Shown here: piece after piece, positions 1 through 64,000 of the stretch | How the letters are laid out: the number at the start of each line of letters is the position of its first letter | Position numbering within the stretch: the first letter of the stretch is position 1 | Source: a virus | DNA: 64,000 bases | Direction: 5' to 3' (one strand) | Virus record (IMG/VR): IMGVR_UViG_3300042309_002885 | Coordinates: 1-64,000 of that record | Notes under the pieces: generated by a model | The model's input: only the letters and a program-made list of their open reading frames with translations | The model's database searches: none | Told to the model about the DNA's origin: nothing | Translations under genes and position numbers: made by a program

Positions 1-435
1 CTACCAAATATATTCATAAGAATATCTAATACCTTTTGTTTGATTGTTTCTAGATGTGGTCAGGGTAGTTAGTGTGAGACATCTACAGTTGTCTGCTAAC
101 TCTATTGGTATGTTATACCACTCATTAGTATCAGGGCAGTAGACTAAAAACATATCTATTTCTTCTGAACAATATTTTTTATATACAGGTTTACCTTCCT
201 GTGTTTTTCTTCCGTTTTGATGTTTTGTAAATGATATAGATATTCTATCGTTGTAAGTACTAATATATTTTATCTGAACTTTCTTATACACGCCATCAAT
301 ACAAGCAAGGTAATCAACTCTGCTTCCTGAACTAACTGGCTTATAAACGTCTATGTCGCGCTTGATACATTCTAACTCAAATAGCTTTTCAGCTATATCA
401 CCTTTTTTCCTTGAATCTTCTGATCTCTTATCCAT
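1..435 (-). CDS. PD-(D/E)XK endonuclease (PDDEXK_5-like, putative free-standing homing endonuclease)
   Basis: KGDIAE...VDY...VQIK nuclease motifs; adjacent to tRNA genes; GACTAAATA late motif at 441-449 (minus strand). Confidence 0.75.
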   Translation of the reverse strand: MDKRSEDSRKKGDIAEKLFELECIKRDIDVYKPVSSGSRVDYLACIDGVYKKVQIKYISTYNDRISISFTKHQNGRKTQEGKPVYKKYCSEEIDMFLVYCPDTNEWYNIPIELADNCRCLTLTTLTTSRNNQTKGIRYSYEYIW

Positions 436-525
436 AATAGTATTTAGTCCATCCGATACGGTATCGGGCGGTCTTTTATAAAAAATTGATTTTTTAAAAG
501 GAACTAATATATACTATAAATATAA

Positions 526-604
526 CCGCGAGTGGCTGAGATGAACAAAGCACCTTCTTTATAAGGGGGAATATGTGTGGGTTTGAATCCCACCTCGCGG
601 ACCA
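526..604 (+). tRNA. tRNA-Ile (anticodon TAT)
   Basis: Acceptor CCGCGAG/CTCGCGG, anticodon stem CCTTC/GGGGG with loop TTTATAA, T arm GTGGG-TTTGAAT-CCCAC, discriminator A, encoded CCA. Confidence 0.85.
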
Positions 605-607
605 AAT

Positions 608-684
608 GGGAGTGTAGCTCAGCTGGATAGAGCAACAGATTTCTAATCTGTGGGCCGGGGATTCGAATTCCTCCACTCTCACCA
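608..684 (+). tRNA. tRNA-Arg (anticodon TCT)
   Basis: Acceptor GGGAGTG/CACTCTC, D arm GCTC/GAGC, anticodon ACAGA-TTTCTAA-TCTGT, T loop TTCGAAT, encoded CCA. Confidence 0.92.
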
Positions 685-730
685 TTCTTTCTCTTTAACA
701 TCTGTTACATATATAAATAATGTAACGGTT

Positions 731-1150
731 ATGGCAGATAAAGATCCTTATATATACAGAATACGTACAGTTAATAAAATTGTAGATGGCGACACAATAG
801 ATGCAGATATTGATCTCGGTTTTGATATCTCATTAGCAAAGAGAATAAGATTAGGTAGCGTTGATACTCCCGAGAGTAGAACAACTGATCTAAAAGAAAA
901 GGCTCTTGGCCTAGAGTCAAAGGAGTGGTTAAAGAAGAAGCTTGAAGGCGCTAAGAATGTCCTTATTAAGACCGAGCTTCCTGACTCAACAGAGAAGTAC
1001 GGTAGAATTATCGGACACTTGTTCATTAACGAACAAACAACATCCCTCAATAATCAGATGATCAATGAGGGATATGCTTGGAGATACGATGGTGGTACGA
1101 AAAAGAAAGACTATGCTGAGCTAGAAGCTAAGCGTAATAAGCAGTCTTAA
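731..1150 (+). CDS. Staphylococcal-nuclease (thermonuclease) family protein
   Basis: VDGDTIDA...RIRLGSVDTPE...EKYGRII motifs; true start ATG 731 after TATAAATA at 712-719 (the track start at 650 lies inside the tRNA). Confidence 0.85.
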   Translation: MADKDPYIYRIRTVNKIVDGDTIDADIDLGFDISLAKRIRLGSVDTPESRTTDLKEKALGLESKEWLKKKLEGAKNVLIKTELPDSTEKYGRIIGHLFINEQTTSLNNQMINEGYAWRYDGGTKKKDYAELEAKRNKQS

Positions 1151-1833
1151 TTTCTGCGTCTTATAATTAACAGAGCAGCTAATCCTAGAGGTAAAAGCAT
1201 TGAGGTGCTTATTTCTGGTATAGCAGGTTGTCCTATAATAACACCTTCAACATTAGGAGCTGATTCGTTAATGTAGAATGCATCCATTCCAAAGCAGAAT
1301 GCTCCTTCACCGTATATACGGAATAGATCTACATTATCAAACTCATTATTTAAAATGATATTTGACACCTCACTAATGCCCCAGTCTTCGATTGGTAGTA
1401 GGTATGAAGCTGTTACTGCAGATCCATTACGGTATCCTTGAACATAGATATGCTCGTCACCAGTAGCATGTCCACCACCGTGTGCTGTGTTAGAGGTAAT
1501 GATGAAGTAGTTAAGATCAAACGTAGTGCCGTCTACGCTGCTTATATCAATTGATGTTAATCCACTCGTCCAGTGACCGTGAATAACATCATTGGATGAT
1601 CCATAATAGTTGCCGATAGTCTGTGGAAAGTAGCTACCAGATGATACTACATAGTTCAATTGAAACCCGCTCTCAACATAAGAAGCTATGTTATAGAAGG
1701 TATCTGTTTCAGAAGTAACATGTGGAATGTTATCAGCATCTATTGCAGTACCTCCTGTGAAGGTTATGACTGTTGCTTTTGCACTGAACATCATCAATGC
1801 ACCGATTAGTGTTGCTAGTATTGTTTTTTTCAT
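1147..1833 (-). CDS. Secreted PEP-CTERM (exosortase-target) protein
   Basis: N-terminal signal peptide MKKTILATLIGALMMFSAKA; C-terminal IPE-ISTSMLLPLGLAALLII-RRRN (PEP-like motif, TM helix, basic tail). Confidence 0.85.
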   Translation of the reverse strand: MKKTILATLIGALMMFSAKATVITFTGGTAIDADNIPHVTSETDTFYNIASYVESGFQLNYVVSSGSYFPQTIGNYYGSSNDVIHGHWTSGLTSIDISSVDGTTFDLNYFIITSNTAHGGGHATGDEHIYVQGYRNGSAVTASYLLPIEDWGISEVSNIILNNEFDNVDLFRIYGEGAFCFGMDAFYINESAPNVEGVIIGQPAIPEISTSMLLPLGLAALLIIRRRN

Positions 1834-2009
1834 TTTTTGAATCTCTTTCCGAGAGTGGTTAAGCCTTTGATGGCTGATTGTAAAAGTTTACCAAGCTTGC
1901 TATCCTTAGGAACAAAGCATGCTAGTGTTGAAAGTATGCCAACTATTGCTACAGATAAATCGATAGCTTGTTGCTGTACCGGTTCGAGAGCTTTTATTAT
2001 TGCATCCAT
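1830..2009 (-). CDS. Small membrane protein (59 aa)
   Basis: Below track threshold; MDAIIKALEP...LSVAIVGILSTLACFV...GKRFKK; its TGA overlaps the ATG of the PEP-CTERM gene. Confidence 0.6.
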   Translation of the reverse strand: MDAIIKALEPVQQQAIDLSVAIVGILSTLACFVPKDSKLGKLLQSAIKGLTTLGKRFKK

Positions 2010-2011
2010 GT

Positions 2012-2635
2012 TTATTCGGGTAATGGGTTTGTATTGGTTGTATCAGGTGGCACTATCGGTGCTTCAAACGGACTAGGTTCAGAATTATTATCAGGTGTAG
2101 GCGTATTGTTGCTTTCTGTCTCGTTTTGAGATTGACTTGAAGACGGGTCACCTACTATAAAGTTTTTAATTGTTGTTAGGATAGGAAATTCCTTTTCTAG
2201 CACTGCATAGACCACAGCTCCGTTTTTATAGACGACCTGGCTTTGAGCATATGCAGCTGTACTCATAGCTATAATACCGGCTAAGCCAATTACTTTTAAT
2301 TGATTGCGTAGGTACTCTCTATAAGATTTCTTACCCTGTCTGGTGTTCTGGAGCTTTTGAAACTTCTCATCGCTTATAACAGGCTCTTCTTTCTCTTCTT
2401 GAGGTACTTCTTCTTTAGACTCTTCTTCTTTTGTCTCGTCTTTAGCTTCCTCTTTAGACTCTTCCTCTTTAGGTTTTTCTTCTTTACAGGGACAGGGAGG
2501 ATTTCTACATTCTTCTAACTGCTTGAGTAGCAACAAAGCAGCATCACGAGCTTTTGTTTCAAGCTCTGTTCTTGTGCAGTATTCTCTAATAAACTGCTCA
2601 GTTATTTCTAAATTTTGCTTATTTTTATCGTTCAT
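2012..2635 (-). CDS. Membrane-anchored protein with acidic E/K-rich tract
   Basis: KEESKEE repeats, internal hydrophobic segment VIGLAGIIAMSTAAYA, Pro/Asn-rich tail. Confidence 0.6.
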   Translation of the reverse strand: MNDKNKQNLEITEQFIREYCTRTELETKARDAALLLLKQLEECRNPPCPCKEEKPKEEESKEEAKDETKEEESKEEVPQEEKEEPVISDEKFQKLQNTRQGKKSYREYLRNQLKVIGLAGIIAMSTAAYAQSQVVYKNGAVVYAVLEKEFPILTTIKNFIVGDPSSSQSQNETESNNTPTPDNNSEPSPFEAPIVPPDTTNTNPLPE

Positions 2636-2659
2636 TTTGAATAATAACCCTGGTACATT

Positions 2660-2697
2660 ATTATTTATGAAAAAACAGTTGATTTTTCATAAATAAT
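2660..2697. repeat. Perfect 15-bp inverted repeat between divergent genes
   Basis: ATTATTTATGAAAAA-N8-TTTTTCATAAATAAT; carries CATAAATA on both strands. Confidence 0.7.
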
Positions 2698-2747
2698 GCC
2701 TATATAGGCTTCTGTTTGCTCTCAAAGGAACTCTAATATAATTAGGT

Positions 2748-2957
2748 ATGCCTAGAAATAACTCCTATATTCTGCTCGTTGATTGGAGCAATGGATCAAC
2801 AGAATACATTGAAAGTCGAACGAAAGACATACATACTAAACGTCTCAATGCATTGCGTCAAACTGCTGATGTTGAATACATTCGTGTCTTAGAGAATCCT
2901 AAGCAATCATACATGTGGAGTAATCCTAATTGCTCCCCTGAAGAGAGCTGGATTTAA
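2748..2957 (+). CDS. Small hypothetical protein
   Basis: Behind GGAAC motif 2727. Confidence 0.65.
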   Translation: MPRNNSYILLVDWSNGSTEYIESRTKDIHTKRLNALRQTADVEYIRVLENPKQSYMWSNPNCSPEESWI

Positions 2958-2981
2958 TAGGAACTACTCTATAATAACTAT

Positions 2982-3152
2982 ATGACAGTCCAATTAATTA
3001 TTAATTATCTTTTTTACTCCGCTCTCTGCCTAACGTTGCCGTATGTATGCGTGAAAGCGTATTTTTCTGCAAAGAACCGAAGAGTGAAAGTAGCTGCTGT
3101 TACAGCTTTTCTTTCCTTTCTATACCTCGGACTTTACTGCATGACCTATTAA
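2982..3152 (+). CDS. Small two-TM hypothetical protein
   Basis: Below track threshold; behind GGAAC motif 2960; MTVQLIINYLFYSALCL... Confidence 0.6.
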   Translation: MTVQLIINYLFYSALCLTLPYVCVKAYFSAKNRRVKVAAVTAFLSFLYLGLYCMTY

Positions 3153-3156
3153 ATTT

Positions 3157-3315
3157 ATGGAACCAAAAGATACATCAAAAAGACATTTTTACATCTCGCT
3201 AGTTAAATCGCTTTTTAGGATTGCTGCAGGTACTGCACTAATCTTCGGATGCGTAATTGGTGCAGGAGCACTTCTAGTAATTGCTGAAGTTCTCGGTATT
3301 GCAGAAGAACTATAA
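3157..3315 (+). CDS. Small hydrophobic phage protein
   Basis: Below track threshold; MEPKDTSKRHFYISLVKSLFRIAAG...AEVLGIAEEL. Confidence 0.6.
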   Translation: MEPKDTSKRHFYISLVKSLFRIAAGTALIFGCVIGAGALLVIAEVLGIAEEL

Positions 3316-3398
3316 CAAAGTTAATAGATTTATGAAAAAGACACTAACGCTAATTGCTGCATGTCTTTTCGTCGAGCTGCTTAAATATTAATAATATT

Positions 3399-5087
3399 GT
3401 GGAAGCTTCTAAACATAAAATATACATGTCTTTTTGGACTGGTGCTAATCAGGGTGATGGTGCTTTTTCTGATAAATATAATAATACTTACAGAAATAAA
3501 ATTGCAGCCGAACTTACTTTAAAGTCTATTGAATCTATTAAAGCAGCTTACGGTGAGATAAATTTAATAACAGATAACAAGGGTGCTGAGATTTTTGGAT
3601 GTTATGATTGGACGACAATAGATACATCACTCGAGCAACTACCGAAAGAATACGGCGAGGTTTGGAGCTTAGGAAAGCTTAAAGCGTTTAATATTATTGC
3701 AAATAAAGGCGAACCGTTTTTTCATTTTGATCATGATGTATTTATAAACAAACGATTACCGCCTGAGATTGAATCAGCAGGTGTAGTTTTTCAGTCTCCA
3801 GAATATATTTATTCTAAATATCATTACGACTTACCGCTGTTTATTCGTGGTGGTGTATGCCCGCATAGATTAATACCTGATAATTTTACATCAGTAAATG
3901 ATACTGGAGATATAACTCGTGATATTGTTGCATTTAACTGTGGTGTGGTAGGTGGTTTAGATGTAGATTTTTTTAAATTTTATTCTCACACAGCTCTCGA
4001 AATGGTGCTACACCCAGCAAATGCAAAATTGTGGCTAACGCCGAATAGTGTTTGGATGGCGGAGAGACCTAAGACATTCATGTCATGGACAAAAGCGGTG
4101 TTAGCTGAGCAATATCATGCTGCGGTTACCTGCAATTATCTTAATATTACTCCTACGTTCGTCGTTCCCCAGCCATATGATCAAACTAAAATGATTCGTG
4201 ATTGGGAGACAGGCATCGAGCGCTTTAATTATGTACATTTATTTGGAGGGTTTAAGTCTCGCCTTAATATAGATCGCATTTTAAACCCAAACTCCATAGT
4301 ACGTAACTACCCAATTATGCACCATTGTGGTACCCCCAATACAATCTGTGCAGTGTTAATAGATTATCCAGAGAGTGAATCATTTTTAAAAAATAATATT
4401 AAACAACTTGAAGGTAAGACTTTTAATATTGACACTATTAAAAGTAAAAATGATATATCTTTTGCTGCAACATTTATACAATCACTAAAGATTTTTTTTA
4501 ACAGTTCTCGAGATACGCTTTTTTTAGTAGATGGTGGTGTAGTTATTGATGATTGGGATGCTCTTGTTTGTAGGGGAGAGTTTTATAGAACTGCTTATGC
4601 GTATGGTATATTCTCGGTTACGACTGAGTGTGAAATTCGCGCAGGCTTTAATATTACGAATCAGGTCAATGCTCTAAACGAGAGAAATAACAACATTGAG
4701 GTTGCAACTGCTGCGCAGCCCCGTTGCACGTTTTTTTCGTATCATGTGCTTAGATTGTTTGCAGATTTGTATGATTTAGAAGCTAACCCTATAGAGGATA
4801 TGTATAGTGTATTGATTACACTATGCGCTATATCTTTATATCTTGAACTGCCAATTATTATTGATAAAACGCAGGTAAAGCTACCACACCGTGTTGATAG
4901 CTTTATTGGTGATTTAGGACAATGCACTTATACGCCAATAATTGCGGATCAGAAAATTACACGAATAGCGCAATTAATACACGATACACGCACTACAAAA
5001 AGCGATACAGCTATTGATGCTGCTAAAAAGCATGAGAAGCGTGTTGAAATAGTTTCTAAATTGTGTAGAGCGTCTGGTATTTTGTAG
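3399..5087 (+). CDS. DUF6734-like putative glycosyltransferase with additional C-terminal domain
   Basis: YMSFW...LITD..G...WSLGKLKA...PFFHFDHDV (DxD-like)...FNCGVVGG; probable GTG start at 3399 after TTAAATA. Confidence 0.55.
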   Translation: MEASKHKIYMSFWTGANQGDGAFSDKYNNTYRNKIAAELTLKSIESIKAAYGEINLITDNKGAEIFGCYDWTTIDTSLEQLPKEYGEVWSLGKLKAFNIIANKGEPFFHFDHDVFINKRLPPEIESAGVVFQSPEYIYSKYHYDLPLFIRGGVCPHRLIPDNFTSVNDTGDITRDIVAFNCGVVGGLDVDFFKFYSHTALEMVLHPANAKLWLTPNSVWMAERPKTFMSWTKAVLAEQYHAAVTCNYLNITPTFVVPQPYDQTKMIRDWETGIERFNYVHLFGGFKSRLNIDRILNPNSIVRNYPIMHHCGTPNTICAVLIDYPESESFLKNNIKQLEGKTFNIDTIKSKNDISFAATFIQSLKIFFNSSRDTLFLVDGGVVIDDWDALVCRGEFYRTAYAYGIFSVTTECEIRAGFNITNQVNALNERNNNIEVATAAQPRCTFFSYHVLRLFADLYDLEANPIEDMYSVLITLCAISLYLELPIIIDKTQVKLPHRVDSFIGDLGQCTYTPIIADQKITRIAQLIHDTRTTKSDTAIDAAKKHEKRVEIVSKLCRASGIL

Positions 5088-5119
5088 ATTTTCTTTTATT
5101 GTTGTTTATAATTATTGCA

Positions 5120-8100
5120 ATGAAAAACAGTATACCTGTCTATTGCATTAATCTTAAACGCGCTACAGAAAGGAGAGAATATATACAGAGCGAGTGGATT
5201 GAAAAGCGTAACATAAATGTTGTGTTTTTTGAAGGTTATGATATGCAATATGCTGATAAGGATACTCTGCCAGAGCCTTATCGCAGCAACCTTAAAAACG
5301 TTGGCCATTCTTTGACAGAGGCTATACGTGGAGGTTATACAGAGGGTAGATGGCCGCAACAAAACATGAAGTTGGGACCTATTTGCTGCACTATTTCCCA
5401 TTGTCAGTTATTAGAGCGGTTAATAGCTGATAATATAGAAGAAGCTGTAATATTAGAGGATGATGCTATACCTTTATTTGAGACACGGGAAGAGTTTTTT
5501 AATGCTCTTGAGATGTGCAAAAAGGAGATGGTTAACGTCGAGGTATTACTGTTACACAAATATAGCACATCTTCTTGTAGGGAGTTAAAAGTAAAGGAAG
5601 AAAAAAATAACTATAAGGTACTCAGTGAGGGTATAACATGTACACAGGCTATATATTACACACGACAGGGTATGTTAGATGCTTTAAAAGATGCGTCTAA
5701 GTTTATTGCACCTATGGATTGGACTTGGGATATTAGTATATGCAGAAGGGGAGCTCTAGCTCTAATTAATAAACCGCTTACAAAACACTCATCTGGCGGT
5801 ACAACTTATTTGTGTCAATCAGGACCACGTATGTTTATAAGCGGGAGCAAAAAAGATAGTTTAATGAAGCTATTTGAAAAATATCAAGCTCCTCATATAA
5901 GCGTTTACCCATTTTATAACACGCAGGGACTTACACTTGATCAGCACTTTTTAAGATTTTATAAAAAAAATATTGAACGATTTGATAAGCTAAAATATGT
6001 TTTCATACCTGTGTGCTGGACGGATCTATACTGTAAAGCAAACTACCTGGAATTGTATGAAGAACTTCAAACGCTGATAACTAAGACGCTAATACACGAC
6101 GAGCTTAATAATGTTCAGTATTTTACCTTAACGCAACACGACGACGGTATTAAGCAACAATTACCACTAGGTACGGTTATATTCGGTGCTGGTAGCTGTG
6201 GTGTAAATACCGTGCATATTCCTCTTATATGTAATAAAACAATAACTGATAGTCTTGTTTTTAAATCCCTCGAACGAGAGTATAAAAAAGATATCTTTTG
6301 TAGTTTTGTAGGTAGTATAACTCACCCTATTCGCGAGACCATTTTTAAAAGATATGAGAGTAACGAGGCTTATAAATTTCATACCAAGACTTGGAGTCAG
6401 CAATGCCCTTTAGAGAAGCAAAAAGAATTTATTAGTATTACGCGTAGGAGTAAATTTACACTATGCCCGCGAGGCTATGGTGTAACAAGCTTTAGATTAT
6501 ATGAAGCAATGCAACTAGGTTCAGTTCCTGTTTATATTTACGATACACCACACCTGCCTTTTTCAGATCTAATAGACTGGAAAAAAATATGCGTTCTTAT
6601 TCATACTAGCCAGGTCGACGAACTCGATAATATTTTAAGATCCATTTCAGATAGCGATTACAATAATATGTTGAGCGCTATTAACGATACATGTATTAAG
6701 TACTTTAATATAGAATACACTTTTGAGTATATGTTAAAGTATCTTGAAGAGTCAAACAAAGTTATACCTGTAGAAGCTGACTATAATGATACAAATATAT
6801 CCTTGACTATTATTACAGCGCTACATCACAAAGATAAAAATATAGGTATAACAGCAAGATCGATTATACCATATCTTAATAATAATTTTAAATGGATAAT
6901 AAAATTTTCAAAAAATGAACTAAGCGAGGAATTAATCGAGCTTGCTAATATAGAACATATTACCGTTATGGGTAACGAGGACAAGTCATTATATGATGGG
7001 CTGAATCAAGCTTTAGCTGTGACCACAACACCGTATTTTCTTGTTCTAGGATCAGGCGATACGATTTGCACTGATGTTTTACAGCAATTAAAAACTAGTG
7101 TAAAACAAAAACCGCAAGCAAATAGTTTTTATTTTGCTGTTAGACATCGCGTAAGTGGTGAAGTTATATTGCCGAATATGTTCGATCAAATTAAAAAGGT
7201 ACAACCGTGCTGTCACCAGGGCGCCATTATGGAGACGCAAAAAGCCCTTATATTAGAGGGATTTGATACTAGATATGAAATTGCAAGCGATTTGGATCTA
7301 ATAATTAAGTATACAGGGAAATATAAAACATTTTTTACAACGGATACAATTATAGCAGAATTTTATGGCGAAGGTGTTTCGGAGCGAAACTTAATTGAAA
7401 GCCTTTTAGAGAATCAGCTCATTAGACATAGATTATTACGTGGTAGTAGTGTAGCAGATATTAATGAGATAGATCTCATTATTAACAAATTCGTTTCTCT
7501 AAAAACTTTTGTTGAGAGTAAGCAAGATAGACCCCTTAAAGGACTTGATCTTACCGAACCAACAAAAATATATACCGTAAGCTCACCAACACACGATACG
7601 TTCTTACCTTGGTTATATACGATAAAAGATGTCTACCCTAATATAGTTATAGATGTATTATATATTGATCAATTATCAGAAAGCGGCGCTTTTTATAAAA
7701 ATGGTTGGTATGAAGCAACATTAGCTAAACTAGAAGCAATTACAAAAATATTGAATAACACTGATAACAGTCTTTTTATTTTTTCGGACACTGATGTGCA
7801 GTTTTTTAAACCGTTTCATAGTATTATTAATAACTTACTACTTACTAACGATATTGTGTTTCAGAACGACTACGACTCATTACAATGCACTGGATTTTTC
7901 GCATGCAGGCAAACACCTTTAATTAAAGACCTTTTCAATAAAGCATTATGGTTACTTAAAAAAAGAAAAAACAACATTTCTGACGATCAGGTCGCAATGC
8001 ATGAAGCGCTAAAGCGATTCCCTCAAATAAAACATGCTATGTTACCAAGGGAGTTTTTCACATATGGGTCTTTTCGTAAAAAAGAAATATGGTCAGGTAT

Positions 8101-8242
8101 ACAGCAAGAATTTGATATTCCGGAAAATATAATAATGCATCATGCAAATTGGACTGTGGGGATACAGAACAAATTAGATATGCTGCAATATGTTCGTGAA
8201 CAATATAATAATATGCAAGAGCATAAGGGAACTATATTATAA
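5120..8242 (+). CDS. Multidomain glycosyltransferase (GT25 + exostosin/GT47 + GT2 + nucleotide-diphospho-sugar transferase)
   Basis: VYCINLKRATERR/ILEDDA (GT25); FCSFVG...SKFTLCPRGYG..SFRLYEAMQLGSVPV (GT47); YDGLNQAL...LGSGD (GT2); FSDTDVQF...CTGFF...DDQ. Confidence 0.8.
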   Translation: MKNSIPVYCINLKRATERREYIQSEWIEKRNINVVFFEGYDMQYADKDTLPEPYRSNLKNVGHSLTEAIRGGYTEGRWPQQNMKLGPICCTISHCQLLERLIADNIEEAVILEDDAIPLFETREEFFNALEMCKKEMVNVEVLLLHKYSTSSCRELKVKEEKNNYKVLSEGITCTQAIYYTRQGMLDALKDASKFIAPMDWTWDISICRRGALALINKPLTKHSSGGTTYLCQSGPRMFISGSKKDSLMKLFEKYQAPHISVYPFYNTQGLTLDQHFLRFYKKNIERFDKLKYVFIPVCWTDLYCKANYLELYEELQTLITKTLIHDELNNVQYFTLTQHDDGIKQQLPLGTVIFGAGSCGVNTVHIPLICNKTITDSLVFKSLEREYKKDIFCSFVGSITHPIRETIFKRYESNEAYKFHTKTWSQQCPLEKQKEFISITRRSKFTLCPRGYGVTSFRLYEAMQLGSVPVYIYDTPHLPFSDLIDWKKICVLIHTSQVDELDNILRSISDSDYNNMLSAINDTCIKYFNIEYTFEYMLKYLEESNKVIPVEADYNDTNISLTIITALHHKDKNIGITARSIIPYLNNNFKWIIKFSKNELSEELIELANIEHITVMGNEDKSLYDGLNQALAVTTTPYFLVLGSGDTICTDVLQQLKTSVKQKPQANSFYFAVRHRVSGEVILPNMFDQIKKVQPCCHQGAIMETQKALILEGFDTRYEIASDLDLIIKYTGKYKTFFTTDTIIAEFYGEGVSERNLIESLLENQLIRHRLLRGSSVADINEIDLIINKFVSLKTFVESKQDRPLKGLDLTEPTKIYTVSSPTHDTFLPWLYTIKDVYPNIVIDVLYIDQLSESGAFYKNGWYEATLAKLEAITKILNNTDNSLFIFSDTDVQFFKPFHSIINNLLLTNDIVFQNDYDSLQCTGFFACRQTPLIKDLFNKALWLLKKRKNNISDDQVAMHEALKRFPQIKHAMLPREFFTYGSFRKKEIWSGIQQEFDIPENIIMHHANWTVGIQNKLDMLQYVREQYNNMQEHKGTIL

Positions 8243-8306
8243 TAAGGCGAAGAGAAAATAAAAAAAGTCTCTTGAAAACAGAAAACAATAGAATACAATA
8301 AGACAT

Positions 8307-8534
8307 ATGAAGAAGACATACGAAACCTGGAGCGAGTACCTCGCAAATCGCAATGCAACTAAGAACCCAAAGACCTTCAACGTCACCTTCCGTCGTACCA
8401 CGACTGGTGAGTTTGAGATCGTTGGTCATCAAGCATTCATGGAAGCCAATCAAGGCCGCACTTCCGAGTGGGTCCGCGTTGACTCCCGCGACCTTGCTCG
8501 TGCCCTCCGTAACAATGGTATCATTGTTAAGTAA
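8307..8534 (+). CDS. Small hypothetical early protein
   Basis: TTGAAA-16-TACAAT just upstream; followed by a terminator. Confidence 0.7.
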   Translation: MKKTYETWSEYLANRNATKNPKTFNVTFRRTTTGEFEIVGHQAFMEANQGRTSEWVRVDSRDLARALRNNGIIVK

Positions 8535-8554
8535 TACATAATAACCATAACTAA

Positions 8555-8586
8555 AACCTCCGAGGGCAACCTCGGAGGTTCTTTAT
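8555..8586 (+). terminator. Rho-independent terminator
   Basis: AACCTCCGAGG-GCAA-CCTCGGAGGTT followed by CTTTATT. Confidence 0.85.
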
Positions 8587-8615
8587 TGTAAAGGGAACTA
8601 TCTTATAATTATCAT

Positions 8616-8831
8616 ATGAAACCGAAATACGAAACTGCATTCATTGCTCTCATCGAAGAGCTAAACGACATTACCAAATACAACGAACAAACAATTCAAG
8701 AGGTTCTGCCTGATCAACGCTTTATCGAAGCACTTCATTATCAGATTGAGAACTCTGCTATTGAGAAGGTGATTGATCTTATTGAAGATACTCTCAAGGA
8801 GCTTGCTGAAGAACAACAATCCAAACAATAA
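8616..8831 (+). CDS. Small hypothetical protein
   Basis: Behind GGAAC motif 8594. Confidence 0.65.
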   Translation: MKPKYETAFIALIEELNDITKYNEQTIQEVLPDQRFIEALHYQIENSAIEKVIDLIEDTLKELAEEQQSKQ

Positions 8832-8832
8832 T

Positions 8833-9051
8833 ATGCAAATTAAATTTCTAAACGACGAGGCATTTAAAACAGGCTACACTCTCCTACACGGTCATAACTT
8901 CATCTTTGATACATACAAATCAGAACGCACAATGAAGTTCTTTTATTTGGAGATGCTAGAGAAGGCAGTGAGTATGCTCACATCACGCAATCTACAAGAA
9001 GGCTCTGATTATACTATTGAAGAGAGTGAGCGATTATGCGCTTTGGTTTAG
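8833..9051 (+). CDS. Small hypothetical protein
   Basis: MQIKFLN start 1 nt after the previous stop. Confidence 0.6.
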   Translation: MQIKFLNDEAFKTGYTLLHGHNFIFDTYKSERTMKFFYLEMLEKAVSMLTSRNLQEGSDYTIEESERLCALV

Positions 9052-9071
9052 TCGCTGACTAAATATAAAGG

Positions 9072-9479
9072 ATGAGGTATTATACGTTCACATACTTTCC
9101 TAAAAGCATCTCTAACAATACTATATTCTCTCTGTCGCGTACTACTAATCGAATCTATCATTCTTATGGAGAAATAAAAAAGGATATGGATCAAGATCCT
9201 TACACTCACTACTATTCCTATTCTGATTGGTTTAATAATGAAGACTTAGAAAATCAAAGTATCAATTCTGTCCCTCTTATATCAGCTGAAACAGGTAAAG
9301 TTTATAATTATAAAATTGTTATAAGAGAAGATCACCCTGCATTTAACTTTGAAGAGTTTGTGTTTTATTTTAAGAGCTTGAAAGGTTCTACTTTTACTAC
9401 AGATAGAAAATTAGATTTAACTGCTAAATTAAAAGATAATGTTCTCAAAAGATTGCTTTTAGAAGTTGATGTTGTGTAG
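9072..9479 (+). CDS. MRY...PExHPLFN paralog family member 1
   Basis: MRYYTF...REDHPAFN; GACTAAATA at 9057. Confidence 0.8.
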   Translation: MRYYTFTYFPKSISNNTIFSLSRTTNRIYHSYGEIKKDMDQDPYTHYYSYSDWFNNEDLENQSINSVPLISAETGKVYNYKIVIREDHPAFNFEEFVFYFKSLKGSTFTTDRKLDLTAKLKDNVLKRLLLEVDVV

Positions 9480-9496
9480 TAGACTAAATATAAAGG

Positions 9497-9919
9497 ATGA
9501 GGTATTATACGTTCACATATCGTCCAAAAAGTATCTCTAATAGAACTATATTTTCTTTGTGGTATGATGAAAAGGTGTATCGTTCTTACGATGAAATAAA
9601 AGTAGATATGAATACAGATCTTGAAGAAGGACACTATAGTATCCCAGACCGTCTCTACTTTTCTGATTGGCTGAATAATGAAGACTTAGAAAATCAAAGT
9701 ATCAATTCTGCTGCTCTTAAATCATCAGAAAATAATAATATACTATCGTATAAAATTGTTATAAGAGAAGATCACCCTGCATTTAACTTTGAAGAGTTTG
9801 TGCTAAATTTTAAAAGCTTGAGAGATTCTAGTTTAACAGCAGATAGAGGATTAGAACTAGCTGGTGAGCTAAAAGATAATGTTCTCGAGCGATTGCTTTT
9901 AGAAGTTGATGTTGTGTAA
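9497..9919 (+). CDS. MRY...PExHPLFN paralog family member 2 (recent duplicate of member 1)
   Basis: MRYYTF...REDHPAFN; GACTAAATA at 9482. Confidence 0.8.
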   Translation: MRYYTFTYRPKSISNRTIFSLWYDEKVYRSYDEIKVDMNTDLEEGHYSIPDRLYFSDWLNNEDLENQSINSAALKSSENNNILSYKIVIREDHPAFNFEEFVLNFKSLRDSSLTADRGLELAGELKDNVLERLLLEVDVV

Positions 9920-9936
9920 TAGACTAAATATAGTAT

Positions 9937-10284
9937 ATGCGATATAGGGCAGTAGAAATAAAAAGATATCCTGACAGGTATGAGTATGGAGATATTACCG
10001 ATGATAATACTGCTTTAGATAGTATAGAGGAGTGGGATAACGATTATTGGCATTGGGAAAATTCTAAAGACCCTAATGTAAGATATTACGATGAAGAGCC
10101 TGGTGAATCATATGATGATGAGGATGAGGATGATAAATATGATATGAGAACTACGGCAATGATTCTAGAAACTAGTCCTATATTTAATTTGTTCCCTTTC
10201 GCTGAATGGCAATTACAATTTCCACCTGGATCAAAGACCTTTGAGTTAAGAGAGTTAATGCTTAAAAAAATAAAGGTAATATGA
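9937..10284 (+). CDS. MRY...PExHPLFN paralog family member 3 (divergent, acidic)
   Basis: MRYRAV...LETSPIFN; GACTAAATA at 9922. Confidence 0.7.
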   Translation: MRYRAVEIKRYPDRYEYGDITDDNTALDSIEEWDNDYWHWENSKDPNVRYYDEEPGESYDDEDEDDKYDMRTTAMILETSPIFNLFPFAEWQLQFPPGSKTFELRELMLKKIKVI

Positions 10285-10308
10285 TAGGAACTCTGTTATA
10301 ATCAGAGT

Positions 10309-10482
10309 ATGAACAAAACGAACCAAGGTTGGGAGGCACCACAAGCTAAGACAATTAAATCTGTTGATGTCTCTAGGGTTGTATACAAACTAGAGACAAA
10401 GAAAAATCCTTATCTTAGACCTCCTAGCTATCGCAAACAAAAGTCTGTCTCTCTTTTCGGAACTAACTCAGAATGTTACTAG
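10309..10482 (+). CDS. Small basic hypothetical protein
   Basis: Below track threshold; behind GGAAC motif 10287. Confidence 0.55.
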   Translation: MNKTNQGWEAPQAKTIKSVDVSRVVYKLETKKNPYLRPPSYRKQKSVSLFGTNSECY

Positions 10483-10483
10483 T

Positions 10484-10630
10484 ATGCCAACACTTCTTAC
10501 AAAATTATTTAATAACCGTAAAGCTAAAAAACCAATCTACGGGTGGTCTATATTTGCAATGGATGACAAGATTCAACTGACTAGGCGAGTAGCAGAAGAA
10601 CAAAGAAAGCAAGCATTACAGTTGCACTAA
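10484..10630 (+). CDS. Small hypothetical protein
   Basis: Below track threshold; MPTLLTKLFNNRK...QALQLH. Confidence 0.45.
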   Translation: MPTLLTKLFNNRKAKKPIYGWSIFAMDDKIQLTRRVAEEQRKQALQLH

Positions 10631-10654
10631 TACTAACACAAAATAATTATTTAA

Positions 10655-10951
10655 ATGGATACAACAATCACAATCTTCAAGGCCATCGCAGCTTTCTCGG
10701 TAATCTTCTCAGTGCTCTTCGTTGCGGTAAGGACATATGCTTGTTACATCCGTAAGTCAAAAAGATGCTCAGAGGGATGTGCATGCAAGGCTGTTAACGA
10801 TCAGATCACCGATAGCGTGACCGTTGAGAAGCCAAAGCGTAAGCAAGTGAAGAAGAGAGTAAAGGCTATCGAGGACGGTAAGCTAGTGTTCGAGAAGGTT
10901 AGTGAGCTTCCTGCTAAGAAGAAGCCAGGTCGTAAGAGGAAGGAACTCTGA
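10655..10951 (+). CDS. Membrane-anchored basic protein
   Basis: N-terminal TM, VNDQITDSVT segment, K/R-rich tail ending KEL inside the next promoter. Confidence 0.7.
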   Translation: MDTTITIFKAIAAFSVIFSVLFVAVRTYACYIRKSKRCSEGCACKAVNDQITDSVTVEKPKRKQVKKRVKAIEDGKLVFEKVSELPAKKKPGRKRKEL

Positions 10952-10963
10952 TATAATCATAGT

Positions 10964-11281
10964 ATGAATAGAATAGACTCTCTTAGAGAGATCATCGACC
11001 AACGCATGGCCGAGCTCATGCAAGAGATCGAGACTTTGCAAAAAGAAAATCAACGACTGCGTGAAGGCTTTCAAGGAGCGTGTTATGCATGCGAACCCGT
11101 AGCAGAACTCAATATAAAGCTCGTTGAAAGAGGACATGCACTCTATCGAGCACTTGCATACTTTACGGATAGTTTCTCTTCCTTTATGGATGAAGACGGC
11201 TTTTCACAGGAGAAGAAAGCAGTAGAAGATTGGAAGGAACTCTTTGATAATAATATACCCGAACAGAACTATGAAGATTAG
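10964..11281 (+). CDS. Small coiled-coil protein with CxxC
   Basis: Behind GGAAC motif 10942; ACYACEP. Confidence 0.65.
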   Translation: MNRIDSLREIIDQRMAELMQEIETLQKENQRLREGFQGACYACEPVAELNIKLVERGHALYRALAYFTDSFSSFMDEDGFSQEKKAVEDWKELFDNNIPEQNYED

Positions 11282-11660
11282 AATTGACAACATCGGAGCA
11301 AAGAGCCCTGTTTATATCGGTAAGCCTCCTGCTAATGCGCACCATATACTCGATATAGTACAATACTATCCGTGTAAGTATTATGGTAAGCTAGAAGAGT
11401 ATCTCAATGATGGCTGGGAAGATTGTGGTAATGGCGTCATAAGAAAGGATAACTATACTATAGGCAAATCTTGTTTTTCTAATGAAGAGGTATGCAATTC
11501 AATTGCTCAAATAGAATGGAATCCTAAAGAGGATTGTACTGAGCTCTCAACCATTGGCGAACGAGTGCTCAATCTCTCTAAGCGAGATCGCGATACTTTC
11601 TTTGAGGTTTATGAAATTGCAGCTAGGAAACTAGCTGAGACTTATAGTGATGAGGACTAA
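11271..11660 (+). CDS. Hypothetical protein
   Basis: MKIRIDN start overlapping the previous gene. Confidence 0.65.
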   Translation: MKIRIDNIGAKSPVYIGKPPANAHHILDIVQYYPCKYYGKLEEYLNDGWEDCGNGVIRKDNYTIGKSCFSNEEVCNSIAQIEWNPKEDCTELSTIGERVLNLSKRDRDTFFEVYEIAARKLAETYSDED

Positions 11661-11664
11661 AATT

Positions 11665-11925
11665 ATGGCAACGTATCGAATAATTAAAAGGAGGTTAGGA
11701 GTTGATAGCAAAGAGATCTATCATGTAGAGAGAAAGGTTCTCTGCTTCTGGTTTGACATACTTAATAACTCCTTTATATTTGGCATTGACGATGTTGCTA
11801 ATTATAAAAGTTGGTTTAATTCTAAAGAAGAAGCTTTGGCAATCATCGATAAGTTGATGCAGCCTAAGAAAAAGAGAAAAGAAGTTGTTTGGACAAACGA
11901 CCCTCAACCAAAAATGAACTATTAA
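11665..11925 (+). CDS. Hypothetical protein
   Basis: MATYRIIK...FNSKEEAL. Confidence 0.65.
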   Translation: MATYRIIKRRLGVDSKEIYHVERKVLCFWFDILNNSFIFGIDDVANYKSWFNSKEEALAIIDKLMQPKKKRKEVVWTNDPQPKMNY

Positions 11926-11928
11926 ATT

Positions 11929-12042
11929 ATGAGTACAGCTATAATCATTATGTGGATAGCAATAATAGTTTTAGCATCTCTGGCAACATTTGCAGTATGT
12001 TATATCATTTATAAAGCTAGTGATGAAGATTTTTGGTATTAA
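11929..12042 (+). CDS. Single-TM peptide
   Basis: Below track threshold; MSTAIIIMWIAIIVLASL...DEDFWY. Confidence 0.5.
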   Translation: MSTAIIIMWIAIIVLASLATFAVCYIIYKASDEDFWY

Positions 12043-12063
12043 GGAACTCTAATATAATAGGGT

Positions 12064-12252
12064 ATGACGAAAGTTAAAAACAACCGGGTTGTAAAGTATA
12101 TTGTGACTTGGACTTTTGAGTCAACCCGAAAAGAAGAAGAGTTTGAAGAACAAGATCTCGCTGAATCTTGGTACGAAACAAAACTAGAAACAGGTAAGAA
12201 TCCATCTCTGTATGTGACAGAACTTGTGGAAAGTACAAGGCAGCTGAAGTAA
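12064..12252 (+). CDS. Small hypothetical protein (paralog of 18092)
   Basis: Behind GGAAC motif 12043. Confidence 0.65.
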   Translation: MTKVKNNRVVKYIVTWTFESTRKEEEFEEQDLAESWYETKLETGKNPSLYVTELVESTRQLK

Positions 12253-12274
12253 GGAACTCTAATATAATAAACGT

Positions 12275-12754
12275 ATGGGACTTGACATGTATATATTTAA
12301 AGTTAAGAAGACTGCTCACTCCATTAAAGAGCTGAGCGATCTTAATCGCAATCCGCAACCTGGACAGCCAGAAGTTGCGGAGTTTGAACCATTGCAGCGC
12401 CCGTATGAAGATACGTGTCCTGATTATTACTCAATCTTCCAAGAGGTTGCATACTGGCGTAAGTTTAATGCACTGCATCAGTGGTTTGTTACAACTGTTC
12501 AGCTAGGTATTGATAAATGCGATCTTTATGAACTAGATAAAGATATTCTTTTTGAACTGTTAGAGATTCTTGAGGATGTTTACCATCTTAAGAATCCTAG
12601 TAAGCTGCCTCCCACACAAGGATTCTTTTGGGGATCAACTGAAGTAGACGACTACTATTGGGATAAAGTAGAGCGCAGTATTCAAACTATTTCTAAACTT
12701 ATCGACAACACTGATTGGAATAAAGAACGTCTCTTCTATCAATCATCTTGGTAA
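12275..12754 (+). CDS. Conserved phage hypothetical protein (MGLDMY type)
   Basis: MGLDMY...EVAYWRKFNALHQWF...GFFWGS...FYQSSW. Confidence 0.75.
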   Translation: MGLDMYIFKVKKTAHSIKELSDLNRNPQPGQPEVAEFEPLQRPYEDTCPDYYSIFQEVAYWRKFNALHQWFVTTVQLGIDKCDLYELDKDILFELLEILEDVYHLKNPSKLPPTQGFFWGSTEVDDYYWDKVERSIQTISKLIDNTDWNKERLFYQSSW

Positions 12755-12755
12755 T

Positions 12756-13055
12756 ATGAAACTAACACTAGAACAACTAACAAAGCTCCTTGAAGAATAT
12801 AAAGAGCTTAGCGATGCATGCGATGCAGCTAGAGCAGCTGGGTGTCTTGAAATTGAAGGGCGACTGCAAAATGCTATTTGGTCCTCAATAGAGACAGTCA
12901 TTAGCTTCTTTGATCCAGAAGGATGGATCATGTGGCACATTTTAGAGAATGAATATGGCGCTAAGGAGTATGAAGCTGGCTACGGTAGCAATATGAAGAA
13001 GATCAAAACTCCAGAAGATCTTCTCTGGCTTATGAATGTTCACACACAAGACTAA
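12756..13055 (+). CDS. Hypothetical protein
   Basis: In-operon ORF. Confidence 0.65.
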   Translation: MKLTLEQLTKLLEEYKELSDACDAARAAGCLEIEGRLQNAIWSSIETVISFFDPEGWIMWHILENEYGAKEYEAGYGSNMKKIKTPEDLLWLMNVHTQD

Positions 13056-13068
13056 ACAACACAAAAAT

Positions 13069-13314
13069 ATGGAAGTAAAATTTGATCGCGTAGAAGACGG
13101 TATGGTTCAATACAAATGTACCGATACAGATGGAAGGGTATATGGCGTAGCTGATACAATTCAGGAGGGAATGATTATGGAGACACTAGTCATTGATATG
13201 GATACATATGATGAGGTAGAAGATAGCGAGCTATTCAAACGCATTGTGACAGCGCGAGCGCTTTATCTTGCTGATAGCTATGAGGTTCTCGAAGCTATGA
13301 AGGAACTCTATTAA
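13069..13314 (+). CDS. Acidic hypothetical protein
   Basis: MEVKFD start; ends inside GGAAC motif 13302. Confidence 0.6.
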   Translation: MEVKFDRVEDGMVQYKCTDTDGRVYGVADTIQEGMIMETLVIDMDTYDEVEDSELFKRIVTARALYLADSYEVLEAMKELY

Positions 13315-13323
13315 AATAAAGCA

Positions 13324-13521
13324 ATGCTATATAACGTTATTGTTGTTATCTTACTAATCGTTCATACTGCTCTGTGTCTACTAGTTGGATTTTACAGCGG
13401 TGAAAAGCATACGCATCGCGAAGCATATGAGAATGGTCTTATGACTATCGAGCGTGTTGAAGACAAACGAAACTATCGCTGGATTGAGACACATAAACTT
13501 GGCTACGACTATGACGAATAA
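13324..13521 (+). CDS. Small membrane protein
   Basis: N-terminal TM; behind GGAAC motif 13302. Confidence 0.6.
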   Translation: MLYNVIVVILLIVHTALCLLVGFYSGEKHTHREAYENGLMTIERVEDKRNYRWIETHKLGYDYDE

Positions 13522-13522
13522 T

Positions 13523-13678
13523 ATGACACCATATGAGCGACGAGTAAGAGAATTGGAAGAGGAGGGCCTCACTACATCTGATGCACAATCAGTTGCTGAT
13601 GTGGAGTTTGAATTGCTTCCAGCATACGACGACTATCATAAAATTGTTGAACGAACTCTACCTCGTTGTGATTATTAG
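13523..13678 (+). CDS. Small acidic phage protein
   Basis: MTPYERRVRELEEEGLTTSDAQSVADVE. Confidence 0.6.
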   Translation: MTPYERRVRELEEEGLTTSDAQSVADVEFELLPAYDDYHKIVERTLPRCDY

Positions 13679-14073
13679 TAATCACTCTGATCTGGTTCTA
13701 GATATCTGAAGAGAGTAGGCACGTCTGTTATAATTTCAGAAGAATATTCTACAAGATCATGAGCTTGCTGTAGGTCCGCTGGTTGATTATAGAGCCAATT
13801 TTTAGCTGCTTTTTTATCTTCTGATACTATAGCACCTTTGAACTGGTTGTCTGCAAAGTTAACCAGAGCTGTATATTTATTATTTGTATATACAGTAAAC
13901 CCATTGCGATTAAACTGCCAGCTGTCTACTAACTTATAACCTCCGTTACTTAATTTTATATCAAGTTGATTGCCTATTCTATTTTGATTGAAGGTTTCAC
14001 TGTTTTTAGTTGGTTGTTGAACAGTTTCATAAGCTTCAGCTATTAAATTCTGATCTTTCTTAGGTAGTCTCAT
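13675..14073 (-). CDS. Late protein, candidate internal head protein
   Basis: Start MRLPKKDQNLIAEAYE at 14073, just after ATAAATA. Confidence 0.6.
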   Translation of the reverse strand: MRLPKKDQNLIAEAYETVQQPTKNSETFNQNRIGNQLDIKLSNGGYKLVDSWQFNRNGFTVYTNNKYTALVNFADNQFKGAIVSEDKKAAKNWLYNQPADLQQAHDLVEYSSEIITDVPTLFRYLEPDQSDY

Positions 14074-14126
14074 ATGTTTATTTATTCTCCAGCACATAAA
14101 AAGATGGAACTTTAATACAATAAGAT

Positions 14127-14549
14127 ATGTCAGCAATACTAGAAGAAGTCTTGGACGATATGCACGATATCGAATACAAGAAGCTCTGCAATCTCACAGA
14201 TGAGCTCATTGAGAGCGATAAGAAGCTTGTTGAGTTCTCTATCTTCAGAGATGTCAGCAGTAATATCGATAACTGGATTATCTCTGCACCAGATATTACC
14301 TCGACAAACCCAATCATTAACGGCGAGGTTGTGTTCTTTAGTGATTACTGGCGCCTGACCGACCATCTCAAACCACACAGTAGAGAGATTGTATCGCGCG
14401 TCTATACTAATCCAACCTGGAAAGATATTATCAACGCAGCAAACGAGATGGTTGAGAGTACTTGTCAGTGCTCGCTATTCCTTGAAGGTCTAGCACCGCG
14501 GGGTGTTGCTAACGGTATTAAGCGCATTGAGATTGAATTCGGTTCATAA
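14127..14549 (+). CDS. Hypothetical protein
   Basis: Behind GGAAC motif 14106. Confidence 0.7.
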   Translation: MSAILEEVLDDMHDIEYKKLCNLTDELIESDKKLVEFSIFRDVSSNIDNWIISAPDITSTNPIINGEVVFFSDYWRLTDHLKPHSREIVSRVYTNPTWKDIINAANEMVESTCQCSLFLEGLAPRGVANGIKRIEIEFGS

Positions 14550-14565
14550 TGACTAAATATATGTG

Positions 14566-15000
14566 GTGAGACGAAATAAAAAACATACTAAAATAAGATA
14601 TACCGGCTTATTTTTAGGTAACGATCACGAGGTTCAGAACATCTGGTCTCACGAGGAGCTAGATTATTATTCTAAAAACATCAACCCTCTAACTGAGGAA
14701 GATTTAGTAAGTGTTAGTGATGAAGGTCTTAGAGCATATAAGAATGTAAACAATTATAGTATAATGTATGTAAATGGTAAGAGAGAGCTTGGTCCTATTA
14801 TAACTATACCTGAACCGCATCCATTGTTTAATTGTCATTACATTTACAGCGAGGAAGAATTTGACTTTGGAAGAATGCAGGGCGTTACCAAAGATCACCC
14901 AATAAATGATGCTATTGAAGTAATTATGGATCAAGTTGGTCCGTTTTTTGATAGTATTGAATATGTAGATGTAACCAATAGATACACTGAAGAGCAATGA
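14566..15000 (+). CDS. MRY...PExHPLFN paralog family member 4
   Basis: GTG AGA start (MRRNKK)...IPEPHPLFN; GACTAAATA at 14551. Confidence 0.75.
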   Translation: MRRNKKHTKIRYTGLFLGNDHEVQNIWSHEELDYYSKNINPLTEEDLVSVSDEGLRAYKNVNNYSIMYVNGKRELGPIITIPEPHPLFNCHYIYSEEEFDFGRMQGVTKDHPINDAIEVIMDQVGPFFDSIEYVDVTNRYTEEQ

Positions 15001-15314
15001 GATACGCGCTAATAGATTTAAGAGGTACATCTATCGTTAATTGTTACAATCACAACGTTACAGTTGAGCATTTGACTAAGTGGGGAGGTAAAAAAATAAC
15101 GCTAGGCAACCGAACTGTAAGACCTATAAAACATGAGGACGGGGTAATAGAATATAAGTTCTCTGAAGCATCATACTCTTTCTTTTTGCCCGAAGCTCAT
15201 CCACTATATAACAGCGCAGTACTTTTTAACTCCTTTAATTTTCCTATAAACGGACAATCGCAACTAAAAGCTAAAAATGCTGTTGGCGATCATTTAAGAC
15301 AACTAAGACACTAG
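14997..15314 (+). CDS. MRY...PExHPLFN paralog family member 5
   Basis: MRYALI...LPEAHPLYN; ATGA overlap with the previous gene. Confidence 0.8.
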   Translation: MRYALIDLRGTSIVNCYNHNVTVEHLTKWGGKKITLGNRTVRPIKHEDGVIEYKFSEASYSFFLPEAHPLYNSAVLFNSFNFPINGQSQLKAKNAVGDHLRQLRH

Positions 15315-15362
15315 TTCTAGCGCTGAAGCTATATTATTTAAGTCGCAAGACTAAATATGTAA

Positions 15363-15635
15363 GTGAGATACAGGTTGCTTGATAAGTTTAATGAGTCTAT
15401 ATCCGCTAACAACGATATATACCCTGATGATTTTGTTGATGCTGCGGCAGAATTAAACGAATATAAAACATCTAGGGACTTGGTGAGGTTTATGAAGAGT
15501 GATACCATCACCTTTTATTTTGTACCAGAAACTCATCCGCTGTTTAATTATGGTTTAGACTTTGATATGAGTGATGAAGCACACGAACAACTTCAAAGGG
15601 TTATTGATAAACAACTAAAATTAATATCTAAATGA
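15363..15635 (+). CDS. MRY...PExHPLFN paralog family member 6
   Basis: MRYRLL...VPETHPLFN; GACTAAATA at 15349. Confidence 0.8.
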   Translation: MRYRLLDKFNESISANNDIYPDDFVDAAAELNEYKTSRDLVRFMKSDTITFYFVPETHPLFNYGLDFDMSDEAHEQLQRVIDKQLKLISK

Positions 15636-15952
15636 GATACACAAGTTTAGAAAAAATTAGTGGTACTACTGTAGCTAATAAGCAGCTGGTTACCTCGGAG
15701 TATTTCAAGAAAAAAGCCACAAAAGACAAGCACCCAACTCCAGCAGCTGATGGTATTATATACTATATGCCATATACTGATCTCGCTACTATTTACGTAC
15801 CTGAAACTCACCCTCTCTTCAATTATCCTATGCTGGTGTTTTCAGACGGGTATGCAAAGATTCACAGAGACAGAGTATATAAGGGTGGTACTACTCTAGG
15901 TAACGATATGATGGTTATGCTAAATAAATTTGGTGATAGTTTAACTGTATGA
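15632..15952 (+). CDS. MRY...PExHPLFN paralog family member 7
   Basis: MRYTSL...VPETHPLFN; ATGA overlap. Confidence 0.8.
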   Translation: MRYTSLEKISGTTVANKQLVTSEYFKKKATKDKHPTPAADGIIYYMPYTDLATIYVPETHPLFNYPMLVFSDGYAKIHRDRVYKGGTTLGNDMMVMLNKFGDSLTV

Positions 15953-16296
15953 GATATTCCGCTTTATATATAATTCCCGGTCGTGATGAGCGTAATGAGG
16001 ATAGATACGTTATTCACGATAGTGGAGGAATTTTACATAGAGCGGAAGATCTCACAAAAGGCTATGGCGCTGTAGTGAATAAGTTTATAGAGGATGATGA
16101 GGGGTTGAGGTTGTTTTATAGCACGAGGAATAACAGAAAATCAATCATCGTACCTGAACACCATCCATTGTTCAACTTAGGTCCATTAACACAGGATGGT
16201 TTTGAGGTCATTGGGGATTATATAAGGGATGATATAGATGAAATGCTGAGGATATATGTAGATAGGCTATTAGAGAAATTAAATAACATGGTATGA
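15949..16296 (+). CDS. MRY...PExHPLFN paralog family member 8
   Basis: MRYSAL...VPEHHPLFN; ATGA overlap. Confidence 0.8.
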   Translation: MRYSALYIIPGRDERNEDRYVIHDSGGILHRAEDLTKGYGAVVNKFIEDDEGLRLFYSTRNNRKSIIVPEHHPLFNLGPLTQDGFEVIGDYIRDDIDEMLRIYVDRLLEKLNNMV

Positions 16297-16649
16297 GGTA
16301 CTCTTATATACAAATAACTGGCACTTTGTATCAGCCATACTTCTATGTAAACGATGCGACTAATTCTGTTGTTGAATATATAAAAAGAGAATTTAAGAGT
16401 GTAGGTGTGGTAGAAGGTATTGAAATGTATCTTGAGAAAGAGTTTTCTAGAGCTGCTCTCGTTCCAGAGACACATCCGTTGTTTAATTGTAATGTAATAT
16501 ATAGTGTAAGCAAGTCATCTGATTTCTCGACAGAGGGTGTGGGCACGACAGAGCAATACAGCAATATGAATAGGATGATCGAGAGTGTGTATATATACAA
16601 GCTTGTAGATTTAGTAGAAACAGACCGCTCAAAGAATAAAAAGCCATGA
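16293..16649 (+). CDS. MRY...PExHPLFN paralog family member 9
   Basis: MRYSYI...VPETHPLFN; ATGA overlap. Confidence 0.8.
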   Translation: MRYSYIQITGTLYQPYFYVNDATNSVVEYIKREFKSVGVVEGIEMYLEKEFSRAALVPETHPLFNCNVIYSVSKSSDFSTEGVGTTEQYSNMNRMIESVYIYKLVDLVETDRSKNKKP

Positions 16650-16948
16650 GACAATCCGCAATACTAACATCATTTGCTATAAGCTCTGGCACTATAAGAG
16701 CTATGTCTAGTACAGAGTATAGAGAGAAAGATATACGGCTAGATATGAATAAAAGTAACTACAAGGGTAAGTTTGAGGATGGTACAGAGTTATATGCAGG
16801 TATAAATAGCTATTATTATATAGTACCTGAGTCAAGCCCTCTCTTTAATTTTTACTTAGTTCCTGAAAATTTGCAAAGTATAGAGAGAAAAAATTATCTT
16901 AATTTTCATAAGGACATTAGACAAATGGTAGTTGACATGACTACATAA
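16646..16948 (+). CDS. MRY...PExHPLFN paralog family member 10
   Basis: MRQSAI...VPESSPLFN; ATGA overlap. Confidence 0.75.
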   Translation: MRQSAILTSFAISSGTIRAMSSTEYREKDIRLDMNKSNYKGKFEDGTELYAGINSYYYIVPESSPLFNFYLVPENLQSIERKNYLNFHKDIRQMVVDMTT

Positions 16949-17010
16949 TAGTTTGTTGATGAAATAGTTTTTGTATCGCTCTAGTAAGGGAACTCTCATA
17001 CAATAAGCGT

Positions 17011-17265
17011 ATGAAAGAAAGAAAGCCTACTAAGAGAGATATTGCTAAGATTCTAGGTCGTCGCGTTGGTGGGTGGAATGACAAGCGCACCGATCATAAT
17101 CGTATTAAGCTTACTGATCAACTCTCGCACAATACTATGATGCGTCTAGATAGTGAACTACACTGCATGTTCGAAGACTATAACTTCTGTATAGGGGATG
17201 TTATCTGGAAGTCTCACTTTGGTGGTAAGCGAGTTGTTACCGCAATCAGATATTGGAAGAAGTAA
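17011..17265 (+). CDS. Small hypothetical protein
   Basis: Behind GGAAC motif 16989. Confidence 0.65.
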   Translation: MKERKPTKRDIAKILGRRVGGWNDKRTDHNRIKLTDQLSHNTMMRLDSELHCMFEDYNFCIGDVIWKSHFGGKRVVTAIRYWKK

Positions 17266-17293
17266 AGGAACACAGATAGAATAAATAACAAAA

Positions 17294-17566
17294 ATGAAAG
17301 CACAACCGATCAACGCAGACTACATCTTCTTCCTAGACGATCTTGAACTCTATCAACTCGATCCATACAAGCTTATAGGAGGTGCTGAGATGATCTCCAA
17401 GCTAAATGTAAAGACATGGACAAGAGTTAATGTCGCTACAGGAGAGGATGTCAATGAGCTTGTTAAGGCTAATGTTCCTGTTATGCAGAAAGGTAATTGG
17501 TTTGCAGTAGGAGGAAGCTTCCCTAAAGATCATGCCTATCCAGCTATCATTGGAACTAAGGTATAA
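17294..17566 (+). CDS. Small hypothetical protein
   Basis: Behind GGAAC motif 17267; ends inside motif 17552. Confidence 0.65.
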   Translation: MKAQPINADYIFFLDDLELYQLDPYKLIGGAEMISKLNVKTWTRVNVATGEDVNELVKANVPVMQKGNWFAVGGSFPKDHAYPAIIGTKV

Positions 17567-17572
17567 TGAGGC

Positions 17573-17719
17573 ATGAAGAAGATCAAACAACGAACCTTCG
17601 ATTACTCTCCGATTGCTCTTAGAGCTCTAACACGCCACAAGCTTGCTCCTCCTACGAAGTTCTTTACAGATAGGAAGAAGCAACAGTCTAAGGCCGCATG
17701 CAGACATAAGGAACACTGA
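17573..17719 (+). CDS. Small basic hypothetical protein
   Basis: Below track threshold; behind motif 17552; ends KEH-stop inside motif 17710. Confidence 0.55.
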   Translation: MKKIKQRTFDYSPIALRALTRHKLAPPTKFFTDRKKQQSKAACRHKEH

Positions 17720-17731
17720 TATAATAAACAT

Positions 17732-17908
17732 ATGGAAATCGACACCGTTGAACAAACTATTGAGAAGCTGATGACAACTATCAACAAGCTTACTGCAGTG
17801 ACGCATACAGCTATCGATCATATCGATTGCGATACAAAGAGCAAAGAGCGTATGGAGCTCCGTGACCAACTCCTCGATATTCTCAAGTATCATCACGCAC
17901 AGTACTAA
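17732..17908 (+). CDS. Small helical protein (shares both ends with 19446)
   Basis: Below track threshold; MEIDTVEQTIEKL...ELRDQLLDILKYHHAQY. Confidence 0.6.
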   Translation: MEIDTVEQTIEKLMTTINKLTAVTHTAIDHIDCDTKSKERMELRDQLLDILKYHHAQY

Positions 17909-17935
17909 ACTAAAGGAACATCAATACAATTAGGT

Positions 17936-18079
17936 ATGAAAGAGATGTTCATAGTGATTGTCGGAGAGGGAGATGAGAAGTTCAGCGTGTATTACGATGA
18001 CTATGGTAATGCCGCAGAGTGTGCTCTAAGTTATAGAGAGCAGGGACAAAAGGTAAGGGTTGAGACAAAGGAACACTGA
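17936..18079 (+). CDS. Small hypothetical protein
   Basis: Below track threshold; behind motif 17915; ends KEH-stop inside motif 18070. Confidence 0.55.
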   Translation: MKEMFIVIVGEGDEKFSVYYDDYGNAAECALSYREQGQKVRVETKEH

Positions 18080-18091
18080 TACAATAAGAGT

Positions 18092-18277
18092 ATGAAACAG
18101 GACATCGACACTACATTTACTGTTACCTGGAAGTCGGTAACGAAAAGAGACCGGAAGACAGTTATGTTCAGCAAGCAGAGTGATGCAGAGGAATTCTACA
18201 AATTGAAGAAAGATAAAGACAGATTTCCTGCTCTCTACATTACTGAAAAGATCACCTCTACACGCCTACTGAAATAA
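18092..18277 (+). CDS. Small hypothetical protein (paralog of 12064)
   Basis: VTW...AEEFY...PALYITE...STRLLK. Confidence 0.65.
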   Translation: MKQDIDTTFTVTWKSVTKRDRKTVMFSKQSDAEEFYKLKKDKDRFPALYITEKITSTRLLK

Positions 18278-18331
18278 AAGGAACACCAATATAATTAGGT
18301 ATGGATACCGAAAAAAGGACTCGAACGAACT

Positions 18332-18601
18332 ATGAATCAATGTAACGACCCAGACCACGGCGCAATAAATGCCGAAAGAGCTGAATCAAGAGGATTGCGT
18401 AAAGCATGGGTAGAACTTGATGATAAAAGGCAAGACTTAGAGAAGCAATTATCCGCAATCACCGAGCAACGCGACAAACTAGCAGAGGAACTCAAAGAAG
18501 CTCAGGACACAATAGGTCTGATGCTTAAGGATAGTTCATGCTGCACGATTCCGCGATATACCAAAGAAAATCTAATCATTCAAACAGGAGAGGAACTCTG
18601 A
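18332..18601 (+). CDS. Coiled-coil hypothetical protein (promoter-proximal ATG at 18301 is out of frame)
   Basis: Heptad-rich; ends EEL inside motif 18592. Confidence 0.6.
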   Translation: MNQCNDPDHGAINAERAESRGLRKAWVELDDKRQDLEKQLSAITEQRDKLAEELKEAQDTIGLMLKDSSCCTIPRYTKENLIIQTGEEL

Positions 18602-18615
18602 TATAATAACAACAC

Positions 18616-18813
18616 ATGACCAACGAATACAATAACCTGATTGATGGGCTTAAGAAAGTGCTTGAAGCTAATGGCTACCGCAAAGGAACTAAAGCTGCTC
18701 GTACATGCGAATATAGCTTCCTTCAAGGAGCAGCTGTAGCGAATCCCGAGCTGATTAAGAAGCATCCGATGATCTATATCAGCATTGTGTCAGGACGTTC
18801 AATCCTTGACTAG
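18616..18813 (+). CDS. Small hypothetical protein
   Basis: Behind motif 18592. Confidence 0.65.
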   Translation: MTNEYNNLIDGLKKVLEANGYRKGTKAARTCEYSFLQGAAVANPELIKKHPMIYISIVSGRSILD

Positions 18814-18814
18814 T

Positions 18815-18949
18815 ATGAGTAGTTCAGCAAAGAGTAAAGGCGGCGTCAAAACCGTTCAATGGTGGAAGCATCTACGCAAGTACTGGAGACGAGTACAGAA
18901 TAAACGTGTGCGTAAGGATGGTAAGAAGGAAATACAGAAGGAACTCTGA
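18815..18949 (+). CDS. Small basic peptide
   Basis: Below track threshold; MSSSAKSKGG...WWKHLRKYWRR...KEL-stop inside motif 18940. Confidence 0.55.
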   Translation: MSSSAKSKGGVKTVQWWKHLRKYWRRVQNKRVRKDGKKEIQKEL

Positions 18950-18961
18950 TAGAATAAGCAT

Positions 18962-19189
18962 ATGAGAAAATACAAACCATGGAACCTATCAAATCGTTAT
19001 GGTGTAAGTCATTACGAAGTTCCTGATGACTTTGTTAGAGACGATTACCTGAAACGATACGATACAGTAGATGTTGTACAGGTGAATACTGATGGAACTC
19101 GTACGTCTTATCCAATGAATCATCGCGTTCTTGCAGAATGCCTAGGAAGAGATCAGTTTGAAAGTGTAGGTTGTTGGAAGGAACTCTGA
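18962..19189 (+). CDS. Small hypothetical protein
   Basis: Behind motif 18940; ends KEL inside motif 19180. Confidence 0.65.
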   Translation: MRKYKPWNLSNRYGVSHYEVPDDFVRDDYLKRYDTVDVVQVNTDGTRTSYPMNHRVLAECLGRDQFESVGCWKEL

Positions 19190-19201
19190 TAGAATAAGAG
19201 T

Positions 19202-19423
19202 ATGACCGAAGAATACATTCGCACCACCCTGCAGGTTCATCTTGAGAATGGTGATTCATTTACCACAGGTTTCAACTTGACGCCTGAGATGTTCAAGGGC
19301 AAGACAGTTCAAGAGATCGTTGATAGCTACTATGTCAATAGGAACTATTACACTCACGACGAAATCGCACACCGCATCACTCATGTTGATATACTTGGTG
19401 TAGCGGATGTGATTACTGCATAA
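19202..19423 (+). CDS. Small hypothetical protein
   Basis: Behind motif 19180. Confidence 0.65.
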   Translation: MTEEYIRTTLQVHLENGDSFTTGFNLTPEMFKGKTVQEIVDSYYVNRNYYTHDEIAHRITHVDILGVADVITA

Positions 19424-19445
19424 GGAACACCGATATAATAAACAT

Positions 19446-19655
19446 ATGGAAGTCGGCACCGTTGAACAAACTATTGAGAAGCTGAACGCTCTGATGAATA
19501 GAGTTAACCAGCTCGATGATCTTTTTGAGACTGCTAAAGCAGAAGACGATCGCTGTACTGCGAACATGTGTCAGCTTGAGATCGATGAGATCACCGCAAC
19601 ACTCGATAAGCTAAATAAGGAACTCCGTGACCAACTCCTCGATATTCTCAAGTAA
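19446..19655 (+). CDS. Small helical protein, apparent chimera of the 17732 and 23027 types
   Basis: Behind motif 19424; DNA identity blocks shared with 17732 and 23027. Confidence 0.7.
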   Translation: MEVGTVEQTIEKLNALMNRVNQLDDLFETAKAEDDRCTANMCQLEIDEITATLDKLNKELRDQLLDILK

Positions 19656-19703
19656 CATCACGCACAGTATTAAACTAAAGGAACTCTAATATAATAGGGC
19701 ATC

Positions 19704-19895
19704 ATGAAAGTATATACACTGACAGGCTTTGGCCAAGAAGAAGGTGAGATAGTATTGGGTGTTTATTCAAGCGAAGCGAAAGCAGATCTGCAGAAAGAAA
19801 AGTATATCGATAAGAAAGTTAAAAGCTACAAATTCGATTACTATACCATTCAAGAGAGGGCTCTTGACGCAGAAGCAGATGATGATCATCTTTGA
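19704..19895 (+). CDS. Small hypothetical protein (DUF7336-like)
   Basis: MKVYTL...VLGVYSSEAKA; behind motif 19680. Confidence 0.6.
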   Translation: MKVYTLTGFGQEEGEIVLGVYSSEAKADLQKEKYIDKKVKSYKFDYYTIQERALDAEADDDHL

Positions 19896-19926
19896 TCACA
19901 ATAAGGAACATCAATATAAAAAGAGT

Positions 19927-20100
19927 ATGAACACATCCACGAAGATCGAAACACTCCAAGAGGTCAAAGAGAGACAATCAATGTGGCTTCCATGGATGGA
20001 AGAGAGTATAAAAGGATTGACACTAACCTCTCTGGTAGAGACAACTACTAAGGTACTGCCGTTCGGTAGATATCTGCTATCGATTACACCGGTAGACTAA
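19927..20100 (+). CDS. Small hypothetical protein
   Basis: ATG 22 nt after motif 19905; stop lies inside GACTAAATA at 20095. Confidence 0.55.
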   Translation: MNTSTKIETLQEVKERQSMWLPWMEESIKGLTLTSLVETTTKVLPFGRYLLSITPVD

Positions 20101-20108
20101 ATAAGTGA

Positions 20109-20456
20109 GTGAGATACTCAGGTGTAACAGTGTATGGAGAGCTAGGACCCCTTGGCGGTTTCTATATAGTCATCGATACTAAAGATGGTACAGAGCAAGC
20201 GCTTGAGTATGAGGACTACGATGAAGCTGATTTTTATAAGGAAACAGATGAAGGTGTAAGGATATACACTATGAGTAATCATCCAGATCAGTCATACAGC
20301 GTACCACCAAGAGTATTCTTCTTACCAGAGACACACCCACTGTTCAATCTATATAGAATAGAATTAAGTAACGATCTATTTGAGTTTCTTAAACCACCTC
20401 GCGGAAAAGTTATTGATGCTAGTGTAACAGAAGAGCTATTGGCTATGATTAAATAA
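20109..20456 (+). CDS. MRY...PExHPLFN paralog family member 11
   Basis: MRYSGV...LPETHPLFN; GACTAAATA at 20095. Confidence 0.8.
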   Translation: MRYSGVTVYGELGPLGGFYIVIDTKDGTEQALEYEDYDEADFYKETDEGVRIYTMSNHPDQSYSVPPRVFFLPETHPLFNLYRIELSNDLFEFLKPPRGKVIDASVTEELLAMIK

Positions 20457-20461
20457 GAGAG

Positions 20462-20764
20462 ATGAGACGAATCCTTATTGAGACATCTATTAACTTCAAG
20501 CATATAGCTCCTGTCGGTGCTCGTTCACCGCTTGACGATATGTCGCAACATACAGCAACATCGCTTGTTAAAAGATATGATAACGGCATAGAGTTATATA
20601 GAGCTCCTTTCGATCGCTTTTTAATTACTATACCTGAACCACATCCACTGTTCGGACTTTACGCGCTATCCTATAATCGCAATGACTATATAGGAGATAT
20701 CTTTTCTAAAGAGAAACAGGAAGCTATTAAAGGAGTGGTGCGAGATGTTTTAACAACTAAATAA
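20462..20764 (+). CDS. MRY...PExHPLFN paralog family member 12
   Basis: MRRILI...IPEPHPLFG. Confidence 0.75.
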   Translation: MRRILIETSINFKHIAPVGARSPLDDMSQHTATSLVKRYDNGIELYRAPFDRFLITIPEPHPLFGLYALSYNRNDYIGDIFSKEKQEAIKGVVRDVLTTK

Positions 20765-20769
20765 GAGAT

Positions 20770-21093
20770 ATGAGATACTCTGCTTACTTATTGAATATGT
20801 TTTATGACTCTGATTTAGAAGCTATCTATTCAGGTTTAGGTACTATTGAAAAATATAAGAAGCGTTGGTTTAAGGTTACATCAGAAAAGGATGGTATGAT
20901 ACTCATGACAGGAAGTGCTAAGCATGGCTATCGTAAAGCTGTTCTTGTACCAGAGACACACCCTATGTTTAATGGAGGAATGTTTGATGAAGGTAGTAGT
21001 TACCTTAAAGGCAACACTATTAAGGTTAAGATCAAAAATAAATTAAATGACTTAATGTCAAAAGAAGTAATAAATGCGTTCTTTAGCTCCTAA
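20770..21093 (+). CDS. MRY...PExHPLFN paralog family member 13
   Basis: MRYSAY...VPETHPMFN; AACTAAATA at 20755. Confidence 0.8.
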   Translation: MRYSAYLLNMFYDSDLEAIYSGLGTIEKYKKRWFKVTSEKDGMILMTGSAKHGYRKAVLVPETHPMFNGGMFDEGSSYLKGNTIKVKIKNKLNDLMSKEVINAFFSS

Positions 21094-21102
21094 ATAAGTG
21101 AG

Positions 21103-21438
21103 ATGAGATACTCTGCTATAACCATATACAATGCATCTACAATTGCAGTATTTGCAATAGGAGTAACTTTTAGATCCCTTGTTTCGAAGACAATGAATAA
21201 AGTAGGTAGTGCAAATGGTATAGATTTTTATAACAAGAAAGATCATAATCTGTTAGCGTTTATACCCGAAACTCACCCTCTGTACAATATAAGCGTCATA
21301 AAAGAAGCACATACTAAAAGTAATAAAGGCTATGTTACTAGTGATTTGATAGGTACTTACCAGCAATATAACAATATAATGTACATGGTAAAGGATATAT
21401 ATCTCAAGGATATTGATATGTTAATCAACAAGTATTGA
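21103..21438 (+). CDS. MRY...PExHPLFN paralog family member 14
   Basis: MRYSAI...IPETHPLYN; CTAAATA at 21090. Confidence 0.8.
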   Translation: MRYSAITIYNASTIAVFAIGVTFRSLVSKTMNKVGSANGIDFYNKKDHNLLAFIPETHPLYNISVIKEAHTKSNKGYVTSDLIGTYQQYNNIMYMVKDIYLKDIDMLINKY

Positions 21439-21647
21439 GACAAAAACACACTGAAAAAATAAGAAAAACATTGTATTTTTCTGAAATAACATAGTAATAG
21501 TATCACCGTGACGAAATAGTTTCCCCGATGCTATAGTAAGGGTAATCCTACATAGATAAAGGAGTTCCTTAAGAACAATGAGGAAATACAAAAGAACAGA
21601 GATAGTAGGAAATACAGAAATCAAAGGAACTTTGGTAAAATATAGGT

Positions 21648-21900
21648 ATGCTAAGCATGACCATCACTGAAATAGTCGGAAAGAAAGTAATGCACGGTTC
21701 TCCAGGTTACGAAAACCAAGAGACAATCAAACAAATCACTATTAAATAAGGATACAGTAGAGATTGAGTTCGAGTCGCAGGCATACACACAGATGGCACC
21801 AGCAGAGTTCGAGTATATGCTCCGTTACGCCGGGCGGGAACTCAATTACAAAGAGAAGACGCACGGTGGCATGAGCCGCATCAGCTTCTGCGAGCAGTGA
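21648..21900 (+). pseudogene. Small gene interrupted by a +1 shift at ATT AAA TAA G
   Basis: Frame 0 from promoter-proximal ATG stops at 21749; +1 frame is open 21748-21900 and reads on as KDTVEIEFESQ... Confidence 0.5.
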
Positions 21901-21933
21901 GAAAATAAAAGGAACACCAATATAATAACAACG

Positions 21934-22188
21934 ATGAGCAACTACCCCAATATGTCCTACTGCATGTTCGAGAACACTCTGCATGCTATGAATCAAGTCT
22001 TTCGTGATCTGCAAGATGCTCTTGATGACGGAACTTCGCCTGCTGATTACCGCAAGGCTCTGAGTTCCCGTCAAGAAGCTGAAGCCTTCGATCGCATTAA
22101 AGAGATGTGCGAAGATATCGTTAGTGTCATCAACGACTTAAACTACAATGATCCAGACTATGTCGAGATCGACGAGGACGACGAGTAA
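21934..22188 (+). CDS. Small acidic phage protein (NMSYCMFENT type)
   Basis: Behind motif 21911. Confidence 0.7.
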   Translation: MSNYPNMSYCMFENTLHAMNQVFRDLQDALDDGTSPADYRKALSSRQEAEAFDRIKEMCEDIVSVINDLNYNDPDYVEIDEDDE

Positions 22189-22210
22189 GGAACACTGATA
22201 CAATAAGTGT

Positions 22211-22390
22211 ATGCAAGATAAGATAGAGCTCGTAGCGCACAACGAACACATCTCAGATGATGTTGATGCAGTGTTTGAGAACGACAATCTCAGCGATAGC
22301 GTTAAAACGAAGATAGTTGAGATGATCGAAACATACATCGCTACTAGCATCGAGACAGTTGTAGAGAATCCAGAGTGGTTCAATGAGTAA
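22211..22390 (+). CDS. Small acidic hypothetical protein
   Basis: Below track threshold; behind motif 22189. Confidence 0.6.
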   Translation: MQDKIELVAHNEHISDDVDAVFENDNLSDSVKTKIVEMIETYIATSIETVVENPEWFNE

Positions 22391-22412
22391 GGAACTTCAT
22401 TACAATAACGAC

Positions 22413-22667
22413 ATGACCAACCGATTCGATAAGCTAGAATGGCTAAAAGAGAACTGCACTGAGAAGCACATGAAGGAAATGTTCCTTACTGAGCTGGTAG
22501 GCTGGTTAAGTGAATATGACTTCAATGAGTTCTACGAGCATCATTGCAGACTGTGGAACATCGAGACCCCGTTCGATAAGGACGAGGATGACTGTCCAAA
22601 CGAGTTTATCGTCAATGATGATGAAATGGTTCCGGTGTCTACGCAATCGGAATGGAAGGAACTCTGA
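22413..22667 (+). CDS. Small acidic hypothetical protein
   Basis: ATG 22 nt after motif 22391; ends KEL. Confidence 0.65.
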   Translation: MTNRFDKLEWLKENCTEKHMKEMFLTELVGWLSEYDFNEFYEHHCRLWNIETPFDKDEDDCPNEFIVNDDEMVPVSTQSEWKEL

Positions 22668-22679
22668 TATACTAACGAC

Positions 22680-22880
22680 ATGACTGCTAAAGAGATAGAC
22701 AGTATGACACCAGAAGAGCTTGAGCAGGTAGCTTACATGCTCACTCCTGAAGAGAATGAACTCTGGGCCTTTTGGGGCTATGATGGACGTACCTATGAGC
22801 TTATCATGGTTGGGCGTCAATCAAAAGCGAATATAGCTGAGAGTTACAGAAAGGAATTAGAAGGAACTCTGATATACTAA
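22680..22880 (+). CDS. Small hypothetical protein
   Basis: Behind motif 22658. Confidence 0.6.
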   Translation: MTAKEIDSMTPEELEQVAYMLTPEENELWAFWGYDGRTYELIMVGRQSKANIAESYRKELEGTLIY

Positions 22881-22884
22881 CGAC

Positions 22885-23004
22885 ATGCACCACGAAGACG
22901 ATATGTTACCGATACTGGCCTTGATCCTGATGTTCTGGTCTGTCTGTTTATTCATGACTGTCTTCACCACTGTTAAAGCCATCACTGAGTACTTCCTCGG
23001 TTAA
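22885..23004 (+). CDS. Single-TM peptide
   Basis: Below track threshold; behind motif 22863. Confidence 0.5.
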   Translation: MHHEDDMLPILALILMFWSVCLFMTVFTTVKAITEYFLG

Positions 23005-23026
23005 GGAACTCCATTACAATAACGAC

Positions 23027-23194
23027 ATGATCAACACCGCCGATAAGCTGAATGCTCTGATGAAGCGAGTCTACGATCTCGAGGACCTCTTCGAGACTGC
23101 TAAAGCAGAAGACGATCGCTGGACCGCTAACATGTGCTTGCTCGAGCTCGATGAGATCAACGCAACGCTAGATAAACTCGAAAGGGAACACTGA
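23027..23194 (+). CDS. Small helical protein (shares its core with 19446)
   Basis: Below track threshold; FETAKAEDDRWTANMC; behind motif 23005. Confidence 0.6.
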   Translation: MINTADKLNALMKRVYDLEDLFETAKAEDDRWTANMCLLELDEINATLDKLEREH

Positions 23195-23206
23195 TATACT
23201 AACGGT

Positions 23207-23452
23207 ATGCAAGACGATCCGCAAGATAAACTACTCGACATTCTGCAAACTGAAGGCGTCATTGACCTTGATATCTTTGACAATCTAGTAGATGAGATGC
23301 TCATTAAGCATCATGACTATACTATAGACGATGTTGAGAATATGACGAATGAAGATGTACTTGAGATAGTTCAAGAGATTTTCGGTATGAAGTTGAGTGA
23401 AGAAGACAATAAAGTCTACTTGCTTGAGTATAGTAACGCATTCACAGCTTAA
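23207..23452 (+). CDS. Small acidic hypothetical protein
   Basis: Behind motif 23185. Confidence 0.65.
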   Translation: MQDDPQDKLLDILQTEGVIDLDIFDNLVDEMLIKHHDYTIDDVENMTNEDVLEIVQEIFGMKLSEEDNKVYLLEYSNAFTA

Positions 23453-23475
23453 GGGAACTCTTTTATACTAGCGAC

Positions 23476-23673
23476 ATGAAGAAACTATATTCGATTGTAT
23501 TTCACAATGATGAATGCTATACGGAAGCAATGGCATTAAGCGACATTCACACCTATAACGATGCCGATGCTGCAGAGATTGAGCTTTTCTGGAACAGCAA
23601 ACGTAAACGTGACAACGCGGTTCGTCTTCTTAAGCAGAATGACATTACTGTAGACACCTATGACTTCAATTAA
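23476..23673 (+). CDS. Small hypothetical protein (paralog of 24621)
   Basis: Behind motif 23454. Confidence 0.65.
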   Translation: MKKLYSIVFHNDECYTEAMALSDIHTYNDADAAEIELFWNSKRKRDNAVRLLKQNDITVDTYDFN

Positions 23674-23762
23674 AGGAACACTGATACAATAAGGCATCGC
23701 AAGAAGCGATAACAAACAACAAAACAAACAATCCACCAAAGGAACACCAATAGAATAAGACA

Positions 23763-24140
23763 ATGACCAAATACACATTCAAGACCATCGTTGCCCCAGA
23801 AGCAGTCCGCGCTGAATTCACCGCTCTTCGCGATCAGCTCAACTCATCAGATAAGGAACTTATGCAAGCGTTCTGGAACATCGCCATTGATCGTCTCGAT
23901 GACATCAAGAAGGAAGTAGAGATGCTTCAAGCCTCTACTGCTCAAGCGCGCGCTGAGAAGCAAGAGATCAAAGCTGCTGCTAAGCTGAAGAAGGCTCCTA
24001 AAGCTAAGAAAGAGAAGAAGGTCACTAAGGTAGCCGCCAAGAAGGCTCCAAAGAAGAAAGCTGAGAAAGCTAGTAAGGTTACTAAGGTTGTCGATGATGA
24101 TGGCGATATTGAGACAGTAGTGGTGGACTGCTCTCGATGA
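23763..24140 (+). CDS. Protein with histone-H1-like Lys/Ala-rich tail
   Basis: KKAPKAKKEKKVTKVAAKKAPKKKAEK; behind motif 23741. Confidence 0.7.
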   Translation: MTKYTFKTIVAPEAVRAEFTALRDQLNSSDKELMQAFWNIAIDRLDDIKKEVEMLQASTAQARAEKQEIKAAAKLKKAPKAKKEKKVTKVAAKKAPKKKAEKASKVTKVVDDDGDIETVVVDCSR

Positions 24141-24203
24141 GTGAAGGAGCTGAGCATCTCTCAAAACTGCTCGTCCCTTTTAGGAACTCAAATACAATAA
24201 GGT

Positions 24204-24359
24204 ATGCACAAAGTAACCGTTTACTCTAACTGGGAGAAGACCTCAGTGCATGAGTTTGAAACACTAGAGGAAGCTGAGCTGTTCGCTGAGAACATGAAGC
24301 ACAACCAATACTCTGTACTCATCGATGAGATCGATGAAGAGACTGATGAGGAACTCTGA
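24204..24359 (+). CDS. Small acidic hypothetical protein
   Basis: Below track threshold; behind motif 24183; ends EEL. Confidence 0.55.
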   Translation: MHKVTVYSNWEKTSVHEFETLEEAELFAENMKHNQYSVLIDEIDEETDEEL

Positions 24360-24373
24360 TACAATAAGACATC

Positions 24374-24598
24374 ATGAAACTACTGCCCATCACATTCATC
24401 GCCCTGACCGTTGTACTCACTGCCATCTCAGTCTTCTGGGCTGATTGGATCATCAGAGAGCTCTACGATAAAGACATCAACAACTGGTTGATCCTCGCTG
24501 GTGTGATCGTTACCTCGCTCTGCATCCCAAGAGCACTGAGCGGTATCCTTACACTCGCGATGGTTGTAGCTTCATTCTACATCCTATTCATCCGCTAA
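24374..24598 (+). CDS. Small multi-TM membrane protein
   Basis: Hydrophobic segments; behind motif 24350. Confidence 0.65.
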   Translation: MKLLPITFIALTVVLTAISVFWADWIIRELYDKDINNWLILAGVIVTSLCIPRALSGILTLAMVVASFYILFIR

Positions 24599-24620
24599 AG
24601 GAACACCAATACAATAAGGT

Positions 24621-24821
24621 ATGACCGAAATGGAATACTTCATCACCTTCAACAGCGAAGAAGACTTTATCAAAGCTAGTGAGATGACATCCATTCTTCT
24701 TCCAGACGACTTCAACAAAGGAGGTCTTGAAATGCTTTGGAATCAAGAATGGTATCGCAACCAAGCCGTTCACGAGCTAAGTAAGATCGGTATCGAGGTT
24801 GATACCTATGAGCTGGATTAA
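24621..24821 (+). CDS. Small hypothetical protein (paralog of 23476)
   Basis: Behind motif 24600. Confidence 0.65.
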   Translation: MTEMEYFITFNSEEDFIKASEMTSILLPDDFNKGGLEMLWNQEWYRNQAVHELSKIGIEVDTYELD

Positions 24822-24845
24822 GGAACACCAATACAATAAGACATC

Positions 24846-25037
24846 ATGCACGTCCAACCAACCAACAACAACTACCTCGCAGGCTATCTCGAACAATCCT
24901 TCAAGACCTTCCATCATGTACTCGAACGAGAGGCTATCATCAAGTGGAACAGTCCAGAGTATAAGAAGGTAATGGACTTGATCGCTAAAGAGCTTAAAAG
25001 AGCTCATGAAGCTGAACGAGAGTTTTCAAATCGGTAG
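24846..25037 (+). CDS. Small hypothetical protein
   Basis: Behind motif 24822. Confidence 0.6.
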   Translation: MHVQPTNNNYLAGYLEQSFKTFHHVLEREAIIKWNSPEYKKVMDLIAKELKRAHEAEREFSNR

Positions 25038-25038
25038 T

Positions 25039-25280
25039 GGTGTCATGAGAGAGATCCGGGCAATAGGAGAGCGTGGGGGCTCCCTAGAGAGCCCGGGTCT
25101 CTGAGACAACGCCGCGTCTAGAGACACCCAGCGCTCCTAAATGCCTCCTATGGAGAGAGGTTTAGAAACAAAAGAGTAGCCATGTCTCCAAAAATTTTTT
25201 GCTATATCCTCTGAGACTCCAATAAGCGCAGTTCCTCGGAAATTTTTTTTGCGCGGATTCTAAGACTTCTATATAGGGGT
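25039..25280. other. GC-rich structured non-coding region
   Basis: Long hairpin 25051-25101, enclosing GGTGTC/GACACC stem, two AAAnTTTTTT-GC tracts near 25190 and 25240. Confidence 0.55.
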
Positions 25281-25297
25281 CTGACTAAATAAGATGA

Positions 25298-25642
25298 GTG
25301 AGATATAAGAAATATAATGTAGATTTAGGAGACATTACTAAGTCTAATGTTCTTCCTGATCTTTCAAGCATTCATAATAATCTTTTAGAAGATAACGAGT
25401 ACCTTAGAAAAGAAACAATGCTTGATGGTATAGTCTTATACAGAGCTAGAAATCCGTTTAGTAAACTTATTAGTATGAACTTACCAGAAAATCATCCTGC
25501 GTTTAATTTTGATATTAGTGTATCGTCTTGCTTTAAGCGTTATTTTCAGCCATCTACAAGAGATATAGAGAGACACGGAGATATAAGAGATCTTTTATTT
25601 AGATACATAGTACATCCTTTATTCAATAGCCTTAAAAAATGA
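25298..25642 (+). CDS. MRY...PExHPLFN paralog family member 15
   Basis: MRYKKY...LPENHPAFN; GACTAAATA at 25283. Confidence 0.8.
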   Translation: MRYKKYNVDLGDITKSNVLPDLSSIHNNLLEDNEYLRKETMLDGIVLYRARNPFSKLISMNLPENHPAFNFDISVSSCFKRYFQPSTRDIERHGDIRDLLFRYIVHPLFNSLKK

Positions 25643-25675
25643 GGCATCCATATAAGGCGACTAAATATAGAGGTA

Positions 25676-26140
25676 GTGAGGTATAAACAAACACATATAG
25701 ACTTTAACAAAAAAACCATAGCACCTGCAATCTTAGTAAGACGTTCTATAAATGACAGGTCGGGAGTTATGGTAGTTGGTGAGGATGGTAGGGTTATTCT
25801 TCCTAGAGATACTAGTAATATGGTTAATACTAGGCCATACTGCTTAACTAGAATGCCACAAAGTACTGATAAGCCTATAGAAACAGAATATAGGTATTTA
25901 AACCATAAACACTATGCTACTAGTTTTAAGATAGAAGACGGTTTATACTTCGATTATCTAGAAGGAATGTTTGAAGAAGAAAATGATGGTTATCTTTATG
26001 CAGCTGAATATCATCCTCTCTTTAATGTAGATGTGTTGGAGGAGCTTCATAGCAGCGAAGGTTTAGAAGTATATCCTTCTGTACGTCGTCTGATAAATAA
26101 GATAGATAAGATCAAAAGTAGTATAGACAATGAGATATAA
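25676..26140 (+). CDS. MRY...PExHPLFN paralog family member 16
   Basis: MRYKQT...AAEYHPLFN; GACTAAATA at 25659. Confidence 0.8.
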   Translation: MRYKQTHIDFNKKTIAPAILVRRSINDRSGVMVVGEDGRVILPRDTSNMVNTRPYCLTRMPQSTDKPIETEYRYLNHKHYATSFKIEDGLYFDYLEGMFEEENDGYLYAAEYHPLFNVDVLEELHSSEGLEVYPSVRRLINKIDKIKSSIDNEI

Positions 26141-26603
26141 AGCTTATATAATTGGAGAAGATTTCGGTCCAGATTGGTTAGTATATTATGAGACTGAGAT
26201 TGCTGTTCCAAGCCGTGGTGGTGGTATATATACAGTAGATGGTAGCGGTCATGTAATAAATTATAGAGATGATGGTTTTAGGCCTTATCCTTATTGTCTG
26301 GATAATATGTTCAAGAGAAAGTATCCAGATAAAATAAGAGCTAGAAATGGTTATGGAATGAAGGTTGATTGTTATAGATTAGATGATGGTATATTTTTCG
26401 ATAATAATAATGAAGAGTTTAATGACTATACCGTCTATATACCAGAGACGCATCCTCTCTTTAATTTATCGTTCTTCGATCTTCCACACACAATTGATAA
26501 CTTAGTACCTGATTATACAACAGCTAAGATAGCCGGTGAGTTGTGGCATAGTGTATCTGATCCTATTACGAATAAGATAGGTGACGCAGTACAACCTTCT
26601 TAA
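26130..26603 (+). CDS. MRY...PExHPLFN paralog family member 17
   Basis: MRYKAY...IPETHPLFN. Confidence 0.8.
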   Translation: MRYKAYIIGEDFGPDWLVYYETEIAVPSRGGGIYTVDGSGHVINYRDDGFRPYPYCLDNMFKRKYPDKIRARNGYGMKVDCYRLDDGIFFDNNNEEFNDYTVYIPETHPLFNLSFFDLPHTIDNLVPDYTTAKIAGELWHSVSDPITNKIGDAVQPS

Positions 26604-26612
26604 TCTAAGACT

Positions 26613-27278
26613 ATGATTAACACTCTTGTAATATCTGATATTCACTTAGGATCATCGGTATGTGATAGAGATAAGGTTCTTCAGATATTATCAACTCCCT
26701 TTAAGACTCTAATTATAAACGGAGATCTCTTTGACAATCACTCATTTAAGAGATACAATAAGAAGGATTGGAAGATCTTATCTAAGATACGTAAGCTATC
26801 AAAGACACACAGTGTGATATTAGTTAAGGGTAATCACGATGGATGTGCTGATTTCTTAGCAGCTATCACTGGTATGGAGTTCGTATCAGAGTATTCTTTT
26901 ACTATCGATAATATGAAGTATCACTGCGAGCACGGTGACGCTTACGATCACTGGATCAAATATAAACCAATCTCCACATTTATCTTTACAGGCATCTATT
27001 ACTGGATACAGAAATTCGATAAGAGACATATTATTACACGGAGGTTAAAAGCATGGTCTAAGTCATGGGTAAAGGCTAAAGATCTAGTATCTCGAAGATT
27101 CCTAGACAAGAGAGGCGGTTCGTACGATGTGCTCATAGCTGGACACACCCACTACCCAGAGACTATTTATTCACGAGCGGCATGCTGCTATTATGTGAAT
27201 ACCGGATCGTTCTGCGATGAGCGGTGCTCTTATGTAGTAATAAGTGATGATGGCTCTTTTGATTTGAAATATATCTGA
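26613..27278 (+). CDS. Calcineurin-like metallophosphoesterase (LpxH/UDP-2,3-diacylglucosamine hydrolase-like)
   Basis: SDIHLG, NGDLFD, GNHD, EHGD, GHTH motifs. Confidence 0.85.
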   Translation: MINTLVISDIHLGSSVCDRDKVLQILSTPFKTLIINGDLFDNHSFKRYNKKDWKILSKIRKLSKTHSVILVKGNHDGCADFLAAITGMEFVSEYSFTIDNMKYHCEHGDAYDHWIKYKPISTFIFTGIYYWIQKFDKRHIITRRLKAWSKSWVKAKDLVSRRFLDKRGGSYDVLIAGHTHYPETIYSRAACCYYVNTGSFCDERCSYVVISDDGSFDLKYI

Positions 27279-27291
27279 CTAAATATAGAAA

Positions 27292-27666
27292 GTGAGATAT
27301 AAATTATATTCATATCATCAGTCTGCTCCTAGGAGCAGACTTTATCCGAATTCAGGTTCGGTTAAGAGTAAAGATGAAATAGACGGCTTTGGTATAGAGG
27401 ATGATATATTTGTAAACACAATAGTATATGAAGGTAAAGTTGTTCCTGATACGCTTCGTATTAGTATGCCCGAGAATCATCCTTTGTTTAATATAAATAT
27501 AGCTTATACAATACCTAAACATACAAGAGGTGAAGTTAATGTTCAATTTCAACAATTTCAAAAAGATGTGAGTCATATGATAACGCCGTTCACTAATATG
27601 CTAGACAAAGTAATAAAAGACAAACAACATCATATTAGAGCATTAGATATAACAAATGAGATATAA
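27292..27666 (+). CDS. MRY...PExHPLFN paralog family member 18
   Basis: MRYKLY...MPENHPLFN; GACTAAATA at 27277. Confidence 0.8.
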   Translation: MRYKLYSYHQSAPRSRLYPNSGSVKSKDEIDGFGIEDDIFVNTIVYEGKVVPDTLRISMPENHPLFNINIAYTIPKHTRGEVNVQFQQFQKDVSHMITPFTNMLDKVIKDKQHHIRALDITNEI

Positions 27667-28015
27667 ATTATATTCTGGTTTTTTAAGACATACGGATGCT
27701 GGGCCTAAACTCTTTGCGTATATTAATAATATTAAGAAAAAGCGCAATGTATCAGGTATACACGTTATAGATGGAGTATTTGCTATTAGTGATATGTCTC
27801 GAGGAGGGAGAATAGTGCCTACTGATCTTAAAGTTTATGTACCTGAAAGTCATCCCTTATTTAATTTTAATCTTACCTTTGAAGTATACCGCACAAGCAA
27901 AGTACCTGCTCCTGATTTTAGAAAATATGAGATAAAAATACGTCAAGTTGTAGATCCGCTTTTCAATAAACTTTTAGAAATAACAAAAAACGGTACCGAG
28001 CGTATAGGTCGTTAA
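27656..28015 (+). CDS. MRY...PExHPLFN paralog family member 19
   Basis: MRYKLY...VPESHPLFN. Confidence 0.8.
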   Translation: MRYKLYSGFLRHTDAGPKLFAYINNIKKKRNVSGIHVIDGVFAISDMSRGGRIVPTDLKVYVPESHPLFNFNLTFEVYRTSKVPAPDFRKYEIKIRQVVDPLFNKLLEITKNGTERIGR

Positions 28016-28030
28016 GACTAAATATAGAAA

Positions 28031-28393
28031 GTGAGATATTCGGTGTATGTATATTATCCAATGATGAGTAGCGGCAGGAGTCTTTATGTAAAGAATCCAA
28101 CTAATAATATGCGGAATGAAGAAAAAATAACAGGTATACGTACATCGGAGGGTATATATTTTAACTCATCGACATATGGTGGAAAGGTTCAAGCGGATTC
28201 CTACTATGTTTATATTCCTGAAAATCACCCGCTGTTTAATTACGATTTAGCCTTTCGAGCACAAACAGATACCAAGCCAAGATATACACCTGAATCACGG
28301 GCGTTTCAAAAAGTTATGGAGCGGTCAGTGGAGTCGCTTCTCGATGAGATAGATAAAGAGATAGAACAAAGGCGTAATAAGCCTAAAGCCTGA
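28031..28393 (+). CDS. MRY...PExHPLFN paralog family member 20
   Basis: MRYSVY...IPENHPLFN; GACTAAATA at 28016. Confidence 0.8.
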   Translation: MRYSVYVYYPMMSSGRSLYVKNPTNNMRNEEKITGIRTSEGIYFNSSTYGGKVQADSYYVYIPENHPLFNYDLAFRAQTDTKPRYTPESRAFQKVMERSVESLLDEIDKEIEQRRNKPKA

Positions 28394-28408
28394 GACTAAA
28401 TATAGAAA

Positions 28409-29176
28409 GTGAGAGATTATAATCTTAGAAAGATTTATGAAGGTACTACAGGTGATGAAAAGACCTATGTAGGTAATCTCACTATTGGTAAATATAAGCT
28501 TGTTAAGGATAAAGAGATTAAAGAATGTGATTACGAAAGTAATAAAAATAATAAGAAAATCATATCATCTGCTACAAAAAATAATATAGAGAAACTTAAA
28601 GAGGCTTTTAAATCTGATATAACAATTGATAAAATTTATAGAGCTGTAATTGCTACAACAAGATCAGTCTACTCAACATATATATCTGGTACTCTGAAAG
28701 GTGAGTCATTTATATGGGCTAGAATAGAAACGAATAGCGCTGGTGCTGGACAAACAAAACTATACTTTGAGGATGGATTTACAAATGCTGTTAAATTTAT
28801 AAGTTATGTATTTACACCTACAACATTAGAAAAGACATCTGAAGGTACATACCGGATACACAACCGGGTTGAAAGAATTATTACTTATTCTACTGAATAT
28901 GAGGAAGAGCAGATTGGTCCTAAACGCTTTGATATAGTTAATTATGGTCCATCAGGAGACTATCATAGGATATCTTTACCGGCTCGTTTATCTTATGCAC
29001 CTACCTCATATAATGCTCAATTTTACGAGAACGGCTGGATACGGTTTACAATATATAGCTATTTGGGAATGCATATGACTATTTCGTTTCCAGATCCTGA
29101 TTGGGGATATATAGCTAAGGACGATGGCTCAGATTATAGTTTTGATAAAATGTTTAGAGAGGATTTAAGTAAATGA
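28409..29176 (+). CDS. Late hypothetical protein, candidate internal head protein
   Basis: Same GACTAAATATAGAAAGTGAGA leader as members 18 and 20 but no HPLFN motif; N-terminus MRDYNLRKIYE. Confidence 0.7.
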   Translation: MRDYNLRKIYEGTTGDEKTYVGNLTIGKYKLVKDKEIKECDYESNKNNKKIISSATKNNIEKLKEAFKSDITIDKIYRAVIATTRSVYSTYISGTLKGESFIWARIETNSAGAGQTKLYFEDGFTNAVKFISYVFTPTTLEKTSEGTYRIHNRVERIITYSTEYEEEQIGPKRFDIVNYGPSGDYHRISLPARLSYAPTSYNAQFYENGWIRFTIYSYLGMHMTISFPDPDWGYIAKDDGSDYSFDKMFREDLSK

Positions 29177-29574
29177 GATACAAAATATACGGTCATGATA
29201 TATTTGCTTATGAGCCACCTTTTGTTAGATCTTTAGATATAACAGATGAGATGGATGAGTATGATATTATCAATTATATAAATAAGTTTTGGAAAGTACG
29301 TCATTACTACGATACAGCAAAAGGTGAGGGAAAAAAACCTAAGCTTATTGTTGGTGGTGATAAGGATGGCTGTTTAACTCTCTTCTTAAAAACTGATGCA
29401 TCTTTAAAAAGGTTAGGAATATTATTACCTGAGACGCACCCTCTCTTCAACCACTACACTCTATGGAGTGCAAGATTTAAATTTGACGTGTCAAGACGAC
29501 GTAATTTATTTACTGATTCTCCGATAAAATATTTTACTGATCAAATACAACAATTCATATATGATAACATTTAA
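29173..29574 (+). CDS. MRY...PExHPLFN paralog family member 21
   Basis: MRYKIY...LPETHPLFN; ATGA overlap. Confidence 0.8.
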   Translation: MRYKIYGHDIFAYEPPFVRSLDITDEMDEYDIINYINKFWKVRHYYDTAKGEGKKPKLIVGGDKDGCLTLFLKTDASLKRLGILLPETHPLFNHYTLWSARFKFDVSRRRNLFTDSPIKYFTDQIQQFIYDNI

Positions 29575-30049
29575 GCAATATACACTATTAAAGGAGAGTC
29601 TTATAACTATGGCTCAAGGTAAGTTTATACCCGCAAAAGATCTGCTGTTAAATAACAATTTAAATGAACTTCCTGAAATTAAGCCTTATGGTTTTTGGAC
29701 GGATAGATCAGGTAATTTTAAAGAAGTTTACATGACAGGACCAAAAAACAATGGTGGACATGGTGGTGTAGCAAGAGAGATTATCGAGGCAGCTATAAAC
29801 TATAAAGATGATCACGGAGGAATGACTCCTGAAGAAGAGGATAAACTTGTAAGTGCACTAGCTCCTGGAAAATTCGGAGGAGTTTATAATGTGCTACTTA
29901 GCTCAGGCTTTATGCATGTAGTATTGGCTGGTAATACATATTACTATAAAACAAATTCAGGTGCTCCCACGCCAGGTCAAAAGAAGTTCCTAAACACTCT
30001 AACTGAACAATACGCAACGCCAATCGAATACGCTTCAGAGATATTTTAA
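29561..30049 (+). CDS. Candidate internal head protein
   Basis: N-terminus MITFKQYTLLKE resembles the T4 capsid-targeting sequence. Confidence 0.6.
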   Translation: MITFKQYTLLKESLITMAQGKFIPAKDLLLNNNLNELPEIKPYGFWTDRSGNFKEVYMTGPKNNGGHGGVAREIIEAAINYKDDHGGMTPEEEDKLVSALAPGKFGGVYNVLLSSGFMHVVLAGNTYYYKTNSGAPTPGQKKFLNTLTEQYATPIEYASEIF

Positions 30050-30050
30050 A

Positions 30051-30131
30051 GTCCCTCCGCTCTTTAGCGGGGACTACCTTAGGACAAACTAAACGTGCTA
30101 GTGAGAGTCGTGCCTCCTAGCACGTTTTTTT
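30051..30131. terminator. Two hairpins between convergent genes
   Basis: GTCCC(T)CCGCT-CTTT-AGCGGGGAC; AAACGTGCTAG...CTAGCACGTTT plus T run. Confidence 0.7.
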
Positions 30132-30315
30132 ATTCAGTCTTAAGTTTAGCTTCTTCTAACTCCGCTTTAGTAACATGTAACTTACACTTACCGTATTGAA
30201 AGAATACTTTATCTCCTTCTTTACGTGTAATAGTAATATAGTCCTCTCCAAGCCCGCAATTTAAATTTGCTAGCTCCGCCCTAAATTCTGCTTTAATATA
30301 AACCTTCTCGTTCAT
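30130..30315 (-). CDS. Small hypothetical protein
   Basis: Probable start MNEKVYIK at 30315. Confidence 0.5.
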   Translation of the reverse strand: MNEKVYIKAEFRAELANLNCGLGEDYITITRKEGDKVFFQYGKCKLHVTKAELEEAKLKTE

Positions 30316-30397
30316 TGTCGTGGTATTATATATACTATTTAACCACTTTGCACTATTATAATATTGATTTTTCTTAAAAAAATAATAATATTTTTTT

Positions 30398-30520
30398 ATG
30401 AAGATTCCTAAAACAGTAGTTAAGGCTATTAAAAGACCCGGCATTCACGCTAAATCTAAGACCTCACATCTCAAGCAATCAAAGAACTATAAAAAGCGCT
30501 ACAGAGGTCAAGGCAAGTAA
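30398..30520 (+). CDS. Small highly basic peptide (40 aa)
   Basis: Below track threshold; MKIPK...KRPGIHAKSKTS...KNYKKRYRGQGK; ends 1 nt before thyX. Confidence 0.6.
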   Translation: MKIPKTVVKAIKRPGIHAKSKTSHLKQSKNYKKRYRGQGK

Positions 30521-30521
30521 T

Positions 30522-31172
30522 ATGACAGTAAAGTTTATCGATAAGATGGGCTCAGACCTATCTGTAGTTAACGCTGCAAGAGTTTCTTTCGATAAGGTAT
30601 CTGAGCTTAATACAGATGGATCTCTTAAATCGAGTGATGAAAGACTTATTGCATTTCTAGCTAGAGAGAATCACTGGACTCCTTTTGGGCATGCGTCACT
30701 ATCATTTCATATTAAAGCTCCTATATTTGTAGCAAGACAGCTAGTTAAGCATACGGTTGGGCTTGTCTGGAACGAAGTAAGTAGGAGATATGTAGATTCA
30801 ACTCCTGAATTCTACGTTCCTAATAAGTGGCGTAGACGTAATGAGGATAAGAAGCAAGGATCTCATGAAGATCAGTTTGTTGATCTTAGTTATTCGGAAG
30901 AGCTTACTATTAATGGTATTATGGATAATGCTCTTAATATGTATCAAGGCTTGCTTGATATTGGTGTTTGCGCTGAACAAGCTAGAATGATTCTTCCGCA
31001 AAATACTATGACAGAGTGGTATTGGTCTGGTTCACTTCACGCTTTTGCTAGAGTGTGTAATCTTAGATGTAAGAAAGATACTCAGAAAGAAACGCGCAAC
31101 ATAGCGGATCAAATTGACAATATAGCGCGTGAACATTTCCCTGTTAGTTGGAAGTATCTTAGATCTCATTAA
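30522..31172 (+). CDS. thyX: Flavin-dependent thymidylate synthase
   Basis: HWTPF, FVARQLVKH, NEVSRRY, EQARMILPQ motifs. Confidence 0.95.
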   Translation: MTVKFIDKMGSDLSVVNAARVSFDKVSELNTDGSLKSSDERLIAFLARENHWTPFGHASLSFHIKAPIFVARQLVKHTVGLVWNEVSRRYVDSTPEFYVPNKWRRRNEDKKQGSHEDQFVDLSYSEELTINGIMDNALNMYQGLLDIGVCAEQARMILPQNTMTEWYWSGSLHAFARVCNLRCKKDTQKETRNIADQIDNIAREHFPVSWKYLRSH

Positions 31173-31226
31173 GTTATTTAATATTTTTTATATTTAAAAA
31201 AAAGTTTTATTCAATAAATAAAAGAT

Positions 31227-31433
31227 ATGAAAAGGTTATCTGAAGAGCAGGTTGTTTTATGCGGTAAAGGAAGATGCAAGTGCCCGGTAGTTACAAAGCT
31301 CGAAAATGGTACATATGAAGTGCTTGATGATTATGGTAATAAGATTATTGTGACAAAGCAAGAATTGGAAATGATGTCTGACGCGGTAACAGCCTTAGAC
31401 AAGCCAATTAACGAGCAACTTTTATGTGGATAA
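31227..31433 (+). CDS. Small Cys-containing hypothetical protein
   Basis: LCGKGRCKCPVV. Confidence 0.6.
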   Translation: MKRLSEEQVVLCGKGRCKCPVVTKLENGTYEVLDDYGNKIIVTKQELEMMSDAVTALDKPINEQLLCG

Positions 31434-31462
31434 ATAAGCATTTGTAATATAATATACGTATT

Positions 31463-31771
31463 ATGATAGAATTAATACTGTATACTGGATCCTGTATTGG
31501 TTTGTGCTTTATATTAAAATATGGATCAATACTATCGTTTTTTAGGAACAAATTAACGAAATACAAATACTTTAAAGAGCTCTTTTCTTGCTCACTATGC
31601 CTAGGGTTCTGGTCAGGGTTAATAATTGGCTGGCAGAGTCCTTTTAATACTATTATATTTACTACATACGGTGCAGCAGTCTGCTGGTACGCGGATTATA
31701 TTTTGGATATAATTATAAATAAAGGACAGGCGAAAGAGAAGGATCAAGTAATAAGCTTTAATCGACGATAG
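31463..31771 (+). CDS. DUF1360-like membrane protein
   Basis: TM segments and ELFSCSLCLGFWSG (CxxC). Confidence 0.6.
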   Translation: MIELILYTGSCIGLCFILKYGSILSFFRNKLTKYKYFKELFSCSLCLGFWSGLIIGWQSPFNTIIFTTYGAAVCWYADYILDIIINKGQAKEKDQVISFNRR

Positions 31772-31772
31772 T

Positions 31773-32087
31773 TTATTTATAGTTGCGGATAAATGATAAT
31801 ATATCGTGTATCTCCTTGTTAACTACCATATCATTTTTCTCTATTAGCTTATTTATATAAGCTAATAGAGCTTTTTTTTCTATACTTCCATTCTCCTCTT
31901 CCTCATTACACTCTACCGGAACACCTATAGAGGAAGCGCCGCTCGAACCAGGTGTATTGCCTGGTAATTGGCCGCGATGGTAGGTATGATTATCATCTGT
32001 TGTTTTATAATTCTGTTGTGGGAATTCTACCGATTGAGCACTTCTGTAATCCTCATATAAAGACTGCAACTCACGAAAACTATTCAT
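31773..32087 (-). CDS. Late hypothetical protein, candidate internal head protein
   Basis: CTAAATA upstream; N-terminus MNSFRELQSLYE. Confidence 0.6.
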   Translation of the reverse strand: MNSFRELQSLYEDYRSAQSVEFPQQNYKTTDDNHTYHRGQLPGNTPGSSGASSIGVPVECNEEEENGSIEKKALLAYINKLIEKNDMVVNKEIHDILSFIRNYK

Positions 32088-32138
32088 CGTGTATATTTAG
32101 TTGAAAATTTGAAAAATACCGCTATAATATTACAAATA

Positions 32139-32492
32139 ATGTCGAGGTCTCTTACATGTAAAATATCTGGTAAGTCATATACATTTTCGCAAGAGTATTA
32201 CGCGAAAAAAATAGATGAGTACGGCGGTCAAGATAATATAATAAACTTTTTTGTAACAAAAAAAGTTAAATCGCTTATTAAGCGAGGATATGATCCGCAA
32301 GAGATACGTAACATATTGCACGTAGATGATGTTGATCTTGTTGATGTATTATCCCCTGAAATTAAAGGCGTAATAAATTTTCATTCTGGTGATAAAATTG
32401 ATATTAAAAAAGCAGCTTCTATAAGTAGTGTGGCATATAAAACTGATATAGACGTAGCTGCGTTTATAAATAATATTAGAAATGAACAATAA
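32139..32492 (+). CDS. Hypothetical protein
   Basis: TTGAAA-16-TATAAT promoter, ATG at 32139. Confidence 0.65.
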   Translation: MSRSLTCKISGKSYTFSQEYYAKKIDEYGGQDNIINFFVTKKVKSLIKRGYDPQEIRNILHVDDVDLVDVLSPEIKGVINFHSGDKIDIKKAASISSVAYKTDIDVAAFINNIRNEQ

Positions 32493-32715
32493 AGTAAACT
32501 TTATCGCGCAACAGAGCGGTCCGAGAACGGTGAAAGTATTTAACACAGCAACAGGACAGCTTTATAAGATTATTGATGTAGGTGGTATAATTGCTACACC
32601 TCCAGTCTGCACGCCTACAGAACTATCTGTAGGTGTTTATATTAGTGATAAAAAACAAGCGCTTAAGATATATACTGTACCTGGATTTAGCTTGAAAAAG
32701 ACAGTATCCATATGA
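32482..32715 (+). CDS. Hypothetical protein
   Basis: Overlaps the previous stop. Confidence 0.6.
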   Translation: MNNKVNFIAQQSGPRTVKVFNTATGQLYKIIDVGGIIATPPVCTPTELSVGVYISDKKQALKIYTVPGFSLKKTVSI

Positions 32716-32800
32716 CTTTCTTTATCGTTTAGAAAGGTAGAAATAATATCCTATTTAATTAGATTAATAGGAAAGTTATACTATAAATACCATTAATATT

Positions 32801-33784
32801 ATGAGCGTTGTATGTATTTTCGATGAGCAGATTAGCCGTAAGCCTAACCAGTACCCGTGGACAGAGAAGTTCATAGAAGCAATGCATAACGGGTTTTGGA
32901 CTGATAAAGAATTCAGCTTTAAATCTGATATACAACAATTTAAAGTTGAGCTTACAGATCAGGAGCGTGAAATTATCGTACGTACACTCTCCGCGATTGG
33001 CCAGATCGAAGTTGCTGTAAAAACATTTTGGGCTAAGCTTGGTGAAAATTTACCTCATCCATCTCTACAAGATCTTGGCTATGTTATGGCTAACGTAGAA
33101 GTTATTCATAATAGTGCTTATGAAAGATTGTTAAGTGTTTTGGATTTAGAAGATATTTTCGAAGAGAACTTAAAGCTCGAGTGGATTCAAGGTAGAGTAA
33201 AATATTTACGTAAGTATACTCATAAGTTCTATAAAGATTCGAAGAAGCAATATCTTTATGCATTAATATTGTTTACTCTCTTTGTTGAGAACGTTTCCCT
33301 GTTTTCGCAATTCTACGTTATTAACTGGTTCGCTAGATTTAAGAACGTACTTAAAGATACAGACCAACAGGTAAAATATACACGCAATGAAGAGAATATT
33401 CACGCTCTAGTAGGTATCCAAATTATTAACACTATTCGTGAAGAGCTTCCTGAATTGTTTGATGATGAGCTTGAAGAACGTATAGCACACGAGGCGGAGG
33501 AGGCTTATAAATCAGAAGCTAAGATTGTTGATTGGATGGTTAACGGTATCAATGAACCGGGTCTTTCTGCGCCTATCCTTAAAGAGTTTATTAAGAATAG
33601 AATTAACGAATCACTTCAACAAATTAAATTCAAGCCAGTTTTCGAAGTAGATAAAGAGGTATTAGAGTCTACCATATGGTTCGAGGAAGAGCTACTCGGT
33701 AATAATATGGCAGATTTCTTCCATACAAGACCAACTGAGTACGCTAAGAAGAATCAATCATTTGACGAAGACGATCTTTTTTAA
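32801..33784 (+). CDS. nrdB: Ribonucleotide reductase class I beta subunit
   Basis: FWT.KEF, EVIH...Y, LFVENVSLFSQF, EENIH, DFF motifs. Confidence 0.95.
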   Translation: MSVVCIFDEQISRKPNQYPWTEKFIEAMHNGFWTDKEFSFKSDIQQFKVELTDQEREIIVRTLSAIGQIEVAVKTFWAKLGENLPHPSLQDLGYVMANVEVIHNSAYERLLSVLDLEDIFEENLKLEWIQGRVKYLRKYTHKFYKDSKKQYLYALILFTLFVENVSLFSQFYVINWFARFKNVLKDTDQQVKYTRNEENIHALVGIQIINTIREELPELFDDELEERIAHEAEEAYKSEAKIVDWMVNGINEPGLSAPILKEFIKNRINESLQQIKFKPVFEVDKEVLESTIWFEEELLGNNMADFFHTRPTEYAKKNQSFDEDDLF

Positions 33785-33788
33785 TTTT

Positions 33789-35435
33789 ATGCGAGAATAT
33801 AAATGGCTTAACAAGGACTCAAGAAAGTTCCTCGAAAGAGGATATTTAGAGGAAAATGAAACACCAGAACAAAGAATACAAGATATAGCTGATAGAGCAC
33901 AGCAGCTATTAGGTATTGATAGCTTCTCTGATAAGTTTCATGATTACATGGCGAGGGGATTCTATTCTTTAGCGTCTCCTATTTGGTCAAACTTTGGTCG
34001 TAAAAGAGGCTTACCTATTTCTTGCTTTGGTAGTTTCATTCCTGATGACATGGAGCAGATTCTGTATAAGATGGGTGAGATTGGAACTATGTCAAAAGTA
34101 GGTGGGGGTACTTCAGCTTACTTTGGAGCTGTGAGAGGTCGTGGAGCTCCTATTTCTTCAGGTGGTAATGCAACAGGTGTACATCATCAACTGACTGTAT
34201 TTGATTCTCTTATCAACTACGTATCACAAGGGAATGTACGTAGAGGTTCATTTGCTGCTTATCTACCTATTGATCATCCAGACATTGAAGAGTTTCTTAA
34301 GATTAGATCAGAAGGCAATTCAATTCAAGATCTCTCTATTGGCGTTTGCGTTTCGGATGAATGGATGAAGTCCATGGTTGATGGAGATAGGGATAAGCGT
34401 AAGCTTTGGGGTGCAGTAATTAAGAAGCGATTCGAGTCTGGGTATCCATATATCTTTTTCTCTGATAACGCTAACAACCAAGCACCACAGATGTATAAAG
34501 ATAAAGGATTAAAGATTAACGCTTCTAATCTTTGTACTGAGATCTTTCTCTCTACTAGCGATGATGAATCGTTTGTATGTGATCTTTCATCTCTCAATCT
34601 TGAAAAATGGGATGAGATTGCTGAAACAGATGCTGTAGAAACTCTCGTTTACTTTCTTGATGCTGTCATGTCTGAGTTTATTGAAAAGACAGATGGTGTT
34701 AAGTTTATGGAAGCTCCACGTAAGTTCGCTATTAATCAGCGCGCGTTAGGTGTAGGTATTCTTGGATGGCACTCATTACTTCAATCGAAAATGGTATCGT
34801 TTGAATCAATGGAAGCTAAGATGATGAATAATGAGATCTGGCACTCTATTAGAGAGAAAGCAGATAAAGCAACAGCTGAGTTAGCTTCAAAATTTGGTGA
34901 ACCACCAATGCTTGAAGGTTATAATAGAAGAAACTCTACTACTCTAGCTGTAGCGCCTACGACATCAAGTTCGTTTATTTTAGGCCAAGTTTCACCATCC
35001 ATCGAACCTCTTAATAGTAATTACTTCGTTAAGGACCTTGCTAAGGGTAAGTTCACATATAAGAATCCTTATCTAGAGAAGCTTCTCAAAGAAAAAGGTA
35101 AGAACGATCAAGAAACATGGAAGGATATTCTCACACATGGAGGTTCGGTTCAACATCTAGATTTTCTTACTAAAGAAGAAAGAGATGTGTTTAAGACGTT
35201 CGGTGAAATCTCTCAGAAAGAAATTGTTATTCAAGCAGCACAGAGACAGAAGCATATCGATCAAGGGCAATCGCTCAATCTTATGATTCCACCTACTGCT
35301 AAGCCGAAAGAGGTAAATGAACTTCTTATCTTCGCTTGGGAGCAAGGTATTAAGTCTCTTTATTACCAGCGTTCGGCTAATCCTTCACAGGAGCTAGCTA
35401 GGTCTATTATGACTTGCTCTACCTGCGAAGCTTGA
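33789..35435 (+). CDS. nrdA: Ribonucleotide reductase class I alpha subunit (no ATP cone)
   Basis: LPISCF, GGGTS, SNLCTEI, VAPTTSSS, IDQGQSLN, SLYYQRS, terminal CxxC. Confidence 0.95.
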   Translation: MREYKWLNKDSRKFLERGYLEENETPEQRIQDIADRAQQLLGIDSFSDKFHDYMARGFYSLASPIWSNFGRKRGLPISCFGSFIPDDMEQILYKMGEIGTMSKVGGGTSAYFGAVRGRGAPISSGGNATGVHHQLTVFDSLINYVSQGNVRRGSFAAYLPIDHPDIEEFLKIRSEGNSIQDLSIGVCVSDEWMKSMVDGDRDKRKLWGAVIKKRFESGYPYIFFSDNANNQAPQMYKDKGLKINASNLCTEIFLSTSDDESFVCDLSSLNLEKWDEIAETDAVETLVYFLDAVMSEFIEKTDGVKFMEAPRKFAINQRALGVGILGWHSLLQSKMVSFESMEAKMMNNEIWHSIREKADKATAELASKFGEPPMLEGYNRRNSTTLAVAPTTSSSFILGQVSPSIEPLNSNYFVKDLAKGKFTYKNPYLEKLLKEKGKNDQETWKDILTHGGSVQHLDFLTKEERDVFKTFGEISQKEIVIQAAQRQKHIDQGQSLNLMIPPTAKPKEVNELLIFAWEQGIKSLYYQRSANPSQELARSIMTCSTCEA

Positions 35436-35469
35436 TTAATCTCATATTCAGTATATAAATATTATTGCT

Positions 35470-35895
35470 ATGAGTTATTTACTTACTAACAAAGCACTGT
35501 CGGACGTTTTCGGATTATCCGAAATCGGTAATTATACAAATAGTTTGATGAATAGTCACCCACTCTTCACATCTATTAACGAAAAAACGGGTGACACGGT
35601 TCGCTTCAACGAGACAGCGGATGGACATACGGTAGAGATCGACCTACCTGGTGTAAAAAAAGCTGACTGTAAAGTTGAGCTTTTTCAATCAGGTACTAAT
35701 GTCAAGGTGTATGTAAAAGCATCGCGAAAGATCACCCATAAGGGTGGTTCACGTGATGAGACCTTCACTCGTGAATTTTCTCTTCGAGAAGCGCGAGAAG
35801 AAAGCGTCAAAGCAGCACTAGAGGATGGAGTACTGACTATTACAGCGCCCATTGAGGTTAACAAGACACGTAGAAAGGTAATCGATCTACAATAA
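35470..35895 (+). CDS. Small heat-shock protein (Hsp20)
   Basis: VEIDLPGVKK...FTREFSL...AALEDGVLTITAP. Confidence 0.85.
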   Translation: MSYLLTNKALSDVFGLSEIGNYTNSLMNSHPLFTSINEKTGDTVRFNETADGHTVEIDLPGVKKADCKVELFQSGTNVKVYVKASRKITHKGGSRDETFTREFSLREAREESVKAALEDGVLTITAPIEVNKTRRKVIDLQ

Positions 35896-35906
35896 CAACT
35901 AACAAC

Positions 35907-35930
35907 AGCCCCGATGGAGACATCGGGGCT
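35907..35930 (+). terminator. GC-rich hairpin after hsp20
   Basis: AGCCCCGATG-GAGA-CATCGGGGCT; no clear U tract. Confidence 0.6.
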
Positions 35931-35941
35931 CCTACTATCTT

Positions 35942-36580
35942 ATGAAATGGAAATACACACTTAATGAAAACAGCAATGAAGAAAAGCAGTCACCGCAACA
36001 AATTTTTATCACGCAGAGCGGCGGTTCTTCTGGGGGACCTGGTGCCAGTATACGAGTTTCGGAAAATACAATTTTCTTTTACTCAGATGTTACAGAGCAG
36101 AGTGCGCTCGATCTTAACCAGGCACTTTACGAAGTAGATTCTAAATTAAAAAACACATCTAATTTTTTAGGTCCTAATTTCACACCACACATTAAATTAC
36201 GAATTAATTCCTATGGCGGTTCGCTATTTGCTGGTCTTGCAATTCTTGATGTAATGCGAAATCTTAAATCAGAAATACATACCTATGTAGATGGTGCAGC
36301 TGCATCAGCTGCTACTATTATTTCTATTGCAGGTGCTAAGCGATATATTGGTAAAAATTCTATGATGCTCATACATCAACTCTCTACAGGTGCGTATGGT
36401 AAGTACTCTGAGCTTGAAGATGATATGGAGAATAACAAGCGGTTAATGAAGATGATTAAAGATATTTATAAACAATATACTAAAGTACCTATGAAGAACA
36501 TTGATGAAATTTTAAAGCATGATTTGTGGTTTGATTCATCAAAGTGTTTAGAGTTTGGTCTCGTCGATCAGATTGTGTAA
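35942..36580 (+). CDS. clpP: ClpP-like protease
   Basis: INSYGGS, GAAASAAT (catalytic Ser), MLIHQ (His), DLWF. Confidence 0.85.
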   Translation: MKWKYTLNENSNEEKQSPQQIFITQSGGSSGGPGASIRVSENTIFFYSDVTEQSALDLNQALYEVDSKLKNTSNFLGPNFTPHIKLRINSYGGSLFAGLAILDVMRNLKSEIHTYVDGAAASAATIISIAGAKRYIGKNSMMLIHQLSTGAYGKYSELEDDMENNKRLMKMIKDIYKQYTKVPMKNIDEILKHDLWFDSSKCLEFGLVDQIV

Positions 36581-36581
36581 A

Positions 36582-38345
36582 TTATTCTGTTCGCGGACCA
36601 GGATCTTTCCACGCGGTCTTACGACGATGATCCATTTTTAACGCTCTATTTGCAAACGAAGCAATATTTATTCCTTCGTTTGCAGCACGATTTCTTAGTG
36701 CTTTATTGGTCTCTGTCAATCTTAATGGTAAATTATGAAAGTGGTGAGAATGTGGGTAAAGCCTAACAGTATCGTGAACATTTGAACCGTATACTGGTAC
36801 ATATGCACCAGAGCCGTAAACATTGCGCGTATACGTAAGCGGTACATTGGTCAGTCCGTTAAAATAATATACTGTTATTGATACTCGTCCTATTACAGTG
36901 GTTGTTTTCATTTGAGCCCATCCGCATATTTTCTTAGTATCCCATGGCAGGTAACCCCAACATTCGGTATTTTCAGTTTGCTGTATTTCAAGAGGCGCGG
37001 TTACATGATGTGTAAATAATTCACCTTCAACATATAAACCTCCACCAACCGTTGCGTTATTTGTAACACCGAGAGAAGTATCAACAAGAACCTGCCGTCT
37101 AGATCTAAGGTGTATTTTTGGAGAGTATATATCAATATGACTTGCGCTTCCAAGAACTATACCATGCGAAGCATTAAGATCTACCCGGGTACATGCAGCT
37201 CTTAACGATGTACAACCTAACGTCATTGCGCCCGTTGTATTGACCTGTATACCGCCGGAGCCGACCATAACATTATATTTGTTACCGACTGTTAAGGTAT
37301 AATTTCCACAAGGAAAGTTCTCGTCGTTTGATATATCTTCTACATGCGGTACATAATCGTGATGTTTAATTAAACGTGTACCACTCACACCAACCTCTGT
37401 CGGCTGTGATCTACCATAATCGTCTATTCTCACTGAAGGGTAATTGTTTGTCATTACACCAATGCACTCCACTTTATGACGCTTTACAGATAGTATCGAG
37501 TCTCCATTTTTACCCATTCTTGCCTCGAGCGGTAGTAGTTTTTTGGGAGGTAACTCTACCAAATCTCCCGGGTCTTCAACCGGTAAATATAAGTTATTGA
37601 CAACTTCAGCGATTATTTTTACATTTTTTTGCTTGTTTAAAACCCACGAACCACCTTCTGTAGCAGAGCTTACAGACGCACCGAACTGCAATATTCCTGG
37701 TGCATTGGTGCCAAACTTACCAAACGCTTGTGATACATCGCCCACAGAAGGAACTACGCTTTGCGCTGAAGGTTGGTTTCTATTAGCAACGTTTGTATAC
37801 CGCCATACTTGATCAAGATTTGATTTTCGCAACGGCGTCGGTGTAACCTTACTTGTAGTATTTACTAGAGCCTTAGCGTTGAATTTAAGATCAGGATTTG
37901 TTGCACGTGAACCTACTTGAGGCGTCGTTATGCCATTGGGCTTAGAATACCCGCCCCTAAAAACGTCAAATTCCGAATTCCAGCTTGCAACCTGTCTATA
38001 ATCTTCTCTCCATCTATAGTGTACACCTATCTGTCTTCCTGTTAGATCAGGGTTATAGCCAATAAATTCGTAGCTATTTTCCCCTACATGTACTGTTCGC
38101 TCCTGACCAATAGAAGTATTAAGCGAATGACCTATTGTTCTGAATTCATCGTTGGCAACTTTTGTTTGCTTATTATTTGTAGCAAGCTCACTATTGACAA
38201 AGTTTGATATTGATATGTTAGAGCCGGAGTGCTGCGATATTTTTACTTGCTCGCGATTGGTAGAGTTGTTTATTACAATCGTACCTCCACGCTGATTAAG
38301 TACAAACTTGTTTTTATAATCGTAAGTAGCTGCTCGTGTTTGCAT
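36582..38345 (-). CDS. Baseplate spike, gp5-like C-terminal beta-helix protein
   Basis: NQRGGTIVINNS...ISQHSGS repeats, GG/VG-rich beta strands, HSHHFH near the C-terminus; follows the gp5 OB-fold gene. Confidence 0.65.
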   Translation of the reverse strand: MQTRAATYDYKNKFVLNQRGGTIVINNSTNREQVKISQHSGSNISISNFVNSELATNNKQTKVANDEFRTIGHSLNTSIGQERTVHVGENSYEFIGYNPDLTGRQIGVHYRWREDYRQVASWNSEFDVFRGGYSKPNGITTPQVGSRATNPDLKFNAKALVNTTSKVTPTPLRKSNLDQVWRYTNVANRNQPSAQSVVPSVGDVSQAFGKFGTNAPGILQFGASVSSATEGGSWVLNKQKNVKIIAEVVNNLYLPVEDPGDLVELPPKKLLPLEARMGKNGDSILSVKRHKVECIGVMTNNYPSVRIDDYGRSQPTEVGVSGTRLIKHHDYVPHVEDISNDENFPCGNYTLTVGNKYNVMVGSGGIQVNTTGAMTLGCTSLRAACTRVDLNASHGIVLGSASHIDIYSPKIHLRSRRQVLVDTSLGVTNNATVGGGLYVEGELFTHHVTAPLEIQQTENTECWGYLPWDTKKICGWAQMKTTTVIGRVSITVYYFNGLTNVPLTYTRNVYGSGAYVPVYGSNVHDTVRLYPHSHHFHNLPLRLTETNKALRNRAANEGINIASFANRALKMDHRRKTAWKDPGPRTE

Positions 38346-38354
38346 TGAAAAAAA

Positions 38355-39278
38355 TTATTTTAGTGTTACTTGAAGATCCTCTCCTTGAGAGTTACTGTTT
38401 TTAAATATAAATGGATGTTCATTTTCATAATACCCCGGATAATCTAGCGATGTGGGTTCTATATCTTGATCATTCATTATAAGCGCCTCCCTGTAATCAT
38501 GTCGCACACCAAAATAAACCGGTAGATTTACATCGCCGTTATAATGGAATACCCAAACTTTTGTACCAACATTAGGTACCCCAAATACACCTTTAGGCTT
38601 ATTAACATAAGTAGCAGGTCTATATTCATAAGCATACGGGTTAGCTTGCGTCTTTAGACTACCGATCGCGTTAGTAAAATGATCACACACCATGGTCTCA
38701 TATGCTTCATAAAAATAAGACGGGGAAAAGGATCCATTGGTTATACTCATAGGCTTCGATTGATCAAAACCTTCATTTATATATGGGCCGCGGTCTCCTG
38801 TATATCTTTCCCCTGGCTGCAATTCGGTTCGGTTATCATATTCACCAAAGCTCCAGACTGGATCACACTGCGGCCCGGCCTTTGGACCAACAGCATAATC
38901 ATTTAATTGCTCCCTTAGGTGTGTCGAATCAGTTATATGTGTTGATTTTGAGATAACAGATGCTGGATGATAGTAACCTGAACCGCCTTCACCCATAAGG
39001 GGGAAGCTTGCTTCCGCCCATGGTAAAAACTTTGTTATTTCCTTAAATGTAACATCATCCGTCCATGTATCAGAGGGATTGGTACGCCCAGGAAACTTTA
39101 ATTCAAATTGATGTTTGTCCTCTAGCCAATTTTTATACGGTTGATTTGATAACTCCGGTATATAAATTTTTACACGATGCATTTGAAGCGGGTCATCATT
39201 ACGCACAACAATACCCTTATAGAAAGAATTATCTACCCGGCCGTATTCAATTGGCTGATCAACTCCACGTACAAACAT
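38355..39278 (-). CDS. Baseplate hub gp5-like N-terminal OB-fold protein
   Basis: YKGIVVRNDDPL..HRVKIYIP, LPWAE, GVFGVPNVGTKVWVF..GD.N.PVYFG. Confidence 0.75.
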   Translation of the reverse strand: MFVRGVDQPIEYGRVDNSFYKGIVVRNDDPLQMHRVKIYIPELSNQPYKNWLEDKHQFELKFPGRTNPSDTWTDDVTFKEITKFLPWAEASFPLMGEGGSGYYHPASVISKSTHITDSTHLREQLNDYAVGPKAGPQCDPVWSFGEYDNRTELQPGERYTGDRGPYINEGFDQSKPMSITNGSFSPSYFYEAYETMVCDHFTNAIGSLKTQANPYAYEYRPATYVNKPKGVFGVPNVGTKVWVFHYNGDVNLPVYFGVRHDYREALIMNDQDIEPTSLDYPGYYENEHPFIFKNSNSQGEDLQVTLK

Positions 39279-39329
39279 CTTTTAATATTTAATCGTTGAA
39301 CTTATTTATATATACACTATAATAAATCT

Positions 39330-40133
39330 ATGCTTATATCGCACGAAACTCCTATTAGCTTTTTATCAAAGTCACACGAATATAATGATTACGACTACGC
39401 GTTAGTGCATTTATTTGAAACGCAACCAGAATATTATTCATTCTTTAAGTCGTGTGTCCTTCAAGGTCGTGAAGTTTTACTCGATAACTCAATCTTTGAA
39501 CTTAAAGAAGCATTCGACCATGTAAAGTATGCAAAATATATTGATGAGCTCAAACCTACATATTTTATCGTACCGGATGTTCTTGAAGACTCACGAGGTA
39601 CAATGGATTCGTATTTGAAGTTTAAGAGCGCTTACTTTAATTTACCAGGGCTGTGGATAGGTGCTGTTCAAGGAAAAACGTACCAAGATATTGTTGAGTG
39701 TTATAAATTTATGTCAAAGAATGCAGATTATATTGCAATTTCTTTTGACTATTCATGGTACCAGTTAATAGGTATTTCTAATAGCAGCGATCCTAATTTA
39801 GCTAGACTTGAACGCATGTGCTCGGGCCGTCAAAAATTAATCTCTATGCTACAAACAGATGGTATTTGGAATTATGAAAAGCCACACCACCTGCTAGGAG
39901 CGTCTCTTGCTCGTGAATTTAGCGCTTATAAACATGTTACGAGTATTAGATCTTGCGATACATCTAACCCGGTTGTAGCAGGTATTCTAGGAAAGAGATA
40001 CATACGGGGTATAGGCCTTTACGAAAAACCTAGTGTAATGCTTGCCGATCTAATTAATCACGACGTTACTGAGGAAGAAGAAATCGACATCTGGCACAAT
40101 GTTTATGAATTTAAAAGAATTTGTATGTCATGA
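39330..40133 (+). CDS. dpdA: TGT-fold guanine transglycosylase (DpdA3-like)
   Basis: LDNSIFE, IVPDV, GAVQG, HHLLG, SCDTS motifs; TTGAAC-16-TATAAT promoter; operon with queF. Confidence 0.65.
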   Translation: MLISHETPISFLSKSHEYNDYDYALVHLFETQPEYYSFFKSCVLQGREVLLDNSIFELKEAFDHVKYAKYIDELKPTYFIVPDVLEDSRGTMDSYLKFKSAYFNLPGLWIGAVQGKTYQDIVECYKFMSKNADYIAISFDYSWYQLIGISNSSDPNLARLERMCSGRQKLISMLQTDGIWNYEKPHHLLGASLAREFSAYKHVTSIRSCDTSNPVVAGILGKRYIRGIGLYEKPSVMLADLINHDVTEEEEIDIWHNVYEFKRICMS

Positions 40134-40693
40134 AATGGGCAGCATTATTCTCACAAACTGGTTCTGAGATTTGCAATCTTTCAGAAAAACTAGGTCATTA
40201 TCCTGATCTAGTTATTTCAGATAATACTAATGAAGCTAATATAGTAGATCCAAGAATTGAACTTAACTGTAAAAAGCTTCTTTGGAGAAAGTATAAGGGA
40301 TTAACGAAAGAAGAAAAGCTCGATTATTATAGAAAATATCTTCAAGGGTATGATATTATAACGCTCCACGGCTGGCTTAACATTGTACCTGCAGATATAT
40401 GTAATGAATTTAATATATACAACGGTCACCCTGGTCTTATTAATTACTTTCCAGAGTTAAAAGGTAAGAATCCGCAGGTACGAGCTTGGGATAATATTAG
40501 CAATTATCAATTTGTAGGTAGTGTTATTCATAAAGTTACACCAGGAGTAGATGAAGGTCCTATTATTTGTTATAGTAAGGTAAGTTCAAATTGTTGTATT
40601 GGTTTAGATTCTACTTTCGGTAGTTTAAAACAAACATCGCTTGATTCTTGGGTTGATTTCTTTAACAATAAACGATATAATATTATATGCTAA
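40130..40693 (+). CDS. dpdN: Formyltransferase (DpdN-like, PurN fold)
   Basis: LHGWL, YNGHPGL, GSVIH, VDEGPII; ATGA overlap with the previous gene. Confidence 0.7.
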   Translation: MKWAALFSQTGSEICNLSEKLGHYPDLVISDNTNEANIVDPRIELNCKKLLWRKYKGLTKEEKLDYYRKYLQGYDIITLHGWLNIVPADICNEFNIYNGHPGLINYFPELKGKNPQVRAWDNISNYQFVGSVIHKVTPGVDEGPIICYSKVSSNCCIGLDSTFGSLKQTSLDSWVDFFNNKRYNIIC

Positions 40694-41292
40694 TTAGCTT
40701 TTCGGGAGCACAAAGTACGGGAAAAAGTACATTACTAAAGATGTGGCAGGAAGCTATACCTGAGTGGGATTATATTCCTGAAGTTACTAGATTGGTTAAA
40801 CGTGAATATGATTTACCAATTAACGAAGATGGTAATGATCTTACTCAGACAATGATAATGGGCGAGCATTTGCGTAATGCTTTTATAAAGAGAGAGAAAC
40901 ATGCAATTTTAGATAGATGTTCTCTTGATGGGCTTGTATATACACATTGGCTTTGTGATAATAAAAAAGTATCTGTGGGTGCGTATTCGCATGCTAGATA
41001 TGTATTTGATAATACTATCGATAAGTATGATCTTATTATATATACATCACCGGAAGATGTTCCTGTTGTAGATGATGGTGAGAGAAGTATTAATATAAAA
41101 TTTAGAGAAGAAATTATTGAATTGTTTGAACAATATCTTATTACTATTCCTGAACGAAAGCTTCTTAGGGTTAGAGGTGATGTAAGGCAGCGTATTGATC
41201 AGATAGGACTTGCATTTGAGTATATCGGCATGGGTAACTACAGTCCTCTTACCTTTAATAGATCTTTTTTTCGTCCTATCTCCTGTAATTAA
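40687..41292 (+). CDS. P-loop nucleotide kinase-like protein (AAA_28/dNMP kinase)
   Basis: GAQSTGKST, ILDRCSLD, DDGER motifs. Confidence 0.75.
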   Translation: MLISFSGAQSTGKSTLLKMWQEAIPEWDYIPEVTRLVKREYDLPINEDGNDLTQTMIMGEHLRNAFIKREKHAILDRCSLDGLVYTHWLCDNKKVSVGAYSHARYVFDNTIDKYDLIIYTSPEDVPVVDDGERSINIKFREEIIELFEQYLITIPERKLLRVRGDVRQRIDQIGLAFEYIGMGNYSPLTFNRSFFRPISCN

Positions 41293-41326
41293 CTTGCAGA
41301 ACAAACATATTAATATAAAATAAATT

Positions 41327-42268
41327 ATGGCATCAAAAACGAAACTAGATAATTCGAATATCAGCAAACACCTTGGTCAGACGTCACAATATAAATCGAC
41401 TTACGATCCATCGCTCTTGGTACGCGAACCAAGACAATCAAATAGAACGCACCTTAATATTCAAGATGATAATCTCCCTTTCATCGGCAACGATACCTGG
41501 AATGCGTATGAGGTGTCTGGTTTGACAGATACGGGGTTACCTGTAACAGGTGTCGCTAAAATTGTCTATCCATGTACAAGTAAGTATATTGTTGAGTCAA
41601 AGTCTATTAAGCTTTACTTTAATAGCTTCAACATGACTAAGCTAGGCGAAACATCAGATGAAGTACGTTCGGTTATTTCGCGTAGAGCTAGTGTAGATCT
41701 TTCAAGACTCCTGGAAACAGATGTACAGGTTCATGTATTTAGTAATATATCTATATTAGAAGATGCAGAGTGTGCTATTAATGAGTGGGGTCATGATGTT
41801 AGTAAGCATAAAGGAGCAACATATGTTACACTCGAAGAAGTGTATCCTGTTGAGGGTGTAGAATTTAATACATATATTGAAACGCCTAAACTTCTTAGGG
41901 TGCTAGATTCAGAAGTTGCAGAAGTATACTATCATAGTGCTTTACTTAAATCAAACTGTAGAGTTACTTCGCAGCCTGATTGGGGCGATGTGTATATTTA
42001 TATGAAAGGAGACAAAACTGTAGATCCTATTTCCCTCCTACAATATATTGTTTCGTTTAGAGATGAATGTCACTTTCATGAAGAAATTTGCGAAACTATT
42101 TATAAAAGACTATACGACGCGATTAAACCTGATGAGCTTTGTGTGAGGTGTTTATATGCAAGACGTGGTGGTATTGATATTAACCCGGAACGTGCTTCTA
42201 GTAAAAGTCTGCTTCACCCTACTTTGAGTGACGAAACAGTACCGTATATTAAAACCCCCAAGCAATAA
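41327..42268 (+). CDS. queF: 7-cyano-7-deazaguanine reductase (two-domain QueF)
   Basis: VESKSIKLYFNSFN, LKSNCRVTSQPDWG, HFHEEICE, YARRGGIDINP. Confidence 0.92.
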   Translation: MASKTKLDNSNISKHLGQTSQYKSTYDPSLLVREPRQSNRTHLNIQDDNLPFIGNDTWNAYEVSGLTDTGLPVTGVAKIVYPCTSKYIVESKSIKLYFNSFNMTKLGETSDEVRSVISRRASVDLSRLLETDVQVHVFSNISILEDAECAINEWGHDVSKHKGATYVTLEEVYPVEGVEFNTYIETPKLLRVLDSEVAEVYYHSALLKSNCRVTSQPDWGDVYIYMKGDKTVDPISLLQYIVSFRDECHFHEEICETIYKRLYDAIKPDELCVRCLYARRGGIDINPERASSKSLLHPTLSDETVPYIKTPKQ

Positions 42269-42292
42269 GCTACTGCTATAATAAATAATGGT

Positions 42293-42613
42293 ATGCCTAT
42301 ACCTACCACAAACAATGGTTCAACATTTTATAATATTAATGAATGTAGATCTTTCAAACAAGCTATCGGTACAAGTCTCGTAGGTCTTTCTGCTCAACCA
42401 TGCTCTGAGGTTATTATAATAAATAAGACAGGTGGAAATTTAACTATTTATGATAATAACTATTCAAGTAATAGTTTTGGGTTTCTTTTAGCGAGTAACG
42501 AGTCGTTTACTTTTAGAGGTATAACCAATACAAACATGGTATCCGCTATAGCAGCTTCAAGCGGAGATATATACTACCGTACACAGTTTTTTAGTTTACT
42601 TCCACAGCGCTAA
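42293..42613 (+). CDS. Putative virion structural protein
   Basis: Beta-rich small late ORF after ATAAATA. Confidence 0.55.
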   Translation: MPIPTTNNGSTFYNINECRSFKQAIGTSLVGLSAQPCSEVIIINKTGGNLTIYDNNYSSNSFGFLLASNESFTFRGITNTNMVSAIAASSGDIYYRTQFFSLLPQR

Positions 42614-42628
42614 GCATAAATATAAACG

Positions 42629-44206
42629 ATGAGACTGTTTAGCGAAAAGGTAGTACCTACCTTTACTAGCTCAAACCTAAACATCCTAACAGTTGAAGAT
42701 TTTCAAGAGATCTTTTTCGATGTTTTTGAGTTTGAGATAAACGGGAAAAAGTTTATAGCAGAAAAAGTTTCCGAGTATAAGGGAGCCCCTGTTGTAGATA
42801 TTCCTTTAGTAATGGAAGGTAAAGAATACAATGCACTGTTTGTAGTGCATCAGGGAGCTTTTGAGGTTCTTTTTAATAAGAGTAGTGCTGTATATAAAAG
42901 AGATGTAGATATAGAGTCTACTTTACATATAAAAGAATCACACGAAGAACTAGAAGAAATTATCTTTGAGAAAAAAGAAGATATACTTACTGAAATTTCT
43001 CAAGCTAGACAGTCTGCAGAGAGATATGCTAAGAAATTAAAGCAGCAAAAAATTCATGAAGCGGATCAATATTTAAATAAAAGAAAAGAAATTTTAGATG
43101 CTGAAATTAATGAGTCTAAAAAAGATCTTTTAAATGAATTTTTATCTCTAGTTGAGAATGTTAAGGGTGAGTTCTTTGAGTTTAATGAAAAGGAAAGGGA
43201 AAAACTCTCTATCTTTATCGAGGATTCTATTTCTGAACTAGCCAATCAGCTGGTTGAGTCTATTGAAGAGAAGCAAGAAGTAGCAGAGAAGAGGTTTAAT
43301 GAGCAGTTAAATGAATTAGCTACAAATATTCTCTCTGGTGTTCTACTTAAAGAGATTAGCTCTAATAACGATAAGTGCGTTAAAGATATTAATGAGCGCT
43401 TTACGTTTATAACTAGCAATCTCAAAACATTATTAAGATCTGAAAGAGATCAAATAGATGAGAATGTAAATAATAAGCTTACTGAATTTAACGATGCTAT
43501 CGTTAGTCTAGAAAAGACCAATATAGAGTTAAATGACCTGATCAACAAGAGAGACAATAGAGCTCTCAGCAGGATCGGTAATGTTAAGTCTCAGTTAGAG
43601 GAAGCTATTGACCTTAGTACTAATACTCTAGTAGCCCGGGTGGATGAGGCTGAGAATAAAATAAGAACCTTTTACGACAATAAGATATCACTAATTGAAG
43701 AGAAAGTAGTTGACCTTACTACAGAAAATAAGCAATACTTTATAGATTTAGTAAATGAATCTAAACAATCTCTCTTAAATGAAATCTCTAATATAAAGGT
43801 TGATGTTCCAAACATTGTTATAGAAAAATCTAATGGTAAGCAGGAAGTAGATCTAAAGGGTATTAAGTCTGAGCTAGAAAAGATTATAGGTACAAGATTT
43901 TCAAATGAGCTACAATCATTAAAGAGATTAATAGAGATGTCTTCTGGTGGTGGTTCCGTTGCAAAGCAGTTTGCAGCTGGAGGTACTATGGAAGGTACAC
44001 TTAATGTAACAGGTCAATATCTTTCAGGCGGTGTAGATCTGCTTACTATTTTCGGTAGTGGTGATGATGTTGCAGTTAACACAGTAGTACGCTCTAGCAG
44101 TGCTAACTGGAATAGTACTTATAGTACGGTAAGCGCTTTAAGTGCTACATGGAGTTTAGGTCCTGATGACTCAAATACAATCATAGGTCTTTCAATCTTT
44201 TTATAA
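42629..44206 (+). CDS. Long coiled-coil protein with fibre-like C-terminus
   Basis: Extended heptads; SSGGGS...GGTMEGTLNVTG...NWNSTYSTV. Confidence 0.65.
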   Translation: MRLFSEKVVPTFTSSNLNILTVEDFQEIFFDVFEFEINGKKFIAEKVSEYKGAPVVDIPLVMEGKEYNALFVVHQGAFEVLFNKSSAVYKRDVDIESTLHIKESHEELEEIIFEKKEDILTEISQARQSAERYAKKLKQQKIHEADQYLNKRKEILDAEINESKKDLLNEFLSLVENVKGEFFEFNEKEREKLSIFIEDSISELANQLVESIEEKQEVAEKRFNEQLNELATNILSGVLLKEISSNNDKCVKDINERFTFITSNLKTLLRSERDQIDENVNNKLTEFNDAIVSLEKTNIELNDLINKRDNRALSRIGNVKSQLEEAIDLSTNTLVARVDEAENKIRTFYDNKISLIEEKVVDLTTENKQYFIDLVNESKQSLLNEISNIKVDVPNIVIEKSNGKQEVDLKGIKSELEKIIGTRFSNELQSLKRLIEMSSGGGSVAKQFAAGGTMEGTLNVTGQYLSGGVDLLTIFGSGDDVAVNTVVRSSSANWNSTYSTVSALSATWSLGPDDSNTIIGLSIFL

Positions 44207-44222
44207 AAAAATAAATAAAATT

Positions 44223-44588
44223 ATGGCAACATATACAAAGCAATTATTATCACAAAGCACAAATGGCAAGTCTATTGTTATAGCTGCCAGTGGTGCTAAC
44301 ACTACAACAATACACACAACACAAGCCTCATCAGATATAATGGACGAGGTATGGTTGTATGCTACAAATTCTACAGCAGCAGATATTACATTAAATGTAT
44401 TGTATGGAGGTACAAATTTTTCAACTGATATTTTATTTGAAGGTGTTATTGAGGCTTATGCTGGAAATACATTAATCTGCCCTGGTTTAATTTTACAAGG
44501 AGATGGAACTACGGGATCTTCTATATATGGAAATGCTAGTGTATTGAGTGGCATTAATGTTTTCGGCTATGTAAATAGGATAAGTTAA
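44223..44588 (+). CDS. Putative virion structural protein
   Basis: MATYTKQLLSQSTNGK...TTIHT...DEVWLYA. Confidence 0.6.
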   Translation: MATYTKQLLSQSTNGKSIVIAASGANTTTIHTTQASSDIMDEVWLYATNSTAADITLNVLYGGTNFSTDILFEGVIEAYAGNTLICPGLILQGDGTTGSSIYGNASVLSGINVFGYVNRIS

Positions 44589-44589
44589 T

Positions 44590-47109
44590 ATGAGTATTCG
44601 TTACGGAAATAAAGTTGGACCGTTAGTCTCACGTAAGTCTTCTTTTTTTAAAAAGGATAGATTTGATCGACTGCGTATTAAACAACCATCACCTACTAGC
44701 TCAACATCAAGCACTTGGACACGTCCAGCTGATTGGCTAACAATGCCGACTATAATATCTTCAGAGCAAAAAATAGCTTTGTTGATGCCAGTGTTTCCGC
44801 AACAATCTAACTTTCTCGCTTTTACAATATCTGGAGCATATACAGTTGATTGGGGTGATGGTGTAACAGAAAATGTTGCATCTGGTGTTAAGGCTCAACA
44901 TGAATACTCTTATACCGACCCAGATTTAAATGCCACCGTTACAAGTGATGGTTATAAAATGGCAGTTGTAGTCATTACTCCTCAAGCTGGTCAAAATATA
45001 ACAAGTGTAGACTTTAACCAAAAATATGCATTAACGGGATCTACATTTCCTGATTCTTCTCCTATATTAGAAATAGTTTTATCTTGCCCAAGTTTAACAG
45101 GTTTAACTCTTGGTAGTGCAACTGTTGCTTCTGTTTTCTGTAAAAATTTAGTTAGTTTTACTGGAGTTAATATGGGATTATTAACTGACTTAACTAATTC
45201 ATTTGCAAATTTAGTTTCATTAAAAAATATATCCCTCAGCGGTACTACTAACGTTACTAATATGACAAGTGCATTTAGTGGTTGTTCTAGTCTTATAAGT
45301 GTATCATTGTCTGATACAGGAAGTGTTACTAATATGACTAGTATGTTTAATAATTGCAGGTCTCTTAATACTGTACCATTATTCAATACAGCAGCTGTTA
45401 CTAATATGAGTGGTATGTTTAGTGGTTGCTCTTCTCTTACAAGTGTTCCACTATTCAATACAGGGGCTGTTACTAGTATGAATAGTATGTTTAGTAGTTG
45501 TACTTCTCTTACAAGCGTACCACTGTTTAATACAGCAGCTGTTACTAATATGAGTTCTATGTTTAGTGGTTGCTCTTCTCTTACAAGTGTTCCACTATTC
45601 AATACAGGGGCTGTTACTAATATGAATAGTATGTTTGCCTCTTGTTCCCGTCTTCAGACTGTACCATTATTTAACACGCAAAATGTTACTACTATGGGAG
45701 GTAATATTCCACCAGAAGGAATGTTTTTTAGCTGTAGATCACTTACAAGTGTACCACTATTCAATACAGCAGCTGTTACTAGTATGGGTAGTATGTTTTT
45801 TAGTTGTACTTCTCTTACAAGTGTACCGCTTTTTAATACAATAGCTGTTACTAATATGGTTAGTATGTTTAGTAGTTGTACTTCTCTTACAACTGTACCA
45901 CTGTTTAATACAGCAGCTGTTACTAATATGGGTAGTATGTTTTTTAGTTGTACTTCTCTTACAAGTGTACCGTTATTCAATACAGGGGCTGTGCAATTCA
46001 CGAGTACTATGTTTAATAGTTGTACTTCTCTTACAACTGTACCACTGTTTAATACAGCAGCTGTTACTAGTATGAATAGTATGTTTAATAGTTGTACTTC
46101 TCTTACAACTGTACCGTTATTCAATACAGGGGCTGTTACTGATATGAATAGTATGTTTAGTGGTTGCTCTTCTCTTACAACTGTACCACTGTTTAATACA
46201 GCAGCTGTTACTAATATGGGTGGTATGTTTAGTAGTTGTACTTCTCTTACAACTGTACCACTGTTTAATACAGCAGCTGTTACTAATATGGTTAGTATGT
46301 TTAGTGGTTGCTCTTCTCTTACAAGTGTACCGTTATTCAATACAGCAGCTGTTACTAATATGAGTTCTATGTTTAGTGGTTGCTCTTCTCTTACAACTGT
46401 ACCGTTATTAATTTCAGGTGCTGGAACAAGTACAGGAAAGTTTGGTAGTATTTTTACAAGTTGTATATCACTTACAAGAGCAGCATTAAGCGGATCTGAA
46501 TATTCAATAAGTTATAGTGGTTGTAAATTATCAAAAGAAGAATTAGAATCTATATTCAATTATCTAGACACAATAGGTGCTGCTTCTCAAACAATAACAG
46601 TAACAAACAATTGGGGAGCGCCGACACCTGTAACTCTTACAGGAACTACAACAGCTGGTAGCACAACAATAACAATGGCAAACACAACTGGTATTGCTGT
46701 AGGTATGCAAATTACTGGTACTGGTTCCCCTCTTACAACAGCAAGAGCTGTTACATTTACTGATGCTGGCGATCTGGTCAACTTAGCATCACATGGTTTA
46801 AGTAATGGAGATGAAGTTTCTTTTGCAACTATAGTAACAACGACTGGTATTGTTACTAATAGAATTTATTATGTAGTCAATGCTACAGCTGGAACATTTC
46901 AAGTAGCAGCAACTCTAGGTGGTCCAGCACTAGCATTAACGATAAACGGTTCTGGAACCTTACGCTATCGTACACAGGTTGTATCAATTAACCCCAACGT
47001 AAGCGTCACAGTATCACGACAAATGGCTGCGGGGGGTGCAAATAGTTTAACATTTAGACAATTAAGAACTGGAACAGCCCTATTAAAAGGCTGGGCAGTA
47101 ACAGCATAA
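44590..47109 (+). CDS. BspA/DUF285-like repeat protein (putative fibre or adhesin)
   Basis: VDWGDG motif, 14 PLFNT..VT.M..MF..C.SLT.V repeats, Thr/Gly-rich C-terminal domain. Confidence 0.8.
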   Translation: MSIRYGNKVGPLVSRKSSFFKKDRFDRLRIKQPSPTSSTSSTWTRPADWLTMPTIISSEQKIALLMPVFPQQSNFLAFTISGAYTVDWGDGVTENVASGVKAQHEYSYTDPDLNATVTSDGYKMAVVVITPQAGQNITSVDFNQKYALTGSTFPDSSPILEIVLSCPSLTGLTLGSATVASVFCKNLVSFTGVNMGLLTDLTNSFANLVSLKNISLSGTTNVTNMTSAFSGCSSLISVSLSDTGSVTNMTSMFNNCRSLNTVPLFNTAAVTNMSGMFSGCSSLTSVPLFNTGAVTSMNSMFSSCTSLTSVPLFNTAAVTNMSSMFSGCSSLTSVPLFNTGAVTNMNSMFASCSRLQTVPLFNTQNVTTMGGNIPPEGMFFSCRSLTSVPLFNTAAVTSMGSMFFSCTSLTSVPLFNTIAVTNMVSMFSSCTSLTTVPLFNTAAVTNMGSMFFSCTSLTSVPLFNTGAVQFTSTMFNSCTSLTTVPLFNTAAVTSMNSMFNSCTSLTTVPLFNTGAVTDMNSMFSGCSSLTTVPLFNTAAVTNMGGMFSSCTSLTTVPLFNTAAVTNMVSMFSGCSSLTSVPLFNTAAVTNMSSMFSGCSSLTTVPLLISGAGTSTGKFGSIFTSCISLTRAALSGSEYSISYSGCKLSKEELESIFNYLDTIGAASQTITVTNNWGAPTPVTLTGTTTAGSTTITMANTTGIAVGMQITGTGSPLTTARAVTFTDAGDLVNLASHGLSNGDEVSFATIVTTTGIVTNRIYYVVNATAGTFQVAATLGGPALALTINGSGTLRYRTQVVSINPNVSVTVSRQMAAGGANSLTFRQLRTGTALLKGWAVTA
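45373..46398 (+). repeat. 14 tandem 72-bp coding repeats (unit 5 has an 18-bp insertion)
   Basis: 14 x 72 + 18 = 1026 bp, units read directly. Confidence 0.9.
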
Positions 47110-47113
47110 TTTT

Positions 47114-47281
47114 ATGACATCAGGATTTTACAAAAAAGATAATGAGGAACTTTTCTATGCTCCAAACATAGTAGAAGGAAATGGGTTTGTGTTAGTAGCG
47201 CAAGACAAAGATCAATATGAATATCCAGTAGATGGATGGTATTGGTTTGAAAGTGAAGAAGAAGCTATTACGACACTATAA
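47114..47281 (+). CDS. Small fibre-associated protein
   Basis: Below track threshold; MTSGFYKKDNEELFYAPN...YPVDGWYWFESEEEA. Confidence 0.65.
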   Translation: MTSGFYKKDNEELFYAPNIVEGNGFVLVAQDKDQYEYPVDGWYWFESEEEAITTL

Positions 47282-47288
47282 TAAAAAA

Positions 47289-47312
47289 AGAGCCGATCTT
47301 TCGATCGGCTCT
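47289..47312. terminator. Terminator hairpin between convergent genes
   Basis: AGAGCCGATC-TTTC-GATCGGCTCT with an A run on the left (U tract on the minus strand). Confidence 0.85.
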
Positions 47313-47334
47313 CTTAGTATATGAAGAAGAAGTA

Positions 47335-47730
47335 TTAACGATAACCTAGATATACTTCCTTTTGAATCTGCGGATAAGATGTATTAAATCCATTTGCTGT
47401 TAGACTCTGTGTAGCTGCTCCTGTTGCTACTGTGAAGAGCGAGGAAGAATTATCTGTGAATATAAGAGCCATTGTTTGACCGTTATATGCTTGATCTACT
47501 CTCAGTGTTGTTCCAATAGCTGCAGAGAGAGTAGTAAAAGAACCTGTTCCAGAAGCTGGTGCGGTGAGTGCGTTAAAAGCAATACCACGTACCTGACTAT
47601 TATTAGCTGTACCGGTAGATACAAGTTCGACTGTTTTAAATTCACCCGTACTAGATAACGACCAATTTAAATTAACAGGTGTAGTACCGAACGAAGAGAG
47701 AGCTTGATTGTTGAAACTAATGACTGGCAT
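47335..47730 (-). CDS. Late protein downstream of gp23 (possible capsid decoration)
   Basis: ATAAATA upstream; Ser/Thr/Gly-rich beta protein. Confidence 0.6.
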   Translation of the reverse strand: MPVISFNNQALSSFGTTPVNLNWSLSSTGEFKTVELVSTGTANNSQVRGIAFNALTAPASGTGSFTTLSAAIGTTLRVDQAYNGQTMALIFTDNSSSLFTVATGAATQSLTANGFNTSYPQIQKEVYLGYR

Positions 47731-47762
47731 ATTATTATTTATTCATCTCCATATCTTTTTAT

Positions 47763-47798
47763 ATAAAAAAATGGCGAGGTCTTCGGCCCCCGCCATTT
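47763..47798 (-). terminator. Terminator after the major capsid gene
   Basis: AAATGGCG...CGCCATTT stem with a CGAA-type loop and T run on the minus strand. Confidence 0.75.
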
Positions 47799-47829
47799 AA
47801 AGTTTAGTTGTACCTAACGCAACTATCTA

Positions 47830-49299
47830 TCAAAAATAGACATTTTGTGCAGCCGGGCTAAATGCAGTACCTAAGCCGTTTACAATTACAACGTGGTAAT
47901 AGAGATTTGCACCAAAGATGTTATCTACAACACCATAACGTGTAAGTAGACCTACGCGTGGAGCGAAGTCATTTGGACCAATTGTTCTCTGTACCATGAT
48001 TGGAATGTAAGGGCAATAGATGATACCTGTATCGTAGAACTCTGAGCCCTTGTAACCAAGAAGCGCATATTCAATCGAAGAGGTGTAGTTATTTGAATAA
48101 CCTGCATTATATCCGTATTGTACTTCTGTACGTGTATCGCGATAAACCGTGAATCTTCCACCAACAGAGCCTACTTTCGCTACACCAACTGGCTGTGTTG
48201 ATACATCACCTTGAACTGGTACCCACTGAAATTCAGGGAGCATTTCAAGAATTGCACAAACACGTGGTGTTGCAACAATGAAGTTAGCAGCACCGCGTCT
48301 GTTACGAACAGCGATTCTGTTTGCTTCAATAATAAGCTTTTGATAGAAGTCTCTATTTCTTTCAACGAGCCATCTGCCGTCAGCAGAAGCTGGGCTCCAG
48401 AAGGAGTAACCTGCTCCTTGACCTGCGTTCAGTGCGGATTGAATCATTCTTATGATCATTTCACGGTCGATTTCTGCTTGAATCTCATACGACATAGCGT
48501 TTGTGATTTCAGCATCGATATCAATACCGTTCATGTTCTTAAGGTCTTGTTCAAGCTCAACTGACCAGCGTGCACCAAGTCTACGTGTACCTGCTTCAAC
48601 AGCGGTCTTCTCGAACTTAACTTCAACTTGCGGGATGTTACCTGTAATTTCAAACGCAGATAAGATCTGAGCAACGCCCTGATCTTGTGCGGAGAAAGTC
48701 CAAGGAGCAGCGCCAGAGAGTCTCGACGAAGATGCACCAGTGAAACGAGTATCTAAGAATTGATAGCCAAGCTCTCTGTTTTCAACAGTACCATTATACT
48801 GAGTTTGGCCTGGGTAACCAACAGGTGTACCTGGACCAGTAGTACCGGCATTGTTGTAAGCAGATGCTACACCATCAATACCATTACCGAGGTATTGTGA
48901 TTGATATGTGTAACGAAGAGCAAATGCAAGACCTACTGGACCTGACATTGGCTGTACGCCTACGATCTCGTTTGAAATAAGCTCAGGGAATGTGCGACGG
49001 ATCATCGGAATAAGGATCTTTGGAAGACGTTGATCTCCTGTAGCATAGCTATCAGAAGAATTAACTTGGCCAGCTCCTGGGTTGTAACCACCACCACCAC
49101 CGAGAATACCGGTGTTGTTAGCTTCAGTCATACACCATTGTTCTTGGTTCTCAAGAAGAATAGCGGTATTTAAGCGAGCGTGTTCGTCTTTAATTTCCTT
49201 TACCGAATCAGAAGAATAGTTAAGAACAGGTGACCACTTTTCTAGAAGTGCTTCAGCTCTGTTTTTATCTACAAATGATTGTGTCGGACGAATTTTCAT
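47830..49299 (-). CDS. gp23: Major capsid protein (T4 gp23-like)
   Basis: LLEKWSPVL, GVQPMSGPVGLAFALR, RRLGARWSVELEQDLK, EIDRE, YCPYIP, GLLTRYG. Confidence 0.97.
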   Translation of the reverse strand: MKIRPTQSFVDKNRAEALLEKWSPVLNYSSDSVKEIKDEHARLNTAILLENQEQWCMTEANNTGILGGGGGYNPGAGQVNSSDSYATGDQRLPKILIPMIRRTFPELISNEIVGVQPMSGPVGLAFALRYTYQSQYLGNGIDGVASAYNNAGTTGPGTPVGYPGQTQYNGTVENRELGYQFLDTRFTGASSSRLSGAAPWTFSAQDQGVAQILSAFEITGNIPQVEVKFEKTAVEAGTRRLGARWSVELEQDLKNMNGIDIDAEITNAMSYEIQAEIDREMIIRMIQSALNAGQGAGYSFWSPASADGRWLVERNRDFYQKLIIEANRIAVRNRRGAANFIVATPRVCAILEMLPEFQWVPVQGDVSTQPVGVAKVGSVGGRFTVYRDTRTEVQYGYNAGYSNNYTSSIEYALLGYKGSEFYDTGIIYCPYIPIMVQRTIGPNDFAPRVGLLTRYGVVDNIFGANLYYHVVIVNGLGTAFSPAAQNVYF

Positions 49300-49362
49300 A
49301 TTGCTTTGTTTCCTTTCAAAATACTCAGGTTATATTATAACCTCAACAATTGGGAGAATTTT

Positions 49363-50214
49363 TTATTTATATTTCTGTAACTCTGAAATATAGGGATTAT
49401 TGATCACCGTTTTAGGAGCTTGTGTTTCCTTTATTACTGGTGTATCTGATTTTACTTTTCTAGTTTGAAACGCTTCTTCTTTTAGAATGTTTAATCTTTC
49501 AGTTTCTTTTTTCTCAAAAAGTCGTAGCGTATAGTTGAAATTTTCTTCTATAAATTTTGGCGCTTTGTCACCTAGAACACGCTTAATGTATTCTTTCTTT
49601 TTATCCGAAAGACCAGCGGTTTTGTTTTCAAGAATGAGGGCGGATTTTGTTTTAATGTAATTTTCTTTTATTACGGTATTTTCCTTTTCAAGACTTGTAA
49701 CTTTATTTGTTAGCTCATCGATTTGATTTTTACCATCGATTACAGCGGTCTGAACCGATTCGCTCATAAGTGCTGAGTCAATTGCTAATACACGACGTAA
49801 GTTACCAAGTACCTCTCTAGCTGTCTTATTCTTAGTTGCTTCTACAATTGCTTCAGATGGAATAGCTTCTTCGAGAAACTCTTCTAAGTAATTAGAAATA
49901 GATTCTACAAGAGTCTCTTTAAAGTTGTTAGCTTCATTTGTAAGCTCTGCTTCGTATTTTTTAATAACCTTTACAAGCTTGTTAGAGTTATTCTTATCAA
50001 TAGATTCAACTACTCTCTTTAGTTTTGCCGTGTGATCTTTATCTATAGCAGTTATTAGTTGTTGTAACTTTTTGGCATATAAATCATCCTGCTGTGCTAG
50101 TGCCGATTCTACGGTAATTTCTAGCTTTTTAGTAAAAGCCTCTTCTATAGCGTGAAGAGACTCTTCTGTTAAAACTTGCTTTGCTTCATCTGTTAGTAGT
50201 GTTGATACTTTCAT
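49363..50214 (-). CDS. gp22: Prohead core/scaffolding protein (gp22-like)
   Basis: Acidic coiled coil directly upstream of gp23; ISNYLEEFLEE. Confidence 0.8.
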   Translation of the reverse strand: MKVSTLLTDEAKQVLTEESLHAIEEAFTKKLEITVESALAQQDDLYAKKLQQLITAIDKDHTAKLKRVVESIDKNNSNKLVKVIKKYEAELTNEANNFKETLVESISNYLEEFLEEAIPSEAIVEATKNKTAREVLGNLRRVLAIDSALMSESVQTAVIDGKNQIDELTNKVTSLEKENTVIKENYIKTKSALILENKTAGLSDKKKEYIKRVLGDKAPKFIEENFNYTLRLFEKKETERLNILKEEAFQTRKVKSDTPVIKETQAPKTVINNPYISELQKYK

Positions 50215-50217
50215 ATA

Positions 50218-50484
50218 TTAAAAGAGAGGTTTGTTAAGCGAAGAAGATATTCTAGATTTAATCTTGTCTTCTATTACTTGCTTTAAATATTTATGAGCAA
50301 GAGCGTATTTTTTTGTAGAAATTGATGTAATAAAGTTTTTTATATCTGGTGACTCTTTCACTATCTTTTTCTTCTTATTTTTAGTAGACTTTATAACTCT
50401 ATCCTTAGAACCCTTAAATTCATCTGATGGCGACTCAATCTTACCGTCGCGATCATAATCTTTTTTAGCTTTTTGCTTAGACAT
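50218..50484 (-). CDS. Small prohead core protein (gp67/gp68-like position)
   Basis: KDYDRDGKIES motif; position between gp21 and gp22. Confidence 0.55.
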   Translation of the reverse strand: MSKQKAKKDYDRDGKIESPSDEFKGSKDRVIKSTKNKKKKIVKESPDIKNFITSISTKKYALAHKYLKQVIEDKIKSRISSSLNKPLF

Positions 50485-50492
50485 ACTATTAT

Positions 50493-51158
50493 TTATATCG
50501 AACGTATGAATTTTAGTATGTGTTCTCTTAAAAATGCATCAACTCCTTTTTTAGGTAGTCTGTTAATAGCTTTTTCGAAATTTTCATATACTTCCTCGTA
50601 TTTACCGTTATCTGCTACTACCCACTGTTTTGATTCTAAAATACCATTCACAAAGGCCTTAGGGAATGATGGATCCGCAACACAATCAACAGCAACTAAT
50701 TTAAGATTTCTAACAACATTATGACTTGCTCCCTCTTCGAGTGTTCCGAGTGCTCTTGACGACATGCCCACCTTCACACCATCGTTAATTAATGACCGTA
50801 CAATCATACCACACGGTGTTGATAATACTTTCGATTTACCGTAGAATACGTTATTATCTTCATATAATTCTGTAACTATATGACATGCCCTCTCAAGATC
50901 TACATCTGCAGAAGTAGGGTGATTAAGCTCACCCATTGCTCTCCCTGGTAGTACCATTTCTTGGTTATAGCGCTCTACCTCTCTTCTTAATTCATCTATA
51001 GGGTACATTCGCTTATTCTTGTTAACTCCCTCCGCCATCATATAAGGCCCTTTAATGAATAATGTTGAAGGTGCATTTCTATTGGATTCTTCAACTACAT
51101 ATTCAAACTGATCGTCGAGAGCTGGTTTTTCTACTAATAGGTTAAGCTTAAGTGCCAT
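50493..51158 (-). CDS. gp21: Prohead protease (gp21-like)
   Basis: NKNKRMYP, AMGELNHP, GMSSRALG, DCVADPSFPKAFVNGILE. Confidence 0.93.
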   Translation of the reverse strand: MALKLNLLVEKPALDDQFEYVVEESNRNAPSTLFIKGPYMMAEGVNKNKRMYPIDELRREVERYNQEMVLPGRAMGELNHPTSADVDLERACHIVTELYEDNNVFYGKSKVLSTPCGMIVRSLINDGVKVGMSSRALGTLEEGASHNVVRNLKLVAVDCVADPSFPKAFVNGILESKQWVVADNGKYEEVYENFEKAINRLPKKGVDAFLREHILKFIRSI

Positions 51159-51220
51159 ATTTATATTTATTGTTTTTATATAATAATCTATAAAATATCG
51201 CAACAAACATGTAAAGTGGA

Positions 51221-51664
51221 CTATTTTAATTCCTTCTCTGTTATAATAATAAATTCCATGTTCTTTTTTTTACAAAATTCTCTTGCTGCCTGCCACTTTG
51301 ATTGATTTTTTAAATACATGGTTTGTTCGTATATTAAGTGTTCTTTGTTTTTATATTTTGTTTTTGGAGGTAGTAATTGTTTAGAGGGTTTTATCTCTAC
51401 AAGATATTGTTTAATTTTACTACCTTCTTTTATTACAACGAAATTATCTACATAATATCTATGGACTTTATTGTCTAAAGGCGAAATATACGGTATAACA
51501 ACGTTTTCACTACCCCATTTTATAATGTTATCATTTGTATCACAAAAACGCATAAACTTAAGCTCGAGACCAGATCGGTATATTGCCTGCGTACCAATAA
51601 ATTTTTGTTTATTTGTTGGTACAAAAATACCTTGCCTGTATTTGTTATTCTTTATTAATTTCAT
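51221..51664 (-). CDS. gp4: Head completion nuclease (gp4-like, TnsA-type)
   Basis: YRSGLELKFM.FCD, WGSE, HRYYVDN, VEIKP, KWQAA. Confidence 0.88.
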   Translation of the reverse strand: MKLIKNNKYRQGIFVPTNKQKFIGTQAIYRSGLELKFMRFCDTNDNIIKWGSENVVIPYISPLDNKVHRYYVDNFVVIKEGSKIKQYLVEIKPSKQLLPPKTKYKNKEHLIYEQTMYLKNQSKWQAAREFCKKKNMEFIIITEKELK

Positions 51665-51666
51665 AA

Positions 51667-52812
51667 TTAACCAATAAAGAAAAACGGTGGATCAGCATCA
51701 CCAAAGCCTGCAGATGCCCCAGTAAGTAGCATTTGTTCAAGCTCTTTTTTCTCCGTTAGTCCCTCAGCGAGCAAGTCGTAATTTAACGTACCACCACCTA
51801 ACAGCGAAACATTTGAAAATTTACTACGTACTCTGCCTATAACAATTTTTGTCAGTGCTGTTGCATACTCATACACCCACTGCTCTTTTACTAAGTCTCG
51901 GATCGGTCTTTCTAAGTAACACGCTAAGACACCGTAAAAAGCGCTTGAGCCGGGCTGTGGATACATTTGAAGGTATTGAGTTCTTTCATCGAACTTTAAA
52001 TCTCGCCTAACAGCGAGTATTTTCTCTCGTGTGTCAAGCCATTCTTTTAAGGCGTACCACGACACTAAATCAAAACCATAATTACCTAACGCATAACTAA
52101 AGTATGTTTGTTGTGCTAGTGTTTGTTCTAATGTAAATAGTGTATTGACACCCTGATTTGAACCTTCTTCAAACTCAACAACACTAACCACCTTTCTATA
52201 ATCCATCACATCGTAATCAAATACATTAGAATAATCCATTGCTGTAGTAATATTTGATTCGAGAGATATATTCTTTTTTTGTGATTTTTTAAAATAGCTA
52301 CTCAGTGTAATATCAAATGTGGTTATTTTATTAAATAATTGCTCGTCAAATATTTCCAATTCATCTATACCGTCTGTAAACAGACCTGATAGTTCATTGC
52401 TTTGTGAAAAAACCGATGTGGGTATTGATGATAGGGATATATAAACCTGGTTGGGTGTTTCGGCTGTAAAGTCTGACCCTGCCCATTTCGGTACATTACT
52501 TGTCTTTTCTTTATCTGTTAACCCGGCTTTAGCTATTGTATATAAATGATCCAGCCTTATACCTCTATTCTTTTCATACAGCTTTGAGCTGAAGATTAAG
52601 AATTCTTTTGTAAAACCTGCAAACTTTGAAAAATACTCTACTGCTATTTGTATGTTTTGAAACAACTGATCCTGGTGTACTTCAAGTGTAATTAACGGAT
52701 ATCCTAAAGATCTCTTAATCCTCTCTGCAACATCAGAAAAAGTCTCTAACTTATTATTTAAGTTAGTTGATTGAAAAGCTGAAACAGGCTGTACTTCACA
52801 TGCTAATGACAT
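51667..52812 (-). CDS. gp13: Neck protein (gp13-like)
   Basis: IKRSLGYP..EV..DQ, WVYEYATALTK...GRVRSKF..VSLLGGGTLN. Confidence 0.8.
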   Translation of the reverse strand: MSLACEVQPVSAFQSTNLNNKLETFSDVAERIKRSLGYPLITLEVHQDQLFQNIQIAVEYFSKFAGFTKEFLIFSSKLYEKNRGIRLDHLYTIAKAGLTDKEKTSNVPKWAGSDFTAETPNQVYISLSSIPTSVFSQSNELSGLFTDGIDELEIFDEQLFNKITTFDITLSSYFKKSQKKNISLESNITTAMDYSNVFDYDVMDYRKVVSVVEFEEGSNQGVNTLFTLEQTLAQQTYFSYALGNYGFDLVSWYALKEWLDTREKILAVRRDLKFDERTQYLQMYPQPGSSAFYGVLACYLERPIRDLVKEQWVYEYATALTKIVIGRVRSKFSNVSLLGGGTLNYDLLAEGLTEKKELEQMLLTGASAGFGDADPPFFFIG

Positions 52813-52827
52813 GTATATATTTAGTCA

Positions 52828-54633
52828 TTATGCTGCTGGCGCCGGCGTTTCCGGAGGAGGAGCTTCTGCTTCTCCCGCTGGTGAAACTTCACCGGTCTCT
52901 GCTGGGCCTCCTGTAAAGTCAGGTGGCGCTCCACCGCCACCGCCACCACCAACCATAGGCGCACCGCCTGCCTCACCAGGTCCTTCTGCACCAGCAATAT
53001 CTCCTGCCACTACTTGCTCACGCCATGCGGGACCGAGAGCGGTAATCTGCTGTATCTCCCATTGCAGCTCTGCATCTTTACGTAAAAACTCTCTATTAGC
53101 AAGTATATCTTTGTCTTTCCAATTAAGATATTTCTTCTGCGCGTAAGTATTTGAAACAAATTCACTCTGACTCATGTTATTAAAGGCTTGAACCTTTTGG
53201 TCAAGTCGCTGACCTTCTCTCATTTCATAGAAATTGGTAGGTACATTAAACTCAATTTCTATATTAGGTTCCGTGAGTTCAAATTTATCCCACAACCCCT
53301 TTAGTTTTAGATGTGTAACAAATCCCCTTTTAATACCAGCTGCAAATCTCTGCTGCTGTCTTATTATAAATCTAGCAAATTTTAATTCTTCGCGTAATAT
53401 TTCAGAGCCATCTCTAAATGCATCTTCTGGATCTAGTCTCGATGTTGGTACCTTAAGAGATCTATACAGCTTTTTAATAAAGTACATTAAATCAGCTAAT
53501 TCACCTAAGTTCTGACCCCCAGCTAACTGGCTTACACTTGATCCTTCTGATCCAGACCTTTTCGGGAACCAAAACGCATCAAGCATTGATTGAGGGTTAA
53601 ACTTTTTAACGACATCTGCCTGATCAATATCAAATGTTTTTGATGACCAATAATTACTAATTAACTTTTTAAGATACGCTTCTGCCTTAGGTGCGGGCAT
53701 GTTGCCTACATCAACGTTGAATACAAGACGTTCAGGTGCTCTTACCAGCCTGTAAATAACAATAGCATCTTCAATTAGTGAAAGCTGTCTGTAGGCGCGC
53801 CGAGCATTCTCTAAAAATGGTAATACCATATTTTTTGTCTCGTTCATTATACCAGAGTTTATGTATATTACCTGATTTTCGTCTAACGGTATATATTCGA
53901 TACGCTCTTGCCTATCCGGCTTTAACGGGTCAAATATAGGCTTCCTATATATAAAACCCTTTACCATCATGTTTTGTATATTATTATATACAGGGTCGAT
54001 TAACTCACATGGTAGATTGAGTGCACCTAATACCCCTTCATTAAGGTAATCTTTATGAATAATAAGTTCAAAAAAGAGCTCACCTTCTATTAAAAATTGT
54101 CTAAAATATTGCCAGCCTTTATTTTTAAAATCAAAATATTCTATAAACTTTGAAAACTCTTCATCAATTGAATTTTTATTACTAGAGGATAAATCAGTGT
54201 TTTTGTATAATATTTTTATCTCATTACCAGCGTCATCAGTATTGATTGCTTCGTCACATATCTCGTCTAGAGCATCTGCAACATCTGAATATGCAGCCAT
54301 TACTCTATAGTCACGTAATCTAGCTGCTTTATTCTCCTGAATATTAGCATACATTACCTGCCCGAAAGAGGTATCTTTGCCCATAGAGCCTATAGGCATA
54401 TTATTGTATTCGTTCGAAATAGATACGGAGTGCTTGGCTAATGCTTCGGAACGCCTTAATCCAGTGTCTGCGAAAGCCTTATATTTTGGATTGAGATTAT
54501 TATTTTCCGTATCTATTAAATTTGAATACGGCAGACGATTTTGAATAAACGCTGCTAAATTTCTACCAAATGTTGATGCTCTACCATCGTTTGATGTGTA
54601 GTTTTTATTTTGCGATTGTGTGCTATCAGCCAT
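52828..54633 (-). CDS. gp20: Portal protein (gp20-like)
   Basis: LIEDAIVIYRLVRAPERLVFNVDVGNMP..KAE, LYRSLKVP, EELKF. Confidence 0.95.
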   Translation of the reverse strand: MADSTQSQNKNYTSNDGRASTFGRNLAAFIQNRLPYSNLIDTENNNLNPKYKAFADTGLRRSEALAKHSVSISNEYNNMPIGSMGKDTSFGQVMYANIQENKAARLRDYRVMAAYSDVADALDEICDEAINTDDAGNEIKILYKNTDLSSSNKNSIDEEFSKFIEYFDFKNKGWQYFRQFLIEGELFFELIIHKDYLNEGVLGALNLPCELIDPVYNNIQNMMVKGFIYRKPIFDPLKPDRQERIEYIPLDENQVIYINSGIMNETKNMVLPFLENARRAYRQLSLIEDAIVIYRLVRAPERLVFNVDVGNMPAPKAEAYLKKLISNYWSSKTFDIDQADVVKKFNPQSMLDAFWFPKRSGSEGSSVSQLAGGQNLGELADLMYFIKKLYRSLKVPTSRLDPEDAFRDGSEILREELKFARFIIRQQQRFAAGIKRGFVTHLKLKGLWDKFELTEPNIEIEFNVPTNFYEMREGQRLDQKVQAFNNMSQSEFVSNTYAQKKYLNWKDKDILANREFLRKDAELQWEIQQITALGPAWREQVVAGDIAGAEGPGEAGGAPMVGGGGGGGAPPDFTGGPAETGEVSPAGEAEAPPPETPAPAA

Positions 54634-54643
54634 TTTAGTATAT

Positions 54644-55771
54644 TTAGTCTATGGTTATAGTATATCCATGACTGGATGTACCCCAACCTGCGCTATTTGC
54701 AGTTATGAATGTAAATTGATTACCAGACCCTGATAGAGCGTTAGCGGATAGATTAATTACCGCTATATTATCATTTAATATAGAGAATTGATTTTCATTA
54801 AGCTTATAAGCGCTTATATATAAACTCTTTGATGTGCTTATTGATGTGAAGTTGCTGTGTATATTTTGCGCATAACTACTAAGATAGAATTTATTGTCGT
54901 AACTAAAACGCTTACCGTATATTAAGAACTGATTGCTTATGCTTTTTTTAATTGTAATAGGATCTTGTATTCTCCTAGGTAATTGATCAGTCATATAAAA
55001 GAGATTAGTTATCTCTGGTATAGCTGAGACAGTTACGCTATCTGTTTGTGCGGAGATGTTTGTATATAGCGCGTTAAGAGTCTCGTAATCGTCGATTGTG
55101 TGTATTTTGCTACGTAGGTTAGAGTTAGTAAAATTTGCTGTAACCTTATATATTGTTTTGAGTGTCTCTGCTGGTTTAAATAGCCAGCTCTTTATAGTAA
55201 ATGATGTATCAGCAACAGCTCTAAACTTATCTGAAAAAGTAAGGTCTGTTGGTGCGTTGTAGCTAATATTTCCATCCCATAATACTTCAGATCGAATTTC
55301 TGTAGTATTTTTTAAATTATACTCCTCTGGTAGTGTCCAAGATAAGACTATATATGGGTTTGTATACGGCACGAAATTAGATATAATTTGATCTATATCT
55401 GACATATATCTAGCAAGTATGGAAAAACTTACTTCAATGTTTATAGGTACCGGTGATAGTATTTTTGTACTTGTAGGACCGAAGGGCGACAGCTTGCCTT
55501 CTAAGTAAGAGGAATCTATTTTATTAAAAACTCTTGTATTGTCTCTCGATATAGATGTTGTATTTACTGCGATTACAGGTAGTGTTAAGTTTTGTGCTTT
55601 ATTAACAATATCATACATTACTCTCTGCTTAGGACCAAATACATACCTTACCTCAACGCTCTCCTTTGGCTCTCTATTATTATTGTAGCGCTTTATTACA
55701 ACATCGTCAAACGCAGCGATAAACTGAGTTATAATATCTTTTATTTCCCAGAAAAACGTCTCGTTATTCAT
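54644..55771 (-). CDS. gp15: Tail terminator/sheath stabiliser (gp15-like)
   Basis: QFIAAFDDVVIKR, YVFGPKQR, LPVI, PVPINI, QIISNFVPY. Confidence 0.8.
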   Translation of the reverse strand: MNNETFFWEIKDIITQFIAAFDDVVIKRYNNNREPKESVEVRYVFGPKQRVMYDIVNKAQNLTLPVIAVNTTSISRDNTRVFNKIDSSYLEGKLSPFGPTSTKILSPVPINIEVSFSILARYMSDIDQIISNFVPYTNPYIVLSWTLPEEYNLKNTTEIRSEVLWDGNISYNAPTDLTFSDKFRAVADTSFTIKSWLFKPAETLKTIYKVTANFTNSNLRSKIHTIDDYETLNALYTNISAQTDSVTVSAIPEITNLFYMTDQLPRRIQDPITIKKSISNQFLIYGKRFSYDNKFYLSSYAQNIHSNFTSISTSKSLYISAYKLNENQFSILNDNIAVINLSANALSGSGNQFTFITANSAGWGTSSHGYTITID

Positions 55772-55785
55772 ATTGTATATTTAGT

Positions 55786-57432
55786 TTAGACGAACCTATC
55801 TAAGAAATATTTTGGAATTTTATGCTTGTTTTTTAATATAACATCTGTTATTGCACCGTCGAGAACGTATGTAGTGCAAAAATCTCCCTTAGATCTAACG
55901 CCGCGACCGCAAGACTGAATGAAGGAAGCTAACATTTTATTAATGTACCAGTTAGAATCGCTCTTCATTAGCCTTTCAATTCTTTTATCTGCTGTAGGTA
56001 AATAGGGCGCTTTAACAATAATTTGAAATCTCGCGAGATCGCCTTTTAGATCAACACCATACGACATAGACGGTGAGGCTAATATTGTAGGTGTGTTACT
56101 CGCTTGATGTATCTTTAATAAATCTTCATTTGTTGTACCTGCTTCGCGATATAGAATTCTTTTGTTAGAAATGTGTTTTTGAAGTGTTTCGGTAATAAAG
56201 TTTGTATGTGTGTGTATAATTCCCTTGTCGTTTTTGTGTATATTACAAATTTCATCTACTTGCTTTGCTATTTTTGGAAGTGTAGATTTAAGATTTGAAA
56301 AATTAAGCTTGTATTTAGTAGATATATAAATTGGGGCTTTCTTTGAATCAAAGGTAGATTCTGCCTCTATGTATTTATAGTTAGTAATACCTAGAGTCTT
56401 GCAGAAATTCTCTGGGTCGATAATTGTTGCGGACATAAGTATAATTTTTTTTCCGCTTTCAAAAATATATTTTGAAAGTTTATCTACCTTTAGTGGTGTA
56501 AAGGTTACACCACTATCGTGTCGCTCAATTATATATTCACTATCACTCCAAGTATTTGTAAGGGTTTTAATTTTATTGTGTATGCCCTGTAATGTAGAAA
56601 GTTCATTGCTTCTTATAGTTAATTGCAGACCACTGAGTGTTTTTTTTGTGTTGGTTATGTTAGATTTTAACTCTGCAACACGATCGTCTATCTCAGCACT
56701 GATTGTTTGTACCCATCTACCAAAGCTGGTATAATTACTACTACTAGGTAGAATGGGAATTTCCACTCCTAGTTTTTTTAGAGTATTGAAATTAATAGGA
56801 CAAGTAAACATCTTGACTAGCTGATCCTCTAACTCTGACGCTTCGTCACACACAATGAATTCTTTCTGCTTTATGTGACTGGGCAGAGCGAAAAACATAT
56901 CATAATTTAGCGCTGCAAATTTTGATGTAATAGTTTTATTTCTTGCGTTATAATATAGGCAGCTGTTTTTTGACCAGCAGCTTTCCTTTAGCCCAGATAG
57001 ATACATACAAGGAGCTGTGTCAACACCAAAATTATTATCATATGTACACTGGTAGTTCGATTTACCTTTAAGTATAGAGATATCATCAAAAAGAGCTTGA
57101 TACTGATCTTGTAACGCTTTAGTTATTGTGAGAGCGAAGCACCCAAACGGCTCTTGCTGATTTTCAGTGTTTTCATATTGATATCCTCCATACTGCGTTC
57201 GTTTAAATATTTCATAGCTTTCCACCGCATCAATAAAATTTGATTCCGGCAGTGAGGATACTTCACCTAGTGTTTTTGAAATAAACGATTTACCTGAACC
57301 CGTTGGTGCACTACATACCACAAACTTATACCCTTCTTCGAACGCTCTCTCAATGCTGTTTATTAAAAGTAGCTGAGTATCATTCGGATTAAATTGTGAT
57401 GGAAATTTACTAATATAACTTAACCCCATCAC
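55786..57432 (-). CDS. DinG/XPD-like SF2 helicase
   Basis: APTGSGKS, VCDEASE, LMSATI, KGIIHT, GVDL, QSCGRGVR. Confidence 0.85.
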   Translation of the reverse strand: MMGLSYISKFPSQFNPNDTQLLLINSIERAFEEGYKFVVCSAPTGSGKSFISKTLGEVSSLPESNFIDAVESYEIFKRTQYGGYQYENTENQQEPFGCFALTITKALQDQYQALFDDISILKGKSNYQCTYDNNFGVDTAPCMYLSGLKESCWSKNSCLYYNARNKTITSKFAALNYDMFFALPSHIKQKEFIVCDEASELEDQLVKMFTCPINFNTLKKLGVEIPILPSSSNYTSFGRWVQTISAEIDDRVAELKSNITNTKKTLSGLQLTIRSNELSTLQGIHNKIKTLTNTWSDSEYIIERHDSGVTFTPLKVDKLSKYIFESGKKIILMSATIIDPENFCKTLGITNYKYIEAESTFDSKKAPIYISTKYKLNFSNLKSTLPKIAKQVDEICNIHKNDKGIIHTHTNFITETLQKHISNKRILYREAGTTNEDLLKIHQASNTPTILASPSMSYGVDLKGDLARFQIIVKAPYLPTADKRIERLMKSDSNWYINKMLASFIQSCGRGVRSKGDFCTTYVLDGAITDVILKNKHKIPKYFLDRFV

Positions 57433-57450
57433 TAATGATATCGAAGTTCC

Positions 57451-57798
57451 TTAACTCGCAACTCTCGATATGACTACTAAATTATCATACATTTTGTATG
57501 TGTTATTTGTCTTGAGCGATCGCAGCTTACTAGTTATGTTATTATTACTACCAGTTAAAACACTCAACCGATAGTTTAGCGTGCATGTTGTATCTGTGAG
57601 GTGTATTGCGTATGGATAAGGCAGTTCAAGTATTTTGTTTTCTTTTTTCGATGTTTCGATATTAAAACGTATAAAATATTGTTTTGTAGAAAACAGCTTT
57701 AAGCGCCCTGCTTTAAGAACTTTACTATCACACTTTATAGAAATGTTCATTTGTAGGAAGCGTTGAAGTGCTTTGGTATATGTTTCAATATTTGTCAT
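57451..57798 (-). CDS. Hypothetical protein
   Basis: In-operon ORF. Confidence 0.65.
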   Translation of the reverse strand: MTNIETYTKALQRFLQMNISIKCDSKVLKAGRLKLFSTKQYFIRFNIETSKKENKILELPYPYAIHLTDTTCTLNYRLSVLTGSNNNITSKLRSLKTNNTYKMYDNLVVISRVAS

Positions 57799-58172
57799 GT
57801 ATCCATATATTCTATTTTCTTATCGGGTGACATTGTATATATTTGTGTATTAAAAAAATTCCAGAATTCATCGGTTGCAGGAATCACTTTTAATACATCA
57901 ACCGAGTCCACTGACACAATTCTATAGTCCTGCATTATAATGTCCCAAACAACACACGCATTGTTTGTAGCTTCGTTAAATTGTTTACCCCTTTTAGGAG
58001 GTCTGTAGTTTAAAACTACCCTTCCATTTGTAGTGTTAAGAAGATTGAAAGATTTAGTACATAACATACGACGTGTACTAGGTCTTCCTGGTTGAGGTCT
58101 TCTTCTTACAAATCTTAAATCAATAACATTATCTAATAATAACGTTTCAAGAGTCTGTCTGGTTACTTGCAT
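57795..58172 (-). CDS. SH3/WYL-like beta-barrel protein (DUF2693-like)
   Basis: LRFVRR...TRRMLCT...VWDIIMQDYR. Confidence 0.55.
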   Translation of the reverse strand: MQVTRQTLETLLLDNVIDLRFVRRRPQPGRPSTRRMLCTKSFNLLNTTNGRVVLNYRPPKRGKQFNEATNNACVVWDIIMQDYRIVSVDSVDVLKVIPATDEFWNFFNTQIYTMSPDKKIEYMDT

Positions 58173-58566
58173 GTTTATTCTTACTACAAATTCCAAAAAT
58201 TCGACTCTCGTTTAAAAAGATTCCACGGTCTACTCTCCCGTAGTCCTTAATATCAATATTCGAAACAGATACTCCGTAGTTGTTTGGAAAAATAACGATA
58301 TCATCTACTTTGGTATATTTTGCTTGCGGACCTACTAATATGACTTTTGCTTTACGCCAAGCTTTAGTTAGTGTGTTAGTAGGTATATATAGACCATTTC
58401 TCATTATACCATCGCTATCTGCTAGGTCTACATATTCTACAAGCAATATATCATCAAAGACAAAATTCAATTGATATTCTTCTAGTCCAAAATCCCCACT
58501 AGAATGTGATGATAAATCTATTAAGCTTCTCTGTGGTACAAGCTTGTCAATACTTTCAGTTGCCAT
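58147..58566 (-). CDS. GroES-like co-chaperonin
   Basis: DDILLVE...GLYIP...AKVILVGP...KVDDIVIFP...NESRIFG. Confidence 0.7.
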   Translation of the reverse strand: MATESIDKLVPQRSLIDLSSHSSGDFGLEEYQLNFVFDDILLVEYVDLADSDGIMRNGLYIPTNTLTKAWRKAKVILVGPQAKYTKVDDIVIFPNNYGVSVSNIDIKDYGRVDRGIFLNESRIFGICSKNKHASNQTDS

Positions 58567-58585
58567 TATAATATATATTAAATGT

Positions 58586-58954
58586 TTATAATAAATCCAT
58601 ATACATTTTTACCTCTCTTGATGAGATGTTGTGATTTTTTGCTAACATGATTATATTAGCTTCCAAACTATTCTCATCTTTTGACTCTTTTGTTTTTTTA
58701 ATATATTGAATTTTTTTATATGACAGCTTTGGTATCAACTCATAATACAGCTTATATAGAGAAGATTTGTTTTCATCTATCGAATGAAACCGATTTAGTG
58801 TTTCATTCGATAGAATGCATTGACGCTTATCATAAAAGGACAACCATCTCGAAATCATGTATGGTGTAAATTGCTGTATGTCGGCTTCTTCCAGTGAAGC
58901 TTCTTTTATAGGTCTCTTATAAAAAAGATGACTAATAATATCGAAGAAGGTCAT
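58586..58954 (-). CDS. Clamp-loader small subunit (gp62-like)
   Basis: FFDII...FTPYMISRWLS...NETLN...IQYIKK. Confidence 0.65.
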   Translation of the reverse strand: MTFFDIISHLFYKRPIKEASLEEADIQQFTPYMISRWLSFYDKRQCILSNETLNRFHSIDENKSSLYKLYYELIPKLSYKKIQYIKKTKESKDENSLEANIIMLAKNHNISSREVKMYMDLL

Positions 58955-59532
58955 ACAATTACCTTTGTAGTAGCAAGATGAATATCTTGAACTACATCGT
59001 TAAAGAACTCAACAACATTAGACATGAACTCTTGTGCTTGTTCGTCTTGAAGACCTGTACTGTAAGCAAAACCAGGCGCCTTTTTACCAGCTTTAATATT
59101 AATACCCGTATGACCTATAGCTACACTTTCTTTTGAGTATGTAATAGATACACTTGCTTTACCCGACTCTTGTTCTTTTTTGTCAGAACCAATAAATTTA
59201 TCATGTACGATAATATCATCACCCCTCATCTCTAAAGATTTCTCAATATATCGAGACAGAAGATTAGCTATTACGGTGTTAAAGAGTCGTTGAAAAGAAA
59301 CAGCTCCTAACGGACAGAGGTTAGGAATTTCCCAGCAAAAGTTTATAGCATCATCGCTATAGATGTAATCTTTAGCCATTGAGTCTTCTAAATCAATTAA
59401 ATTATCACTCACAAACATCGGTGCGCGAAAGGCAACTACATTACCGTAGGGTGATGTTTTTTCTTTGAAGAAACGATATGCAAATCGCTTGTGGATAAAG
59501 TCTCCGTTATAAATAGGTTGTTCTATGATCAT
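58951..59532 (-). CDS. DUF366-like protein (BPL/LplA-like fold)
   Basis: AYRFF...VAFRAPM...DLED...IYSDDAINFCWE...GDD...KASVSI...HTGIN. Confidence 0.6.
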   Translation of the reverse strand: MIIEQPIYNGDFIHKRFAYRFFKEKTSPYGNVVAFRAPMFVSDNLIDLEDSMAKDYIYSDDAINFCWEIPNLCPLGAVSFQRLFNTVIANLLSRYIEKSLEMRGDDIIVHDKFIGSDKKEQESGKASVSITYSKESVAIGHTGINIKAGKKAPGFAYSTGLQDEQAQEFMSNVVEFFNDVVQDIHLATTKVIV

Positions 59533-59556
59533 ATAATAAAGTATAGTAAACCAATC

Positions 59557-60240
59557 TTATTTTTCAATAAGAAAATCTTTTATTCTTTCAAAGAAAATAT
59601 CAAACATTGCATTATCACTACTACCGTCCCAATTCTCATCCGCCTCTACCCACGAAGTTGTTGTTTGAAAGTGACCGTGTAAAAGATTTGGATGCGGTGT
59701 AGATATATTTAGAGATTTAAAATCGTTAGTATTATTTGTTAATAATACACCTTTGAATTCTTTATTATACCTTGTCTGCAGGCAGGTAATAAGCTCGTGG
59801 TATTTTTTTATAATTAACTGTATATCTTGCGAGTCGTGCCATCTACTATAGTAAAATAATGTTGTAGGTGTTTCACATTCAAACAGTTGCTTTGTTCTAA
59901 TTATCTTTCGATCGTAACTATCACGATGCGCTTGTGTAGCTTCGTCATGATGAAATAGCGGCGCGTACATTGGCCAGCTATATATTGTATCCTCTTGTAA
60001 AGAGTAAAGTGTGTTTATCCATTTAGGGTATTGAATTCCCTGTTTTGGATAGTAGGTGTAATTTTTAAATTCTAGATAACTTTCATTGAGTATATCGTTA
60101 AAATTGTTTTCAATAATTTTTCTTACGATATCAATATTCACAAGAACGTTTTCAAACATATTAACAGGTCCGTCAATAATATTAAGGCGTCTTAGTTGTT
60201 TAGCGAGTAGGCACGTTTCTCCTATGATAAGCTTATTCAT
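59557..60240 (-). CDS. Hypothetical protein (DUF1796-like)
   Basis: IGETC near the N-terminus, FHHD; within the glycosyltransferase cluster. Confidence 0.4.
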   Translation of the reverse strand: MNKLIIGETCLLAKQLRRLNIIDGPVNMFENVLVNIDIVRKIIENNFNDILNESYLEFKNYTYYPKQGIQYPKWINTLYSLQEDTIYSWPMYAPLFHHDEATQAHRDSYDRKIIRTKQLFECETPTTLFYYSRWHDSQDIQLIIKKYHELITCLQTRYNKEFKGVLLTNNTNDFKSLNISTPHPNLLHGHFQTTTSWVEADENWDGSSDNAMFDIFFERIKDFLIEK

Positions 60241-60919
60241 ATAAGTGTTTGTTGTATAAATGTGGTCTTGTTGAACAGTCTCCACCAATATGGTAACAAG
60301 CGGTGTCCAATAAGGTTACTGCAGTATAGTTGAATTGTCTTGTATGCTTAGAGCATTGCATTTCGTCTTTAAAATTAGCTATTCCCTGAGGAAACATTTT
60401 TTTATAATCTGATTTTCTGCGCAATCCGGGATTCCAGGAGTAGCCATTCCACTCACTATTTTGAAATTCTGGATCCATTATTTGATATTGTACATTATCT
60501 ACGGTATAGATTTCAGGCAAAGCTTTATGTGGCGTGTCGTATTGGTGTCTTACATGTACTTGATGTACATGAGGGCAATTTTGTAGAATTGTCAGTGATT
60601 GAGATATGTAAGGTATACTTTTGTCAAATAACCAATCTTCTTCAATATGAAAAATGTATTCGTTTTTTACACTATTAAAAAGAGTATCTAATGATCGTGA
60701 TAACCCTCTATTTTCTGTATTACATATTACTGTTACATCAGGATACTTATGTTGAATATATTTACATATATCTATAGATCCTGAATCGTTTATTATTATA
60801 AATTCATCTATAGCATATGTATTTGTCGAATAAAAACTGCTTATAGTTTCATCAAGTAGATGTAATCTATTATACGATGTTAGTGTGATAGATATAGGTA
60901 TTATATTATTTCCGTGCAT
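60233..60919 (-). CDS. GT2-like glycosyltransferase
   Basis: TSYNR..LL..TI.SF, INDSGS, FHIEEDW. Confidence 0.75.
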   Translation of the reverse strand: MHGNNIIPISITLTSYNRLHLLDETISSFYSTNTYAIDEFIIINDSGSIDICKYIQHKYPDVTVICNTENRGLSRSLDTLFNSVKNEYIFHIEEDWLFDKSIPYISQSLTILQNCPHVHQVHVRHQYDTPHKALPEIYTVDNVQYQIMDPEFQNSEWNGYSWNPGLRRKSDYKKMFPQGIANFKDEMQCSKHTRQFNYTAVTLLDTACYHIGGDCSTRPHLYNKHLYE

Positions 60920-61629
60920 TCCTGTAATAATTTACGAAATTCATTTAATTGATGTTCACGTGTAAAATTAAAATGTGTGCTACTTCCTATTGCAATATTT
61001 GAGCTTGACTGTCGGCAGCCAAACATAGAGTTTTTTTCAAACCTATAATCAAACGATATATTTTTATAGTGTAGCAACTTTAAGTTTTGATCTCTATATG
61101 GTTCAACTATATTATCGTTATAGTCGTAAAAATTACCACCATGACAACCTAACAATAGTTCACACCGTTTAATTTTTACCGGGCTAAATATGCACGGTTT
61201 AGAATAATTTATTTGTGAGACGCCTGTTTTAATTTCTGAGGTAATAATACCGCTTTTTGGAAAAGATACAGAAACCATATCGTAACCATACGGGAGGTAT
61301 AGAGGGTATGTTGTTTGTTCGATAAATTCTATAAGGTTAGGATGATATAATAACTCATCTACATCTACTGTAATCACATAATCGCTTTGATCACTCTTCC
61401 AGCATGTACTTTTTATATTTACAAGTTCTATATCGTCGAAACTGTTATCTGTATTAAAGGTAATGACCTCTGTTTCACACTTTGTATAATTCTTAACTAT
61501 ATTCACCGTGTTATCTGTTGAACAATTATCATACACAACAATTTTTTTCACGAATTGTGAATAATGATCTAGAAAAAATGGCATAATTTTTTCTTCATTA
61601 TATGCCACTGCGTATACGGTAATTTGCAT
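60901..61629 (-). CDS. GT2-like glycosyltransferase
   Basis: VAYNEE..MPFFLDHY, YDNCSTD, VDVDE, LLHYK. Confidence 0.75.
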   Translation of the reverse strand: MQITVYAVAYNEEKIMPFFLDHYSQFVKKIVVYDNCSTDNTVNIVKNYTKCETEVITFNTDNSFDDIELVNIKSTCWKSDQSDYVITVDVDELLYHPNLIEFIEQTTYPLYLPYGYDMVSVSFPKSGIITSEIKTGVSQINYSKPCIFSPVKIKRCELLLGCHGGNFYDYNDNIVEPYRDQNLKLLHYKNISFDYRFEKNSMFGCRQSSSNIAIGSSTHFNFTREHQLNEFRKLLQECTEII

Positions 61630-61630
61630 A

Positions 61631-62299
61631 TTAATTATGAATATATAATACTTTGTTAATTTTAATAGCGTCTTTTTTTAATTGTTTGAGTAGAGGTATT
61701 AGCGAGTTAACAAGATCCCAATCTGCAGCAAAATTACGTGACTTTAAACCGACCTGTTTTATTAATTCTGTTTCAGCTGCAAAGCATCCAAAGTCTATCC
61801 AACTCGATTCGAGTCTTGATTCAATATGCCCGTTATAGTCACCTTCGCCTCGATCATGGTGTGTTATAAAGTCGCAAAAAATAAACCCTACTCTCGAAGA
61901 GCCGTTTGCAATAGACTCAAAATATTCGATAAATTTAGGTACATAGTAGTTATCATACCCTGTCATAATGGTATATTTGCAATTGGATGTGTATATACCA
62001 AACTCCCTCGGTGTATGTCCCCAGTCGTTATATCTCTCATCAAGCTCATAATATGAAATATTATTACACCCGCCATACTTATTAATTTGATTAGATATAT
62101 CAGGACACGGTCCATCTGATACTATTGTAAGATGAAAATTATCACTCGTCTGCGAGAGGAAAGAATTAATCATAACCTCAAGAGGCGGCCCTCCACCAAA
62201 CACAGGTATAACTATATTAAATAGTTTATTGTTGTTTGGAGCACAATTATTTTTTAAGACACCAGTCATAATTATAAAAATATTACCCCTATACCGCAA
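61631..62299 (-). CDS. GT2-like glycosyltransferase
   Basis: IVIPVF, VSDGP, DWGHTPR, GYDNYY, ADW; start may be 62269. Confidence 0.7.
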   Translation of the reverse strand: MRYRGNIFIIMTGVLKNNCAPNNNKLFNIVIPVFGGGPPLEVMINSFLSQTSDNFHLTIVSDGPCPDISNQINKYGGCNNISYYELDERYNDWGHTPREFGIYTSNCKYTIMTGYDNYYVPKFIEYFESIANGSSRVGFIFCDFITHHDRGEGDYNGHIESRLESSWIDFGCFAAETELIKQVGLKSRNFAADWDLVNSLIPLLKQLKKDAIKINKVLYIHN

Positions 62300-63579
62300 G
62301 CATATCCATTATTGGGTGATGCTCTGTAACTAAATTCTTTTACCTGTTTATGATTGTTTTTAATCTCTTGCCATAGTTGAGCTACACCTGTATCGGTATT
62401 AGCGATGTCATGCAGAATGATAATACCATTAGTGTTTATTATCTTCATAGCATTGTCATAATCCTCTTTAACACCATCATAACTATGATCTGCATCAATA
62501 AAGATGCAGTCATATTGATTTTTATTTTCATTAAAAAAGTCGTGAGTAGAAGCATTAAAGAATTTAATATCCTTTTCGTTAAACATTGCACTTAGTTTGT
62601 CAACTTTCGCCTGTATTTTTGTTTCAGTTTGTTTTATGTGTGTATTTCTATATGCGATATTATCAACACAATGAAGAGTTCTGGCTGTTTTTTGTAAGAA
62701 TATTGAGTTAACGAAGAAGCTTCCGCCATTACCTACACCCAGTTCTAGGTACGATGTAACATTACTCGTTCTTAGTATATCGAGTAGTTCAGAGTATTCT
62801 TCTGGTATCTGCTGTAATTGTAAATTACCGGGTGTATTACATAAAAAATAATCGGGTTGCTGACTACCGGCTTTATTACGTATCCAATCTTTTAAATCAT
62901 CTTTACTTAAGTTAAGTAAATCATCACGATAGTGTGCCTGTATTAATTTGCGTATTTCCTCAATATGCTGTGGTGTATGTTTTCCGTGAAAAGCAAATGT
63001 ATCACCTACTTGCAACTGTATATCATCACATGGCTGCTCTACAGAAAATGTTGCTGCTATCTCTAATGGTGCAAACTTATACCCCTTTTCAATAAGATGT
63101 GGGTATAAGTTAGAGCATATTAGTGTATCTTCATGACCTCTTAAATTAGGTATAGTTTTTATATACTCCATTATTCGCTTACTACGTATCGATACACCAC
63201 CGTTACCGACTCTGTTGTTGTTATATAAAAAATGTGCATCTCGGCGCCATGGAGCTCCTATGAAATCATATTTAAGATAATCATCCTTCCATAAATCAGG
63301 CCGTACTACAAAACCGTCATAGTGTATAGAGAAACAGAAATCTGTAGTTATGTACTCTACGAGCTTGTATAACATGAACTCACTATATTCATCTAGACTA
63401 CCTATTCTATCAATTTGTATAAATTTAAATTTACTGTTAAAGTTTTTCGGCTTAACATCTGAAAATAATATAATTTCGTAGAAGGTAAGTTGCTCGCTTG
63501 TCTTTTCCAGAGCTTTGATGGCGAGCTCTGGTTGTATACAATCTACTGCAAATAATGTACAATTGTTTATATGATTCAT
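62272..63579 (-). CDS. DUF5672 domain fused to class I SAM methyltransferase (Methyltransf_24)
   Basis: IHYDGFV, YDFIGAPW, VGNGG.SIRS, HED; LELGVGNGGS, FIDADHSY..V..D, ILHD. Confidence 0.75.
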   Translation of the reverse strand: MNHINNCTLFAVDCIQPELAIKALEKTSEQLTFYEIILFSDVKPKNFNSKFKFIQIDRIGSLDEYSEFMLYKLVEYITTDFCFSIHYDGFVVRPDLWKDDYLKYDFIGAPWRRDAHFLYNNNRVGNGGVSIRSKRIMEYIKTIPNLRGHEDTLICSNLYPHLIEKGYKFAPLEIAATFSVEQPCDDIQLQVGDTFAFHGKHTPQHIEEIRKLIQAHYRDDLLNLSKDDLKDWIRNKAGSQQPDYFLCNTPGNLQLQQIPEEYSELLDILRTSNVTSYLELGVGNGGSFFVNSIFLQKTARTLHCVDNIAYRNTHIKQTETKIQAKVDKLSAMFNEKDIKFFNASTHDFFNENKNQYDCIFIDADHSYDGVKEDYDNAMKIINTNGIIILHDIANTDTGVAQLWQEIKNNHKQVKEFSYRASPNNGYACGIGVIFL

Positions 63580-63587
63580 GAAGTGTA

Positions 63588-63998
63588 CTAATTATATAGT
63601 ATATGTTGATCGATTTCAACATATTTTATCGCAGGATTTATCATTAGAACGGAATTAGATACATTAGAAATAGTTTTTATTAAAAAATCCGACCGTGACA
63701 TTAAGTACGTCTCAATAACTACATCTTCTCCCATTTTGTATGGGTTAGATAGCCCAATAGACTGATGAACACCAATGTTATTTTTTTCCTTAGACCGTAT
63801 ACTATCGTATGTTATTAGTTTTTGTTTATATCTTTCAGAAAAGATATCTACAGTGTACTCTTCATCAGTGCACAATAAAAGTTTATCATAATTTTCTATA
63901 TGTTTATCAATATGACTAAAATACACATCGATTGGTAACAGAGGCGCATCGTTTATATGATCTGTACCACGCTTGTGAACAGCTAATACACGATCACC
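63588..63998 (-). CDS. NodZ/GT23-like fucosyltransferase, 5-prime truncated by the window edge
   Basis: Frame open to the window end: VLAVHKRGTDH, LLCTD, GEDVVIE..LMSRSD. Confidence 0.7.
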   Translation of the reverse strand, partial: GDRVLAVHKRGTDHINDAPLLPIDVYFSHIDKHIENYDKLLLCTDEEYTVDIFSERYKQKLITYDSIRSKEKNNIGVHQSIGLSNPYKMGEDVVIETYLMSRSDFLIKTISNVSNSVLMINPAIKYVEIDQHILYN

Positions 63999-64000
63999 TG

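Follow-up and report, generated by a model that had tools for sequence, protein, structure and literature searches.

In a 64,000-nucleotide stretch of viral DNA (hereafter the window), short genes follow one another closely, each headed by a promoter-like motif in which, or just before which, the preceding reading frame often stops. This layout raises the question of whether stop codons are built into the promoters by design, and whether the promoters serve as crossover points at which one-gene cassettes are gained, lost and reordered. The window belongs to a record of 121,925 bp (~122 kb), estimated to be 58% complete, in which Pfam matches to gp23, gp20 and gp15 indicate a T4-like phage. Cultured relatives are at most 35% identical to it, and relatives in IMG/VR are many. 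We read the genome as that of an uncultured, distant T4-like myovirus, and the array as its hyperplastic early region. Among 40 cassette proteins, 38 fall into no family, and the GC content of the dense core is 41–43%, versus ~36% for the genome. The features described below are collected in Table 1.

Table 1. Coordinates of motifs, modules and cassettes in the window (early modules are given by the first G of GGAAC).
Feature	Position	Strand	Remark
GGAAC/−10 motif and tRNA genes	500..684	+	motif 500–515, 10 nt 5' of the tRNAs; tRNA-Ile 526–604, tRNA-Arg 608–684
Early module array, ~38 units	8228..24847	+	consensus tAAGGAAC(T/A)C(T/C)(G/A)ATA(T/C)AAT + 5–8 nt + ATG
Early modules, 8228–17267	8228, 8594, 10287, 10942, 11236, 12043, 12253, 13302, 14106, 16989, 17267	+	
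Early modules, 17552–19905	17552, 17710, 17915, 18070, 18280, 18592, 18940, 19180, 19424, 19680, 19905	+	
Early modules, 21626–24822	21626, 21911, 22189, 22391, 22658, 22863, 23005, 23185, 23454, 23675, 23741, 24183, 24350, 24600, 24822	+	
Dense array core	17267..25037	+	~30 one-gene units of 140–380 bp; proteins 39–125 aa, nearly all ORFans
Late-type modules	9057..29574	+	gaCTAAATA + 5–8 nt + A/GTGAG(A/G)TA (protein start M-R-Y)
Late motif starts	9059, 9484, 9924, 14553, 15351, 16279, 20097, 20449, 20757, 21090, 25285, 25661, 27279, 28018, 28396	+	
Late motif GACTAAATA before the portal gene	54633..54652	−	TAA is the gp15 stop (54644); 7 nt 5' of the portal (gp20) ATG at 54633
Intrinsic terminator	8555..8580	+	sole convincing one of the region (one in 20 kb)
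TGA at motif positions 8–10, example	10949..10951	+	includes the TG of the extended −10; ends the upstream ORF
Replaced cassette body	12060..12246	+	in L131 the same two motifs enclose an unrelated ORF instead
Indel 1, cassette	17267..17551	+	absent from L131; bounded by motifs 17267 and 17552
Indel 3, cassette	18296..18591	+	found in L172 but not in L131; junction scarless, within motif
Indel 4, cassette ORF 18962–19189 with both flanking motifs	18940..19201	+	absent from the closest relative, L131
Indel 5, two cassettes	19424..19904	+	absent at this place from L131
Indel 6, two cassettes	22658..23004	+	absent from L203; flank switch within motif/start module
Indel 7, two cassettes	23185..23674	+	absent from L203
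Indel 8, cassette ORF 24621–24821	24600..24843	+	absent from L199
Orphan module	23675..23740	+	full motif, then a small hairpin, no ORF; kept in L203

About 40 copies of the early motif, tAAGGAACwCyrATAyAAT, were found on the same strand, each with 5–8 nt (mode 6) between its −10 box and an ATG. A search with GGAACTNNNNTATAAT, allowing up to two mismatches, returned 54 matches, nearly all on the plus strand between 500 and 24837, against 12.9 ± 3.5 in shuffled sequence. More than 118 viral stretches carry the motif, which is no commoner than by chance in 596 Gb of bacterial genome sequence, and the ATG spacing seen in the window recurs in 391 of the 539 motif instances of other viral contigs. 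The sequence logo contains no information upstream of the AA and classical −35/−10 matches occur at shuffle level, i.e., no −35 element was detected; a search for a Shine-Dalgarno signal found none anywhere in the phage genome. In the 27-nt module, a GGAAC box (predicted position about −22 to −18) is followed by a TATAAT-like −10, often with the TG of an extended −10, and then by the ATG, located at the expected transcription start; the 5–8 nt between −10 box and ATG would fit leaderless starts. Each ORFan gene probably forms a transcription unit of its own, with a leaderless mRNA. Should the mRNAs indeed lack leaders, promoter and gene form one indivisible, portable unit, which would explain the layout of one promoter per gene in a phage devoid of Shine-Dalgarno sequences.

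The motif might instead act at the RNA level, as a processing site or translation enhancer on polycistronic transcripts: a genome without Shine-Dalgarno sequences needs another initiation signal, and the promoter role is a prediction from sequence. However, the perfect TATAAT, the TG at −15/−14 and the ATG at the predicted +1 are promoter features, and large late genes lack the motif. Because the motif also precedes tRNA genes, by 10 nt, it appears to be a transcription rather than a translation signal, and we regard an RNA-level role as very improbable.

As a promoter, the early module recalls those in which the zipper of the RNA polymerase beta' subunit contacts a Z-element at −22 to −18 that can replace the −35 (Yuzenkova et al. 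2011, PMC3173786). Such −10/Z promoters likewise combine a strong −10, no −35 and, at about −22 to −18, a pentamer that includes AAC (AACCT in T7 A1 and AACAT in T7 A2; here GGAAC followed by T/A and C) (PMC3173786), and the logo of the window module displays the same three traits at about the same positions. The Z consensus is loose and was defined on the two T7 promoters (PMC3173786), whereas the box in the window is invariant, with a shift of up to 2 nt depending on the alignment. The GGAAC box may be read by a zipper contact or by a phage-encoded factor, the two being equally possible. In either case, the modules are a small, naturally occurring type of promoter, with a −10 and a GGAAC at −20 but no −35, on which the Z-element model can be tested.

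A second motif, gaCTAAATA, lies 5–8 nt upstream of A/GTG start codons. The late promoters of T4, TATAAATA, are of the gp55/gp33 type; the CTAAATA motif resembles them, includes a TAA and overlaps upstream stops, and the window phage shares with T4 a tight packing of genes with small gaps or overlaps. Unlike at T4 late promoters, the start codon here follows the motif by 5–8 nt, and leaderless late mRNAs are therefore predicted, that of the portal gene included. Late-type units (CTAAATA, 5–8 nt and a start codon) share the build of the early units. These modules head four clusters of an 18-member paralogous family, and indels relative to L131, L199 and L203 terminate at them.

An earlier note on this DNA had described the upstream stop as built into the next promoter. 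All of the 20 stop codons that it listed are correctly placed: nine ORFs end at the TGA at motif positions 8–10 (10951, 17719, 18079, 18601, 18949, 19189, 22667, 23194 and 24359), with protein tails of the form K/E/R-E-L/H, and four end at a TAA further inside the motif (8242, 13314, 17566 and 22880). Its count of about 14 stops just before the motif is matched by 13 stops lying 0–2 nt upstream of GGAAC. The late motif behaves alike, the TAA of GACTAAATA serving as the stop of two ORFs (20100 and 21093) and of gp15 on the minus strand (54644), and stops overlapping or abutting it at 20764, 27278, 28015 and 28393. Among 328 non-redundant motif instances from more than 100 IMG/VR contigs, upstream stops lie at −5 to −2 relative to the first G in 139 cases and at +5 to +17 in 89.

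The idea of a special design, however, found no support in a comparison with genome compaction, a check that the same note had called for: the overlap is no commoner than compaction predicts. The gap from stop to ATG is at most 25 nt at 20 of 33 early junctions versus 74% of the other same-strand gene pairs, and these other genes (median gap 8 nt, 74% under 25 nt) are closer together than the motif-headed ones. Because genes are packed so closely, a 22-nt promoter directly upstream of the ATG must touch the upstream stop. The overlap of stop and promoter is an ordinary consequence of compaction. In a genome that packs its genes 0–25 nt apart and whose promoters must sit on the ATG, it would arise as a by-product, with upstream ORFs ending at the first motif-compatible stop.

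The TGA or TAA at positions 8–10 could still be selected as a fail-safe that closes any ORF joined upstream after shuffling. Of the 12 motifs of TGA type in the window, nine provide a stop, and there is a modest association between motif variant and upstream frame: a stop-bearing variant awaits 57% of the ORFs that enter in the frame of positions 8–10, versus 30% for the other frames (OR 3.1, p = 1e-5, a statistic that treats relatives as independent of shared ancestry). Yet the TG at these positions is that of the extended −10 element, which is sufficient by itself, and the overlap frequency is that of general compaction. Furthermore, the motif offers stop triplets in two of three frames, the third having no built-in stop, and the built-in stop is used in 38% of stop-bearing motifs, near the one-in-three expected for random frames. 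An adaptive stop is therefore unlikely, and compaction remains the preferred reading of the overlap.

Cassette shuffling was assessed against IMG/VR contigs 90–97% identical to the window, all of them metagenome assemblies. The breakpoint enrichment that the earlier note had proposed to look for was found: 34 of 51 breakpoint clusters fell in motif intervals, which make up 9.3% of the sequence (p ~2e-23, relatives being treated as independent of shared ancestry). Gene junctions accounted for 42 of 50 clusters. In all eight cassette indels the junction is scarless and the flanks switch inside the module. Cassette blocks are also found at other positions in L098 and L172, and crossovers do not share one position, some falling in the motif, others in the spacer or the start codon. 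Some events are not motif-to-motif, among them a 493-nt window-specific segment ending at 13612 and an inserted early cassette that in L131 has a stop codon on one side and a late motif on the other. These comparisons suggest that in related phages single genes are added, dropped or exchanged precisely at the motifs, from which we infer recombination.

Since almost every gene boundary of the array bears a motif, breakpoints at motifs are also expected from selection for intact genes. Illegitimate recombination could then strike anywhere, and intergenic survivors would look motif-bound simply because the motif fills every gap, with no recombinogenic role of its own. Breakpoints do occur at 5 of 17 motif-less junctions, some indels lack two like flanking motifs, and the contrast between early-plus-late and motif-less junctions reaches only p = 0.09. 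Nevertheless, early junctions taken by themselves are struck more often than motif-less ones (21 of 33 versus 5 of 17, p = 0.036, under the same assumption of independence); the eight indels are all in register and switch within 16–25 bp of shared sequence, whereas random end-joining would seldom rebuild an intact module; and cassette islands and duplications are bounded by motifs. We consider selection as the sole cause quite unlikely. For the proposal that promoters act as crossover points, the gain, loss, replacement and relocation of cassettes with junctions inside motifs stand, and location alone does not fully separate recombination from selection for intact genes.

As every sequence is a metagenomic contig, and as the L131 and L203 contigs break inside the array, repeated 20–25-mers might have caused the assemblers to skip or misjoin cassettes. 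But L143 and L189 agree with each other, as do L095, L107, L110 and L200; L172 supports the window order, and the shared repeat is shorter than a read. Such an artefact is exceedingly improbable.

The duplications pointed out earlier do begin and end at motifs (families D3, D6, D7, D8 and D10), and they are both tandem and dispersed. The 17707/19421 pair is a mosaic whose middle is 81% identical to 23042–23189, and cassette 19446–19655 combines parts of the cassettes at 17732 and 23027. Two cassettes recur at 93–97% identity in unrelated contexts, in islands of homology that begin and stop at motifs and include both flanking ones: cassette 18962–19189 is 96–97% identical at the nucleotide level in L143 and L189, where its flanks are unrelated, and cassette 24621–24821 is 93% identical in nucleotides and 95% in amino acids in other contexts in L107, L110, L095 and L200. 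The same arrangements were found again in independent samples. A copy of cassette 18962–19189, which is of GGAAC type, also occurs at 97% identity in record G006, within the array of a distant phage whose own units use another module, tttttCTTGCg...TAACTT + ATG.

The ~40 same-orientation copies of the module, with 16–25 bp of identity, would act as a substrate for homology-driven recombination, by which whole units would be deleted, duplicated, inserted or replaced in register. A UvsX/RecA-type recombinase gene is present in the record, and phage machinery of the UvsX type probably drives the process. Altogether, we think it probable that leaderless module units, homology-driven shuffling and stop overlap as a by-product explain the array. 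More tentatively, and with some doubt, the 27-nt stop-promoter-start module might be the whole expression signal, without −35, leader, ribosome site or terminator, making the ORFans autonomous units mobile even between phage lineages with different promoter dialects. In that case, leaderless cassettes able to express themselves may form a common pool in the environment, with host RNA polymerase recognising them by a contact of the Z-element kind in place of sigma region 4.

The behaviour had been called integron-like without an integrase. Indeed, no match to the tyrosine integrase family PF00589, the one integrase family searched, was found in the 121,925 bp of the ~58% complete record. The comparison itself is not new, the integron analogy having been drawn explicitly for the promoter-early stem-loops (PeSLs) and the PmSLs of the T4-type phages RB49/phi1, T4/PST and KVP40/nt-1 (Arbiol et al. 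2010, PMC2839356; Comeau et al. 2014, PMC4122927). Integron cassettes (intI, attI/attC, Pc) are likewise single small genes in the same orientation that are gained, lost and reordered as units. In integrons, however, IntI lies next to the array, attC sites form imperfect inverted repeats at the cassette ends, and promoterless cassettes run from one Pc; in the window phage no PF00589 integrase was found, the repeat is directional and promoter-like, hairpins are not enriched at the junctions, each unit carries a motif, and junction positions vary within the repeat. Were this a true integron, the motif would be the att-like target of a specialised recombinase whose gene lies elsewhere in the genome. 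The junctions are precise, and such an enzyme could sit in the missing part of the record or be a serine recombinase, outside the PF00589 search. Against it stand the lack of a PF00589 match in 122 kb, the clear −10 promoter features of the motif and its lack of inverted-repeat or hairpin character; the crossover moreover wanders between motif, spacer and start codon, and late motifs and the conserved ATGAGATA start act likewise. Site-specific recombination is hardly credible here, and homology-driven shuffling is retained.

The array is best described as the shuffling of the PeSL model in a predicted leaderless form, free of stem-loops and terminators; the mechanism would be that of PeSLs minus the stem-loop. 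In both systems, repeated promoter motifs separate small ORFans in the hyperplastic parts of T4-like genomes, insertion, deletion and replacement junctions between close relatives fall in the motifs, and the phage's own recombination machinery is invoked with no integrase. PeSLs carry a stable adjacent stem-loop that acts as a terminator, whereas the 45 nt upstream of 38 window motifs fold no better than controls (−5.5 versus −5.0 kcal/mol, p = 0.74). They combine sigma70-like −35 and −10 elements with an AT-rich upstream region, as opposed to the −10 (with TG) and GGAAC box at −22 to −18 of the window module, which has no −35 or upstream signal. A PeSL occupies intergenic space, whereas the window module abuts the ATG of a predicted leaderless transcript and often overlaps the upstream stop; unlike with PeSLs, late-promoter units also serve as junctions. 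Mini-circles have been shown for PeSLs. By these data, promoter-mediated modular shuffling of the PeSL type would reach into a clade of aquatic T4-like phages that is widespread and as yet uncultured, and could do without the stem-loop, a promoter alone, joined to a start codon, sufficing to mark junctions. Within the array, the orphan module without an ORF could be the relic of a lost cassette or encode a small RNA.

The early motif (GGAAC box and TATAAT-like -10 box, the core of a module that continues with 5-8 nt and ATG) was matched 54 times compared to 12.9 +/- 3.5 times in shuffled sequences, and is therefore highly non-random. Nearly all matches are on the + strand, between positions 500 and 24837. 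In the motif array (8228-28409), an ATG lies 5-8 nt (mostly 6) after the -10 hexamer in 33 of the 38 copies, and each motif-headed ORF extends into, or right up to, the next copy. The logo built from 21 copies of the window and 250 copies of relatives reads tAAGGAACTCTgATATAATAAtAgTATGA; as it carries no information further upstream, the module has no -35 or UP element, and a scan for classical -35/-10 promoters gave matches at shuffle level. The exact 20-mer pattern is present in more than 118 viral stretches, and the 5-6 nt spacing to the ATG is kept in 391 of 539 instances among viral contigs. In 596 Gb of bacterial genomes it occurs 17 times, always singly, which is the chance level; it thus gives no clue to the host, and the possibility that the motif is a host promoter consensus was ruled out.

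The -10 hexamer is consensus, TG is frequent at -15/-14, GGAAC occupies -22 to -18 and the ATG stands at the expected +1 position. The GGAAC box resembles, from sequence alone, the Z-element in its position and AAC core; this element, located at -22 to -18 and contacted by the beta' zipper, is the published precedent for a -35-less promoter (PMC3173786). The early motif is also present 10 nt upstream of a tRNA-Ile/tRNA-Arg pair, which speaks for a role in transcription rather than translation. We infer that the modules are promoters producing leaderless mRNAs. No leaderless early-gene array in T4-like phages was found in the literature searched. GGAG, GAGG or AGGA precedes 6.7% of the 105 large ORFs of the whole record compared to a background of 7.7%: the genome uses no Shine-Dalgarno sequence. 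Positions -12 to -1 of these ORFs are depleted of G and enriched in A/T, which, together with the missing Shine-Dalgarno signal, points tentatively to a host that makes no use of such sequences. A second promoter type, also with a leaderless start, may exist, as a classical promoter-like site ends 7 nt upstream of the ATG at 8307. A stem-loop search upstream of the motifs revealed no hairpin excess, and one terminator was found in 20 kb. The late motif, gaCTAAATA, stands 5-8 nt before the start codon (ATG or GTG) of the genes of a paralogous family with 18 members, whose proteins begin with M-R-Y; it is also found upstream of the portal gene.

The window covers the initial 64 kb of an IMG/VR virus record of 121,925 bp and encodes T4-type gp23, gp20 and gp15 as well as a ribonucleotide reductase and many glycosyltransferases. 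Megablast of positions 8000-28500 against cultured phages returned no match, and tblastn with the MCP, the portal, one early gene and DpdA gave top identities of 35-48%, indicating that the phage has no cultured relative; capsid and portal proteins of cultured phages are at most ~35% identical. Uncultured contigs with 65-85% identity number in the hundreds. Judged by its T4-type genes and these identities, the phage is a distant, uncultured T4-like myovirus. The GGAAC motif is absent from five larger relatives (MCP identity 65-71%) and from Flavobacterium phage immuto. No family match was obtained for 38 of 40 cassette proteins.

The earlier note had proposed that the promoters double as crossover points at which one-gene cassettes are gained, lost and reordered. 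We compared the window with the close relatives L131 and L203 (from one sample), L199 and L172, which are blockwise 90-97% identical to it; all are assemblies, and several arrangements were seen again in independent samples. As proposed, breakpoints are enriched in the motifs: 34 of the 51 clustered homology breakpoints of the array fall in motif intervals, which represent 9.3% of its length (p ~2e-23), and about 7 further clusters are either no more than 10 nt away from a motif or placed at degenerate late modules. Gene junctions account for 42 of 50 clusters; breakpoints are present at 21/33 early-motif junctions, 5/13 late and 5/17 motif-less junctions (early versus none, p = 0.036). Eight cassette indels were examined at single-base resolution. 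In every case, the cassette-free genome keeps one intact module, whose upstream flank is that of the upstream copy and whose downstream flank is that of the downstream copy, the switch occurring within the shared 16-25 bp. At one site the two motifs are conserved but enclose an unrelated ORF in place of the cassette body. Duplications are bounded by motifs at both ends, as the note had said, the 17707/19421 pair being a mosaic in which a third paralogue is involved. Some events are not motif-to-motif.

Cassettes also recur in other contexts. One, missing from the closest relative, is 96-97% identical in the contigs L143 and L189, where its flanks are unrelated; homology starts at the upstream GGAAC and stops just past the downstream motif. 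These two motifs are the only GGAAC motifs of the 85-kb record holding L143 (G006), whose own one-gene units bear another module, CTTGCg...TAACTT then ATG; the GGAAC-type cassette is inserted into this array. A second cassette behaves similarly in four contigs from four samples, and one block lies, in L098 and L172, upstream of genes that it follows in the window. Since almost no intergenic gap lacks the motif, the position of the breakpoints alone is also compatible with illegitimate recombination followed by selection. Homology-driven exchange is favoured because the junctions are scarless and in register and the transferred islands are motif-bounded. A search for a tyrosine integrase was negative, in agreement with the earlier note; the record carries a RecA/UvsX-type gene.

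Coordinates of features (window positions unless indicated)
Feature	Position	Observation
Classical promoter-like site	8272-8307	TTGAAA-16-TACAAT
Late-family clusters	9072-29574	9.0-10.3, 14.5-16.9, 20.1-21.4, 25.3-29.6 kb; at least 18 small paralogues sharing a PExHPLFN core, with CTAAATA + 5-8 nt + start codon at the head of each; gain/loss between relatives at these modules
Replaced cassette body	12060-12246	
Segment missing in L131	13613-14105	493 nt; left end away from any motif; overlaps the next ORF
153-aa ORF	13675-14136	minus strand; no Pfam match
Relocated block	17936-18092	
Cassette core	18000-25000	GC 41-43% vs ~36% elsewhere in genome; A-over-T skew strong (0.12-0.24) compared with remaining genome
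Split-ORF unit	18280-18601	post-motif ATG opens only a 14-codon ORF; 89-aa ORF begins 31 nt downstream in another frame; same layout in L172; may reflect a short upstream ORF or old frameshift
Cassette shared with L143 and L189	18962-19189	
Orphan module	23675-23740	full GGAAC/-10 module, then short hairpin ATCGC-aagaa-GCGAT, no ORF; may be a small RNA or lost-cassette relic; conserved in L203
Cassette shared with four contigs	24621-24821	
Calcineurin-like metallophosphoesterase (PF00149)	26613-27278	set among late-family paralogues
RecA/UvsX-type gene	89490-90101 of record	
Other-module one-gene array	L143:4500-12185 (G006)	tttttCTTGCg, ~16 nt, TAACTT, 7-8 nt, ATG

As we read it, the shuffling proposal is the PeSL model restated, and is already known. 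According to that model, ORFans in the hyperplastic regions of T4-type phages are inserted, deleted and replaced by way of repeated early promoters, without integrase; mini-circles were demonstrated and the integron analogy is explicit (PMC2839356). It was later widened to T4/PST, KVP40/nt-1 and middle promoters (PMC4122927). The present array differs from PeSL in that it lacks a stem-loop and a -35 element, its module is fused to the start codon and overlaps upstream stops, and late-promoter units serve as junctions too.

The stop codons that the earlier note had described as built into the next promoter are all located where it had placed them relative to the motifs. That this overlap goes beyond compaction was not borne out. 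With upstream ORFs assigned from the chained gene list, gaps of motif-headed genes are 4-28 nt in tight cases and at most 25 nt in 20 of 33, whereas the other same-strand gene pairs of the genome are packed tighter (median gap 8 nt, 74% of gaps under 25 nt); the idea that stop overlap reflects extra compaction was therefore rejected. Because promoter and spacer measure 22 nt and must sit on the ATG, the module has to touch the upstream stop when genes are tightly packed. Two of the motif's frames carry a stop triplet: TGA/TAA at positions 8-10 in one, the TAA of TATAAT in the other. Among 328 instances, 38% of the stop-bearing variants are used as stops, near the one-third expected for a random frame. 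The motif variant is coupled to the incoming frame (OR 3.1, p = 1e-5, instances being counted irrespective of relatedness), suggesting that some dual use as promoter and stop is probably maintained.

Follow-up and report, generated by a model that had tools for sequence, protein, structure and literature searches.

The window analysed here, a stretch of 64,000 nucleotides (positions 1 to 64,000 of the IMG/VR record IMGVR_UViG_3300042309_002885), raises the question of whether 21 small and strongly divergent ORFs belong to a single gene family and, if so, what a phage might gain from keeping so many of them.

Membership and distribution of the MRY family

We find that the 21 ORFs, all on the + strand and encoding proteins of 90-157 aa (Table 1), form one family, hereafter MRY, arranged in four clusters of 3 (9072-10284), 7 (14566-16948), 4 (20109-21438) and 7 (25298-29574) members. 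Together the genes occupy 7.6 kb, or ~6% of the 122-kb record, and all 21 are open. The initial annotation had given the same membership and clustering, on which coordinates, alignment, profile and leave-one-cluster-out HMMs agree. Common to all 21 are an N-terminal M-R-Y and the motif [IVL]-P-E-x-H-P-L-F-N; in their alignment M1, R2, E and P are invariant, and Y3, H, F and N reach at least 90%. In an alignment of 120 MRY sequences Glu is the sole invariant residue, with a hydrophobic residue at P3, and the Tyr of M-R-Y is sometimes Phe. Departures from the motif include ILETSPIFN and VPESSPLFN (H to S), and several members kept across phages have a degenerate motif. A profile of the 21 sequences, a check put forward with the initial annotation, recovers exactly those 21 from the whole 121,925-b record, and HMMs built with one cluster left out recover all the left-out members, at E-values between 1.5e-13 and 2e-3 (Z=1000); the 215 other ORFs of the window give no match at E<=10. 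Two non-family genes interrupt cluster 4 (26613-27278, 28409-29176).

The motif is written with differing synonymous codons between copies (repeat family D3), and Arg2 is encoded by AGA, AGG, CGA, CGG and CGT; consequently, its conservation lies at the protein level, as had been supposed. The possibility that MRY is a nucleic-acid signal was discarded, given the five Arg codons, the swaps of Tyr for Phe, and other late genes that do without the sequence.

Table 1 Positions and features of MRY members and of non-member genes in or beside cluster 4
Feature	Coordinates	Strand	Remarks
MRY member, cluster 1	9072..9479	+	135 aa, IREDHPAFN; AF2 model; GACTAAATA 13 nt upstream of ATG
MRY member, cluster 1	9497..9919	+	140 aa; 64% identical to 9072-9479, recent duplicate (repeats D5, D13, D18)
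MRY member, cluster 1	9937..10284	+	115 aa, ILETSPIFN, net charge -15
MRY member, cluster 2	14566..15000	+	144 aa; N-terminal extension MRRNKKHTKIRY; GTG start ambiguous, 14566 or 14563
MRY member, cluster 2	14997..15314	+	105 aa; ATGA overlap with upstream gene
MRY member, cluster 2	15363..15635	+	90 aa; GACTAAATA of its own
MRY member, cluster 2	15632..15952	+	106 aa; overlaps upstream gene
MRY member, cluster 2	15949..16296	+	115 aa; unrelated member in its place in G002
MRY member, cluster 2	16293..16649	+	118 aa
MRY member, cluster 2	16646..16948	+	100 aa; MRQ..., VPESSPLFN
MRY member, cluster 3	20109..20456	+	115 aa
MRY member, cluster 3	20462..20764	+	100 aa, IPEPHPLFG; missing in G002
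MRY member, cluster 3	20770..21093	+	107 aa
MRY member, cluster 3	21103..21438	+	111 aa
MRY member, cluster 4	25298..25642	+	114 aa; occupies promoter that in related phages precedes phosphoesterase gene
MRY member, cluster 4	25676..26140	+	154 aa, long insert, AAEYHPLFN
MRY member, cluster 4	26130..26603	+	157 aa, long insert
Non-member, calcineurin-like metallophosphoesterase	26613..27278	+	Pfam PF00149 E 1.4e-13
MRY member, cluster 4	27292..27666	+	124 aa
MRY member, cluster 4	27656..28015	+	119 aa, pI 10; structure modelled
MRY member, cluster 4	28031..28393	+	120 aa
Non-member p255	28409..29176	+	255 aa; GACTAAATATAGAAAGTGAGA junction as in MRY genes (D8); N-terminus MRDYNLRKIYE, capsid-targeting-like; no MRY HMM match
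MRY member, cluster 4	29173..29574	+	133 aa; ATGA overlap with 255-aa gene
Non-member p162	29561..30049	+	162 aa; closes the array in every relative; N-terminus MITFKQYTLLKE resembles T4 CTS

No consistent match came from Pfam, PHROGs or NCBIfam, whether the query was a single member or the full set of 120 aligned sequences and even with the cut-off relaxed to E<=10; a profile search of the PDB likewise gave no match to the family. Neither tblastn nor megablast detected MRY in 50,697 phage records, and the motif pattern found no family member in 185,579 species genomes, where its 27 matches fall by chance in other proteins such as glutathione peroxidase and amylase. The closest cultured capsid and portal proteins are from cyanophage (~33%), and the Flavobacterium phage immuto has no MRY gene, though it shares the DpdA cassette. 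Among 1.84 billion protein representatives there are 102 MRY sequence clusters, all unnamed and metagenomic. A degenerate DNA pattern scan located related loci, and 7 related IMG/VR contigs carry 4-18 tandem copies each; the capsid protein is 83-84% identical in the three related contigs that hold its gene. Members also occur on contigs of 178-186 kb. No fused forms above 292 aa were found, and a single 246-aa form consists of two members joined in tandem. Judged by sequence, MRY is a phage-lineage-specific paralogous family that is new to the searched libraries, in keeping with the earlier remark that it was not recognised.

Late-type promoters and cassette turnover

The word TAAATA ends 3-10 nt upstream of the start codon in 14 of the 21 MRY genes, and CTAAATA does so in 12, with 0.16 expected (binomial P 2e-25); TAAATA stands upstream of only 2 of 40 neighbouring ORFs (P 5e-7). 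Thirteen members had previously been placed behind a late motif: the positional link holds, whereas the count becomes 12 (CTAAATA) or 14 (TAAATA). Counted without regard to position, CTAAATA is no more than about as frequent in the window as expected (27 occurrences against 25). In 12 members (G/A)ACTAAATA lies 5-8 nt upstream of the start codon, an arrangement found also at the portal, gp13/14-like and gp15-like genes, which bears out the proposal of a motif shared with gp20, gp13 and gp15. The remaining 7 of 21 share 4-11 nt with the end of the gene before them, again much as first described. A GGAAC/-10 motif, found across phages at 47 of 172 other ORFs, occurs at none of 83 MRY members (P 1e-9), and the small genes interleaved with MRY genes use it instead.

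T4 late promoters lie at -13 to -6, and the phage Aeh1 uses CTAAATA (PMC1524935). The features of a T4-type late promoter are found here, namely a TATAAATA-like, -10-only element common to virion genes and a phage-encoded gp55 homologue (E 5e-10). Consequently, promoter motif, position and gp55 homologue provide good support for regarding MRY genes as late-type cassettes. TAAATA-like motifs also occur upstream of some nucleotide-metabolism genes, and so the motif alone is no proof of late-only timing. A generic sigma70 promoter scan did not exceed shuffles, and a generic terminator scan returned 19 candidates where 10.0 were expected (~2x the shuffled mean), with the sole strong hairpin (8555-8580) outside the clusters and no stem-loops between MRY members.

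In the close relative G002 (~94% DNA identity), whole MRY cassettes are replaced exactly at the promoter/start junction, the break points running ...GACTAAATATA, ATGAGATAY and the next promoter, which makes for a clean example of late-gene cassette shuffling. Near-identical phages differ by the gain, loss and replacement of cassettes, and a comparison of cluster content among relatives, as the initial annotation had advised, finds both absence and replacement of members in G002 alongside the varying copy number of the related contigs. Rapid turnover of MRY cassettes is well supported by these alignments. That related phages nevertheless keep 4-18 copies while cassettes swap shows that the family matters to them. 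One fixed point is the phosphoesterase gene, a conserved anchor beside the MRY arrays in all relatives, whose product is 65-72% identical in G001, G003 and G004.

The MRY tree is star-like and lacks cross-lineage orthologues. Pooled dN/dS is 0.46 for MRY against 0.22 for neighbouring genes, approximately twofold higher, all scored orthologue pairs lie at or below 1, and the insert between the conserved ends does not hold a disproportionate share of the changes. A ratio that is elevated yet under 1, with no focus of change on the insert, fits relaxed constraint as well as it fits an arms race. The proteins range in pI from 4.3 to 10, and the suggestion of an expanded arsenal gains support from this range together with cassette turnover and the raised dN/dS.

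Predicted fold and candidate functions

Two members were modelled with AlphaFold (pLDDT 79 and 76). In both models an N-terminal strand, a hairpin that terminates with the motif and a C-terminal pair of helices make up a common core; the secondary structure of the insert is not the same in the two. Across copies, this insert of 30-80 residues varies in charge, length and predicted secondary structure. On this modelling, MRY members are small alpha/beta proteins with a conserved core and a hypervariable insert, which agrees with the conserved core and variable face proposed beforehand; a failure to find a common fold, which would have counted against that proposal, is not seen in the two models. 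Neither model matched PDB or BFVD entries in Foldseek (best E 0.2-1.4) or any of 48,161 chains in VIA-align (best Z 3.5-3.7), and the ESM Atlas yielded no usable match.

The explanation that we favour, tentatively and at a little under an even chance, is that MRY constitutes a late-made, diversified host-interaction set built on one scaffold in an uncultured T4-like phage. Transcription would depend on gp55, the conserved core would act as the shared scaffold or docking surface, and different targets might be bound through the variable insert; made along with the virion, the proteins could be carried to the next cell, or could act late against defences that sense late phage products. A fuller version, which we regard as possible but unlikely, holds that MRY is a new fold class of late-made inhibitors, delivered by the virion or acting late, which would present ~20 binding surfaces per genome to host defence or sensing proteins, with specificities exchanged among relatives as promoter-delimited cassettes. 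A counter-point is that an active site, rather than a scaffold, could explain the invariant E and the near-invariant R, H and N.

A more specific proposal, and in our view an unlikely one, is that MRY members are strict T4-type internal proteins that enter the prohead, are trimmed by a protease of the gp21 type and pass into the host with the DNA on injection, such that [IVL]-P-E is a cleavage site between variable N-terminal cargo and a conserved C-terminal helical targeting piece. The late-promoter wiring is compatible with this, as are the operon structure and translational coupling with p255 and p162, two genes of the cluster 4 operons whose products both carry T4-CTS-like leaders. Furthermore, M-T-E|A in the capsid protein aligns with L-T-E|A of T4 gp23, a gp21-like protease gene is present, Glu alone is invariant in 120 sequences with its hydrophobic P3, and T-even internal proteins are themselves a diverse defence set with only the CTS in common (PMC3012670). 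However, the MRY proteins lack an N-terminal T4-type capsid-targeting leader (~10 residues, hydrophobic-x-Glu within the first 10-15), which other late proteins of this phage, p255 and p162 among them, apparently have: as a raw pattern count, h-x-E occurs within residues 4-16 in 4 of 21 members (27 of 120 in the wider set), at no conserved position, and residues 2-10 are a predicted core beta-strand in both models. Moreover, the H, P, F and N after the Glu are equally conserved although a cleavage site would not need them, and P-E, with Pro at P2, stands at the end of a strand predicted to belong to the core.

The late wiring with virion genes, and a modelled core bearing a variable exposed insert, would equally suit external decoration proteins or accessory adhesins of Hoc/Soc type, in which the core docks on one capsid or tail site and inserts bind different surfaces on mixed virions; the many glycosyltransferases and mucin-like virion proteins that we take to be encoded by the same phage would point the same way. 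We nevertheless consider this decidedly unlikely, as it would be unusual for 21 proteins to compete for one site and the extreme pI range suits intracellular targets at least equally; Hoc, Soc and other decoration proteins are also absent from the Foldseek (PDB, BFVD) and VIA-align lists, a missing match that is weak evidence. Catalysis is a very improbable alternative, under which R2, Y3, E, H and N form the active site of small nucleases or hydrolases and the insert sets the substrate. Such invariant and near-invariant residues are typical of enzymes and the phosphoesterase gene is a fixed neighbour, yet no enzyme family or fold was matched, some members have just 90 aa, and the H-to-S and otherwise degenerate motifs persist in members kept across phages. 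The motif bears some likeness to those of Fic (HPF), GIY-YIG, HNH and R-S-E ADP-ribosyltransferase proteins, but none of these appeared among the profile or fold results. Finally, there is only a slight chance that the genes are largely dispensable selfish cassettes, whose promoter + ATGAGATAY repeat drives duplication and exchange, so that the number of copies is a product of recombination rather than of any benefit. Break points exactly at repeated junctions, one recent duplicate pair, the natural tandem fusion, dN/dS raised yet below 1 and the similar shuffling of T4-type hyperplastic regions by PeSL cassettes (PMC2839356) are all compatible with this; against it, many intact copies are kept in every related phage, the 21 ORFs of the window are open, scored pairs have dN/dS no greater than 1 and the core motif is retained across ~100 sequence clusters.

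Should the copies be target-specific binders or inhibitors, as the host-interaction reading would have it, they would represent a compact natural library of many surfaces on one scaffold, which could aid the discovery of new host defence systems or receptors. The phage would then be the first T4-like example of a late accessory arsenal derived from one expanded fold, a homologous and expandable counterpart to the T-even arsenal of unrelated internal proteins with a shared leader.

Comparison with known systems

Giant phages such as phiKZ and SPN3US, which are large myophages, also possess multi-copy paralogous late proteins, namely head, inner-body and ejection families linked with the virion interior. 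These are much larger than MRY proteins, and no similarity to them emerged from the sequence and fold searches above.

Like IPI, IPII and IPIII of the T-even ip locus, MRY proteins are small and non-essential-looking, and their genes carry late-type promoter motifs and lie in a variable region that differs strongly between related phages. MRY genes also adjoin genes with CTS-like leaders. T4 internal proteins have nothing in common but a leader of ~10 residues, cut after h-x-E, their folds being otherwise unrelated, whereas MRY proteins share a whole predicted folded core and have no leader. Given the missing leader, the N-terminus predicted as a core strand and an anti-defence role that is hypothetical, the comparison is one of analogy and not of membership.

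PeSL regulatory cassettes and modular shuffling have been described from the hyperplastic regions of T4-type phages (Arbiol et al. 2010, PMC2839356; PMC4122927). As in that system, small MRY genes are bracketed by a repeated regulatory motif at which indels and replacements between close relatives break. However, a PeSL comprises a sigma70-like early promoter and a terminator stem-loop, whereas the MRY repeat consists of a late-type promoter and the first nine coding bases (ATGAGATAY), with no stem-loop, and, unlike that of PeSL, the cargo of the MRY cassettes is one paralogous family.

Identity, distribution and predicted fold of the MRY family

It is well supported that the MRY proteins form a new, clade-restricted, late-wired and rapidly exchanging multigene family, with a common core and a variable insert. 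All 21 ORFs assigned to the family in the initial annotation were found where it had placed them, and together they total 7,629 nt (37% of the span and 6.3% of the record). Their alignment has a mean column identity of just 17%, with M1, R2, E and P invariant, Y3 (replaced by Phe in some members), H, F and N each conserved at 90% or more, and a motif-region consensus of h-h-[IVL]-P-E-[TS]-H-P-L-F-N-h-x-h-h; across 120 family sequences, Glu is the sole invariant residue. Members have no conserved cysteines, and vary in pI from 4.3 to 10.0 and in net charge from -15 to +10. The proposed unity of the family holds, as HMMs built from three clusters recover all members of the fourth, with zero matches among the 215 window ORFs outside the family even at E<=10, and a profile of the 21 members picked out these and no others across the whole record. 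Conservation is indeed at the protein level, given that motif codons vary between copies (DNA repeat family D3) and that Arg2 is encoded by AGA, AGG, CGA, CGG or CGT.

Searches of Pfam, PHROG, NCBIfam and PDB sequences gave no match to the family, the ESM Atlas gave no usable one, and the motif string was found in no paper. When 1.84 billion representatives were searched exhaustively with the profile, 102 clusters scored E<=1e-3; almost all of them have the MRY start and the motif, and those sampled were all unnamed metagenome proteins; a word-based search of 5.8 billion proteins returned close orthologues only. A degenerate DNA pattern for PETHPLFN located 7 further IMG/VR contigs, each with 4 to 18 tandem members, 3 of which carry a capsid gene (83-84% identity), while ribonucleotide reductase is present in 4 of the 5 contigs scanned for it (76-78% identity). 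On present data, the family is limited to a single clade of uncultured T4-like phages, where it is always multi-copy. Matches to the pattern among prokaryotes (one genome per species, 185,579 species) were discarded as chance motifs in unrelated enzymes. Two metagenome proteins of 246-247 aa (P0042 and P0122) are natural in-frame fusions of two neighbouring MRY genes, in which the second start now reads ...KGIRYSII.

The phage itself is a distant T4-like myophage, with no cultured phage close at the DNA level; CheckV estimates the 121,925-b IMG/VR virus record, of which the window is the initial 64 kb, to be 58% complete.

Principal features of the phage and of the MRY clusters
Feature	Position	Strand	Remarks
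1047-aa protein	5099-8242		three glycosyltransferase-type domains together (GT25, exostosin GT47, nucleotide-diphospho-sugar transferase)
MRY cluster 1	9072-10284		3 genes
MRY cluster 2	14566-16948		7 genes
MRY cluster 3	20109-21438		4 genes
MRY cluster 4	25298-29574		7 genes
Calcineurin-like (YfcE-type) phosphoesterase, 221 aa	26613-27278		conserved anchor next to the MRY array in all related contigs (65-72% identity)
255-aa protein p255	28409-29176		non-family gene
162-aa protein p162	29561-30049		conserved anchor
Major head protein	47830-49299	minus	phrog_138 match; ~34% identity to cyanomyophage capsid proteins
gp21-like protease	50493-51206	minus	begins MALKLNLLVE
gp13/14-like adaptor	51667-52812
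Portal	52828-54633
gp15-like sheath stabiliser	54644-55771
gp55 late sigma homologue	G000:C1:81617-81883 (whole record, beyond window)		38% identity over residues 41-130, E 5e-10 vs T4 gp55

Two members were modelled. For 27656-28015 (AlphaFold2, 120-sequence alignment; pLDDT 78.9, pTM 0.74), strands at 2-10, 18-28, 35-38, 41-45 and 58-63 are predicted to lead into the HPLFN loop and helices 71-80 and 85-111. The model of 9072-9479, the most divergent cluster-1 member (pLDDT 75.9, pTM 0.72), keeps the N-terminal strand, the hairpin ending in the motif and the two C-terminal helices, with a mostly helical insert. Consequently, the two models have their core in common, while the insert varies even in secondary structure. 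The lack of a common fold, which the initial annotation would have counted as a refutation, did not arise. Neither model found a fold match in PDB or BFVD.

Promoter-like motifs and timing

Two promoter-like classes split the region cleanly, one a late-type motif and the other a GGAAC motif. The late-type motif noted in the initial annotation was recovered: in 14 of the 21 members, (G/A)ACTAAATA or at minimum TAAATA ends 3-10 nt upstream of the start (0.16 expected), and each of the other seven has an overlap of 4-11 nt with the cassette preceding it. The identical motif at identical spacing is seen ahead of the portal, gp13/14-like and gp15-like genes, whereas small inter-cluster genes have AAGGAAC-N5-6-TAYAAT ~7 nt upstream of ATG (repeat families D1, D4, D6, D9, D11 and D12). 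Across the window and its relatives, TAAATA lies upstream of 37 of the 83 family genes and of 23 of the 172 other ORFs (P 1e-7), and the GGAAC motif upstream of none of the 83 and of 47 of the 172 (P 1e-9). In T4 the late promoter TATAAATA spans -13 to -6, and in phage Aeh1 CTAAATA starts from -12 (PMC1524935). We infer from these motifs that the family would be transcribed late via the gp55 system, although TATAAATA-like words also lie upstream of some nucleotide-metabolism genes, which tempers any timing read from the motif; MRY transcripts would be leaderless or almost so.

In both classes the gap from motif to start is only 5-9 nt (GACTAAATA-N5-8-ATG/GTG and GGAAC-N5-6-TAYAAT-N6-8-ATG), at sites within 8500-30000 (e.g. 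9059-9074, 12041-12066, 18068-18094) and on the minus strand of 52812-55784. Given the position of the T4 late promoter, most transcripts of this phage would thus be leaderless or have a leader of 0-3 nt. GTG is the start codon of nine promoter-proximal family genes. Near-identical repeats (17705-17771 and 19419-19485, 96%; 19476-19623 and 23042-23189, 81%) take in the promoter together with the 5' end of small genes of the GGAAC class, so these presumed early cassettes duplicate too.

Cassette turnover and neighbouring head proteins

A related contig, G002, shares 88-98% DNA identity with 8.4-21 kb of the window, yet its cassette content differs: one different member replaces the three cluster-1 genes, an unrelated member replaces 15949-16296, one MRY copy is additional, and 20462-20764 is absent. 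On the left, homology ends at ...GACTAAATATA or immediately past ATGAGATAY; on the right, it restarts at the promoter or ATGAGRTAC that follows. Pooled dN/dS is 0.46 for 7 orthologous MRY pairs (non-synonymous:synonymous counts 94:51) versus 0.22 for 22 neighbouring ORFs (198:214; P 5e-4). MRY substitutions are spread across insert and tail, and occur in the core at about half that density. Between lineages whose capsid proteins are 83% identical, the best member-to-member identity is 27-46%, and the family tree is star-like, with clusters that are not monophyletic.

At cluster 4, every relative has the phosphoesterase and p162 on either side of a variable MRY array. In relatives a late promoter directly serves the phosphoesterase gene, whereas in the window three inserted MRY genes come after that promoter. 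Two non-family proteins, the 162-aa one at the end of cluster 4 and the 255-aa one embedded in it, have N-termini resembling the T4 capsid-targeting sequence (MITFKQYTLLKE, MISFKQYTLLNE, MISFKEYFLRE, MRDYNLRKIYE, MDYKLKLLYE), and those of p162 and p255 (MITFKQYTLLKE, MRDYNLRKIYE) are conserved in related loci (L011:18079, L015:12816, L016:2749 and 4005); both are probably head-packaged. Within 48940-49299 (minus strand), where T4 gp23 has its maturation cut (LTE|A), the capsid protein reads ...CMTE|ANNTG; with the MALKLNLLVE start of the gp21-like protease, this suggests that the phage retains the h-x-E rule for maturation. MRY genes thus lie in late operons alongside proteins that are probably targeted to the head, but have no such leader of their own.

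Possible roles and comparison with known systems

The reading that we favour, tentatively and at somewhat short of an even chance, is that one MRY scaffold would display many surfaces for host interaction, on proteins that the virion would deliver or that would act late. A stricter alternative, that they are packaged internal proteins with the invariant h-P-E as a candidate protease site, seems unlikely; T-even internal proteins (PMC3012670) are defined by a leader that we tested for and found absent from MRY proteins, and the likeness is one of functional analogy only. Decoration of the virion surface is more doubtful again, and we attach slightly less credence still to small enzymes or to largely selfish cassettes.

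The break-point pattern of the MRY cassettes resembles PeSL-mediated modular shuffling (PMC2839356), but these cassettes lack stem-loops and have late-type junctions.
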